This document shows positions 1-64,000 of a stretch of 64,000 nt of DNA, one piece after another. The DNA is from Octopus sinensis (lineage: Eukaryota). Position 1 is the first letter of the stretch. The number at the start of each line of letters is the position of its first letter. Under the pieces are notes generated by a model that was not told where the DNA came from, made no database searches, and was given only the letters and a program-made list of their open reading frames with translations. Position numbers and translations under genes: made by a program. The stretch is from the NCBI RefSeq assembly GCF_006345805.1, contig NC_043011.1:53332464-53396463 (forward strand). The letters are read 5' to 3'.

Positions 1-1973
1 CTATAGTAGAAGACACTTGCCCAAGGTGCCATGCAGTGGGACTCAACCCAGAACCATGTGGTTGGTAAGCAAGCTGCTTACCACACAGCCATGCCTGCTT
101 TATACAGTATTTGATTAAAAAAAATTTTTTTTAAAAAAGGAAAGGAAGGAAAATGGTTGAAACCTCTTTGATCAGTAATACCACTGTTCAGCTAAGGATG
201 ACTTGGGGTTAAATAACTTAAGACAAACAATGCTTAAGATCTTTTTTTTTTCTTTGAAGATTGGACTATATTTCTATCTATTTTACCTCAGACTTTCAAG
301 TTCTCTAACTTGCAATCATGCTGGATAGAGGGAAGACCTATTGTGTCTTCTATTGGCGGTGGTAGTGGGTTCTGAATTAGTTTCAATTTCTTACTGAACG
401 GCAGACACACCGTCATAAATTGTTCCTTCGAAAGATTCAATGTCTTTCAACATGTTTACTCGTGCCGAAGCAGACCACCAACTCGTCTCTTCAATTTCTA
501 GTGATTATATTTGATTAGTACCACTAATACATTGGGGATTGATTAAAGCGACTATACCTATCTTTGCTAAAATTGGCCGCGTGCCTAATCAAACGAAATC
601 AATAATTTCTGATAAGAGAATGGTAATCATGGCCGATACAGTATAAACTAGACAGGATACTTGACTATAGTCTTTCTCTATTTTCGTTTTATAAAAGCAC
701 AGTTACATCTAAATTTTAGCTAGTTCTGTTAAAATAGAGCACAATGAGTGCTACTTTTGGCGGGGACAGGCATCGACTGGTTTATAGATAGAAAGAAAAT
801 ACCTTAAAATACGTTTAGCCCAGAATTAAACAAGAGAGGGTTACCAACAGTCAGCAGTAAGAAGTAAATAAACTGTGGTGAAATATTATTAAGTAGCAGC
901 GGTATTGCTACAGAATATTGATTTCTTAAACTGGCACGCGGCCACAAGTCTGTAAAAGGAAAGAGGTATATTCGAATAAATTTGAACTCCGTTCATAGAG
1001 GAGTGAAACGAAAAGCTGTAAAACATTTTGTTTAGCTTGTTTCAATCATAAACCAAACAAGGGAACCACTACATGGTCACACGACTAGCTAGCAATAGTA
1101 GCCAAATTTTCTTTAAAATAAAGACTTTGATTATAGGGTCTTTTGAACCAAGTCTGACGTGGGACTATAAATTTATTTCTGCCAAATGTTGCTTATGTCT
1201 CTGTAAAGTATAATAATATACTACAGTCGTTCTTTTGTCCTTGCTTAGTCAAAGTTCATCTCTAATCGAGGAGGCCTCTCATCAAAGAAAGGATTTACAA
1301 GCCCGACCAATACGACATTTGGGAAATGAACGACTACATGACACATTGTCTCTTTTACCTTTTTTTTTTTTTTCTAAAAATGGTAGGGTGTAATTTGAGG
1401 AAGATTAGGTTGATGTTTATAACCGATTGAGCAACATTCCAGAGGATCTGTGATGGATTCGTGGTCGTTTCCTTAAAATAAAAAAAATATTTCCCTTATC
1501 AAGTGATTTGAATGACATCTTTGGATTGGAGTGTCCTTAACGAAAGTGAAAGTAAATGCGGCAGAAACCGGAAGTGACGACAATGATCTCAAAATTTCAT
1601 AAAATCATACCCCTCACCACCACCACCACCACCATTATCCCACGTTCACAGACACCTAGTGATATGTTAAGTATTTCAGAAGTAGAAGCTGAGGTACCCC
1701 GTTTCAGTTTGTGATTATTTTCATCTTATATAAAACAGATGTATGGTTTTCATATTATATCAAATATATGTACGTTCTGTACATTGGTTATGTCGAATAC
1801 ATTGCTTACAAGGAGTGCTGGGATGTCACTCTCGGTTTCTATCGCAATTACTTTCAATTTTTTTAGGATAGTAAACTGTATGTTAACTAGATTTGATGTT
1901 CCCTCAAAATTTCAGTTTTATTTCGGTTGGCTCAGAGGAAAGAGATGTATATTTTACAAATAAGTGCAGGTAT

Positions 1974-2397
1974 GGCGCAGGAGTGATTGTGTGGTAAGTA
2001 GGTTGCTTACCAGCCACATGGTTCCGGGTTCAGTCCCACTGCGTGGCACCTTCGGCAAGTGTCTTCTACTATAGCCTCGACCCGACTAAAGCTTTGTGAG
2101 TGGATTTGGTTGACGGAAATTGAAAGAAGCCCTTTGTGTGTATGTGTGTGTGTGTATGTGCGTGTGTGTATACGTGTGTGTGTGTGTGTCTGTATTTGTC
2201 CCCCATCCTCCACCACTGCTTAACAATTAGTGTTGGTGTATTTGCGTCCACATAACTTGGCGGTTCGGCAGAGGATACTGATAGAATAAATACCAGGCTT
2301 AAAAAAAAGTATTGGAGAGTATTCATTTGACTAGATACCCTTCGAGGTGGTGCCCCAGCATAGCCGCAGTCTAATGACTGAAACAAGAAAAAGATAA
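1974..2397 (+). mobile_element. SINE family A (tRNA-derived head, internal microsatellite, AAAGAG tail)
   Basis: GGCGCAGGAGTGGCTGTGTGGTAAG head with B-box-like GGTTCAGTCCC. More than 20 homologous copies or fragments on both strands, e.g. 1-95, 5149-5543, 28012-28425, 41265-41680, 43733-44140, 49068-49478, 52220-52590, 57295-57705, 60612-60999. Confidence 0.9.
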
Positions 2398-2749
2398 ATG
2401 AGTTATTTTCCTTTTCGTGCAGTTCTTAGTCTGATTAATATAAACAAGGTTAATAATAATATAATAATTTTTCAATATTTTGGAATTCGTAACTTTTTTT
2501 TAAAGACATTTCCGTCACAAGTGAGTTGCTTTTATTTGATTTCCTGCTGCGCTACGAAGACAAAAAACAAACATTGAGTTTGATCTGAAAGAATTTGGCA
2601 GATATTTCTAGAAGGTAGAGCGACTATATAAAAAATTTGTGATAAGAGGAATATATATATGAAAACAAGTGGATGTATTCCACTGAAACTAGGTAAATAG
2701 AAACCTTCGAACAGAGACGTCAGTGGCGACACCTGCGGGGTCTGACTGC

Positions 2750-2791
2750 GCTACATTGACAAGGGGCAATACCCCGAAACGCGTCTGTAGC
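2750..2791 (+). ncRNA. Type I hammerhead ribozyme motif with U3:A8 core variant
   Basis: GCTACA / TTGACAA / GGGG-caata-CCCC / GAA / ACGCGT / C / TGTAGC. This gives helix I 6 bp, helix II 4 bp, a palindromic helix III and a GUC cleavage triplet (cut after 2785). Confidence 0.75.
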
Positions 2792-3078
2792 TGTCGGACT
2801 GGCAGTGTGAAGCGGCTGACCTCCCTTGTTCGAAGGTTATAATGGATACAGATCGTGTATCAATAGCTATCTTAAGGCGGTGGCCTCATGGAGCTGACCA
2901 GCGGCAGCGATTATTCTTATATCTATAAGAATGCCATATTAATATGGCGATAACAATTAATTTACAGTAAACGCTGCCATAATCTCTTTTATAGAGACTT
3001 AGTAATTTTAATATTTCTATTATATATATATAATCATTTAAGTAACCAGAAGATGGATTTGGTATTAGTTTTTATTTC

Positions 3079-3182
3079 GCACAACGATCGTTTCGACCCA
3101 TCTTGCTACTGTCCCTTATGGGTGGGACACCGTGTATCATGTTGTGTTGCATCCATTCTGTAGTCTGGGTCTCGTCAGGTAC
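3079..3182 (-). ncRNA. Type I hammerhead ribozyme motif with 77-nt branched helix II
   Basis: Minus strand: GTAC / CTGACGA / GACCCA...TGGGTC (77 nt) / GAA / ACGATCGT / T / GTGC. Internal hairpin TGTCCC-acccataa-GGGACA. GUU triplet. Confidence 0.75.
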
Positions 3183-3250
3183 ATGCATACATAAAATGGG
3201 GTCTCGATAAAGATCTTGAGTTCGGGTGGTCATGTTATTTGCCCGTCGAG

Positions 3251-3300
<50 letters not shown>

Positions 3301-3314
3301 TATATACATCATAC

Positions 3315-3347
<33 letters not shown>

Positions 3348-3356
3348 CATCATACA

Positions 3357-3404
<48 letters not shown>

Positions 3405-3434
3405 ATATATATATATATATTATATATATATATA

Positions 3435-3466
<32 letters not shown>

Positions 3467-5921
3467 TATAAGAAATATTGATTTTCTAAATCTCTCGTAG
3501 AGAGTAGAGTCAAAGAAGGAAGGACAGCGTCCATGAACCTTTATCTTTTTCATGACCTCCGAAGCTGGTGAGAGAAAGTTATTCTAAAAACTGAAAGTGC
3601 TGGACAGAATGCACGCAACAGAGTGAATTCCAGCTGAAGGAATTATAAGGACAAAATGTGGTATTAAACAAGACTGAGTCTACTATCTAAGAATACGGGA
3701 CACAAAGAGCAAGAATAAAATACCACAAGGCATCTTGTGGCATTCTTTGGCTAGACTTTCTATATTTTATCGACCACGAAAGGAAGAAAAGTAAAGTTGA
3801 TCGTGGCAAGATCTGAACTCAGAGCGCATAGAGTTAGGATAAATGCTGCAAGGCATCTCGTCTGATAACTGGACATTCTGACAATCCACCACAATACTAG
3901 AATGGTACTTTATTTTATCAGTACTAAATGAATGAAAGGCAAAGCTGATCTCAGCGAGATTTGAACTCATGAAGCAGGGATCCAAAACAAATACCGCAAA
4001 GCGTTTTCTTTTATGCTCTAAAAACTGCCTGTTTTATTTACTGTCTATGAATGTTACAATCATCGAGTAATGAAGAAATCTAAAAAACATTGAAATCACT
4101 TCCTCTCAGAAGAATATCTACAAAACATACAAGACTGTTTGTTATAGCTTTGTACTTAAATGAACTTATCACATGGAGTTGAAGGAAATGTGTGAACTAG
4201 GAGTGAAACCTGCTTTTTATAAGCCAGACAAAAGAGCTATGCGGTTTTTCACAAGGGTGAGATATTTTCAAGCATGGTGGTTAGTAGTATTCATGGTTTG
4301 AACCCATGGACTACATTAATTCAATTGTTGTTGGATCCCAAACCAGACCTGATCGAGCAAGCCTATGATCAAAAGTCTTTTCTGCCTCGACAATCCCGTT
4401 TTATATTTCCCTGGGTGCAGTGAATTACATTATCTCATCAAACGTGTCCTTCTCTAATAATTCTTGTTTTTCTACAATAATCTCATCCAAATCTAGAATG
4501 CTTTATATAGGAATATTAATTAAATCGATTCCAGTACTTGAATGGCATTTTATTTTATCAACCCCTCATCTCGGAAGGAAGGTAAAAAGTTCTCGGCATA
4601 GAGAGCAGTAGCTAAATTCTTCGGGCATTTTGTAAAACACTCAGCATCCTGATATTCCACTACTATATATAAACTCTGATTAAATCTGTAATCAAAAGAC
4701 ATTCCAGATACGCCCATCCCATTTTCTTTCTACAGGGTAGTGACTTACATAACTAAACCTATCCTTTTCCAAGATTCTTCTTTTAAAATTCCTTTCTCAT
4801 TTGTAATACTTTGTAAGATTCTTAAATCAACCTCAGTGCTTAACTAGTGTTTTGGTTTATCGACCCCAGGAGGACGAAAGGCAAAGTTGACCTGGTCGAG
4901 ATTTGAACTCAGTTCGTAAAGAGTTGTCATTAAATGTTACAAATTAACTACTTTACTCAGCCTGATCGAGCAAATCTATATTTTAAAAAACCATCCAACC
5001 ATGATCCTCTCATTTTTTTTTGGGGGGGGGGGGTCATTGTGTGCCCTGGTTGCTATCTCTAGCAGCTCAGACAAGCACACTAATCTTCTTCGTTGGCTTG
5101 AGTTAGTTCGATAGTTGTTAAGCCTTAAATGAGCAGGGCATAATCAAAGGTGCAGGAGTGGCTGTGTGGTAAATAGCTTGCTAACCTACCACATGGTTCC
5201 GGGTTCAGTCCCACTGCGTGGCATCTTGGGCAAGTGTCTTCTGCTATAGCCCCAGGCCGACCAATGCCTTGTGAGTGGATTTGGTAGACGGAAACTGAAA
5301 GAAGCCTGTCGTATATATGTATATATATATAAGTGTGTGTGTATATGTTTGTGTGTGTGTGTGTGTGTGTGTTTGTCCCCCTAGCATTGCTTGACAACCG
5401 ATGCTGGTGTGTTTACGTCCCCGTCACTTAGCGGTTCGGCAAAAGAGAGCGATAGAATAAGTACTGGGCTTACAAAGAATAAGTCCCGGGGTCGATTTGC
5501 TCGACTAAAGGCGGTGCTCCAGCAGTAAAGAGTAAGAGTATATATTTAACCGGCCGACACTGTAACGATGATCTGGAAACTTGACTGATGAGAGAAGGCT
5601 GCGAACAACCCGTCCTTGTCTTTTCCTGTCCGACTTTTGCTGTTTTTCCTGTCCGTCTTTGTATCGTTTATCTGTCCGGATGTTTTATTGTCGTCTGTTG
5701 CGTTCTTGTTCCATTTCTCTCTCTCTCTCATAGATATATATATATATATAATATATAATATATATATATATATAGATATATATAAAACTAATTGTGTCCT
5801 TCCTTTTTCAAAACAACAGGGTGTAATCTGAGGGATTTTAGCTACCATTTCCAGCAGCGACGTAGAGAGGCTCCCTAGTGCAATAATGTCAAAGTGGGAT
5901 GATTTTGAACTCAAAGTACGT

Positions 5922-5955
<34 letters not shown>

Positions 5956-6641
5956 CGACGAAATTAAATACATTAATATCATTTAATATAGTGTTCTGTT
6001 CTGCTCTGTTGTCCCGGCCACCACCACCACCACCACCACCACCAATACCACCACCACCACCATCACCACCACCATCAACCCCCATTTATTAGAAATCATT
6101 ATTAAATTGAAGGCTATACGTACTTCAGTACAATCTTGAGATGATTATTTCCTTGTGTGCCATCGAAAACAATCAAAAACCTAAAATATATAAAAGAATC
6201 TCTAATCTCTTTTAAACTCCTCTTCCCCTTCTTTCCATTCACCCGCCTTCCTCTAGATTTTTAACCGATACAGAAAAATTTACATATCATCAGAAACAAT
6301 TTATATATCTCAATGAGCCATGGTGCTGTTACGGTTATGTGTGAAGGAGGCGATTTTGTGCGTTTGTTTGAATCTTTTTGGAGGTTTTTTTTTTACTTTC
6401 CTTCTTTACCAAAAACCCCTTCTTGATTTATAATATACTTATTTTGTTTCCATTTTTAACTTCTTTCTCTCTCTCTCTCTTTTTTTTTTTTTTTAAATAT
6501 AAAAATTCAATTTCATTTTTCATCTTGTCCTGAAAAAGATGAAAAATGCCAGATACTCTGCAGAGAATGATGATTAAGAGTATGGAATACATACACACAC
6601 ACACACACACACCACACTCTCTCACACACACACATATATAT

Positions 6642-6687
<46 letters not shown>

Positions 6688-8814
6688 GAGATATATGTTA
6701 TGTGGAGGGAGGGGGAAAAACAACAACAATAATAATAATAATAATAATAGTAATAATAATAATAATAATAGTAATAATAATAATGATAATAAATATAATG
6801 ATAAAATTGAACTAATTTCACTGTTTCCTGTTTTGTTTCTTTTTACCTTTGTTATGTTCCGAGGAAAATCGAATGCATATGAAGAAATCTATCTGGATCC
6901 AAGCGTGTAAAGTAATTAAACATTCCAAGCACAACTCTCACCATGCATAAATTTTACTGGTAACTTTGATGTTGTATGTTGTAAAGGAAGATGGATAAGG
7001 AGGGAGTATTGAGGGAGGAGGAGGAAGAGCAGGGGGGAAAGAGATGAGTGAGAGCGAGGGGAATGGGAAGAGAATCTATAAGAGGTAGAGAGTATACAGG
7101 AGGGAGGGAGATAGAGAGGGGGAGAGGGGGGAAAGAGAGGAAGATGAAATGAGAGGGAAAAAATGGGACGGAAAGAGGAAAAAAGAGAGAAGAGAGAGTA
7201 CTTTGAAAGAGAAATAGTAAAGTGAATGTGTGAGAATGGGAGGAACAATTAAGATAGAGTAAAAGCAATTGAGAAGGTATTGGGGGAGGAAGTGGAAGAA
7301 TTGAGAGAGAGAGAAATTGAAAGCGAGAGTGAGAGAATAGGAAAAAGGAACTAAGAATAGAGAGAGGGGGAGGAATTATTAAGAAACGACAGAGAGAGAG
7401 GGAAGCTGTAACATTAATAAAGAAAATAGAACTAATAAGCTTCTCTAATAACTCTTAACATGGCTGGCTTGATGGGAAGCTAAAGCTTTAATTTTCGTCT
7501 TTGTAACTGATTGGGTTTTTTTGGGTTTTTTTTGGTAGGAGACGGTTTTCTCCTCTTTTTTAATATATAAAGGCTTTTATCCCCCGCGAAACTACCGAGT
7601 TTGTTACGTTTGAAAATTCTTTCAGTCAACAACATTTCGTAGCAATTGATGTTAACTTCTTTCTTTTTTCAGAGTCCGACAGGGTTGTTTTAAAAAATGT
7701 TTAGGATGACGACGACTGCCGACAACTGCCGAAGTCAGGAATGCTGCTGTTGCTGTAGTGATAATGATGGCGATGGTGGCGAAGCTAAAGCACTCCATGA
7801 TGATGGTGGTGGCGGCGATGATGGTGGGGGGGAGCTAGTAACGATAGATAGTAGTCATGATGGTGGCGACGGTGTAAAAGTCGATGGTGGGGGAAGCGGT
7901 AGTAATAATAGAGCGAAGTCATGATAATGGCGACGGTGTATAAGTCGATGGTGAGGGTATAGTGGTAATAGTTACAGCATAAATAGTGGTGGTAGTGATG
8001 CTGTGACAGAGCTGGTGGTAGTCATGGTGTTGGTGATAGCGGAGTTGCTGATTCGGTTTATAAAAGTAGTGATGCTGGTGACATTATTGGAGTTCTCCAA
8101 TATCCTGGCCATGATGTTGTATGCCTCTGTGTCTAGCAGACGATCAACTTTCCTAATGGATTCATTCTCCCACCTTGGGTTTTGCTTTTTTTTTCGTGTT
8201 CTTCCTTTTTCCTTTACCTTTCGGATTTGTTTTTATAAAGTTTCTACTCAAAATGCTGTTTGGAAAACCAAATATTTGTAAAGAGATATGTAGGAGAAGG
8301 GAAGGTGAGAGGGGGGAGAGAGAAGAAGAGCTATAGGGGGGGAGTAGAGATACAATTATGAAATGATTATGAAGGAAGAGAAATGGAGAAAGAGAAAACG
8401 GGGAAAGAGTGAAAGGAATAATGGAATAGGGGGGGAGATAGAAATAGAGAGAGATAGATAGAGTCCAAGTGAGAAAGCTTCTAGAAAGCAAGGAGGAGAA
8501 AAGAGATGAGAAGGGGAAAATAAAACGGATAGCTTAAGGGTGAGTGAAAATCAAAGAGAGAAATTTTAGGGAATGCAACTGAAAGAGAGAGAGAGTGTGT
8601 GAGAGAGAGAGAGAGAGTAAAAGGATGATAGAAGATTACTAATGGAAGGAGAGAGATTCGCAGAACCAAAGATGATACAAAATGATGAAAAAAGAAAGAA
8701 AAAAGATAACTAGGTTGAATCGTTGTTGCTATAAACGGAATGACACAGTAAAAGTACAGAAAAGAAAGGGTTTAAAGAAGGCATATTGTTGCACATATTT
8801 TGGTTTTTATGTTT

Positions 8815-9640
8815 TCGTTTTTACTTGCTTCGGTCATTTGACTACAGCCATACTGGGGCACCCCCTTGGAGAATGTTTTAGTCAAATGAATCGATCCCAA
8901 TGTTTATTTTCTTTTCTTAGGTTGGTATTTATTCTATCGGTCTCTTTTGCTGAACTGCTAAGTTACATGGTTTTAAACACACCAACGCCAGTTGTCAAGC
9001 GATGGTGGGGGACAAACACAGACACAAAGACATATACACACACACACATTTATATATGATGGGCTTCTTTCAGTTTCTTATTTTTTTATTGCCTACAAGG
9101 GGCTAAACATAGAGGGGAAAAACAAGGACAGACAAAGGGATTAAGTCGATTACATCAACGCCATTGCATAACTGGTACTTAATTTATCGACCCCAAAAGG
9201 ATGAAAGGCAAAGTTGATCTCAGCGGAATTTGAACTCAGAACGTAAGGGCAGACGAAATACCTATTTCTTTACCACCCACAAGGGGCTAAACACAGAGGG
9301 GACAAACAAGGACAGACAAACGGATTAAGTTGATTATATCGACCCCAGTGCGTAACTGGTACTTAGTTTATCGACCCCGAAAGGATGAAAGGCAAAGTCG
9401 ACCTCGGCGGAATTTGAACTCAGAACCTAAGGGCAGACGAAATACTGCTAAGCATTTCATCCGGCATGCTAACGTTTCTGCCAGCTCGCTGCCTTTCAGT
9501 TTCTGCATACCAAATCCACTCACAAGGCTTTGGTCGGCCCAAGGCTATAGTAAAAAACACTTGCCTAAGAAACTACACAGTGGGACTGAACCGGGAACCA
9601 TGTGGTTGGGAAGCAAGCTTCTTACCACACAACCATGTGT
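8815..9640 (-). mobile_element. SINE A interrupted by a tandem dimer of SINE B
   Basis: The insertion at 9078-9493 is flanked by a 10-bp TSD, TTTCAGTTTC (9068-9077, 9494-9503). Confidence 0.8.
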
Positions 9641-10224
9641 GTACATATATGTTTATATCCATGTGTAGTTGTCTTTGGGTTAATTATTTGTCCCCCACCA
9701 CTACTTGACATTTGGTGTGGTTTGGTTTGTTTACGTCTCTCTTAACTTAGCAGTTCAGCAAAATGAGATCAAAAGAGTACCGGACACTCAGAAAAACAAA
9801 AAAGAATAAAAATAGATACTTAAATTAATACGCTTGACTAAAACCTCAAGGCTGTACCCCTGCATGGCTGCATTCCAATAACTGGAACAAGGAAAGAATA
9901 AGAGATAAAACAGGAAATAGAAGGCTTGCATTCATTCATTCAAAGAACAACTATTTGGAATGGTATAAAAGCTTCATATCTTTACTCTCTTACTCTCATT
10001 TACACTTTTACTTGTGTCAGTCATTTGACTGCGGCCATGCTGGAGCACCGCCTTTAGTCGAGCAAATCAACCCCCGGGACTTATTCTTTGTAAGCCTAGT
10101 ACTTATTCTATTGGTCTCTTTTGCTGAACGGCTAACTTACGGGGACGTAAACACACCAGCATTGGTTGCCAAGTGATGTTGGGTGGACAAACACAGACAC
10201 ACAAACATATACACACAAATACAT

Positions 10225-10261
<37 letters not shown>

Positions 10262-10363
10262 CACATACATATATAGTTAATCCAAACATGAAAACACAAC
10301 AACGCGAGGACGTGGAACAAGTATAGTGTTATAGGATGCTCAGAAAGGAAAGAAAGAAGGAGG

Positions 10364-10398
10364 ATTTAACGTTTCGAGCGGAGCTCTTCATCAGAAAC
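10364..10398 (-). ncRNA. Minimal type I hammerhead-like motif (PLE type)
   Basis: Minus strand: GTTT / CTGATGA / A / GAGC-tcc-GCTC / GAA / ACGT / T / AAAT. Helix I is weak (4 bp), there is an extra A after the core, and helix III is a loopless palindrome. Confidence 0.55.
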
Positions 10399-10464
10399 AT
10401 AGAAAAAGGAAAGATCCAAGGAAGGGAAGACGGAGGAAAAGAATAGCCAACAATATACATGCGG

Positions 10465-10509
<45 letters not shown>

Positions 10510-11274
10510 TACAACAGGCTTCTTTCAGTTTCCGTCAACCATATCCACTCACAAGGCTTTGGTTGGCCTGAGACTATAGTAGAAGACACTTGACCAAGGT
10601 TCCATGCAGTGGGACTGAACCTGGAACCATGTGGTTCGTAAGCAAGCTACTTACCACACAGCCACTCCTATGCCTATAATTACTAAAATTTAAAAACACA
10701 ATATGGACATACTTATTTTCTTGCACTCAGGGTTGGCCAAAAATAACTGAAGTTTTTACATTATATAACCTCCTTGTTTGTAGTTAATATTTTCTTCACA
10801 CGGAAAATTAATTCCAAATAAATTCCCCATTGACCATAAAGTAGGAAATTTTCTAAACTTTTTACTGAAGTGAGAAAAAGAAAAAAGCAAAAACGAACAA
10901 AAATAAAACAGGAAAGCAGGGCTTAGGAATTCAAACTTAAAAAGAAACATTTGTAAATGATGAAGCTTATTTTCGCCTAATTGGATATGTATAAAATAAA
11001 CTAAAATTATCAAGAAGCTGGTAAGCAAAAAATCCCATCCATGCATCGTCAACAAATACACTCCCTGTGAGTCATAATTTTGTCTCTGGAATGATGGAAG
11101 AAAAGTTATTTTCTTCATCTTTATTTTTGCCTGTAATTTTTTTTCGTGCTTTTTGTTTTTGTTTTGCTTTTCATTTTACATATGATTACCAGCTTCATTT
11201 CACCAACAACAGCAGCAGCAGCAACAGCAGCAGTAGAAGCAGCACTGTTGTCATCATCTCTTATTATTGTCGTC

Positions 11275-11600
11275 ATCATTATTGTTATCATCATCATCAT
11301 CATCACTATCATCATCATCATCATCATCATCATCGTCACCATCATTGTCACCATTATCGCCATCACCATCATCATCACTGCCATCATCATCATCACTGCC
11401 ATCATCATCATCACGTCCATCATTGTCATCATCATCGTTACAGTATTCAGTGCCATCATCATCATCATAATCACTGTCACCGTCTTCAATATCATTACTG
11501 TCATTATCATCTTTGTTGTTGTCATCATCATCATCATCGCCACTAGTATTGTCACCATTATTATCTCCATCAACTCTCTTCTCATCAGTGTTGTCATCAT
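11275..11600. repeat. (ATC)n-based degenerate trinucleotide array
   Basis: Direct reading. A similar array lies at 47280-47790. Confidence 0.95.
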
Positions 11601-12010
11601 TTAAGGTGCAAATTTGCTGAATCACAGCGCATGGAACAAAATGTATTGTGATATTCATTCCAGGTCCCTTCACTCCGTATCCAAATCCCACCAAGGCCAT
11701 GCACAAGGTAATAACAAGGCATGCGATGGCAAACTGTATATAAGGGCAAAACAGAAACAGATTAATTCTCTCTGCTTCTACGTAGCAGCGCTTGCTGAGC
11801 ATGTTTCACTGGCTGGGCCCGTCTGCATGTTGTACCTCCAGAGGCAATGTGTCCACACTAATGGAGATACAACACCACTCACACAGCTCGAGATGGTTGC
11901 TGAGAGCAACGCACTTCACCTGTTCTGTGAAACTTGTAAATAAACCGGTTGTAAATTGCATTTGTACTTAAAGACTTCTTTCTTCGCCTGCCGGAGCCTG
12001 AACTACATCT
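11600..12010 (-). mobile_element. Possible decayed L1/Tx1-type ORF2 C-terminal fragment
   Basis: SKRCYVEAERINLFLFCPYIQ resembles a degenerate C-x2-C-x7-H-x4-C knuckle. Frame-disrupted. Confidence 0.3.
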
Positions 12011-13344
12011 GAAGAACAAGATATAATGGGAGAAGGCGATATTCTTCCAATATCGTAAACCTTGCATTCCATTATAAGTTCAATTCCCAGTGATGCGTTG
12101 TGTCCATAAAGCAACACACTTCATTTCAGGTTGCTCCACTCAGCCGGCAAAATAGGAGTAGTACCTGTATTTCAAAGGGCCAGTCTTGTCCCACTCTGTG
12201 TCACGCTGAATCTCCCTGAGAACAACGTTAAGGGTACATGTGCCCGTGGAGAGCACATTGATTTCGTGAGCAGGCTGTTCCATTGATCGGATCTACTGGA
12301 ACCCTCATTGTAACTGATGGAGTGATAGTATGCTTGTGCTTAAATGTCTTTCAGTATACATGTAAACAGTGGAGGTGCAATGGCCCAGTGGTTAGGGCAG
12401 CAGACTCGCGGTCGGAGGATCGCAGTTTCAATTCCCAGACCAGGTGTTGTGTGTGTTTATTGAACAAAAACACCTAAAAGCTCCACAAGGCTCCGGCAGT
12501 GAGTGGTGGCGACCCCTGTTGTACTATTTCACCACAACTTTCACTCACTCTTTCTTCCTGTTTCATGAGTAACTCTGCGATATATTTATATATATATATA
12601 TATATTTTCAATGGCGGCCCATTTTCGCGGGGTTCCACTATTTCCCTTCTCCTCTCTCCCTCTTTTACGTTGTCTGCCATCCCCCCTCTTCCTTTGCTAA
12701 GAGCATTTTTAAGCCAGCCCGTCATATTCCCGTGTCAGCGCCGAAGAACGAAATGTTCCCAATATAAGAGAGTCTTTCTAATCTAATGTTGTGGTTGAGC
12801 TGTTTATTATTTATTATTATTACTATTATTATTAGTATTAGTATTGTCCCTTTGATCCTCGGTCGAAAATTTGCTTATTATTATTATTATTATTATTATA
12901 TTATTATTATTACTATTTTCAGCTTCGCCTTGTATTGCATATTATTTCTCCATACAGGGGTTTTTTCAATGGCGGCCCATTTTCGCGGGGTTCCACTATT
13001 TCCCTTCTCTCTCGCTCTCTCCCTCTTTTACGTTGTCTGCCATCCCCCCTCTTCCTTTGCTAAGAGCATTTTTAAGCCAGCCCGTCATATTCCCGGTGCA
13101 CCCGCCCTTGCCCACCCCCACCACCAATACCGGATATCTCTATATTTTTGCTCCATCTATACCGGATGTCGCTTCTCCCACCCACCACATATAGGTGTCT
13201 ACTCTTCGAACCCCCCTCTTCAATACGCTATTTCACCATGCATTACCCCTCTCTTGATATCCTACGACGTTCTACTTGCCTAGAACCTGTCATCATTTCT
13301 CTGAACCACCCCTCCCCACTACTGTGCTCCCCTATATTTCTCTC

Positions 13345-13600
13345 CCCCCCCACATAAAAAGCACCATCCGAACGTGGCCGATGCCAGACCCCTCTGGCAC
13401 CTGTGCAGGTGGCACGTAAAAAACACCCACTACACTCGCGGAGTGGTTGGCGTTAGGAAGGGCATCCAGCTGTAGAAACACTGCCAGACTAGACTGGAGC
13501 CTGGGGCAGTCCCGAGCTCCCCAGACCCCGGTCGAAACCGTCCAACCTGTGCTAGCGCGGAAAACGGACGTTAAACGATGATGATGATGATGATGATGAG
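13345..13600 (-). mobile_element. SINE-like family C, associated with (ATC)n
   Basis: Shared CAGCTGGATGCCCTTCCTAACGCCAACCAC core. Copies at about 16890-17450, 27815-27995, 29255-29470, 31215-31350, 32725-32900, 32985-33230 and 58680-58920. Confidence 0.8.
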
Positions 13601-13645
13601 ATGATATATATATTATATATATATGTATATATATATTATGTATAT

Positions 13646-13697
<52 letters not shown>

Positions 13698-14095
13698 TAT
13701 ATAATACATACATACATTAAATACACAACACATATATATACATATATACACATAAATACATACATATATATGTGTGTGCGTGCATGTGTGTGTATATATA
13801 TAATAGAACCGAGAAACAATGACCAGTTAAGCTGAAATACTGAAATACAAAAATTGTAGAAAAAAACATGGAACAATACTAAATTATTTACATCTTCATT
13901 TTTTGCTAATTCAGTCCTTCTGATATCAACCCACCTGTTTTAACAGTTAAATCAGCTATATCTGGCCTAAAATATTCTACCAATGTTATGTTCAAACTGG
14001 CCAGAAATGGCTTCTCACATCCAGCTTACAATATCATTCTAAAAGTAAACCATCACATCATTGAAATCTTGAAGCTATGAGATAATGCAAGATTA

Positions 14096-14607
14096 CCATA
14101 AATCTTTGAGTATAGTCCGCCCTTGAGTATAATACGCAGGGGATTTTTAGGAGGCTGTACCTCTGGAAAACCTAAACCTTGTGTATAATACGCACCCCTT
14201 CACTAACTTGAGTCAAGGAGGTCTATATAACGTCCTTGGTTTGTAAAAATGTATACGGTACCGACCTTTATTATTATTGTATATATAACATAATGCAAAC
14301 GTGTAGCTTTTTTGTGCATTTTGTTTGCAGAAAATAAAGAAATAACAGTAATAATGTTTAATAAATGTTGCTTACTGCAAGTTATGGATGATTCTTTTAT
14401 GACTTCATTGCTTTCAGGCTTAGCTTAAGGTATTTTCGCACCCGACATCACAAAATGCGTCTGAATAAACATTGCCAGACAGCAAATAGAGACTTGGACA
14501 TTGCTTAGAAAATATTTTACATTTTTAACCTCGTATATAGTATGCACTAGGGATTTTGACCTTTAAATTTTGGGAAAGAAATGCGGATTATACTCGAGGA
14601 TTTACGG
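14096..14607. mobile_element. Non-autonomous pogo/Tc2-like element
   Basis: Imperfect about 25-bp TIRs (CCATAAATCTTTGAGTATAGTCCGC / GCGGATTATACTCGAGGATTTACGG) with TA on both sides. The interrupted host repeat is contiguous in the copy near 53580-53650. Confidence 0.8.
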
Positions 14608-15246
14608 TAATTCAAAATAATGTGAATAAAGAATCATAACATTTGACAGAACAACTTGAATGTTAAAAGGTTATAGTAATCTAAATTAAATCATGTTCCA
14701 ACCAAAGGATTAATAATGATTTCAAATTTTGGCAGAGAGCAATTTTGTGGGAGAAGATAAATTGATTACATCAACCCCTGTATTCAACTGGTACTTTTTT
14801 TATCAACCCTGTAAGGATGAAAGGCAAAGGTGACATTGGTAGAATTTGAAATCAGAATGTAGAGACAGACAAAATGCCACTAGACTAGTGATTCTGCCAG
14901 ATCACCATTTTAATCACCGGATTAATAATGATGAAGCTATTTTATTAAATCCTTCATTATTTCCATATTTAATTGAAACAAAGACAGTGTCTTTGGCAAT
15001 GAGAGTGTCAGGCATATCAACTCCCAATGTCAAAAATGTTCTCACTGCTAATGGAATATTCTGCTTATTACCATTTACTACTTTTCATACTATTCTATGG
15101 CTTTTTACACACACACACACACACACTTCTATAGCTGAGGCTACTGGTTGAGTAGCCTCAGCCACTCAAATTTCTACTCAAATCATTTCTCAAATTGCCC
15201 TTTACCCTCCTCCTCCTCCTCCACAGATACTCTCTATAGTCTACAC

Positions 15247-15438
15247 CAGGGGGTCTTCAAAGTGGTCAGTATGGACTTCTGGGGGTCAATGGGACTATTC
15301 AAGGGGTTGATAAAGGCACATCTACTTAGTTATTATTATTATTTATTTATTTTCTTACACATGCCTGGGGGTTGATGAGGGGGGGGGGTCAAGGATTCCA
15401 TGAACGGGTTGATGGTCTAAAATGTTTGGAAACCCCTG
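15247..15438. mobile_element. hAT-like MITE
   Basis: TIRs CAGGGGGTCTTCAAA / TTTGGAAACCCCTG. Perfect 8-bp TSD GTCTACAC at 15239-15246 and 15439-15446. Confidence 0.8.
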
Positions 15439-16905
15439 GTCTACACATATCCATGCATGTGTCTGTGTGTTTATGTATACAAGGGTACATGCTTAGTGGC
15501 ATTTCGTTTGTCTTTATACTCTGAGTTCAAATTTCACCAAGGTTGACTTTGCCTTTCATCCGTTCAGGGTCAATAGAATAAGTACAAGTTGAGCACTGAG
15601 GTCAATGTAATTGACTTACCCCCTCCCCTGAAGCCAATCTTGGCAGAATATGAACTCAGAATGTAAAAATGGACAAAATGCTGCCTAGCATTTTGCCTGG
15701 TATGCTAATGATTCTGCCAGCTTGCTGCCTTCTTCAAAGACACAATATTCCCAAGCAAGATCAATGACCTCATTCTACATTATTATTATAACTGTGTCAC
15801 CCTGATATTGTGGATCAAGAGCAGTGGGGTCTCATAGATAAAATTAATAGTAGTACTGTTTCAGAAAATTTTTAGCCATTGTTTTAATATTGTGTAAAAG
15901 GAAACAAACATATAAAAAGAAAATTTATACATAAACTTGATTGGTTCACGTTTTAGCCACTGCCAGGTGGTGTGTTTAATTTGTTCATTGAACACCGCCA
16001 TGAATTCCCCTCTGTTTTTTAAAAATCCCCTGCTAAAATCACCAAATAAGTGGGGAAAATCTGCCCTATTTTTCAGATCCTGGCAGCAACACTGTAGCTG
16101 GATGTAGGATAATAATCTAATTCTACATTTTATCACACACATTCAAGAATATAAACAAGTTTTAAACCACAACACATGTAAAGTCAAAAAGAAACACAAC
16201 CTTTCCCCAGCACACCAGGGTAGCACTGTGTGAAGCACAGTGCTCTATCTCCCTAGCATACAGCTTCCTATCTTGGACACGTGAGCATGCGCACCACAGC
16301 CAAGCACCATGTCACTGGAACTGTGAAGTGCACAATTCTATACAAGGATTTTCGTATCTTTTTCATAAACTATGGGACGGCTACTGACATTAAACTTAAG
16401 GATTATATAATGTACAAGTATATAAAAAGAATTAAAGAAAAAAGGACATATTATATTGAATGTTATATGTATATGGCATGGATATATATATCTCCATGCC
16501 AACATGGAAGGCAGACATTAAACCATGATGATGATGAAGGTATGTTGGTGCAAACATGAAAAAGAGAACTCAAAATATGAGTACATGTATATTTTTATTA
16601 ATATTTAGCAGAAGCAACAGAGTGACTCAAGGCCCAAGAGTTCCATGTGTTGGCACTTACACTCACACCACACACACTCACACATACACCCATGTACATA
16701 CATTAACTCTACATGTTTTCATCAGAAATATGTATTGCATTGTGAGCTTTTGTGCTATGTATGCATGTGTGTGTGTGTGTATGTTTTGTGTTTGTATATG
16801 TGTGTGTGATGCTAGCATGGAAAGTGGATGCTAAACAATGATGATGATGATGATATATATAATATATATATATACACACGGCCTCCGTGCTTTGGGGACG
16901 TAACA

Positions 16906-17280
16906 AACACCATCCGATCGTGGCCGTCCGCCAGCCTCATCTGGCACCTGTGTCGGTGGCACATAAAAACACCATCCGAGCGTGGCCGTTCGCCAGCCTC
17001 GTCTGGCACCTGTGTCGGTGGCACATAAAAACACCATCCGAGCGTGGCCGTCTGCCAGCCTCGTCTGGCACCTGTGTCGGTGGCACATAAAAACACCATC
17101 CGATCGTGGCCGTCCGCCAGCCTCATCTGGCACCTGTGTCGGTGGCACATAAAAACACCATCCGAGCGTGGCCGTCTGCCAGCCTCGTCTGGCACCTGTG
17201 TCGGTGGCACATAAAAACACCATCCGAGCGTGGCCGTTCGCCAGCCTCGTCTGGCACCTGTGTCGGTGGCACATAAAATC
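16906..17280. repeat. 62-bp minisatellite, 6 copies, inside a family C element
   Basis: TGGCCG recurs at 16921, 16983, 17045, 17107, 17169 and 17231. Confidence 0.95.
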
Positions 17281-18019
17281 ACCCACTACACTCTCGGAGT
17301 GGTTGGCGTTAGGAAGGGCATCCAGCTGTAGAAACACTGCCAGATCTGATTGGCCTGGTGCAGCCTTCGGGCTCCCCAGACCCCAGTTGAACCGTCCAAC
17401 CCATGCTAGCATGGAAAGCGGACGTTAAATGATGATGATGATGATGATGACACATACATACACACTCACACACACACATATGCATTTGAAAGTATGCATT
17501 GTCTAATTAGTGTGTATGTATATTGTTATCTTTCTATCTATATGTATGTGTGTGTTGTGTGTGTGTGTGTGTGCATACATGTGTGTGTGTTTATGTATAT
17601 AGATATACATGTGTTTATATATATAAACATGCACACCACACATACAAATGAAAATTTGTTGTTTTGGTTAACTAGTGTGTGTTCACTCCCCCCCCCGCCA
17701 CCACCAATGTATATGTATATATATATATACACGCATACACATACTTACAGTCCTATCCCTTACTTCATTCACCAACCATGACCCACCCAACAGTCAACCA
17801 TATCACCATTCCACCATACCACCGTACCACCATACCACCATACCACCATACCACATGCCATTTTCTCCATCAATCCATCAATCTACCTGAAGTTTCAACA
17901 AAGGAAAACCAAGAAAAACCACAATTCTTCATTACTTTATCTTCTCAACTTACCAATTTTACCATTGTCCTTTTTTCACTTTCTTCATCATTCCACCCAA
18001 CCCCTCGTCCCCCTTCTAT

Positions 18020-18021
18020 AC

Positions 18022-18061
<40 letters not shown>

Positions 18062-18116
18062 ATCTCTCTATCTCTCTATCTCTCTATCTCTATCTATCTG
18101 TCTGTCTTTCTATCTA

Positions 18117-18171
<55 letters not shown>

Positions 18172-18216
18172 CTCTCTCTATCTCTATCTCTATCTATCTG
18201 TCTATCTTTCTATCTA

Positions 18217-18287
<71 letters not shown>

Positions 18288-18319
18288 CTATCGATCTATC
18301 TATCTATCTATTTATCTAT

Positions 18320-18355
<36 letters not shown>

Positions 18356-18406
18356 GTATCTATCTATCTGTCTATCTATCTATCTACCTACCTACCTACC
18401 TATCTA

Positions 18407-18458
<52 letters not shown>

Positions 18459-18585
18459 CCTACCTACCTACCTACCTACCTACCTATCTATCTCTATCGA
18501 TCTATCTATCTATCTATCTATCTATCCATCTATCTATCTATCTACCTACCTACCTACCTACCTACCTACCTATCTATCTCTATCG

Positions 18586-18648
<63 letters not shown>

Positions 18649-18740
18649 CATCTATCTATCTATCTATCTACCTACCTACCTACCTACCTACCTATCTATC
18701 TCTATCGATCTATCTATCTATCTATCTATCTACCTACCTA
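18020..18740. repeat. Long compound (TCTA)n/(TCTG)n/(CCTA)n microsatellite
   Basis: Direct reading. It explains the 386-aa and 347-aa 'IYLS' ORFs. Confidence 0.97.
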
Positions 18741-19789
18741 TCTATCTCCGTCTCTCTCTCACCCTATTTCATTCTCCTTCATTCAAAATCTCTACATTTT
18801 TCCTTTACACCATTTTCCCAGCTACTTTATTCCTATTAAGCATCTCTTTCTTTCATTCTTGATTTCCTGCTTTCATCTTCCATTATATAATTTCTCTTTT
18901 GCAATTTTCATTATTTTCCGGTTTCCATTCTCATTTCGTTTTCTCTCCTCCCACTTTCTAAATATTTTCTTGTTGTTCCTCATATCCAACCACCAATCTT
19001 TTAGGTGATGATTTTTTTTTTGTTGTATGTGTGTGTGTATACTTCTTTTTCCATTTTATTTCATAGCTTTTTCTTTGTTTTTTTTAACCATTCCATGTTC
19101 TCTTCTTTTACGATTATTACACCAAACCATAACACTATTTAAACAGACACTTTCTCAGAAAACGCTAACTCTGTTTCTTGTGTTATTCCATCTTATTCAT
19201 TTCTTTTTGTTTTCTATCCAATTTTATTCTGTTTTCTTTCTTTTTTTCTTTTTCTTTTTTGTCTTTTTGCTATGTTTAATTGCAGCTTCTGATAATTCTA
19301 AAGGAACAATAATTTCCTGTCTCCAAAGATTAAGTATTTTAGAGGTTGTCTGCTTAATCTATTATATAAGTATTGAAATAAACCTCTTTATTTTTCGTTG
19401 CTCAATTGTGAAATGAAACAATTGCAGAAGGAAATATGAAGAGGTTTAGAATTGAAGGGTTTCACCAAAATGCTTAGCTTAAGATGGATTATAAAAGACG
19501 CCGTAACAACAACGAAAATAATAACTATATTAAATGAAGTAAGAGAGAAAGAGAAAGAGAGAGAGAGAGAGAGGAAAAGAAAGGAACAAAGAAAGAAACA
19601 AAAATAATGTAAGATATTTTTCAGACAATCAATGTTCACTAAGAAAACATGGTGTGTTTTTGTTGTTGGTTTCTTTTTTTTTTTTTTTGGATTTTGTGTT
19701 TGTTATTTTTGTTTTTTATTTATTGGTTTCGGCTTCGTTTGTTATTCTTGAGAATTACCCTTTCTTGAGTATATGTAGCATGTGCATGT

Positions 19790-19834
<45 letters not shown>

Positions 19835-19893
19835 TATATGTGTTTGTATATGTGTTTGTGTGTGTCTATTTATCTCTCTATCTATCATCTATC

Positions 19894-19933
<40 letters not shown>

Positions 19934-19955
19934 GTCTATCTATCTATCTTTCTTC

Positions 19956-20028
<73 letters not shown>

Positions 20029-20758
20029 AGTCTGTCTGTCTTTCTATCTGTATTTATACACACACTTACACACACTCAAGCACACACACATATATACAAA
20101 AACATAATTATATGTAATTATTTTCATATGCAATTGCATGTGAGTGTGTGTATATGTATGGGCTTGAATATATATATATACATGCACACTACATACGTAC
20201 ATACATGCACACACACACGCATGCTGAAAAAGCTGCTTATCAATTTGATCGCAGATAATGTTATCAAAACTTTGGGTATTGTTATCTAAATTTTTAGGTA
20301 AATCTGTACACCACCATTAATAATCACAAGAGAGATTGAAAGAAAAGTGCCATTTGCAACAGAGACATGGAATGGTGATGATGATGGAATTCTCTTGTAA
20401 TGGTAACAGTGGTGGTGGTGGTGGTGGTGGTGGTGGTGACGGCGGCAGCGGTAGTGGTGATGGCAGTGGCGGCAATGATAGTGGCGGTAACAGTGGTGGT
20501 GGTGGGGATGATGGGGTTGGTGTTGGTGGTGGTGGTTGTGGAATCCTATGTTTGTGTTTGGAGTGGAGATACTTGTGAATTGAAATTGGTCAGTAATAGG
20601 TGTAGGAATCGCTGTGTTGTCAAGAGGCTCGCTTTGCGACCATGAGTTTCAGGTTCTGTCCCATGGTGTGACAACATCAAGAATTGTCTTCTACTATAGC
20701 CCCAGGCCAATCAATGCCTTGTGAGTAATAGACAAAAGCAATGTGGAAATCTATTGTA

Positions 20759-20795
<37 letters not shown>

Positions 20796-21678
20796 CATGT
20801 AAGTATGCGTGTATGTTTTCTGTTTGTGTTTGTCCCACCCATGGGTACACATGGAAGACGGACACTAAATAATGATGATGGTACACACACACGTGAGTGC
20901 ATGCATGTGTGTGTATTTGTATGTGATTGTGTTTGTGTGTGTGTGTGTGTGTATTATGCATATATGTCAAGCTAAGTGCACTGTAAATTGTTCTAATCCT
21001 GCACAACACTCTTGGTCAAATAAACCCAACAACTGATATAGGAATCAGGGTGTCCTCTGGTTCAGCCCGACTTTCAGTTCGTATGTTTCAGCCATGATCA
21101 CTGGAAAATTTTTTGGCACTTTGGACAAATGTTTTCCTAAATCTAATTGATATCATGCTATTTTTAATTGGCACACTGTGAAGGTAACCTACGCTAACTC
21201 TGCTAATTTAGAGCAGCTTATGCACCGCATAAACAATAGTAAAATGCAACAAAGGTTCAGTAATTACCTACTAGATCTATTGAACATATGCATCTAAATG
21301 AAAAACACTAATTAAGGCCAAATTGTTATAGTAGAGTGTTACAAGCAGTTGGGTTATTATGTCACATGTGAATATGAGTTTTTGTTGTGTGTATATATGT
21401 GTGTGTGTGTGTATCTAGATATATTTCTTTACTGCCCACAAAGGGCTAAACATAGAGAGGACCGGACAAACAAGGACAGACAAAGGGATTAAGTCGATTA
21501 CAACGACCCCAGTGTGTAACTGGTACTTTATTTATCGACCCCGAAAGGATGAAAGGCAAAGTCGACCTCGGCAGAATTTGAACTCAGAACATAACAGTGA
21601 ACGAAATACGGCTACGCATTTCGCCCGGCGCGCTAGCGTTTCTGCCAGCTTGCCGCCTTCAGTGTGTATCTATATATA

Positions 21679-22850
21679 CAGGGTGCATAAGGTATTTGAG
21701 GACATAACTTTTTTGGGTCATTGCTGGATTTTTTTTGCTCACTCTGTATAATCTTTGTTTCAGAAAATAATAATGGCAGACCCTCAGCTTACTCAAGAAA
21801 TGAAGAGGCATGCTGTTATTGTGGTTTTGAAGGCTGTGCATAGTGATTTAGAAATATCTCAATTATTAAAAGTTACCAGGTCTTTCATCTACAAATTTTG
21901 TAAGGAGCTAGAGACTGAAGATGGAAATGTATCACCAGTATCAAAGCATAAAAAGCATTCTAAACATTCCGAAATCATCAGAACACCTGAATTTATCCTG
22001 CAAGTTCAACAGACCATTGATTACAATCCCAGAAAGTCCATGAGGTCAATTGCAAAATATCTCCATGTGTCAGAAGGAACAGTCAGAAATGTTGTCCACA
22101 AAAACATCAGATATAGTCTTAAATGATGAGGAAAGGTCAATTTGTCAGAAAAAGCAAAAGAATTTCACTGCATCAGATTTAAAAGGCTCTTAAACAAGCT
22201 GAAAAATCCATCAGAAGATTAAATTTGGTTTTTCTCAAGCAAGAAAAACTTTGACCAAGATCAAAAGTTAACAGAAGAAATGACAGATGGTTATGTGCAG
22301 ACTCTTTTGAAGTTCCATACAAAATTTCCTGCAACTGTAATGGTTTTAGGGGTTGTTAGGACATGTGATGCCTCCATACTTCTTTCCACAAGGCCTTAGA
22401 GTTAACTCTGCCACCTACATTGATATTCTGGAAATAATTGTTAAGCCTTAGATAAACAGTGTATGCCATGGAAGGCCATATGTGTGTCAGTAAGACTCTG
22501 CTCTATCACACATGGCTCTAGTAACACAAGTATTGATGGCTGAAAATTTTCATGATCACATAACCCCTAACATTTGGCCTCCTAATTCCCCAGATCTCAA
22601 TCCATTGGACTATGCCCATTAACACCAAAGATTCTTTGAAAGCTGCCATAGTCAGAGTAATGTCCAAAATGAACCAGGACCACTTGATTCAAGCACAAGA
22701 GAAGATTTAGATCTCGTATAGAAGCATTTGTTGAAGCTGAAGGTGGCTTTATTGAATAACATTATAGAAAAGGTTTATTCTTATCCTCATAGCAATTTTT
22801 GATAAGTAAAGTTATTATGTGTTATTATATATCTGTTTTTTTTATAAGCA
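21679..22850 (+). mobile_element. Decayed Tc1/mariner DD37D (maT-type) transposon, 3' end truncated
   Basis: TA then CAGGGTGCAT terminus. HTH-type N-terminal ORF 21755-22126. Catalytic tail QxD-37aa-D ending WPPNSPDLNPLDY at about 22575-22613. Stops and frameshifts are present. Confidence 0.85.
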
Positions 22851-23141
22851 TAAGGGCCGGTTTCCCGGTTTCCTTGGCGTATAGGTTCCCTACCTGAACA
22901 GGACGCCGGTCCATCACAGGCGAGCTGCAAGATGCAGGAGGAAAGAGTGAGAGAAAGTTGTGGCGAAAGATTCAGCAGAAGTTCACCATTACCTTCTGCC
23001 AGAGCCGCGTGGAACTTGGGTGTTTCGCTCATAAACACACACATCGCCCGGTCAGAGATTCAAACCCATGATCCCTCGACAGCGAGTCCACTGCTCTAGC
23101 CACTAGGCCATGTGCCTCCACACACACATATGTCTGTGTGT

Positions 23142-23187
<46 letters not shown>

Positions 23188-23306
23188 ATAATATATATAT
23201 TATATATTTATACATACATATACATATATGTACACCGGAGTAAACACATAAATGTGAAACAAGGTGGAAAAAAAGAGTACTCAAATACCAGTGGTAGAGT
23301 AAAAAA

Positions 23307-23344
23307 CTGTCCGATGAACGGCAACATGAAACTCAGAGTAACAG
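23307..23344 (+). ncRNA. Degenerate type I hammerhead motif
   Basis: CTGT / CCGATGA (U4C change) / ACGGCAACAT (helix II poorly paired) / GAA / ACTC-a-GAGT / A / ACAG. Helices I and III pair, but the core is mutated. Confidence 0.4.
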
Positions 23345-23386
23345 GTTTGTAGATTTTCTGCTGCTTTAAATAAAGTATATATGTAT

Positions 23387-23428
<42 letters not shown>

Positions 23429-24131
23429 ATATATATATAAATATAAACTTATGTTGAGAGAGAGACAGAGAGACTGCCACATACATAAACCCTTGTACAC
23501 ACACATGCATCATGTGTATATATGTTTTACGTTTAAAACGGTGTGTCTATAATGCAAAATGTATTGCCATGATAAACGATAATATGCATGTATATATGTT
23601 TTCTATGTGCAAGATCATGTGCACATGAATACAGGTGTGGTTTGATTGATGTATACGAATATGTAAAACTAGGTGAGTTTATAGGTCTTGCTATACATAT
23701 GTATGCTTAGAAACACCTATGAGTATGTGCATCTGTCTATATATATGCACATAAGTTTGTGTATTCATGTGTGTATGTGTGTGTGTGTCTATGATGGTGT
23801 GTGTATATGTATGTATGCCTGTATACATATATATATATATATGTATACAGACATACATATATATATGCATACACACATACATACATACATACATACACAT
23901 ATATATATATATGTGTATGTATGGGGGGATGCATATATAAATATATGCACACTGCACACCTTCATATTTATTTACAAGCATTTATATGTGTGAATACACA
24001 CATATATAGAGTATGTGTGTGTGTGCATATGCATACACAAACAAACAAACACACACATATACGTATATATTCTTATATATATGCATGCATATATATGTAA
24101 ATATATGCATATATGTATATAAGTATACAAC

Positions 24132-24163
<32 letters not shown>

Positions 24164-24174
24164 TATATACTTAT

Positions 24175-24218
<44 letters not shown>

Positions 24219-24303
24219 ATACTTATATCTATATATGTATGTAAATGTATATATATATATATATATATATATATTGTATACTTATATCTATATATGTATG
24301 TAA

Positions 24304-24342
<39 letters not shown>

Positions 24343-25045
24343 TACTTATATGTGTATATAATATATATATATATATATATACACATATATACTATATGTG
24401 TATATATATATATATATATCTATCTATAGAATAGATAGATAGATATGTTTTGTGAGGTGGTGTGGGTGTCGGTGGGTGAGGGTATGTGTGCATATGCATA
24501 AAGTAGGTGATAATTATAAAGAACTATGCTGAATTAAGTGGAATAACTAATAAGTTGTATCGTTATTTCATGAATTGGTAACTGATTAAACGGTTGACTT
24601 TTGCCTAGTTTAAAGTCTTATTATTAATGGCTGGCTCCACATAGAGCGAAAAAGGGAGAGAGAGAGAGAGAGAGACAGAGACAGAGAGAGAGAGAGAGAG
24701 AGACAGGGAATGAGAGATTATATGTGGAAAGTTATTGCATCACCACCACCACCACCACCACCAAAAGCAACAATAACAATAACAACTACAATAACAACAA
24801 CAACAGTAGGAGAAAAAGCGATCAGTTTTTACTTTTTCAAAAAGTATTGATTTCACTGGAACTGGCAGTGAGAAGGCTTCCATTTTGGCATCGGCGTTTC
24901 CACAATTAAATCAATTAAAGATAGAGTTTGATTTGGAACCAATATTCATCTAAGAGGGAAATCAATTCCTCCAAATCTCCAAATTCCTTCGAATAACGAA
25001 GGTATTCGTGAGCCGTGCTATTAACTCTCCAGGTTTCTCTCTCTC

Positions 25046-25076
<31 letters not shown>

Positions 25077-25567
25077 TGCTCTCTTTCTCATTTTTTTCTT
25101 TTCTAGTCTTTGTTCCTTGTTCCTTTCTTTCTTGCTCTCTTTTCTGCCAGTCGATTTTTCTTTCCCTTTCACTCTCTCTCTCTCTTTATTACTGTCTCTC
25201 TCTCTCTTTATTACAGTTTCTCTCTCTCTTTTTATTATTGTCTCTCTCTCTCTCTCTTTATTACCATCTCTCTCTCTCTTTCTCTCTCTCACGTTTTCTG
25301 TCTCTCTCACTCTCACTCATTCTCTCTATATCATTCTCTCTTTCTGCCTTCCTTTCTTTCTCTCTCTCTCACTCTTTCTCTCTATCTCCTTCTCTCTCAC
25401 TTTCTCTCTTCCTTCCTTCCTTCCTTTCTTTCATTTTCTTACTTTCTCTTACTCTCTTGCACTCTTTTTTCTTCCCCCCATTCTCTCTCTCTATCTCTCT
25501 CTTGCTGTGTCTTTATCTCTTTCTTACTCTCTTTCTCTATCTGACTCTCTGTCATTATCTCTCTCTC

Positions 25568-25620
<53 letters not shown>

Positions 25621-26364
25621 CTTATTCCTCTGCCTGTCCCTCTCATATATTAATGGTCCAAAATGGTGACTTATGCTAGTTTATTCGTGTTTTATTACGT
25701 GTGTGTGTGTGTGTGTGTGTATGAGTGTTTGCATGTGTGTTTGTGCTTGTGTTTGTGTGTGTGTATAACTGTCAAATGTACGAATGCATGTTTGTGTATA
25801 CGTGTCCACGTTAAATATTATTATTTAAATATTATTTTACTTCGATAGGCAAAAACAAAACAGACCAATTTACAGAGTAAACACATACACATATAATATA
25901 TACACGTATACTCATACTCACATACTCGTACTCACATACACACATACATCACAAAACATGTAAATACTATACCCAATATACGCATATATATATGCATACA
26001 TAGCATGCATATATGTGTATACATATATACATACACATATATTTGTAAACTGTACATATACATACATATGCATACATACATGCACAAAAGTATATGCATA
26101 TAAGCACATGCTTTATATGTATATACATATGTATATGTGTGAGTGTGTATATATATATATATATATATTTATGTGCGTCCGCGTGTGTGTTGTATGTGTC
26201 TATGGTATATGTATATATATGTATATATATATATAATATATATATTATATATAATATATATATATATATATATATTATAAATCCATACATACATATATGT
26301 GTGTGGTGTGTGGGGTGTATATATATATAGATCCTGTCTTTGTCTTTTGTTTTTCTGTAAATTT

Positions 26365-26414
<50 letters not shown>

Positions 26415-26434
26415 TATATAATATATAACATTTA

Positions 26435-27638
26435 CTGGGTGGGTAAGATAATTGACGACAGGTTTATGTTTATAAAAAACCAGATATATAACAGATAATA
26501 ACTTTATTTATCAAAAAATGCTATGAGGATAAAAATAAACCTTCTTTTCTAGAATGTTATTCAATAAAGCCACCTTCAGCTTCAACAAATGCTTCTATAC
26601 GAGATCTAAATCTTCTCTTGTGCTTGAATCAAGTGGTCCTGGTTCATTTGGACATTACTCTGACTATGGCAGCTTTCAAAGAATCTTTGGTGTTAATGGG
26701 TATAGTCCAATGGATTCAGATCTGGGGAATTAGGAGGCCAAATGTTAGGGGTTATGTGATCATGAAAATTTTCAGCCATCAATTCTTGTGTTTCTAGAGC
26801 CATGTGTGATAGTGCAGAGTCTTACTGACACACATATGGCCTTCCATTGCATACACTGTTTATCTAAAGCTTAACAATTATTTCCAGGACTTTAATGCAG
26901 GTGGCAGAGTTAACTCTAAGGCCTTGTGGAAAGAAGTATGGAGGCATCACATGTCCTAACAACCCCTAAAACCATTACAGTTGCAGGAAATTTTGTATGG
27001 AACTTCAAAAGAATCTGCACATAACCATCTGTCATTTCTTCTGTTAACTTTTTGATCTTAGTCAAATTCTTTCTTGTTTGAGAAAAGCCAAATTAAATTT
27101 TCTTCAAGTGGATTTTTCAGTTTGTTTAAGAGCCTTTTAGATCTGATGTAATGATTTTCTTTTGCTTTTTCTGACAAATTGAACTTTCCTCATCATACAA
27201 GACTTATATTTGATGTCTTTGTGGAGAACATTTCTGATAGTTCCTTCTGACAAATGGAGATCTTTTGCAATTGACCTCATGGACTTTCTGGGATTGTAAT
27301 CAATGGTCTGTTGAACTTGCTGGATAAATTCAGGTGTTCTGATGATTTCAGAGCATTTAGAATACTTTTTATGCTTTGATACTGGTGATACATTTCCATC
27401 TTCAGTCTCTAGCTTCTTACAAACTTTGTAGATAAAATATCTGGCAAATTTTAAAAATTGAGATATTTCTAAATCACTATGCTCAGCCTTTATAACCACA
27501 ATAACAGCATGCCTCTTCATTTCTTGAGTAAGCTGAAGGTCTGTGATTATTATTTTCTGAAACAAAGATTATACAGAGTGAGCAAAAAATGCAGCAATGA
27601 CCCAAAAAGTTATGTCCTCAAATACATTATGCACCCTG
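26435..27638 (-). mobile_element. Second copy of the same DD37D transposon, both termini present
   Basis: Reverse-complement homolog of 21679-22850. ORF 27137-27565 matches the N-terminus. Imperfect TIRs are flanked by TA at 26433-26434 and 27639-27640. Confidence 0.85.
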
Positions 27639-28567
27639 TATATACATAGGCACAGGTGAGGCTGTGGTAAGAAACCAGCTTCCCAATCACATGGTTGTGG
27701 ATTCAGTCCTACTGTACATATCCTTTGGCAAGTGTCTTCTACTATAGCCTCAGGCTGACCAAAGACTTGTGAATTGATTTGGTGGACAGAAAATGAAAGG
27801 AGCCTGTCATATACATCATCATCATCATCGTTTAACGGGCATTTTCCGCGCTAGCACGGGTTGGATGGTTCGACCGGGGTCTGGAAAGCCAGGGGCTGCA
27901 CCAGGCTCCAGTCTGATCTGGCAGTGTTTCTACAGCTGGATGCCCTTCCTAACGCCAACCACTCCGTGAGTGTAGTGGGTACTTTTTATGTGCTTTTTAC
28001 ATATATATATAGGTGCAGGAGTGGCTGTGTGGTAAGTAGCTTGTCTACCAACCACATGGTTCCGGGTTCATTCCCACTGCGTGGCACCTTGGGCAAGTGT
28101 CTTCTACTATAGCCTCGGGCCAACCAAAGCCTTGTGAGTGGATTTGGTAGACGGAAACTGAAAGAAGTCCGTCGTATATATGTATATGTATATATGTGCG
28201 TGTGTGTGTTTGTGTGTATGTGGTTGTCCCCTAGCATTGCTTGATAACCGATGCTGGTGTGTTTATGTCCCCGTTACTTAGCGGTTCGGCAAAAGAGACC
28301 GATAGAATAAGTACTGGGCTTACAAAAGAATAAGTCCCGGGTTCGAGTTGCTCGATTAAAGGCGGTGCTCCAGCATGGCCGCAGTCAAATGACTGAAACA
28401 AGTAAAAGAGTAAAAGAGTAAAGAGTATATATATATATATAGTTAAGATAATAAAATGAATGGCTTATACCTGGTAGCTTACTGGTAAAGCAGGGTCACT
28501 TTCACAATGTTCATTATGTATATGGTAAATGAAGGACAAAAGATGGCAGATAGAAGAATTTTTATCA

Positions 28568-28673
28568 ATCACAACAATTGTTTCGTTACATCAAGCATCA
28601 ATCCCTCATTGGTGGGATACTTAACAACTGGTTCAGGAGCATCTGACCATGCTGATGTATTTCGTCAGGTGAT
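28568..28673 (-). ncRNA. Type I hammerhead ribozyme motif with 77-nt branched helix II
   Basis: Minus strand: ATCAC / CTGACGA / 77-nt domain (TACATCA..TGATGTA, GCAT..ATGC, ATCCC-accaatga-GGGAT) / GAA / ACAATTGT / T / GTGAT. The first two pairs of helix II are mismatched (A.C, A.A). Confidence 0.7.
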
Positions 28674-28891
28674 AAATAGACATAATTTTTGTCAAAATAA
28701 CACTTCCATAATGTACCTTCTCATTTCGTAGAAAGAAAAGCAGCAAATGATACATCTTCAATTATATGGAAGATCAAAAATAAAATAATGGAGGCAAAAA
28801 AGAAACAAGCACAAAATATTTTTGGGATGACTAAAAAGTTTTGTACCTTCCATCTTTCATTTACCATAACTATCTATCTATCTATCTATCG

Positions 28892-29005
<114 letters not shown>

Positions 29006-29948
29006 CATCATCATCTGTTTCTTTATTATCCACAAGGGGATAAACATAGAGGGGACAAACAAGGATAAACAAAGGGATTAAGTCGATTACATCGACCCCA
29101 GTGCGTAACTGGTACTTAATTTATCGACCCCAAAAGGATGAAAGGCAAAGTCGACATCGGCGGAATTTGAACTCAGAACATAACGGCAGACGAAATACGG
29201 CTATGCATTTCGCCCGGCATGCTAATGATTCTGCCAGCTCGCCGCCTTAAATATATCATCATCATCGTTTAATGTCCGCTTTCCATGCTAGCATGGGTTG
29301 GACGATTTGACTGAGAACTGACGAACCAGATGGCTGCACCAGGCTCCAATCTGATCTGTCAGAGTTTCTATGGCTGGATGCCCTTCCTAACACCAACCAC
29401 TCTGGGAGTATAGTGGGTGCTTTTACATGCCACCGGCACAAGGGCCAGTCAGGTGGTACTGGCAATGACATATGTATGTATGTATATGTGTGTGTGTGTC
29501 TATGCATGTGTGTGAGTGTGTGTGTGTTTTTCCTGCAGCCATTGCTTGACAACCAATGTTGGTGTGTTTTATGTCCCTGTAACTTAGCGGTTGAGCAAAA
29601 GAGACTGGTAGAATAAGCACTAGAATAAGTACACACACACACACATATATAATATATGTGTGTGTGTGAGTGCGTGTGTATATACACACATACAATGCAT
29701 ATATATATATACATATGTGTGTGTGTGTATATACGTATATATATATATACATGCAATGAATTCTTTTCTTTTTCTGTTTACATAATCAAATCACACACAC
29801 ACATGTAATGAAGATATTCTCTACATACACCCTATGTTGTCTATATATTTTCAGACGTTTAATTCCGTCATATAATTTTCCTGTAGATGTGATGTCATTA
29901 GTCTGAAAATCTAATGTTTCAAGTAGTTCTCTGGTGAGAGACATATAC

Positions 29949-30021
<73 letters not shown>

Positions 30022-30649
30022 TTATGTAGGTACACCCTTTGGCTACCAACGTGTTGAATTCTTTTATACTCTAATAGTATGTTTGTAGTTTCTGGCACTA
30101 GTAAATTTTTGATGTTTGTTATCATCATCATCATCATCGTCATCGTCATCATCATTATCACCATCATTATCATCATCTGAAATACCATTGGCAGTGGCAG
30201 CAGAGCATCTTAACATCTGCTTTTCCATGCTAGCATGGATCAGAAGGAATTCACTGAGGCAACTTTTCTCTCTCTTTCTCTTTCTTTCTCTCGAGCTCTA
30301 TATATTTCGCTATGTGTGTGTATGCGTGTATATATATGTACACATGCATACATACACACACACACAAACACACACACAGATATAGATATAGATATACATA
30401 TTTGTATATATTTACATATATCTCTTACTTGTTTCAATATTTTGCCTGCGGCCATGCTGGAGCACTACATTGAGATTTTAGTTGAATGTATCAACTCCAG
30501 TACTTTTTTGCTTTAGATCCTGGTACTTACTCCCATCAGTCTCTTTTGCTGAACTGCTATGTTATGGGGATGTAAACACACCAACACTGGTTGTCAAGTG
30601 GCGGCAGGGGACAAATAGACATTAAGACAAACACACATAGATATATATG

Positions 30650-30682
<33 letters not shown>

Positions 30683-31417
30683 ATATATATATATATAATA
30701 TATATATATATGGGTTCAGTTCCACTGCGTGGTACCTTGGGCAAGTGTCTGCTACTGTAGCCCCGGGCTGACCAAAGCCTTGTAAGTGGATTTGGTAGAG
30801 GGAAACTGAAAGAAGTCCATCATATATATGTATATATGTACGTGTGTGTATATGTTTGTGTGTCTGTGCTTGTCCCCCCAACATCGCTTGACAACTGATG
30901 GTGGTGCGTTTAAGTCCCCGTCACTTACCGGTTCGGCAAAAGAGACCGATAGAATAAGTACTAGGCTTACAAAGAATAAGTCCTGGGGTCGACTTGCTTG
31001 ACTAAAGGTGGTGCTCCAGCATGGCCACAGTCAAATGCCTGAAACAAGCAAAAGAGTAAAAAGAGTAAAAGAGATATACGACGGGCTTCCTTTCAGTTTT
31101 CAGCTATCAAATCCACTCACAAGACTTAGGTCGGCCTGAGACAATAGTAGAAGGCATTTGCCCAAGATACCACACAGTGAGACTGAACACAAAACTATGT
31201 TGTTGGGAAGTAAGGGCATCCAGCTGAAGAAACTTTGCCAGATCAGATTGGAGCCTGGTGCAGCCTCTGGCTCACCAGTCCTCAGTCAAACCATCCAACC
31301 CATGCCAGCATGGAAAGCAGACATTAAACGATGAAGTTGATGATGATGATGATATATACATACATACATGCATATACACACATGCACACACACACACATA
31401 CACACATGCACACACAC

Positions 31418-31450
<33 letters not shown>

Positions 31451-32634
31451 TGCAAGCACACACACACACACGCAGGCACACACACACACACACACACACT
31501 TACATCATACATGCATATACATGTGTGTATGATGTGAGTGTGTGTGTGTGTGTGCCTGCGTGTGTGTGTATGCTTGCATGTGTGTTGTGTGTGTTGTGTG
31601 TGTGTGTGTGTGTGTGCTGTGTGTGTGTGTGTGTGTGCATGTGTGTGTGTGTTTAATAGGTTCAAGCTTGAGTTTATAAATATACAGGAATTGGTTTGTT
31701 TTGTTATATGAGTCTTTTATTTTTAATTTTTCAACTGGAAGAAAAATGACACATTAATAAAAAAATAAAAACTCCCCAAAACAAACACTGAAATATATTT
31801 TAACCGAGAAAGTTAACAAACCAGATTAATTAAAATCATCTCAAAATGACACTTGGATTACCCTCACTGGGATTATCCTCGCAATGGAATAAAAAGCATT
31901 TTACAAATGGTCTTTCCTTCCACTCCATTCCGTTTCCCATCTTCTGCCCACGTGCCCTCTTGCCATTACTTGTTGGAACAGAACTAGAATTCTCGTCGTG
32001 ACTCTTTCAGTGTGTTACATATATCTCAGAAATAACCATGCTGAGATAATTAAACCAACTCTGCTGAACAAATGCTTCCGCTATGCTTGCCATTTATCGG
32101 CAACAGAAGTGTGTAGCAAGGAATCAGATTAGATTGCTGATGAAAAAAAAAAAAAAGAATTCTCAAAAATGGAACAAAATAGCTTGGAGAATTGGAAAAT
32201 TATTATTTATTTATTTATAGTTTTTTTATTTATTTTCTTTTTTTTTTTTGCACGTGTGTTTTTAATCTCACCGCTTATTTTTTTATTGTCTGAAAATAGT
32301 AATTTTCTTTGCCATTGTTGATTCCAGTCTGAACATTTATATGATGGCCGACAACATTGATCATTAATTTCACCCATCTTATGTTGGCATCTCATGTGGA
32401 CATTTCTAGTGACTGGCCACCTTCTCTGGTTATCTCTTGTCGCTGTTTATTTGTTGTCATGTCGTGTGGTGATTTCTTGATGGTAAAACCAGAACACTAA
32501 CCGCAGTCAAGCCAGTGAGAGAACCTCAATGGGATCGCTCCAGTTTTAGTAATAAAATAGATGCTAAATTACCTCAAAATCACAGACTGTCCTCATAACC
32601 TATCTTTTCAAATAAAGACACATTAGATAATATA

Positions 32635-32707
32635 GTCCCTGTAGCGCAGGGGATAGCGCGCTGGACTTCTAATCCAGAGGTTGTGGGTTCGAATCCCACC
32701 AGGGATG
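32635..32707 (+). tRNA. tRNA-Arg, anticodon TCT, intronless
   Basis: Full cloverleaf: acceptor GTCCCTG/CAGGGAT, D stem GCGC/GCGC, anticodon stem CTGGA/TCCAG with loop CT-TCT-AA (TCT at 32668-32670), T arm GTGGG-TTCGAAT-CCCAC, discriminator G. A T6 Pol III terminator follows at 32719-32724. Confidence 0.93.
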
Positions 32708-34595
32708 ATGACTGCTACTTTTTTACACTCACGGAGTGGTTGGCATTAGGAAGGGCATCCAGCCATAGAAACATTGCCAGATCAGACTGGGCCTGGTGCA
32801 GCCTTCTGGCTTCCCAGACCCCAGTTGAAATGTCCAACCCATGCCAGCATGGAAAGCGGACGCTAAACGATGATGATGATGATGATGATGATGATGATCA
32901 GAGCTGACCTAGTGCTAAATATCATCATCATTATCATGGTTGTTGCTCTCATTGTTATCATCATCATCATCATCATCATTGTTGTTATCATTTAACATCC
33001 ATTTTCCATGCTGGTATGGATTGGGTGGTTTCATAGGAACTGGCAAATCAGAAGTCTGTGTCAAGCTTGGCAGTTTGCTTTGGAATGGTTTGTATGGCTG
33101 GATGCCCTTCCTAATACAAACTATTTTGCAGAAGGCACTGGCTATTTTTACATTTTTTTTGTGTGTGGCACTGGTACCAGTGAGGTTGCCAAATAACTTT
33201 ACAAGACAAGATCCTCCCCTCAACTGAGATTGGGGGTAAGTATTGAGGAAAGTGGCTCTGTGCGAAGTGATGAGAGATTAGTGTATGAATGGAGGGACAG
33301 AAATAGGTGCTTGCAGTAAAGGAGAATACATGGCTATACTAATAGGAGAGAAGAGAGAGGGGAGAGAGAGAGAGGAGGGGAGAGAAAAGAGATGAGAGAG
33401 AAAAGAGAGGAAAGAGAGAGAGGAAAAAGAAAGAGGGAGGGGAGAGAGAGGAGAGGAGAGAGAAAGAAAAGGAAAGATAGAGAAAGAGGAGAGGAGAGGA
33501 GAGAAAGAGGTGTGTTTATGTCCCCCTAACTTAGCAGTTTGGCAAAAGAGAACAATAGAATAAGTACTCGGCTTACAAAGAATAAGTCCTGGGATCGATT
33601 TGCACGACTAAAGGCAGTGCTCCAGCATGGCCGCAGTCAAATGACTGAAACAAGTAAAAGAGTAAAAGAGTAAAAGAGTATAGGCTTTAAAACAATCTAA
33701 GTCCTGGGGTTGATTCGGTCAACTAAAAAATCTTTCAACTAAAGGCGGTGCTCCAGCATGGCCGCAGCCAAATGACTAAAACAAGCAAAAGATAAAAGAT
33801 ATAAGATATATCAGATTCTACTCACTTCCTACAACAGAGTATATTGAGCTTGCATTTTTCTTCTTTTTTTTTTTTTTTGCTGCACAAAATAAATTAGATA
33901 AGTTCGATTGATAATTTTTACTGAAAGTGTCACTGGAAACTCTGGCAAGTACATTATTTAGACTTACAGATTTCCTCTCTTCAATTTCTGCATAAATATA
34001 TTACGTACGTAATGGCTCTTCATTGATTTTGATGATGCGTTATATCCAGATGTTCAATCAATTGAACTGCCTACTCCACTGATTTTGGAGGGAAAATTTT
34101 CTGAGCATACTAAGTGCAGGCAAGGCTGTGTGGATTAATGTGTTTGCTTCCCGAGAATGTTGTTGCTTTTGGGTTCAGTACCACTGTGTGGAACCTTGGG
34201 TAAATTCTCTCTTACTATGACCCCTGCAACAACCAAACCTTGCAAGCGGATTAGGTTGATGGGAACCTAACAAATAAATAAATCTATCATATATATATAT
34301 ATATATATTTATACACACACACACATGTACACACACATACACACACATATACATACATACATACATACATACATACATACATACATAACACACACACATA
34401 CATACATACATACATACACACATACATACATACATACATACACACACATATACATACATACATACACACACACATACATACATAATACATACATACATAC
34501 ATACATACATACACACACATACATACATACATACACACATACACACATACATACATACACACATACATACATACATATATACATACATATATATC

Positions 34596-35161
34596 ACTAG
34601 TGTTGGCAACGTTATACCTCCATTCATCTTCCCACATGGCCTCAGACTCAACATGGAGGCCTACATTAAGTACCTGGAGGAGGTAGTGCTGCCCTAGGTC
34701 AAGAGGGTGGCTGCTGGAAGACCCTCTGTCTGGCAGCAGGACTCTACACCATGCCACACAAGCAGGAGAACCCAATCATGGCCGTCAGACAATTTGTGCA
34801 ACCACATCACCACTCACATCTGACCACCTAACTCCCCAGATTGCAACTTCTTTGATTGTTATGTGTTGGGTGCAGTTGAGTGAGAAACCAACAAAACTCC
34901 TTGTAACACCAAAGATGAACTGAAGGCAAGGATTATGGCAGCATTTACCAACTTAAACAAGGAGACTGTCCAGAAGAGTTGCAGGAAATTCCAAAGTTGT
35001 TTGGAAGCCATGGTTGAAGCCAATGGCGATTTTATTGAATAAATTTACTCTTTAGTATTTCAAGATATTTTTATGTAATTTTGGTAAATATATCTGTTAA
35101 AATGAGATGTCAGTGTTATTTTCATTTCTGTGTAATTTAGACAATTTATTCACCACACCCT
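34596..35161 (+). mobile_element. 3' half of a related DD37D transposon
   Basis: Translates to ...WQQDSTPCH...PPNSPDCNFFD (37 aa spacing)...NTKDELKARI...EANGDFIE* with in-frame stops. Ends in a CACCCTG terminus. Confidence 0.8.
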
Positions 35162-35185
35162 GCGTGTTTGTGTGTGTGTGTTTGT

Positions 35186-35233
<48 letters not shown>

Positions 35234-35517
35234 TGTGTGTGTGTGTAGAAACACAGGCATGGCTGCTTGACAGCCAGTGTTGGTTTGTTTACATCCTGTA
35301 ATCTTGCAGTTTGGCAAAGAAGCTCAATAAAATAAATACCAGGCTTTAAAAAACATAAGCACCTATGTTGATTTGTTTTGACTAAACCCTACAAGGTGGT
35401 ACTCCAGCATGACCGCAGTCCAATACTGAAACAAGTAAAAGATAAAAGATATTCGTATATACCTTCATAAGAGTGTGTGTATGTGTGTGTGTGTGTCTGT
35501 GTGTGTATGTGTGTGTG

Positions 35518-35584
<67 letters not shown>

Positions 35585-35588
35585 GCGG

Positions 35589-35623
<35 letters not shown>

Positions 35624-36125
35624 TCTCCCACCACTGCTTGACAACTGGTGTTGGATGTTTTTACATCCCCATAACTTAGCAGTTTGGCCTAAGAGAATGA
35701 TAGAGTTAGTACCAGGCTTCAAAATAAGTCCTGGGATCAATTAAAATTCCTCAAGGTGGTGCCCCAGCATGGCCACAGTCTTATGACTGAAACAAATAAA
35801 AGAATAAACAAAAATAATCTATCTATCTTTCTATCTATCACTCTATCTCAATTCTTTACTGCCCACAAGGGGCTACACACAGAGCGAACAAAGAAGGAGA
35901 GACAAATGGATTAAGTTGATTATATCGACCCCAGTGTGTAACTGGTACTTATTTAATCAACCCCGAAAGGATGAAAGGCAAAGTCGACCTCGGCAGAATT
36001 TGAACTCAGAACGTAACAGCAGACAAAATACCACTAAGCACTTCGCCCGGCATGCTAATGTTTCTGCCAGCTTGCCGCCAAATCTATCTAGCACTCTATC
36101 TATCTACCTATCTATCTATCCCCAC

Positions 36126-36165
<40 letters not shown>

Positions 36166-37223
36166 ATATATATATGCATGTTTCTATGTATATGTTTAGT
36201 AGAAACGTGTTCTTTTTGAGATTTTAAACTCAGCTCTAATAGCTGTATATTCTTCAACCAGTTCATGACCTTGTATATTTATAAAGGATTAAATTTTGGA
36301 ATATTTCCTGAAGGGTTTACAATTCACTGTTTACAAGAAATTGTCATTTGCCTCAATAAATTCATTTGTTACCAGGAATCTACAAAATCCATTTCTTCCA
36401 GTGAAATGTGTTTATAGAAAAAGCCAAGGTCTAATTCCTTAACTTGAACCAAAAACCAAAAGAGATTAAAATTCTTGAGCATCCATCATTGCAAGAAAAC
36501 TACATAAATAAATAAATTCTGCTACAGCAAAATCTTCTGATATAAAACCAATACGAAATTAAGAAAACTAAACACAGCAACAAACTCTTCATCATTGATT
36601 CCATAAAAGTATTTCAGAAAAATATATTTAAAGAAGAAAATAATAGTAAAATGAAATTTTTAGAATTTTAAAAAATAAAAACAACAAACACATCATAAAA
36701 TTGTCAAATTCAGCCAATCAGATTTGAGTTGAATTGAGTCATGACCAATGAAAATCCTGACCTTTTTATTTCCCTTCTTGTTCAAACCTCTTTTCATCGA
36801 AAACAGCAGTTGTGTTCTTGACAAAATAAGACTTGTAGAATGATTGATCAGGTGAAAAAATATCAAAAAGTGAAAATCTGTAACTCTAAATGCCATACTT
36901 GTTTGCATTTTCATGACACTTTCAGTGAATATTAGCAATCAACCTTATTTTGATATTCAGGTCAGCAATTTAACTCAAGCCCTTGATATGTTTTTCTCTG
37001 TCACTGACTTCTTTTTTTTTTTTTTTTTTTTTTTTTTCGCTTTCTGAAATGTGTTTAATTTCATAGATAGAAAGAAGATAACGATAAACTCCATTACACA
37101 GATGTTGAGATGTACACAAACAGAATTGGCAATGTGGGTTCAATTCTCTGATGCTATTTCTTCACCTTACTCTATTAATGCAATTGGGAAAAATCATGAT
37201 CGTTGCATTTTTATTCCTCTAAT

Positions 37224-37968
37224 CACGTGACTCTCAACCATTTTTTGCTCTGTGGACCCCTTCGGTTCCTGTTTTACTAAGATGGACTCTCATAACCATT
37301 TGATGTTTAAAAAATCTCATTATATTTTCATAATTAAACTAGCAGTATCGCCCGGCGTTGCTCGGGTTTGTAAGGGAAATAACTATATAAGCATTTTTAG
37401 AGAGTTATAGCCAAAAAATAGCAAAAAAATGCATTAAAATGGAAAAAAATTATGGTAATTTTTTTTTAAATCGTTGACTCATCGTAGACATTTTTAGAGA
37501 GTTACTTCCCTTATATAATAGCGAAAAAATGCATTAAAATGGAAAAAAATTATGGTAATTTTTTTTTAAATCGTAGACTCATCGTAGACGCGCGCTAATA
37601 CCCACAAGGGCTCGATATGAATCATGACTATAAGATATCCGGTTTTGGTTAAACTGCACCGCAAAATGTGGGAGTAATTAGGAATCTAAATCGTAGGAGA
37701 CAGAACTTCACTTTTATATATAAAGATATTATTAGGAATTGTATAAAAAATTTGTTAAAGTATTGTGTATTTATCTTATCTTTTATCTTTTGTCTGTTTC
37801 TGTCATTAGACTGTGGCCATGCTGGGGCACCACCTTGAAGAATTTTTAGTCAAGGAATCGACCCCAGTACTTAATTTTTTAAAGCTTGGTACTTCTGACC
37901 AAACTGCTAATGTTATGGGGACATAGACAGACCAACACCAGTTGTCAAGCGGTGGTGAGAGACAAATA

Positions 37969-38048
<80 letters not shown>

Positions 38049-38272
38049 TACAGACAAGTACATATATATGACAGCTTCTTTCAGTTTCCATCTACCAAAT
38101 CCACTCACAAGGCTTTGGTCAGCTCAAGAAGGCACTTGCCTAAGGTGCCATGCTGTGGGACTGAACCCACAACCATGTGGCTGGGACCTGATTCATTACA
38201 CATAGACTTTAATAACAACAAAATCTTACATGGACCCTCAAGAGGAATATGAACCCCAGTTAAGAACCACTG
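37224..38272. mobile_element. hAT-like MITE carrying nested Helitron-like and SINE insertions
   Basis: Right end GTTAAGAACCACTG, degenerate left end, CTCTAAT duplicated on both flanks. A related copy lies at about 54415-54860. Confidence 0.55.
37338..37727 (+). mobile_element. Helitron/HINE (DINE-1-like) non-autonomous element
   Basis: Starts ACTAGCAGTATCGCCCGGCGTTGCTCGGG (short hairpin), has an internal direct repeat of about 95 bp, and ends CTTTTATATATAAAGAT. This resembles known HINE/Lep1-type architecture. Confidence 0.55.
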
Positions 38273-38829
38273 CTCTAATCCTTAAAGTTTTTATTTAGCC
38301 ACAGGTTAGTATGGATCTTTAAAGCCACAATCAAAGATTTTCTAGTTCTGACCATCCCATCGGTTCTCCTACATTATTTGTTTATTTTTGATGATGGTTG
38401 TGCATAATTATTATTAGGATTTATTCTGACTCTCTGTGCTTTGGGTTCAGAACTTACTGAAATCAACTTTGCCTTTCATAGTTTTGGGTTTGATAAATAA
38501 AACAGCAGTCCAGTGCTGGGATAAATTCCTCTCTCTCTCTGTCTCTCTCTCCTCTGTCTCTCTCTCTCTGGATTGTGCTTGTAATTCAAAGGCCTGATCA
38601 TATCACAGCTTGCTGACTGCATCTTTGTGCATGTCTTGCACATCCCTCATAAATCTCAGCTTCTTTACACAAAATTATGTACCCAGATGGATGTCTCGAA
38701 GATTTCTTCTACAGGTATCATTAGATTAACGAAGGCCAGTCGCAGATGTTAGCTATGTTTGACATAATGAGAGCAATTTATTTGGGGTAACTTTACATTA
38801 GGAAGTGGAAAGTACAATTTCTCATAATT

Positions 38830-40560
38830 CAGACTTCCTCATGAACCCAGCAGACAAAATAGAAAAGGCGTTGCCTTGGAAGAGGGCGAGGGAGATGTGC
38901 TGGAACAGCCACTCTGACACATGGAGCTTGCACAAGACAATAGCATCAGAGTTGCCTCCTGTTTGTTATGTATTTGATGTTGATTCCCAGCAGATGTTTA
39001 GGTTTAACAAAGTGTATGATAGTTACATATGATAAAAAACATTGTGATGATGTCATGATCCTGTTTGAATCTGGGGTTTATACTTAAGGAGTCTGTTGGG
39101 CTTCTGCTAGTCTGGATCACTGGCAGTGATGTTGTCAAATTGAAAAGCTTAGGATCTTGACAAACTCAACAGAACATTAAAAAATATCTTCCAAAGAAGA
39201 CCATGTGAGATACTGTTGAAAACCTTGAAAAGGTCTATAAAGACTATCCAGAGGAACTGAAACTGTTTACAGCACTTCTCTTAGAGCTGGCAAGCAAAAG
39301 CAAAAAGTTCCTATTTTTGATGGTTAAAAAAAAAATCCCCTTTGAGTCTCATGTATAATCTTCTGAGCTAGTGGTTTAACCCAATGATTAAGAAAACTGG
39401 TTAGAACCTTTCCAATAATGGATAGAGTGAGGTCCCTCTGTAGTTGTTATAGTCCAACCTGTCACCTTTCTTTTAGTACAAGTGACAATATTGCATCACT
39501 TAGATCATATGAAACATGCTGGTAAAAGGAGTTAAAGTATTGTCCCTCCATTCTTGAAGACTTCAGCCATCTTCTTTGAGACCCTAATAATATATTTCTT
39601 TACTACCCACAAGGGGCTAAACACAGAGGGGACAAACAAGGACAGACAAACGGATTAAGTCGATTACATCGACCCCAGTGCATAACTGGTACTTATTTAA
39701 TTGACCCCGGAAGGATGAAAGGCAAAGTCGACCTTGGCGGAATTTGAACTCAGAACGTAACGGCAGACGAAATACGGCTACGCATTTCGCCCGGCATGCT
39801 AACGTCTCTGCCAGCTCGCCGCTCATCAATAGGTCTGAAGGAGATGTGTTTATAAACAGCATCTTCATCAATTTTTTGGTTAGCAATTTAGGAGATATTT
39901 GGTGCTCCTTCAATAGCATTGGTTGATTTGGGGCTTTAGATTTTTAAGTGTTGTACCATCTCAGCTTTGAGGTAACTATCAGTCAACCAATGAGAAGCCT
40001 TAGATGGCCTTTGTAGAAGAATTGTCATTAACATTGGTATTGACTTAACATTAAATCTCTTTAGTCTTTTCCATCTATCTTTAGTCTTTTAACACACAGG
40101 TTGTTTTCTGTATTTGAGTTTTGCTTTTCTGATAGGCTTTCCTCATATTCATGATTTCAAGACTTGACAAATACTTAAGCAAAGTGTAATCATTTTGGAA
40201 GTTACCAGGAAGTTTTGTAGCAGTTCTTCTGTTGCAAAAAGGTATTAGTGATGATATGATTATGTTTGGTTAACATCTTTGAAGAATGCTAAACCACCAG
40301 TAACTGCCGAGAATTGTCTATGGCAAGGTTGACACAAATACTTTGATTGAAGGACAATTGAATTCTTCAAGCAAATCTTCTACAATGAACTGAGAAAAGG
40401 AAAATGGATGAAAGAAGGACAGCTGAAATACACTCCAAGAACATCCTATAGGCAGCATTTATAAATGGCAACATTTGTGTGAACTACAGGGAAGCTTTCT
40501 CTTCTGACAGGAAAGCCTGGAGTTTTCTCATTCATCAAAGAGTGAATCACTTTAAATGAT
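38830..40560 (-). mobile_element. Decayed RTE-clade LINE reverse transcriptase fragment
   Basis: Frameshifted KGDRLDYNNYRGTS-LSIIGKVL (about 39400-39470) and FIDLFKVFNSISHGLLWKI (about 39185-39241). Split by a SINE at 39596-39823. Confidence 0.65.
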
Positions 40561-41849
40561 GACATTGAGAATATTGTGAGACCAGGAGGGAGAGAAGAAG
40601 AGAAGCTACTGAACCCAAATGTCAAAATCTGCTCTCATTTTTGAACTGCTCTACCCTCACTGTCAGAAGATATTTGCCGCTTGTACATGGACACATGCTA
40701 ATAACTCCCAAGCTCAAAGATAATCGTATTCCATTTCAAAGAACTACTGTGACAATAAAGACACACATAGCTGCATCACCACCATCATCATCATCACCAC
40801 CACCACCTTTGCCACTACCTCTGCCACTGCAACTACCACCACCACCACCATTTAAAAATGCCTTTTAAATGTTGTTATGGCATCTAATGACACAATGGTG
40901 ACTTAAGGATTTATTTCTGGACCCAGAATTTAGGGATTTTGTAGTTAATATCTGTGTATTATCGGCTGTTGGTAGTTTCTTGACTCTGAGTAAGATAATC
41001 ACACAATTTCTCACTGAACAACCTGCACAGATGTTTTGTCCATTGTGGTCAAACTTTTGTACTGTATATTAGTGCAATCCCTTCATTGCTCAATCGAATT
41101 GACATTGCCTGTGCAAGTGCACAATGTGCTGCATGTGATTGCAGAACAACATGAAATGAAGTGTTTTGCTCAAGAAAACAATGCACCACCCAGTCCAGGA
41201 ATTGAAACCACAATCTCATGACTCTGAGTGCAACACCCTAACCACTAAGCTATGTGCCCTCACTATTACTCTTTTACTTGTTTCAGTCATTTGATTGTGG
41301 CCATGCTGGAGCACCGCCTTTAGTCGAGCACATCGATCCCTGGACTTATTCTTTGTAAGCCTAGTACTTATTCTATCATACTCTTTTGCCGAACTGCTAA
41401 GTTACAGGGACATAAACACACCAGCATCGGTTGTCAAGCGATGTTGGGGGGGACAAACATAGACACACAAACATATACACATACATACATATATATATAT
41501 ATATATACATATATACGACGGGCTTCTTTCAGTTTCTGTCTACCAAATCCACTCAGAAGGCTTTGGTCGGCCCAAGGCTATAGTAGAAGACACTTGCCCA
41601 AGGTGCTGCGCTGTGGGACTGAACCTGGAAACATATGGTTGGTAAGCAAGCTACTTACCATACAGCCACTCCTACGCCTACTCCTACTGGCAATTAATTG
41701 TAAATAAGAGAGTTTTGTATAGCTGCCAAATCAATAAAAAACATGAGTATTAACCAACCAAGGTGTTAGTTGTCTTATGGTAGTTAGTTACTGCTGCCTT
41801 GTGTCTGTGATAAGGACACTTAACTCTACATGGCTTAGTCCACTTAGCT

Positions 41850-42558
41850 GTACATGGGTACTACGGAGGATGGTTATACATAAAGGTGTATTGTGTTCAG
41901 TTATTGACTTAAGCCTTCTTTGAGTCAAAATTTCATGGGCATGTGAAACACGTGAATAATCATTCAAACATTTGCCATGAATGAAATTTTAGCCATTTTT
42001 GACTTGAAGGCTAGGTTGCCATAAATGAGATTTTAGCCACATATGACATGATAGGTAGGTCATTGGTAAGCTTGATTCCTATTGGTTGATTCCTATTGGT
42101 TTCTCACCAAAGTTGCTCCTATTGACCCCCTGTACTGTACCACTTTATTGAAAACCTTCTGCCGGAGAACAAGCTGGAGATTCTATTTATACCTGTTATA
42201 AGGGCCTTAATCATAAATGGGGATGGATGGCTTTCTTATTGATATATATTGTCTTTCCAGTTTCATTCCTGAATGGTAATGTCTACCTGTCTTCTGAGCT
42301 AAGGTAATATAATATCATTATTGTTAGGTTTGGAGTAGTTATATTTAAGCCAAATTCCTTGAATATATTTTTCAAGTCATTTTTATCTTTCTGGTTAGAT
42401 TAATGGAACTTTTGTGCCATTGTAATTAAGTGATTCCACTGAACTGTAAAGAAAGCCCTCTGCAAATTCACTCAATTTTATATCACTGTCAGAATTCCTT
42501 CTCTTGTAAGTCTAGACTTCATGAAGCAATTTACAATGATGAACAACCTTGATATCAG
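41850..42558 (-). mobile_element. Decayed Penelope-like element RT fragment
   Basis: KNDLKNIFKEFGLNIT..., TIYINKKAIHP and IKALITGINRISSL resemble the PLE RT/thumb. Many stops and frameshifts. Confidence 0.55.
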
Positions 42559-42589
42559 AATAATAATAATAATAATAATTAAATACCAA

Positions 42590-42905
42590 AAGGTGGATGT
42601 TATATCACAATGGCTTCTACTGAGTCATAAAATATAAAGACCTACTGTTCGATGTCTCCATGGGAAGCTGTGACAGGACAAAAGTGGCTGGACTTACAGG
42701 TTTACTTATTGTTGATATTCATAAGCGAATCTCATATCATATCATATCTCAGGTTTGTTGAGTGAGTGCGGAATGGCTTGGTAATATCAAACAACATGAA
42801 CGGTTATACCATGGATAAATTCAGAAATGACTTGACAGGAATATTCAAAAAATTTGCTACCAAATAATAGCTAACTTCTCAGATAACACATTAGATCTGG
42901 AGATT
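42590..42905 (+). mobile_element. Decayed Penelope-like element RT fragment, opposite orientation
   Basis: LFDVSMGSCDRTKVAGLTGLL (from 42648), NGLVISNNMNGYTMDKFRNDLTGIFKKF and NFSDNTLDL match PLE RT motifs (FDVxMGSxDGAE, DGL, NFLDVTLDL). Confidence 0.6.
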
Positions 42906-43049
42906 TGGCTGCTATTTCTTGCAAGTTGAGTGACTACACTAAGGCTCTTTCACTGCTAGATTGAACATAAGTTTACTGCTGTGTATAGTTCAGGTATTAG
43001 AATAGGTACACTGACCTCTGCATATCATAAATGTGGGTACTGGGAAAGA

Positions 43050-43690
43050 CATTCAACAATTCCTCAAAAAGTTCCATCAACCCATTATCATCCTCATTAT
43101 TATCATCATATATCATACGCCTGTTGCACATTGACAATACAACAATGAAATTCTTCCCAAGTAAGCACAAGTTCTCCAGTTGCCTGGCCACTCTTGTCCA
43201 ACCAGCTCAAGATATTGTCCAACCATTACATTCTTTGCCTGCCTTTTGATCCACCACTCCCCACTCTTCCTTCCATGATAATCTATTCCAGACCTCTGTT
43301 TCTTTTAATATGGCCTTAATAGATGAGCTTTTGTTTTTTGCACAATGTTCAGCAGTTGTCGTCTTTCACCTACTTGTTATAATACCTACTCATTTGTCCA
43401 ATTGACTCATGACATTCTTCTATACTCCCACATTTCAAATGCATTGATTATATTCTCTTCAAATTTATTCAGGGTCCATGCCTCAAAAGCGTAGATGCTT
43501 ATTGGCCAAATGAGAGCTTGTACAGGCCTTGTTTTTAACTGAGAAGGGACACTTTTACTATTCCAGATTCTATCAAGCTTCTCCATGGATGTTCTTACCA
43601 TGGCTTGTCAAGTCCTAATTTCTTTCTTAACATGTGACATCATCAAAGACTTGGGTTTCCAAGATACTTGTACAATTTGACCTGTTCATG
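43050..43690 (-). mobile_element. RTE-like LINE 3' fragment
   Basis: YKYLG motif, then ORF 43407-43601 (LDRIWNSKSVPSQLKTRPVQALIWPISIYAFEAWTL...NAFEMWEYRRM), typical of the RTE ORF2 C-terminus. Confidence 0.7.
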
Positions 43691-45256
43691 CCGGCATGAA
43701 TAGTGAGCATTAAAAAAAAACTATACAAATACACAGGAGTGCCTGTGTGGTAAGTAGCTTGCTTACCAACCACATGGTCCTGGGTTCAGTCCCACTGTGT
43801 GGCACCATGAGCAAGTGTCTTCTACTATAGCCTCGGGCTGACCAAAGCCTTGTGAGTGGATCTGGTAGACAGAAACTGAAAGAAGCCCATTGTATATATA
43901 TATATGTATGTATGTATGTATGTGTGTGTATATGTTTCTGTGTGCGTGTGTCCCCAACATCGCTTGACAACCGATGCTGGTGTGTTTACGTCCCCGTAAC
44001 TTAGCGGTTCGGCAAAAGAGACCGATAGAATAAGTACTAGGCTTACAAAGAATAAGTCCTGGGGTCGATTTGTTCAACTAAAGGCAGTACTCCAGCATGG
44101 CCACAGTCAAAATGACCGAAACAAGTAAAAGAGAGTAAAAGAGAATAATGACAATGACGACGATAATGGTTGTAGTGTTGTTGGTGGTGGTGGTGGTGGT
44201 GGTCATGGTGGTGGCAGTGTTGATGCTAGTGGTATTGTGATGGCTTACGAGGTTGGATTGTCTCCATTGCATAATGCTATATTTGTGCTGTAAGTGTTGC
44301 CACCAATCACTGCTACAGTGATCAACTCTTTGATTAGTTTGATTAAGTAATTGTGAAAGTAAATCTATTTCCATTCTAAAGTAAAAATATTTGTATTGCA
44401 ACTATTTCCGATTCTGTTCTGGCTTTTGTGCTAAGAACAAAACAAAACAAAAAACAAATTTCTTTGAAATCTTTGTAATGACAAAGTTTTTACATTGTAA
44501 GTAATGATTACTCCCTATCATCATATTCTATTCAGATAATAGATACTAGCATTCAGAAAGACTTCCGTTTCGCAATAATAAATGCCTTGTGTGTGTGTTT
44601 GAAACAGGATCTGAGAACAATCTGTCTAATTAATGGACTTATGATCATTACAATCTTGAAATTTGAATGTCATTTCAATCAAGACTTGTGAAGATAAACA
44701 GCTGAGAACAAGCAGTAGAACATGATTATCCGGGAGATTATAACAGAATGCTACAATGGTATAATTGGTCTGCTACTGAATTATAAAACGTCAGAGTTAA
44801 GAGTTCAGACTTCATGGCAAACATGGCTTCCAGTTCAATCCCACAGATATGGCACCCTTGGGTAAAATGTCTTCTGCTATAGTCGCAGGATCTACCAAAG
44901 CTTTGAGTGAGTTTGATAGACGCAAACTGAAAGACACTAAAATAATAATAGTAATAATAATAATAATAAAGCTGTATATTATATACATATATATATAGGT
45001 ATGTACATATATGTATGTATATAATGCATATATTTATATATTATTTATATTATTATACGATCGAATGCTATGCATCTAATTTCCAAGTAAATTTTATTTA
45101 TTTATCTATCTATCTATCTATAAATATATATATATATTTCACGTGATCACGTGACCGACCAGACCATCAGATGTTGTTACACATCGCTGGTCACAATGCG
45201 TTCACATTGTTTTTAGCCTTTGAATGATGCCACCATGCTGGCTAAGCAAGCAGGCC

Positions 45257-45291
<35 letters not shown>

Positions 45292-45547
45292 AATATACAT
45301 ACATGTATACATACAAACATACATACATACATACATAATACATACATATATAGTGAGAATTTACAAAAAAAACAAAAGACAAAAACGGGTGTGTAAACAA
45401 CAAACAGATGTATTAGTTTAACACTCGGGAAGTGAGAAAGTCTTTTATGTTTTGAGCCTATGCTCTTTAACAGAAAGGAACACAGAAATAAACAGGGAGA
45501 GAAAATAGAAAATAGAAAAGGCTTTAGTGGCTAGCGATCTATCATGG

Positions 45548-45585
<38 letters not shown>

Positions 45586-47392
45586 CATACATAGATACAT
45601 GTGTGTGTGTGTGTGTGTGTGTGCGCGCACACGCCCACATGCATTTAAAACAAGGGCTGATGGTTCTCAGTCAACTAACAGTAATAGTGATGTAATTTGG
45701 TATTTGATTGACTGTTTGCCAATATTAAATAATATCCTCAATTTTTAGGTGTTTCTGTAAGTTTTTATGTCAATCTCCTTTCGTTTGAAAGATGTACCAT
45801 ATTTACTTGTGTACAAATCACACTATTTTGTACTTGATTTCAAATGAAAATAAAGCTAGGGTGTGAATTATACACACAGCAAAGCCAAAACTATGAATGT
45901 GTGACAAACATCTGTATCGAAGTTCAACTCTAAATTAGGAGTGCAACTTATAAATGAGCGCAACATACACACAGGTAAATATGGTATGTTTTTATGTGTT
46001 CCGAGCACGCAGTTCTTGTGCACATACCAATTATCTCCCTGCAACACTCAGGGCTAATAGGATTAAACAACAGAACAGATCCTGAAGAAACAGAATAAAT
46101 TCTGAACTGGACAACAGTTCTAATCTTGAATAACAGATCAGATTGCACGCAGCAGAACAGATCCCAAAGTACAAAGCATAACCTGAACATAATAGCTCGG
46201 TCTTAAATATTGTATCAGATTCTGAATAACAAATTTGATTCTGAATAACCAGTCAAATCCAGAGCAACAAATCACTCCTAAATATACCCATTAGATTCTG
46301 GATAAGAGATAATCTAAATGATCCCTACATAATAATAACTTATTATCTGATAGTTTCTGAACCTTAAATAATACCTTTTAAACAATGTTAAAAAAAAAAA
46401 GCAAAACAAAATAGAAATTTAGAATAGGTGTTGGAAGTTTGAACATGCAAGGGCTTTTGAATTGTCGAGGGAGTGATGAGAGATAGCTAAAACAAAAGCA
46501 TGGTTTACTGTGAGGTAAATCTCTCTTTGTTGTGCAGTAATGTCTTCCAATTAAACTTCAAGCACCAAAGCTTCTGAGCTTCCTTCAGGGAAGATACATT
46601 AATATGAAAATTACAGCTTTGATTGTATAAGCTCTATGTTGTCAGATGATTGCACAGGTAGACAAAGTGGTTTCCTCCCTCTCGTACTGGATCTAATCAG
46701 AAGCTATCAGTGCAATTATTTGTTGTTGCGGAGTAATGAAGCCATCACAGGGGATCAATTAACACTTAGAGAGAAAGAATCCTAGCAATAAAAGCTGTCC
46801 TTCCAGAATGATCTTTCTAAACAGCATCAATATTAAGCTGGCTCCAATTCAATAAAGAATTATCAGCCATCTGTAAAATGATAACAGAGAATAAATACTC
46901 TCCATATCGGTGACCAGTTAAAGTAGGTAGGTTTTGGTGCACTTATTAAATTGCTATTTAATCAATACGTCCATTGTGAGAATGGTCAGTAGGTCTTTGG
47001 CACAAAATACAGTAGCATGGTGACAAAATCAACAACAAAAGCAACAACAACAATGGTAACAACGACAACAACAACAACACCATTCTGTATAATGTAATTT
47101 CAAAACTTAGCTATCCCCTCCCCAGCACCTGCCTGCTTTATCTTATTGCTTTGGTTTAGAAATGAAACTTTAGACATGATATTTATCATTGGGGAAAGCA
47201 TGAACATCACAACATCTACTTATCAGTCCACTATGTAAATCGGAAATGTTGTACTACTTATGAAACCTGTCTCTTCGGCATCATTTATCATCATCATTAT
47301 CATCATCGTCATCATCATCGTTGACCTTGTCATCAGTGTCATCATTATCATCGTCGTCATCATCATCGTTGACCTTGTCATCATTATCATTG

Positions 47393-47437
<45 letters not shown>

Positions 47438-48182
47438 CCACCTCAACCATCACTTACACTGCTAACATAACATTGCTAACAAACACTACATCACCACCAC
47501 AACCAAGCCATCATCATCATCAACATTATCATCATCACCGCCACCACCACTACCACCACCAAGCCATCATCATCAACATTATCACCACCACCACCACCAC
47601 CACCACCACCACCACTATCACCACCACCACCAAGCCATCATCATCATCAACATTATCATCATCCCCACCACCACCACCACCACGACTATCATTATTATCA
47701 TCGTCGTCTTCATTATCACCACCACCACCATCATTGTCATCATCATCATCATCATCAATATCATCATCATTATCATCAACATCCTTGTAGCCGTCATCTT
47801 ACTGTTCTTTACCATGTCTGGTTAATTTTCCATAAATCGATTCTGGATAAACTCCCACTGTTTTTGTAATTAGTTCAAGTAATGTCCCCTTCATTCGTCA
47901 CCCTTGTGGCAAATAAAACAACTAACAGCAGTAATTATTATTATTAAATCAATAATGGTGGTTGACTGATGGAATTATTAGACCATCAGACGAAATGCCT
48001 GGCAGTATTTCTTCTGAGTTTTTACATTCCTAGTTCAAATCTTGCCATGGTCAACTTTGCCTTTCATTCTTTCAGGGCTGATAAAATAAAGTACCAGCTG
48101 AATGCTGAAGTACATGTAATCAGCTAACCCCTCCCTTCAAAATTTTGGGATTTGTGCCTATAGGTTATTATTATTATTATTA

Positions 48183-48242
<60 letters not shown>

Positions 48243-48245
<3 letters not shown>

Positions 48246-48618
48246 TAGTTTTATTTTTATAGCGTGCTTTCACTTCACTACCGAGCGCAGCTCTGTGTGC
48301 CTTAGGTATGTGCTGTGATTTGTTGTGATGCTCTGATGGTTATTGTATGGAAAGTGTTCTGCGTAGAATGTGTGCAGTGCCTAGTAGTGCAATTTTCTGT
48401 ATGTTATATGTGTTTGTAAGTCCTGGTGTTTTTGTTATGTATTTGTCTGAATATTTTTTTATCATGCCTAATGCACCTACTATGATAGGAATTGTTTCTG
48501 TTTTCAGATTCCACATTCTGGTTACCTCTATTTCCAGGTCTTTGTATTTTGAGAGTTTCTCCATTTCTTTTAGAGACACGTTGTCATCTGCTGGTATTGA
48601 TACATCAATTAGAAAGCA

Positions 48619-48627
<9 letters not shown>
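48243..48627 (-). mobile_element. R4/Dong-clade non-LTR retrotransposon 3' fragment (restriction-like endonuclease)
   Basis: KKCFLIDVSIPADDNVSLKEMEKLSKYKDLEIEVTRMW...IIVGALG...IQKIALLGTAHILRRTLSIQ*, then a 3' UTR. (TAA)n arrays flank both sides. Confidence 0.85.
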
Positions 48628-48660
<33 letters not shown>

Positions 48661-48679
48661 CATCATCATCATCATTACG

Positions 48680-48900
48680 GCGATGAGCTGGCAGAAATGT
48701 TAGCACGCCGGGTGAAATGCTTAGCAGTATTTCTGAGTTCAAATTCTGCCAAGGTCGACTTTGCCTTTCATCCTTTCGGGGGTCGATTAATTAAGTACCA
48801 GTTACGCACTGGGGTCAATATAATCGACTTAATCCGTTTGTCTGTCCTTGTTTGTCCCCTCTGTGTTTAGCCGCTTGTGGGTAGTAAAGAAATAGGTATT
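48680..48900 (+). mobile_element. SINE family B (GGCGGCGAGCTGGCAG head, GAGTTCAAATTCC B box)
   Basis: Homologous copies at about 21425-21660, 29020-29250, 35845-36080, 39596-39823, 49936-50140, 56353-56590 and 63220-63430. Confidence 0.85.
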
Positions 48901-49476
48901 TTGTCTGCCGCTACGTTCTGAGTTCATCCTTTTAGGGTTCGATAAATTGCCTTTCGTCCTTTGGGGTCAATAAATTAAGTACCAGTGAGACACTGGGATC
49001 AATGTAATCGACTATCCCACTCCCCCAAATTCCAGGCCTTATGCCTATAGTAGAAAGTATTATTATAGGCGCAGGAGTGGCCGTATGGTAAGTAGCTTGT
49101 TTACCAACCACATGGTTCCAGGTTCAGTCCCACTGCGTGGCACCTTCGGCAAGTGTCTTCTACTATAGCCTCGGGCCGACCAAAACCTTGTGAGTGGATT
49201 TGGTAGACGGAAACTGAAAGAAGCCCATCGTATATATGTATATATATGCGTGTATGTGTTTGTGTGTCTGTGTTTGTCCCCCTAGCATTGCTTGACAACC
49301 GATGCTGGTATGCTTATGTCCCCATTACTTAGCGGTTCGGCAAAAGAGACCGATAGAATAAGTACTGGGCTTACAAAAGAATAAGTCCCAGGGTCGAGTT
49401 GCTCGATTAAAGGCGGTGCTCCAGCATGGCTGCAGTCAAATGACTGAAACAAATAAAAGAGTAAAAGAATAAAAGA

Positions 49477-49527
<51 letters not shown>

Positions 49528-50875
49528 GCCATTGTCCAACATTTGGTAGTCTCAGGCAAATTTCTACTGCATCACCTGCTACAACTCCACGTTGCTTGGG
49601 TGTGTGCAGCAATGTGTTGTCTTTTTGTTGTTGTTGGGAGTGTGCAAACTTTTCCTGGTATCATATTGCATCAGTTTCCTTTTTTTTTTTTTTATGGGGT
49701 GCGATGCAGTCTTTCGTTGTATTACTGTTTGTATTGTGTGTTGTGTGTATCATGCGTTGGATACATAGTCTGTTGGTGGTAATTTATTTCATTGGATATT
49801 TGCTATAATGAGTCTGTCTCATGTTTGTGGATCGTTTTCTTTAGGTTGTATTACTGAATTGATAGTGTCTTGCATAGGATGTGGGCTGCTCCTCGCAGGG
49901 TTATTTTTCTGGATAGTAAGTAGTGTTGAGGATAAAGGCGGCGAGCTGCCAGAAACGTTAGCACGATGGGTGAAATGCTTGGTGGTATTTCGTTTGTCTT
50001 CATGTTCTGAGTTCAAATTCCGCCAAGGTTGATTTTGCCTTTCATCCTTTCGGGGTCGATTAAAGAAGTACCAATTACACACTGGAGTCGGTGTAATCGA
50101 CTTAATCCCTTTGTCTGTCCTTGTTTGTCCTCTCTATGTTTCTTCTTTTTCTTCATAGTTGTTAGGGGTACTATGACTTCTTTTTGGTATTTGTCAGCTT
50201 CCTCAAACACTGAAAACAGTTTTTTGTTTTGTTTGTGTTTTGTGGCTATTTTTATTATCTTTCTTTGCTTCTGTAGTAGATATTTCTGTACTGCTATGGT
50301 GATTATTTTGCAATAGTTTTCTAGCTGTATAAGGCCTCCACTACCTTCAATATGTTGTACATATAAGCTTTCTATGTCAAATTTTGGGTGGAGCATCCAA
50401 AACCCTGTCATTATTTTTTTTGTTTTCCTGTCTATTTTCATTAGTTCATTTAGAGTCCAGTTAAGAATATTGTAGCAATAACTTATAACTGGGACGACTA
50501 GAGTGTTGATACCTATTATCTTGTTTTTCACATTGAGCTCTGTTTTCAGTATTAATCTAACTCATCTATGATATTCTTTTCTTATCTTCTCTTTCATTTG
50601 TGTGAGTTTTGTATTGTATCTAGTTCATTGATTCCTAAGTATTTGTATGTCTGGCTTTGGTCTAATTGTCTTATTTCATTTGCTTTATCTACTCTGATGT
50701 TGCTACTCTTAACTAGTATTCCTCTTTTCAAGGTTGCTTTGGCACATTTTTCTCAGCCAAATTTCATGTTTATTTCTATGGTGAATCCATTATGTCTGTA
50801 GTAATATTTCCAGCTGTTTATCAATTGTAGTGCACCGTTTTAGATCATAAGAGGTGGCTGATTGCTTTGCTGTAA
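49528..50875 (-). mobile_element. Second, decayed R4/Dong-clade element (RT fragment plus C-terminus), interrupted by a SINE
   Basis: MKFG*EKCAKATLKRG, YKYLGI and NKIIGINTLVVPVISY...DRKTKK...LHPK motifs. C-terminal KITLRGAAHILCKTLSIQ* with stop at 49851-49853. (TAA)n on both flanks. SINE at about 49936-50140. Confidence 0.75.
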
Positions 50876-50910
50876 CAGTTGTATCAAAGTTGTATTATTA
50901 TTATTATTAA

Positions 50911-50942
<32 letters not shown>

Positions 50943-51092
50943 TATATTATTATTACCATCATCATCATCATCATCATCATCATATTATTATTATTATTAT
51001 TATTACTATTATTATAATTATTATTAATTATTTAATTATTATTATTATTATTATATTATTTTTAAGGTGGCAAGCTAACAGAATGATTGAAC

Positions 51093-51119
<27 letters not shown>

Positions 51120-51123
<4 letters not shown>

Positions 51124-51319
51124 ATAGGAAAGAATGGAGCTGAACGAAGATTTAACAAAATTCCTTTATTTTATTTTTGACATATGTTTCGAAGTCTGCA
51201 AAGTCCCTAATTCCGAATGGATAAGGAGTCCATTATGCAGCTTTCTCTTCAGGAAATGTCAAAAATAAAATAAAGGAATTTTGTTAAATCTTTGTTCAGC
51301 TCCATTCTTTCCTATACTT
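51120..51319. repeat. Inverted repeat with 64-bp arms and 72-bp spacer
   Basis: 51120-51183 vs 51256-51319, one G.T mismatch. The spacer holds the hammerhead core. Confidence 0.9.
51175..51256 (-). ncRNA. Type I hammerhead-like motif with 55-nt extended helix II
   Basis: Minus strand: TTTC / CTGAAGA / GAA-AG-CTGCA...TGCAG-AC-TTC / GAA / ACATATGT / C / AAAA. GUC triplet. Helix I is weak and starts with a C.A mismatch. Confidence 0.55.
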
Positions 51320-51508
51320 AATATATTAAACTTCAAATTTCCGCACTAAGGCATGGAGTTTATGCCCTATGGTCGTAACTTCAACCGTGCTTTTTCTGTT
51401 GTGAGTTTGCTACCCAGGTATCGGTTATCTTTCAAATTATCCGTAATAAGATAATTCATTTGTCTACTTAAATAATATATATATATATATATACATAATA
51501 TACATATA

Positions 51509-51595
<87 letters not shown>

Positions 51596-51724
51596 ATTAT
51601 ATATAGAGGGCATTATTATACATACATGCCACATGCTAAGAGGGACAAAATTAGTCATTTCTACCAAAAATTTTACTAATCCAACCAAATGCAATTTTTC
51701 AAAGTAAGACATTTAAAAAATATG

Positions 51725-51771
51725 GACTTGTATCACCTGTGATTTCATACCTCTGTATTCATCAGCAAGTC
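51725..51771 (-). ncRNA. Canonical type I hammerhead ribozyme motif (left arm of palindrome)
   Basis: Exact reverse complement of 51851-51897. Confidence 0.8.
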
Positions 51772-51850
51772 TGGACGTATCATAAATAAACGACCCTACA
51801 TCGTCAAAGCCGCTTTGACGATGTAGGGTCGTTTATTTATGATACGTCCA

Positions 51851-51897
51851 GACTTGCTGATGAATACAGAGGTATGAAATCACAGGTGATACAAGTC
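51851..51897 (+). ncRNA. Canonical type I hammerhead ribozyme motif (right arm of palindrome)
   Basis: GACTTG / CTGATGA / ATAC-agag-GTAT / GAA / ATCAC-ag-GTGAT / A / CAAGTC. All core nucleotides are intact, AUA triplet, cut after 51891. Confidence 0.8.
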
Positions 51898-52144
51898 CAT
51901 ATTTTTTAAATGTCTTACTTTGAAAAATTGCATTTGGTTGGATTAGTAAAATTTTTGGTAGAAATGACTAATTTTGTCCCTCTTAGCGTGTGGCATGTAT
52001 GTATAATAATGCCCTCTATATATAATTAATATGTTCAATGAGAAAGAATTATTTTCGAAATTTTTTCTCTTATGAGGTTTTTCACGCTATCTACCCGATA
52101 ATTTCTTGTTAAGTTCTCCTTATTAAGAAGTTGTCCTTAATTGC

Positions 52145-52178
<34 letters not shown>

Positions 52179-55100
52179 ATATACATATATATACACACAC
52201 ACACACACATATATACTCTTTTTACTGTTCTACTTGTTTCAGTCATTTGACTGCAGCCATGCTGGAGCACCGCCTTTAGTCGAACAAATCGACCCCAAGA
52301 CTTATTCTTTGGAAGTCTAGTACTTATTCTACCAGTCTCTTTTGCCGAACCTCCAAGTTACAAGGATGTAAACACACCAGCATCGGTTGTCAAGCAATGG
52401 TGGGGGGACAAACACAGGCACAAACAAACACACACACACACATATATACGATGGACTTCTTTCAGTTTCTGCCTACCAAATCCACTCACAAGGCTTTGGT
52501 CTGCCCGAAGCTATAGTAGGAGGTACTTGCCCAAGGTGCCACAAATGTGGTTGGTAAACAAGCTACTTACCACACAGTCATTCCTGTGCCTATATGTATA
52601 TATGTATGTATATATACACACACACATTTTGAAAAACAAAATGATAATCCTCGTCTCTTCATAAGTCTCCAGACTTTGAGATAATCTATTATTCTCAGTT
52701 TGAACTGGTTCCTTTTTATCATTAATTCCTTCGGGAAAAAAACATTAACATAAAAATATATGCATTACCACACACCCATAAATATCAGATTTTTATGTTT
52801 ACCATATATGTCTTGGTTAAATTGACATAAAAAATATCTCACTGCCATAATACCAGATGGAAAGTATGAATTACTATTCAGCCGTAATCTGAATCATTCC
52901 ATGGCAGTGAGTCCTTCTTGTTATCTTTTCCCTGTTCTATACACTAACTTGAACTCAGCTTCCATTCTAGGTAGGGCAATGGTTTGTAGAAATAGAAGTG
53001 GCTACTGAAAATGAATTGAAATAAAAATTCATTAAAAATTTGGGAAAAAGTCTGGGGCTCTCAACTGTAGTTGAACCCCATATGCAAGGTCTTTTCAAAA
53101 AGACCAGTAGTTTGTGGCTGTTCTTTGTAGCATCATCAACTTCCAGGCAAATCAATGGATTGGGCCATATAGTATTTATTTATCTTCAGCAAGCCACAGC
53201 ATACATAGATCAGAATTGGGTTCCTTGACCCACGGGGCCTCAGGGCAAACTGCCCAGTGTCCATACCTTAAGACAACACTGCAACAGCTTATATTTGGCA
53301 ATTTGTAGCATGTTGAGGGACAGCATTGAAGTTCTAGTGTCTTTCATATATTAGGTCAAATGGGAATTGAGAGTTCTACTAGATTAACATGTTCCATTAA
53401 TCCCCATCAACTCCTGTTTGGCAAAGTCAAGTTTAAATTTAAGATGGCTATTGTTTTATCACCATCTGACCCTTTGGTATTTAAACTGACCAGATCTCGC
53501 CAAAACATTCTATCTGTTTTATGTTCAAAGTGACCAGATCCAGCCTCTTCAACTTACCTTACAATGTCATTCTGAGAATAAAACTATCACATCATCGAAA
53601 TCTCAAAGCTATGAGATAATGTATGGTTAATTCAAAACAATATGAATAAATAAGCACTGCACTGAACATAATAATCTGAAAGCTTAAGGGCTGAAACTCC
53701 AGGAAAGTTCAAAGTTAAAAGGTGTGAGATAACAAAACTCCTACCAACTTTATAGTCCTGCCACTGTTTATAGCAGTTAGCTATTTCACATTGTATGCCT
53801 TGGGGATGACTTTGAACTATATCAAACAGTTGGGCCCTAGTTCAGAAATTCTAAGGTTTTGAAGAATTTGGCCACTACTATTTCATGGTCACTACTATTT
53901 CCAGGTCTACTCCAGCCTGGATATTAGCACCTGTCAGGGCCCCAGTTATGGGCTAATTAGCATATTAAGGCTTACCTACGTATGCATTGTGGAGTGTAGA
54001 GAGCAAGATGAGACAAGTAAGACATCTTGGTCATCCACTGCATCTGTCTATCCTTAGTTGTCTTGACCTGGTCTTGTCACTGGACACAGACAAAATGGTC
54101 AAAGACAAGGGAGTGAGGTGGACAATGTGCAACTCTTCTTCGCATTAAGCAAAGACACAGCATAAGTCAACAGTCTTCCTTAAGGAAAGCCAGGTGGTCC
54201 TCGTTGCTCCATTGGATGAGCAAGACTTTGGTCAAAGGCACAAGAGTCACTGCCAAGGACATGATATGAACCACTAACCTCTAAGTTGGCTCCTATATCA
54301 CTTTAAACAAAGTCATAGCATAAGTCAACAGTCATCCATTAGGATAACCAGATGGTCCTCTGGGCTCCAAAGGAAGAGCATAATTTCACATAGAATGGAA
54401 TTAACCATTTAGACCAGAGTTTCTCAACCATTTTTTTTACCTATGAACCCCTTTGATTCCTATTTTATTCTGGTGGACCCCTAGAATCATTGAATGCTTA
54501 AAAACTAATTCTATAGAAACTTCTTTCAAAATTCTTATTTTGTTTTTCACACATTAACTTGTATAGGTTGAATTATGTAAAATGCTAGAGAAAGATACCC
54601 AGCTATTTCTTGAAATCACTGTGATCACCGTGACCGACCAGGCAATCAGATGTTGCAACACATCGATGGTCACAATGCACTTCGCATCGTTTTAGCCTTC
54701 AAATGACACCACCCCGCTGGCTAAGTGAGCAGGCCAATTTCTTGCAATAAATATCAATAAATATATCTAAAGCAAAACCTTCCCAGGGTCCCTTAAAATA
54801 CTATTGTGGATCTTTAATTTATTATATCATTACATGAACCCCTAAAAATCTTATGCGAACCCACTCATAAATTATCATAGGAAAGGCTTTTCAAGAGCTG
54901 ACAAGCTTGTTTTTGTGTATATCTTTGAAAAAATTATCAAATCAAAATGAAATGCATCTTCATTGCTGAATTTTCCTTAATGCCAGAAAATACACTGTTT
55001 TTGGCAACGAATGCTGCAGAACTGCAATAACAGGATGCAAACTGCTGACACACCAAGTTTCATTATCTGACATTCTGTTTACTCAGATATTGTAACATTC

Positions 55101-55545
55101 TAAAGCTCATTGCTCAAAGATAAGGAGACACTCATCAATTATACAATACTCTCATTAATTACCATGGTGAAACAGTATGTATTGCACAGCATCTGTTTAC
55201 AATTAGGTTAGTTAAAAAGAGAAATCTGCTTTAAGCCTACAGGCTCATTAACCCTTTAGCAATCAGGTTTTTCTGTCGAATATAATAATGTTTATTTATT
55301 CACATTGTTTTGAATTAATCATGCATTAATCTCATAGCATTGAGATTTTGATGATGAGATTGTATATTTTTAGAGTGACATTCTAGCCTGGGTGTCAGAG
55401 GCCAAAGCTGGCTGGTTTGAATATGAAACAAAAAGAATATTTGGGCAGGATATGGCCAGTTTCTAAGTCGTTTGCTGTATTTTCTGGCATACAAAACAAA
55501 TTTGTCAGACCAAAATTTAGTCAAAAAAAAAAAAGATAAGTCAAC

Positions 55546-56352
55546 TTAGGTGCAGGTGTGGCTGTGTGGTAAGTAGCTTGCTAACCAACCACATGGTTCC
55601 GGGTTCAGGCCCACTGCGTGGCATCTTGGGCAAGTGTCTTCTGCTATAGCCCCGGGCCGACCAATGCCTTGTGAGTGGATTTGGTAGACGGAAACTGAAA
55701 GAAGCCCGTTGTATATATGTATATATATGTATATGTATGTGTGTCTGTGTTTGTCCCTAGCATTGCTTGACAACTGATGCTGGTGTGTTTACTTCCCGTC
55801 ACTTAGCGGTTCGGCAAAAGAAACCGATAGAATAAGTACTGGGCTTACAAAGAATAAGTCCCGGGGTCGATTTGCTCGACTAAAGGCGGTGCTCCAGCAT
55901 GGCTGCAGTCAAATGACTGAAACAAATAAAAGAGTTAGGTGCAGGTGTGGCTGTGTGGTAAGTAGCTTGCTAACCAACCACATGGTTCCGGGTTCAGGCC
56001 CACTGCGTGGCATCTTGGGCAAGTGTCTTCTGCTATAGCCCCGGGCCGACCAATGCCTTGTGAGTGGATTTGGTAGACGGAAACTGAAAGAAGCCCGTTG
56101 TATATATGTATATATATGTATATGTATGTGTGTCTGTGTTTGTCCCTAGCATTGCTTGACAACTGATGCTGGTGTGTTTACTTCCCCGTCACTTAGCGGT
56201 TCGGCAAAAGAAACCGATAGAATAAGTACTGGGCTTACAAAGAATAAGTCCCGGGGTCGATTTGCTCGACTAAAGGCGGTGCTCCAGCATGGCTGCAGTC
56301 AAATGACTGAAACAAATAAAAGAGTTAGGTGCAGGTGTGGCTGTGTGGTAAG
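55546..56352 (+). repeat. Head-to-tail tandem of SINE A (2 full units plus 28 bp)
   Basis: Units start at 55546, 55935 and 56325 and are nearly identical (one C indel seen). Confidence 0.9.
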
Positions 56353-58169
56353 ATGGTGGCGAGCTGGCAAAAACATTAGCACACTGGGCGAAATGCTTAG
56401 TGGTATTTCGTCTGTCGTTACATTGTGAGTTCAAATTCCGCCGAGGTCGACTTTGCCTTTCATCCTGTCGGGGTCAATAAATTAAGTACTAGTTACGCAC
56501 TGGGGTTGATGTATTCGACTTAGTCCCTTTGTCTGTCCTTGTTTGTCCCCTCTGTGTGTAGCCCCTTGTGGGCAGTAAAGAAATAAGAAGCAAGCTTTCT
56601 TCCCAACTACATGGTTTTGGGTTCAGTCCCACTATGTGACACTTTGGGCAAGTGCCTTCTACGATAGCCTCGAGCTGACCAAAGCCTTGTGAGTGGATTT
56701 GGTAGACGGAAACTGAAAGAAGCCTGTCATATATATGTATATATTTGTGTGTGTGTGTGTCATTGTGTCTGTGTTTGTCACCTGCACTATCACTTGACAA
56801 CTGGTGTTGGTGTGTTTACGTCCCCGTAATTTAGTGGTTCTACAAAAGAGACCAATAGAATAAGTACTAGGCTTACAAAGAATAAATCCTGGGGTCGATT
56901 TCTTTAACTAGAAGGCTGTGCTCCAGCATGGCAGCAGTCAAATGACTGAAACATGTTAAAGAATATAAAAATGTTTAAATCATCCAGTGAGGCAATTTCG
57001 GAAGACCAAAAATTCCATGTGAAATGCAGTAGGATTTGGAAAGAAAGAGAAGATTGAATGTTTACACAATGGACATGCTACCTATAAAATAGATCGATAG
57101 TAACATTTTCCTTTTATGGCAAAATATGCTCCTAATTCAATAAAATTATGAAGGTTACTCTGATTACTATGCATAAAATACAAAATATTTTATTTCTTTG
57201 TAGATTAGGTTCGCATAGCTCACCCCTGTTTTTCAATCTCAGTATTAAAACTACGCATGGAACTGCTGTGGTACACATGCTCTTTCTCTCTTTTACTCTT
57301 TTACTCTTTTACTTGTTTCAGTCATTTGACTGCGGCCATGCTGGAGCACCGCCTTTAGTCGAGCAAATCGACCCCAGGACTTATTCTTTGTAAGCCCAGT
57401 ACTTATTCTATCAGTCTCTTCTGCCGAACCACTAAGTGACGGGGACGTAAACACACCAGCATCGGTTGTCAAGCAATGCTAGGGGGACAAACACAGACAC
57501 ACAAACACACACACACACACATACATACATATATATACATATATACGACAGGCTTCTTTCAGTTTCCGTCTACCAAATCCACTCACAAGGCATTGGTCGG
57601 CCCGAGGCTATAGTAGAAGACACTTGCCCAAGATGCCACGCAGTGGGACTGAACCCGGAACCATGTGGTTGTTTAGCAAGCTAATTACCACACAGCCACT
57701 CCTGCGTACACTCCTACAACAACATTTTCTTTATGCGCTATAAAGGCAGAAGTAAATCTGCCTCCGATTCAGTCACGCACCTATGTTTCACTTATTTTTT
57801 TGTGTGTTTTACTACATAAATGTCACCAACTGCCTACTCTGAGTAATTACTGATGGCACGTGCCTGGTTTACACTATATACTCCACAGACTTGTATGCCG
57901 GAAAATTCAGTGACTGAGAAGACAAGACTCTCTTTGGATGGAACTCCAATCCATCAAAAGGTTAACCCTTAGTCATGAATTTCAGCTATGTAGACTGGAG
58001 TACCAAGAAATGAAGTGTTTTGCTCAAGGTCTCAATATACTTCCCAGCCTGAGAACTGAACCCTTGACTTAATGAACTCCAGTCCAATACTCTAACCACT
58101 TGGCTATGTGCCTTTGCTAACAACCATGAACAGTGGGTATATAAGTATCTATTACACTTATATGTTTAT

Positions 58170-58505
58170 ATGCGTGGCTCAGTGGTTAGAGCGTCGAGCT
58201 TACGATCGTGAGGTTGTGAGCTCGAATCCCAGACCGGGCTGCGTGTTGTATTCTTGAGCAAGACACTTTATTTCACGTTGCTCCAGTTCACTCCGCTGTA
58301 GAAATGAGTTGCGACGTGACAGGTGCCAAGCTGTATCGGCCCCTTTGCCTTTCCCTTGGATAACACTGGTGGCAGGGAGAGGGGAGGCTGGTATGCATGG
58401 GCGACTGCTGGTCTTCCATAAAACAACCTTGCCCAGACTTGTGCCTCAGAGGGTAACTCTCTAGGTGCAAACCCATGGTCAGTGTCTGACCGAATGGGGT
58501 CATTA
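58170..58505 (+). mobile_element. tRNA-derived SINE (family E)
   Basis: GTGGCTCAGTGGTTAGAGC A box, GCTCGAATCCC B box, then the CTTGAGCAAGACACTT core. Confidence 0.7.
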
Positions 58506-59409
58506 CTTATATACTCCATGTTCAACTCTATAGTCAGGAATGCATTACATGGACCATAATCTTCCATTTGTGCCATTATGGGGGTTGGGGTGGTGCAACC
58601 TTGAAACCCATGTTATGTGCCTTATGACCAGCTGTAAAATAACTGATCACAAATGCACTGTCGAACTTCAAGCTATCATCATCATCATCATCATCATCAT
58701 TGCTTAATGTCTGATTTCCATATTGCCATGGGTTGGATGATTTGACTGGAGCTGGCCAGCTTGAGAGCTGTTCAGACTCCAATTGTCTGTTTTGACTCGG
58801 TTTCTGTGGTCCGATGCCCTTCCTAATGTCAGCCACTTTACAGAGTATACCAGGCGCATTTAACATGCTACTAGCACAGGTGCATTTATGAGGCACCAAC
58901 ACGAGTGCATTTCATGTGGCACTAGCACCCAAAAGACAAAGATCTCTCAGCCGAGACAGGGAGTGTGCGGCATGGCCATAAAGGACATGCCTGTATGTAT
59001 GGATGACCACAATTCTACTTAGCTTGATGTAATCCTCATCGAATCAAATTTAAAACCAAAATCCTCAAAGCTCTTTGGTCAGATTAAATAACTCACTAAA
59101 GGGTGATTCAAGACATATATATATAGAGAGAGAGAGAATAACTGGTTGAGAATAGAAGAAATAATGGTGTACCTAGACAAAGACGGGTGGGTGGGGGGTG
59201 AAGGAAGAAACTTTGCAGACTGGCCTAAGCTCAACAATTAGACCACAATAAACCTTACCAGCAAAGACAGAAATAAACACAGCGTGTGCTCAGGCATGAA
59301 AGAGCAGTCTGCAAATTTCTGGAGAAGCAAAATGTAATGGCTTCATTGCTACCATCTTTCATTCTTGCCATCGTCTTTATTGTTATCATTGTTATTAGGA
59401 TTGCCTGAC

Positions 59410-60235
59410 GTCAACGCCAACACCAACACCAACACCAACACCAACACCACCACAGCTACTACTACCACTGCCACTAACGTCATTTGCAAACAGCCACCAC
59501 AACAGTTACTATCATCAACCCCTATGATGACCACAATCACCACCACCACCAATACCATCACCACCACCACTATCACCAACACCACTGCTACCAACACTGT
59601 AACCACTATTACTACTACTGCTGCCACCATTGCCACCACCACCACCACCACTACCACCAATACCACCACCACCAATACCACCACCACCAATACCATCACC
59701 ACCACCACTATCACCAACACCACTGCTACCAACACTGTAACCACTATTACTACTACTGCTGCCTCCATTGCCACCACCACCACCACCACCACCACCAATA
59801 CCACCACCACCACCAATACCACCACCACCACCACCACTGCTACCAACACTAACCACTATTACTACTACTGCTGTCACCATTGCCACCACCACCACCACCA
59901 CCACCAATACCACCACCACCACTGCTACCAACACTAACCACTATTACTACTACCCTGCCACCATTGCCACCACCACCACCGCTACTACTGCTGCCAACAC
60001 TGCTGCCACCACCACCACCACCACTACAATCACCACCATCACCACCATCACCACAGTCACCACTCTCCTCATCACCACTATCAACAGCATGATCTCCATC
60101 ACCCGACTAACTTCCTCTCTACCACCGCCAAAACCACCACTGCTGCTAATACTGACCACTACTACTGCTACTGTGGCCATCACCACAACCACATCCTCCA
60201 CCGTAACTGTTAGCTATGGTGCAACCACCAACAAT
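59410..60235. repeat. (ACC)/(ACT)-based low-complexity array with internal block duplications
   Basis: The block AATACCATCACCACCACCACTATCACCAACACCACTGCTACCAACACTGTAACC occurs near 59551 and again near 59690. Confidence 0.9.
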
Positions 60236-60483
60236 AATAAGTGTTCCTTCACCATAGTTAGATAGCAAAGTACTATTTACAACAAATTTGATTATACTTT
60301 TTACAAATTTAGGTTGGAAAATAATAGAAAGAATTAGTGGAATGCCGAAAAATCTTGCAGTGCACTGTTCAATTATATCCTTCTGGTCCCTAAATTCAAA
60401 TCCCACCAGCTTTGACTTTGCCCCTTTATCCTGGTAGCAGTCAAAAATCAGTCAAAGTTAGTATGGCAAATGTTATTTCTTCT

Positions 60484-61025
60484 TTAACCCTTTAGCATTT
60501 AAACCAACCATATCCAGTTTAGGTATTCCATCTGTTTTATGTTCAAACTGGCTATATTGGGCCCCTCACATCTACCCTACAATGACATTCTGAAAATAAA
60601 CAATCATATCATGGCGCAGGAGTGGCTGTGTGGTAAGTAGCTGGCTTACCAACCACATGGTTCCGGGTTCATTCCCACTGTGTGGCACCTTGGGCAAGTG
60701 TCTTCTACTATAGCCTCGGGCCGACCAAAGCCTTGTGAGTGGATTTGGTAGACGGAAACTGAAAGAAGCCCGTCGTATGTATGTATGTGTGTATGTGTGT
60801 ATGTGCTTGTCCCCCCCCCCAACATCGCTTGACAACCGATGCTAGTGTGTTTACATCCCCGTAACTTAGCAGTTCGGCAAAAGAGACCAATAGAATAAAT
60901 GCTAGGCTTACAAAGAATAAGTCCTGGGGTCGATGTGCTCGACTAAAGTTGGTGCTCCTGCATGGCCACACTCAAATGACTGAAACAAGTAAAAGAGTAT
61001 CATCAAAATCTTAAAGCTATGAGAT
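60484..61025. mobile_element. piggyBac-like MITE family (TTAA-CCCTTTAGCA termini), here split by a SINE
   Basis: TTAACCCTTTAGCA start. Related copies at about 13945-14670, 53470-53690, 55248-55460 and 61860-62037 (ends AAAGGGTTAA). The SINE at 60612-60999 is flanked by a TATCAT duplication. Confidence 0.6.
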
Positions 61026-61509
61026 AAATGCTGTGTAACAAAATTCAAATTTTTTGTTGTCTTTGCACAGTAAGTGTTATTTCCTATTTGCTTCTATCTA
61101 GAAATCAGAGGGAATGTCTACTATTCCCTTCAAACTTTGCTTTTCAGACCTAGACATGATCAATGTTTCCAAACTGACCTACTTTCCATTACATTTCAGA
61201 CTGATTCATCGCTGAATCGTTATAGCAAATATTCTGCTCAATATTTGCTATAATGATATTTGCTTGTCAGTTGCTTGACCTTAACCACTCTTGAGCATCT
61301 CTGATCATGAGCAGGAGTAGTTGGGAAGCATCATTGGCATGTGTTGAGAGGGATTCTTTGGGGGTTTGAATAAATGTAACAAAAGAAAAGTTTGAGGGAA
61401 ATATTAGCCATTTTTCATACTTTGTAGGGGTCAGCTAACAGGAAACAGCAGTTGCTACCCAGGGACAAAAATCTTGTTACACAGTGTAATGTTTGATTTT
61501 ATTTATTTT

Positions 61510-61825
61510 TTTATTTATGTGCCCCCTTTTCAAGCCTAGCCAGGCTCATGGGCCCAGTTTCTCGGTTTCTGTGGCATATGTGTTCCCTCCAGCTGGACAG
61601 GACACCAGTCCATCGCAGTGTTACTCAAGAAACAGGAAGAAAGAGAGAGAGAAAAAATTGGGGCGAAAGAGTACAACAGGGGTCACCACCACCCCCTGCC
61701 GGAGCCTTGTGGAGCTTTTAGGTGTTTTCGCTCAATAAACACACACGACGCCCGGTCTGGGAATCAAAACTGCGATCCTCCGACCGTGAGTCCGCTGCCC
61801 TAACCACTGGGCCATTGTGCCTCCA
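61510..61825 (-). mobile_element. tRNA-derived SINE family D with V-domain-like segment
   Basis: TGGCCCAGTGGTTAG A box and CTGCGATGGACTGG..TCCTGTCCAG segment. Relatives at about 12370-12570 (+), 22855-23120 (-) and 62277-62500 (+). Confidence 0.7.
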
Positions 61826-63124
61826 CTATGTTTGATTTTAGTTCACATTATTATTTATTCACATTCTTTTGAATTATCCAACATTATTTCATGGCTTCAA
61901 GATTTTGATGATCCAATTTTGTATTTCTAGAATGGCATTGTAGGGTAGGAGAGAGGTGCCAGATCTGGTTGGTTTGGACATAAAGTGGGTAGAAAATTTG
62001 GGCTGGATATGGGTGGTTTAAATACTAAAGGGTTAAAACTGGATGTCCATAGGAACTCTTATATGGTCTTATAGCTGGATCTATAACAGAATTAGAGAAG
62101 AAATTCTCGGCATGGATGCAAAATAAAGAATTAAGAGACTTCATAGTCAATTTACAAAAACTGAGGTGCTTGGGTTTGTATAAGGTACTTGGGTACATGG
62201 GTATGCAGGAAATTAGACAGGATCCTGTGTTCTTTCTTTGAGAATTTATTGACTGTATACCACCTCCAAGTAAGTGGAGGGGCGTGGCTTAGTGGTTAGA
62301 GTGTTGGACTCATGATCGTAAGATTGTGGTTTCGATTCCTGGACTGGATGACGTATTGTGTCCTTGAGCAAGACACTTCATTTCATGTTGCTCCAGTCCA
62401 CTCAGATGGCAAAAATGAGTTATCCTGTGAAGGACTGGCATCCCATCCAGGTGGGGGAATATATATGCCATGAAACCAGGAAACCAGCCCTTATGAGTGT
62501 GAATGACTTGAGGAGGTAACTTTGCCTTTGCCTTTTACCTCCAAGTAAGCTTTTCTTATATCTTTTGCATCTTTACCTGCACTCATCTCAATTGGGTATC
62601 TCTCTCTAGACCTTGCTCTAACCATTTTAAACTCAATAGAACCATTTCATACCTGCAATATTCTTGCATCAAATTTTTCTAAATTTTTTTTTTTAACATC
62701 GGTACAACATACTTTTTGAAAATTAAAATTAATATTTCTCATGACACATTAGTTAAGTTTCGTTAGCAAATTGAAATAAATAAATAAATAAATAAATAAA
62801 TATTGATTTATATGTCACCAATCACAAATTTAACCGTTTAGATTCTTGAATATATTTCACAACCAAAATAATTGATCTGACCAAATTTCATGACACACCT
62901 GAGATAATCGATGACGCACTTAAGTATAGTGGCACGTACTTTGGAAACCTGTGAATAACACAACAGGTGTAGTTTAGCCCCAAGCCAATACAGACTTATC
63001 AGGCCAATGATCAAAAGCATTCCAGCCATGACCAGCCCATCCATTTCTTTGGTATTGAAGATGTAAATCTTAATTATCTACTGTATCTCTTCTGGCATGC
63101 TAACAATTCTCCCAGCTCACAACA

Positions 63125-63162
63125 TTAATAATAATAAAAATAACATTAATAATAACAACAAC

Positions 63163-63219
<57 letters not shown>

Positions 63220-63482
63220 TTCTACTAAAGGCACAAGGCCTGAAATTTGGGGGGAGAGGACTAGTCGATTACATTGACCCTAGTATTTCATTGGTACTTA
63301 ATTTCCTGACCCTGAAAGAATGAAAGGCAAAGTTGACCTTGGCAGAATTTGAACTCAGGAGATAGCAACGGGCGAAATACCTCAAAGCATTTCGACCAGA
63401 GTGCTAACGATTCTGCCAGCTAGCCGGCTTAATGATGATGATAATGATGATGATGATGATGATGATGACGACGATGATTATG

Positions 63483-63552
<70 letters not shown>

Positions 63553-63593
63553 AATAATGATAACATAATAATAATACTAATAATAATATTAAT

Positions 63594-63633
<40 letters not shown>

Positions 63634-63780
63634 TAATACTAATAATAATAATAATAATAATAATATTAATAATAATAATAATAATCATAATAATAATAAT
63701 GATAATAATAATAATAATAAGAAGAAGAAGAAGAAGAACAACAACAACAACAACAACAACAATAACAACAACAGCAACAG
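63125..63780. repeat. (AAT)n array split by a SINE B, grading into (GAT)/(GAA)/(CAA)
   Basis: Direct reading. Confidence 0.95.
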
Positions 63781-64000
63781 CGTTAAGACAAGGACTCTAA
63801 GAGTGTAATTAGATAACCGAGAAGAACGGAGTTTTCGCAACGTTGGGTATCGGAGAAATTCTGATCTGGTATTTCAGAATTGCTGATCTGAGAAACGTGA
63901 CTAAACGGTGAATCAAGTCGGTATTTTCTTGCTCTTGCTGCTTTACTGCTGAATGCTGATTGGCTTGCTGGCCGTAACAGTAGCAGTGACACAGCAATCA

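What the first reader, a model, noticed from the sequence alone, without database searches (positions are those of the whole stretch)
3079..28673. Diverged family of hammerhead ribozymes with a conserved 77-nt branched helix II domain
Seen in sequence: two minus-strand motifs 25 kb apart (3079-3182 and 28568-28673) share the layout helix I - CTGACGA - 77-nt domain - GAA - 8-nt palindromic helix III - GUU - helix I. By hand the 77-nt domains align without gaps at 39/77 identity. Pairing is kept by compensatory changes: helix II C-G/C-G becomes T-A/A-T; the inner hairpin is GTCCC-acccataa-GGGAC vs ATCCC-accaatga-GGGAT; helix III is ACGATCGT vs ACAATTGT; helix I is GTAC/GTGC vs ATCAC/GTGAT. GATGC (domain positions 19-23) and the downstream ATAAAAA and CCATCTT sit at identical offsets. 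Established: hammerheads need the CUGANGA/GAAA core, and PLE-type minimal hammerheads usually have a short helix II and a palindromic helix III that works as a dimer. Inference: this is an old, structure-constrained ribozyme class whose large helix II insert may supply tertiary contacts, a protein-binding site or a regulatory module. I do not recognise it as a described family.
Basis: partly seen in the sequence, partly recalled or inferred. Interest (0 to 1): 0.9.

Follow-up and report, generated by a model that had tools for sequence, protein, structure and literature searches.

The report
Retrotransposon hammerheads with oversized helix II
The two motifs are real hammerhead ribozymes, but they are worn-out 3' ends of two families of Penelope-like retrotransposons present in hundreds to thousands of copies; what is unusual is that their helix II has grown to a conserved 77-nt branched domain.

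Summary
Their 77-nt domains align without gaps at 39/77, against 19.5±3.8 for shuffles.

The interpretation needs correcting. These are not two copies of a free-standing ribozyme gene. Each is the 3'-terminal module of a dispersed repeat:
- Family A has hundreds of copies, an ~830-nt full length and no ORF, so it looks non-autonomous.
- Family B has at least 800 copies. Its longer copies carry, upstream of the ribozyme, the thumb, a CxCX5C linker and a GIY-YIG-like endonuclease, as described for the Hydra clade of Penelope-like elements (PLEs).

Both families show PLE hallmarks: a fixed 3' end with variable 5' truncation, an optional 3' tail, head-to-head inverted pairs and insertion into (TA)n. 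A third, young family (C) lies at 51113-51326 and has a 55-nt helix II.

The ribozyme is the known PLE type: open helix I, palindromic helix III, probably active as a dimer. The large branched helix II is not described in the papers I could read. A related marine element has the ordinary 17-nt version, so the expansion appears lineage-specific.

A third of family A copies carry core A9U, so amplification probably did not need cleavage. The domain may instead help reverse-transcriptase recognition; that is inference.

Verdict: a new variant of a known kind.

The parts
3031..3251 (-). Family A element copy. It is 5'-truncated (~221 nt of an ~830-nt non-coding element) and ends in ...TTACTTAAATGATTA, followed by (TA)n.
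   Evidence: Alignment of 30 genomic copies and their consensus; sequence.
3078..3183 (-). Hammerhead A: helix I 3183-3179 with 3082-3078; core CUGACGA 3178-3172; GAA 3094-3092; palindromic helix III ACGAUCGU 3091-3084; cut expected 3' of U3083.
   Evidence: RF00163, 27.5 bits, E 1.3e-4; R1, 114.6 bits.
3095..3171 (-). 77-nt helix II domain of copy A: a 6-bp basal stem, a GA/GA internal loop, a distal 4-bp stem (2 pairs lost in this copy), a central ~30 nt, and the hairpin GUCCC-ACCCAUAA-GGGAC.
3252..3470 (.). (TA)111 microsatellite abutting the 5' end of copy A; this is the target site. A short (TA)n also follows the 3' end at 3019-3030.
28442..28869 (-). Family B element copy, 5'-truncated (~428 nt). 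It includes the optional 3' tail at 28442-28514.
28568..28673 (-). Hammerhead B: helix I 28673-28669 with 28572-28568; core 28668-28662; GAA 28584-28582; helix III ACAAUUGU 28581-28574; cut expected 3' of U28573. The 10.1-11.1 and 10.2-11.2 pairs are broken.
   Evidence: R1, 103.9 bits.
28585..28661 (-). 77-nt helix II domain of copy B, with the hairpin AUCCC-ACCAAUGA-GGGAU.
28870..29006 (.). (CTAT)34 microsatellite at the 5' side of copy B. A (TA)8 run at 28426-28441 follows the tail.
51113..51326 (-). Family C (young): a hammerhead with a 55-nt helix II (51245-51191), core 51252-51246, helix III ACAUAUGU 51187-51180, and a cut expected 3' of C51179. It is flanked by 71-nt inverted arms (51113-51183 and 51256-51326), which amounts to a head-to-head copy of its own 3' tail.
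21005..21172 (+). Fragment of a PLE ORF, 58.7% identical over 63 aa to the thumb-to-linker region of family B.
   Evidence: tblastn.

Best explanation
Each motif is the hammerhead ribozyme built into the ~165-nt 3'-terminal module of a Penelope-like retrotransposon (PLE). That module runs helix I, core, helix II domain, palindromic helix III, GUC cut site, AAUAAA, CCAUCUU, 3' end.

Family B is the autonomous type. An ORF remnant with the reverse-transcriptase thumb, a CxCX5C linker and a GIY-YIG-like endonuclease lacking the CCHH motif lies ~350-570 nt upstream of the ribozyme, which fits the Hydra clade. Family A is a short (~830 nt), ORF-less element that shares only this 3' module, so it is most likely a non-autonomous passenger of such an element.

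New copies were made by target-primed reverse transcription into (TA)n, starting at one of two 3' ends (with or without a tail). This left 5'-truncated and head-to-head copies. The two window copies are relics of that kind.

In the RNA, a single ribozyme cannot close helix III, because an 8-nt palindrome cannot form a hairpin. Cleavage at GUC is therefore expected only when two copies pair, in tandem, inverted or multimeric transcripts (inferred from the literature, not shown here). Genomic copies extend 50-130 nt past the cut site, so the template that was copied had not been cut at its 3' ribozyme.

The 77-nt helix II extension is a lineage-specific enlargement. I think it most likely (about 35-40%) doubles as the handle by which the element's reverse transcriptase recognises its template. 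The reasons are that it is what autonomous and non-autonomous families share, and that a family A lineage with a crippled core (A9U) still amplified while keeping the domain. This step is inference. The confidence given (0.8) is for the identification as PLE hammerhead relics, not for the role of the domain.
For: Repeat families:
- Family A: 672 first-look candidates; the scored copies are 82-88% identical.
- Family B: 1922 candidates. A 25-mer from the central domain gives 800 hits at <=2 mismatches against 0 for the control.
- The hairpin 16-mer gives 336 exact hits against 1 for the control.

PLE hallmarks:
- A fixed 3' end with variable 5' ends.
- An optional 3' tail in about a third of copies.
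- Head-to-head inverted pairs.
- (TA)n flanks.

Link to the endonuclease (EN):
- Three family B copies align contiguously over 1.4-1.65 kb up to the 3' end.
- They carry the EN-like ORF.
- Independent assembled contigs show the EN followed by the ribozyme.
- The CxCX5C linker and the absence of CCHH match the Hydra clade description, as do (TA)n insertion and hammerheads (PMC8557442).
- The EN profile finds 1757 proteins. One of them, P0125, has the RT motifs DIKDFHPSI and YRDDGL plus the thumb in front of the EN.
- An AlphaFold model (pLDDT 88.5) has two GIY-YIG nucleases (T4 EndoII and I-TevI) as three of its four top fold matches, but weakly, at E 0.5-1.6.

Ribozyme:
- The core, G10.1-C11.1 and the GUC cut site are present in the consensus sequences.
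- Helices I and II and the hairpin are 87.6% paired, against 30-44% for slid controls, with 10 pairs changed on both sides.
- The palindrome is kept through double changes: ACGAUCGU, ACAAUUGU, ACAUAUGU.

Family A as non-autonomous: four long copies share one 5' end next to microsatellites. They have no ORF and no EN similarity within the element.

A9U lineage: 9 of 29 sampled copies. Exact 27-mers genome-wide number 6 (U9) against 13 (A9).
Against:
- Pfam and a PDB sequence profile gave nothing for the EN or RT fragments, and the fold match is not statistically significant.
- No cleavage or transcript data were available.
- The role of the domain rests on analogy with LINE/SINE 3'-tail sharing and on the A9U lineage. 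A9U might retain some activity.
- The central 30 nt has no supported fold, and RNAalifold on its own recovers only the basal helix II.
- Only three family-level lineages were compared, so covariation events are few.
Confidence: 0.8

Rival explanations
1. One reading: an old, free-standing, structure-constrained ribozyme class of the host. The two loci would be functional copies whose helix II insert supplies tertiary contacts or a regulatory or protein-binding module.
For: The layout and the compensatory changes between the two copies are real. Copy A still passes a strict hammerhead descriptor.
Against: - Hundreds to thousands of dispersed copies decay neutrally at 78-88% identity.
- They show 5' truncation, 3' tails, (TA)n targets and an upstream EN ORF.
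- Copy B has lost the two pairs next to the core.
- A third of family A has A9U.
Confidence: 0.03
2. Non-LTR retrozymes: short non-coding tandem repeats whose transcripts self-cleave, circularise and spread as small circular RNAs.
For: - Family A is non-coding and carries a type I hammerhead.
- Animal retrozymes are reported to derive from PLE pLTRs (bioRxiv 10.64898/2026.07.22.740005; PMC7229834).
Against: - Copies are dispersed, 5'-truncated and extend past the cut site to a fixed 3' end or tail.
- There are no 170-400-nt tandem units.
- The one apparent tandem is a 1.16-kb segmental duplication at 99% identity.
- The ribozyme is the minimal PLE type, without loop 1-loop 2 contacts.
Confidence: 0.1
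3. The 77-nt insert is a tolerated passenger in helix II with no function of its own. Families A and B would resemble each other there only through shared ancestry.
For: - Hammerheads tolerate any extension of helix II beyond the first pairs (established knowledge).
- The central 31 nt is only 15/31 identical between the consensus sequences and has no supported fold.
- Family C has a different, 55-nt version.
Against: - Sequence outside the module cannot be aligned between A and B. Inside it, the length is exactly 77 in both and the hairpin is 15/18 identical, with a G-C to A-U swap at its base.
- The A9U lineage kept the domain intact.
Confidence: 0.25

Closest known systems
Minimal hammerheads of Penelope-like elements (Cervera & de la Peña 2014, PMC4209133; Lünse, Weinberg & Breaker 2017, the latter not readable here)
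   Same: - Type I topology with an open 4-5-bp helix I and no loop 1.
- A short palindromic helix III, implying action as a dimer.
- G10.1-C11.1 present.
- Location in the terminal repeat or 3' region of a PLE.
- Many heterogeneous genomic copies.
   Different: - Helix II is 77 nt (55 nt in family C) and branched, against 6-8 bp with a small loop.
- There is no extra unpaired nucleotide between A9 and 10.1.
- Helix III is a full 8-nt palindrome.
Hydra clade of PLEs (Craig et al. 2021, PMC8557442)
   Same: A C-terminal GIY-YIG-like endonuclease without CCHH, a CxCX5C linker, insertion into (TA)n, a hammerhead present, and aquatic invertebrate hosts including molluscs.
   Different: - The clade's hammerheads were found with ordinary descriptors. 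The core-only searches that paper describes (for Naiad and Chlamys elements) used core spacers of 7-17 nt, with half-cores noted at 35-50 nt, and a descriptor of that kind would miss a 77-nt spacer.
- The RT motifs (DKT, RWK) and the element length could not be checked here.
Related RT-EN element on a marine metagenome contig (L076)
   Same: A homologous EN with the CxC...C linker. The hammerhead lies ~55 nt after the ORF, has a near-palindromic helix III, and AAUAAA follows the cut site.
   Different: Helix II is only 17 nt (4 bp plus a 7-nt loop). This shows that the large domain is a lineage-specific enlargement.
Hammerhead-bearing non-autonomous elements: Schistosoma Sm-alpha SINE-like elements and metazoan non-LTR retrozymes (PMC7229834)
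   Same: A non-coding repeat carrying a type I hammerhead and co-existing with autonomous PLEs, like family A.
   Different: Those have canonical hammerheads with loop-loop contacts. They occur in tandem or have pol III promoters, and retrozymes form circular RNAs. Family A is dispersed, 5'-truncated and shares the PLE 3' end.
LINE/SINE pairs that share a 3' tail recognised by the LINE reverse transcriptase (a functional analogy recalled from established knowledge)
   Same: An autonomous and a non-autonomous family share only the 3'-terminal module.
   Different: It belongs to a different retroelement class. Recognition of this module by a PLE RT is untested.

Membership tests
Hammerhead ribozyme, type I (Rfam RF00163, clan CL00010) | Conserved core CUGANGA ... 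GAAA with an NUH cleavage triplet | tested here: met
   Both window copies have CUGACGA, GAA-A and GUU. The family consensus sequences have CUGAUGA (family A) or CUGA(A/U/C)GA (family B) and GUC.
Hammerhead ribozyme, type I (Rfam RF00163, clan CL00010) | Helices I and II flanking the core, kept by compensatory change | tested here: met
   87.6% of cells are paired, against 30-44% for slid controls. Three helix I pairs and three to four helix II pairs changed on both sides between families. RNAalifold recovers the basal helix II independently.
Hammerhead ribozyme, type I (Rfam RF00163, clan CL00010) | Score at or above Rfam's gathering threshold | tested here: not met
   27.5 and 28.6 bits against 34 for family A. 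No Hammerhead_1 match was reported for family B copies (window copy B at E<=10; loci L045, L049, L051 at E<=0.01). An ordinary PLE minimal hammerhead (L076) is also missed, so this is a limit of the model rather than evidence against membership.
Hammerhead ribozyme, type I (Rfam RF00163, clan CL00010) | Site-specific self-cleavage | not testable with these tools
   Needs in vitro transcription or mapping of RNA ends.
PLE minimal hammerhead (Cervera & de la Peña 2014) | Open short helix I and a short palindromic helix III that cannot fold alone | tested here: met
   Helix I is 5 bp. The 8-nt palindromes are ACGAUCGU, ACAAUUGU and ACAUAUGU. Cofolding of copy A forms the intermolecular helix III.
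PLE minimal hammerhead (Cervera & de la Peña 2014) | Helix II of 6-8 bp with a small loop and an unpaired nucleotide 5' of it | tested here: not met
   Helix II is a 77-nt (55-nt in family C) branched domain, and G10.1 follows A9 directly.
PLE minimal hammerhead (Cervera & de la Peña 2014) | Lies in the terminal repeat or 3' region of a PLE, on the sense strand | tested here: met
   The EN ORF lies ~350-570 nt upstream on the same strand in L061-L063, L071 and L072.
Penelope-like element, Hydra clade (Craig et al. 2021) | C-terminal GIY-YIG endonuclease lacking the CCHH motif | tested here: inconclusive
   The motifs VY..(10-11 residues)..YIG..R..H..E..N are present with no second Cys. Pfam gave no hit. 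The best fold matches are the GIY-YIG nucleases T4 EndoII and I-TevI, but only at E 0.5-1.6 and TM 0.44-0.51.
Penelope-like element, Hydra clade (Craig et al. 2021) | CxCX5C linker upstream of the endonuclease | tested here: met
   CSCRDKSKC and CSCREKSKC. The consensus of 48 relatives is CNCRxKxxC.
Penelope-like element, Hydra clade (Craig et al. 2021) | Insertion into (TA)n; 5'-truncated and inverted copies; optional 3' tail | tested here: met
Penelope-like element, Hydra clade (Craig et al. 2021) | Reverse transcriptase with the clade's motifs (DKT, RWK) in one ORF with the EN; element shorter than 3 kb | not tested
   Only the thumb remnant (P0002) is present in the copies held. A distant homologue, P0125, shows an RT-EN fusion. 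No further genome sequence could be fetched.
Non-LTR retrozyme (Cervera & de la Peña 2020) | Tandem 170-400-nt repeats, each with a canonical type I hammerhead | tested here: not met
   Copies are dispersed. The only tandem is a 99% identical 1.16-kb segmental duplication.

The most novel reading that the evidence does not exclude
The branched 77-nt helix II is a functional RNA module grafted into the ribozyme. It would be the cis-acting handle by which a PLE reverse transcriptase selects its template, borrowed by a non-autonomous partner. It might also couple protein binding to whether the ribozyme cuts. That would make it the first defined 3' recognition element of a Penelope-like element, and a natural protein-gated hammerhead.
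Probability: 0.25. Interest if true: 0.6.

Novelty: new variant of a known kind. Interest (0 to 1): 0.35.

Why it matters
How PLEs choose their RNA template, and what their universally present hammerheads are for, are open questions. In the one in vitro system studied, ribozyme mutants still insert (PMC11167929).

This genome offers a natural experiment:
- An autonomous and a non-autonomous family share only a ribozyme-containing 3' module with an unusually large, length-conserved helix II.
- One lineage amplified with a damaged catalytic core.
- A young family (97-99% identical copies) could be tested directly.

There is also a practical lesson. Descriptor searches with short core spacers, and Rfam thresholds, miss such hammerheads. 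Ribozyme censuses in molluscs may therefore be undercounts.

Tried and rejected
- **Whole-genome model search.** After no more genome sequence could be fetched, so family C and further divergent families could not be sampled. Covariation therefore rests on three lineages.
- **Protein databases.** Pfam and a PDB sequence profile gave nothing for the EN or RT fragments.
- **Weak R1 hits.** The hits at L017 734-855 and L066 802-905 looked like a fourth family. They are junctions of 5'-truncated inverted copies.
- **Apparent tandem array.** The array in L017/L018 is a 99% identical segmental duplication, not a pLTR arrangement.
- **Pseudoknot idea.** AUGG (domain positions 16-19) might pair with CCAU in the hairpin loop, with U-A in family A and C-G in ancestral family B. 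I set this aside. It rests on one change at two CpG sites, which mutate easily.
- **Alternative pairing.** GGAU with (G/A)UCC competes with the hairpin in the family B minimum-energy fold. Only a one-sided change supports it.
- **Rfam negatives.** These are not evidence of novelty, because an ordinary PLE hammerhead is also missed.
- **Literature not held.** Lünse et al. 2017 and the supplements of Craig et al. 2021 were unavailable, so a prior description of large-helix-II PLE hammerheads cannot be excluded.
- **Species check.** A search to confirm the species from assembly statistics found nothing.
Full report
**1. The observation.** Read on the minus strand, window 3183-3078 and 28673-28568 both have the type I hammerhead layout. 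That layout is a 5-nt helix I strand, CUGACGA, a 77-nt segment closed by complementary ends, GAA, an 8-nt perfect palindrome beginning with A and ending with U, a U as residue 17, and the complementary helix I strand.
- The two 77-nt segments are 39/77 identical without gaps. In 20,000 shuffles the mean was 19.5, the sd 3.8 and the maximum 35.
- The downstream ATAAAAA and CCATCTT lie at offsets +8 and +27 in both copies.
- A strict descriptor hits the window once (copy A) and none of 200 shuffled windows.
- Rfam's Hammerhead_1 model recognises copy A below threshold, at 27.5 bits against a gathering score of 34 (E 1.3e-4 in a 500-nt scan), and does not report copy B.

**2. Both motifs belong to dispersed repeats.** The window is part of a 2.72-Gb eukaryotic assembly. 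The assembly statistics recall *Octopus sinensis*, but that is from memory only.
- Copy A has 672 first-look candidates genome-wide, and the scored copies are 82-88% identical.
- Copy B has 1922 candidates at 78-86% identity.
- A 25-mer from the centre of the family B domain occurs 800 times at up to 2 mismatches, against 0 for the reversed control.
- The shared hairpin 16-mer occurs 336 times exactly, against 1 for the control.
- In 58 sampled copies the ribozyme region is almost always exactly 113 nt between the same anchors. Most copies carry scattered mutations, including in the core, as expected for neutrally decaying insertions. Only 7 of the 60 sampled loci pass the strict descriptor.

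**3. The repeats are Penelope-like retrotransposons (PLEs).**
- *Truncation pattern.* Within each family the 3' end is fixed while the 5' end varies from about 100 nt to more than 1.4 kb upstream.
- *Optional tail.* About a third of copies continue past the common 3' end into a family-specific tail. It is ~70 nt in family B, and the window copy B has it at 28442-28514. Two alternative 3' ends are the PLE "tail" signature, explained by two reverse-transcription start sites (PMC11167929).
- *Inverted pairs.* Copies often sit head to head with a second, 5'-truncated inverted copy, as drawn for PLEs in PMC8557442.
- *Target site.* All three window insertions, and many sampled ones, abut (TA)n or related microsatellites.
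- *Upstream ORF in family B.* Three family B copies align contiguously for 1.4-1.65 kb up to the 3' end. On the ribozyme's strand they carry an ORF remnant. Its sequence includes ...HKPNDHIKYINVASTNPP... (the thumb region), then CSCRDKSKCPL, then VYKCTVHARGGPYIYIGQT..FKNRYRNH.
- *Independent contigs.* Contigs assembled from public runs show the same endonuclease-like ORF followed 350-460 nt later by the ribozyme.
- *Homologues.* A profile of this domain finds 1757 proteins. One of them, P0125, has the reverse-transcriptase motifs DIKDFHPSI and YRDDGL and the thumb in front of the linker and endonuclease, with CxxC before the conserved E.
- *Clade features.* The CxCX5C linker, the absence of the CCHH motif, (TA)n targeting, the presence of hammerheads and aquatic invertebrate hosts including molluscs are the stated features of the Hydra clade (PMC8557442 section 11).
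- *Fold evidence is weak.* Pfam does not see the domain. An AlphaFold model (pLDDT 88.5) finds two GIY-YIG nucleases, T4 EndoII and I-TevI, as its best coherent matches, but only at E 0.5-1.6. The fold assignment is therefore supported weakly and the motif assignment well.

**4. Family A looks non-autonomous.** Four long copies share one 5' terminus about 830 nt from the 3' end, next to microsatellites. They contain no long ORF and no similarity to the endonuclease within the element. The family A and B consensus sequences align only from helix I to about 45 nt past the cut site, at 66/113 identity in the ribozyme region and 25/49 in the tail. Upstream sequence cannot be aligned.

**5. A third family in the window.** My model picked up a weak hit at 51170-51260.
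- It is a hammerhead with CUGAAGA, a 55-nt helix II whose base resembles family A (CUGCA-AAUGGA ... GGGAC-UGCAG), the palindrome ACAUAUGU and a GUC cut site.
- Its family is young, at 97-99% identity with 1763 candidates.
- Here it lies between 71-nt inverted arms that are 97% complementary. These arms are an inverted copy of its own 3' tail.

**6. The ribozyme and its large helix II.**
- *Compensatory changes between families.* Helix I has three pairs changed on both sides. The basal helix II has C-G to A-U, a GA/AG internal loop replaced by U-A and C-G, and C-G to U-A. The hairpin GUCCC/GGGAC becomes AUCCC/GGGAU. Overall 87.6% of cells pair, against 30-44% when partners are slid.
- *The palindrome is kept through double changes.* G3/C6 becomes A3/U6, and A4/U5 becomes U4/A5. 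This argues for selection on self-complementarity, that is, on pairing between two ribozymes, as proposed for PLE hammerheads (PMC4209133; PMC6765202).
- *Predicted folds.* Family A folds as a three-way junction at -28.6 kcal/mol, z = -4.6. In family B an alternative pairing competes.
- *Limits.* RNAalifold on the noisy copy alignment recovers only the basal helix II. The central ~30 nt keeps GGAUGC, AAC and GUUG but has no supported fold. All of these are comparisons of three family masters, so the number of independent events is small.
- *Comparison with the literature.* In the papers I could read, a "long" helix II means 6-8 bp. The core-only searches in PMC8557442 (applied there to Naiad and Chlamys elements) used core spacers of 7-17 nt and noted half-cores at 35-50 nt.
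- *Comparison with a relative.* A related RT-EN element on a marine contig has an ordinary 17-nt helix II.

The enlargement therefore appears lineage-specific and undescribed in what I could read. I could not read Lünse et al. 2017 or the supplements of Craig et al..

**7. How it most likely works.**

*Shown:*
- the elements' anatomy and their PLE hallmarks;
- that genomic copies extend 50-130 nt beyond the cut site, so the copied template was uncut at its 3' ribozyme;
- that a lineage with the core change A9U makes up about a third of family A. It is 9 of 29 sampled copies, and exact 27-mers number 6 against 13.

*From established knowledge:* A9 is a conserved core residue. PLE hammerheads cleave poorly and only as dimers. 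In the one PLE studied in vitro, ribozyme mutants still insert.

*Inferred:*
- a lone 3' ribozyme stays off because helix III cannot close, which protects the template;
- pairing of two copies in tandem or inverted transcripts allows cutting;
- the 77-nt domain is kept because it serves template recognition by the reverse transcriptase rather than catalysis. It is the part shared by the autonomous and non-autonomous families, and it is retained by the lineage with a damaged core.

I put about 0.35-0.4 on that last step. The alternative, that the domain is a tolerated passenger, I put at about 0.25.

**8. State of the two window copies.**
- Copy A keeps the core, helix I, the palindrome and a 6-bp basal helix II, but has lost two pairs of the distal stem.
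- Copy B has lost the G10.1-C11.1 and 10.2-11.2 pairs.
- Both are 5'-truncated (about 221 nt and 428 nt).

They are relics, not genes.

**9. Verdict.** This is a new variant of a known kind, of moderate interest to people who work on ribozymes and retroelements. Nothing here called for a referred step.

Noticed in passing
window 51113-51326: A young hammerhead-bearing repeat (family C; other genomic copies are 97-99% identical to it over the 137-nt ribozyme-plus-tail part) forms a near-perfect hairpin. It has 71-nt inverted arms that are 97% complementary, and the 72 nt between them are exactly the ribozyme core, its 55-nt helix II and its palindrome. Two other loci align over the whole 211 nt at 84-85%. 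If transcribed, it would give a long double-stranded RNA.
   Followed up: partly
family A copies, loci L004, L005, L011, L014, L017, L020, L021, L024, L025; genome-wide counts: About a third of family A copies share the core change A9 to U (CTGATGTG). Exact 27-mers number 6 (U9) against 13 (A9). A lineage with a damaged catalytic core therefore kept amplifying.
   Followed up: partly
window 3075-3069, 28565-28559, 51176-51166 (minus strand): An AATAAA-like signal lies 8-10 nt after the predicted cut site in all three families and in the marine relative L076. It may be the element's polyadenylation signal.
   Followed up: no
window 32635-32707 (+): A tRNA-Arg (anticodon UCU) gene, 72.2 bits in Rfam, also called by ARAGORN.
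   Followed up: no
window 21752-22126 (+): An open frame with a helix-turn-helix of the kind found at the N-terminus of transposases (HTH_23, 27 bits). It is probably a DNA-transposon remnant.
   Followed up: partly
window 21005-21172 (+): A fourth PLE fragment: 58.7% identity over 63 aa to the thumb-to-linker region of the family B ORF, with no ribozyme detected downstream.
   Followed up: no
window 17700-20100 and 59300-60300: Long low-complexity arrays: tetranucleotide CTAT-type repeats that translate as SIYLSIYL, and trinucleotide repeats. With the many (TA)n tracts they make up much of the window. They also give spurious microRNA-family hits in Rfam at E-value thresholds.
   Followed up: no
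loci L017/L018 (G000:C12:68893794-68898091): A 1.16-kb segment containing a truncated family A copy is duplicated in tandem at 99% identity, in at least three units. This is a recent segmental duplication, not a PLE tandem insertion.
   Followed up: yes
locus L076 (TARA metagenome scaffold), 1353-1405: A related RT-EN ORF is followed 55 nt later by an ordinary small PLE hammerhead with a 17-nt helix II and a near-palindromic helix III. Rfam does not detect it either.
   Followed up: partly
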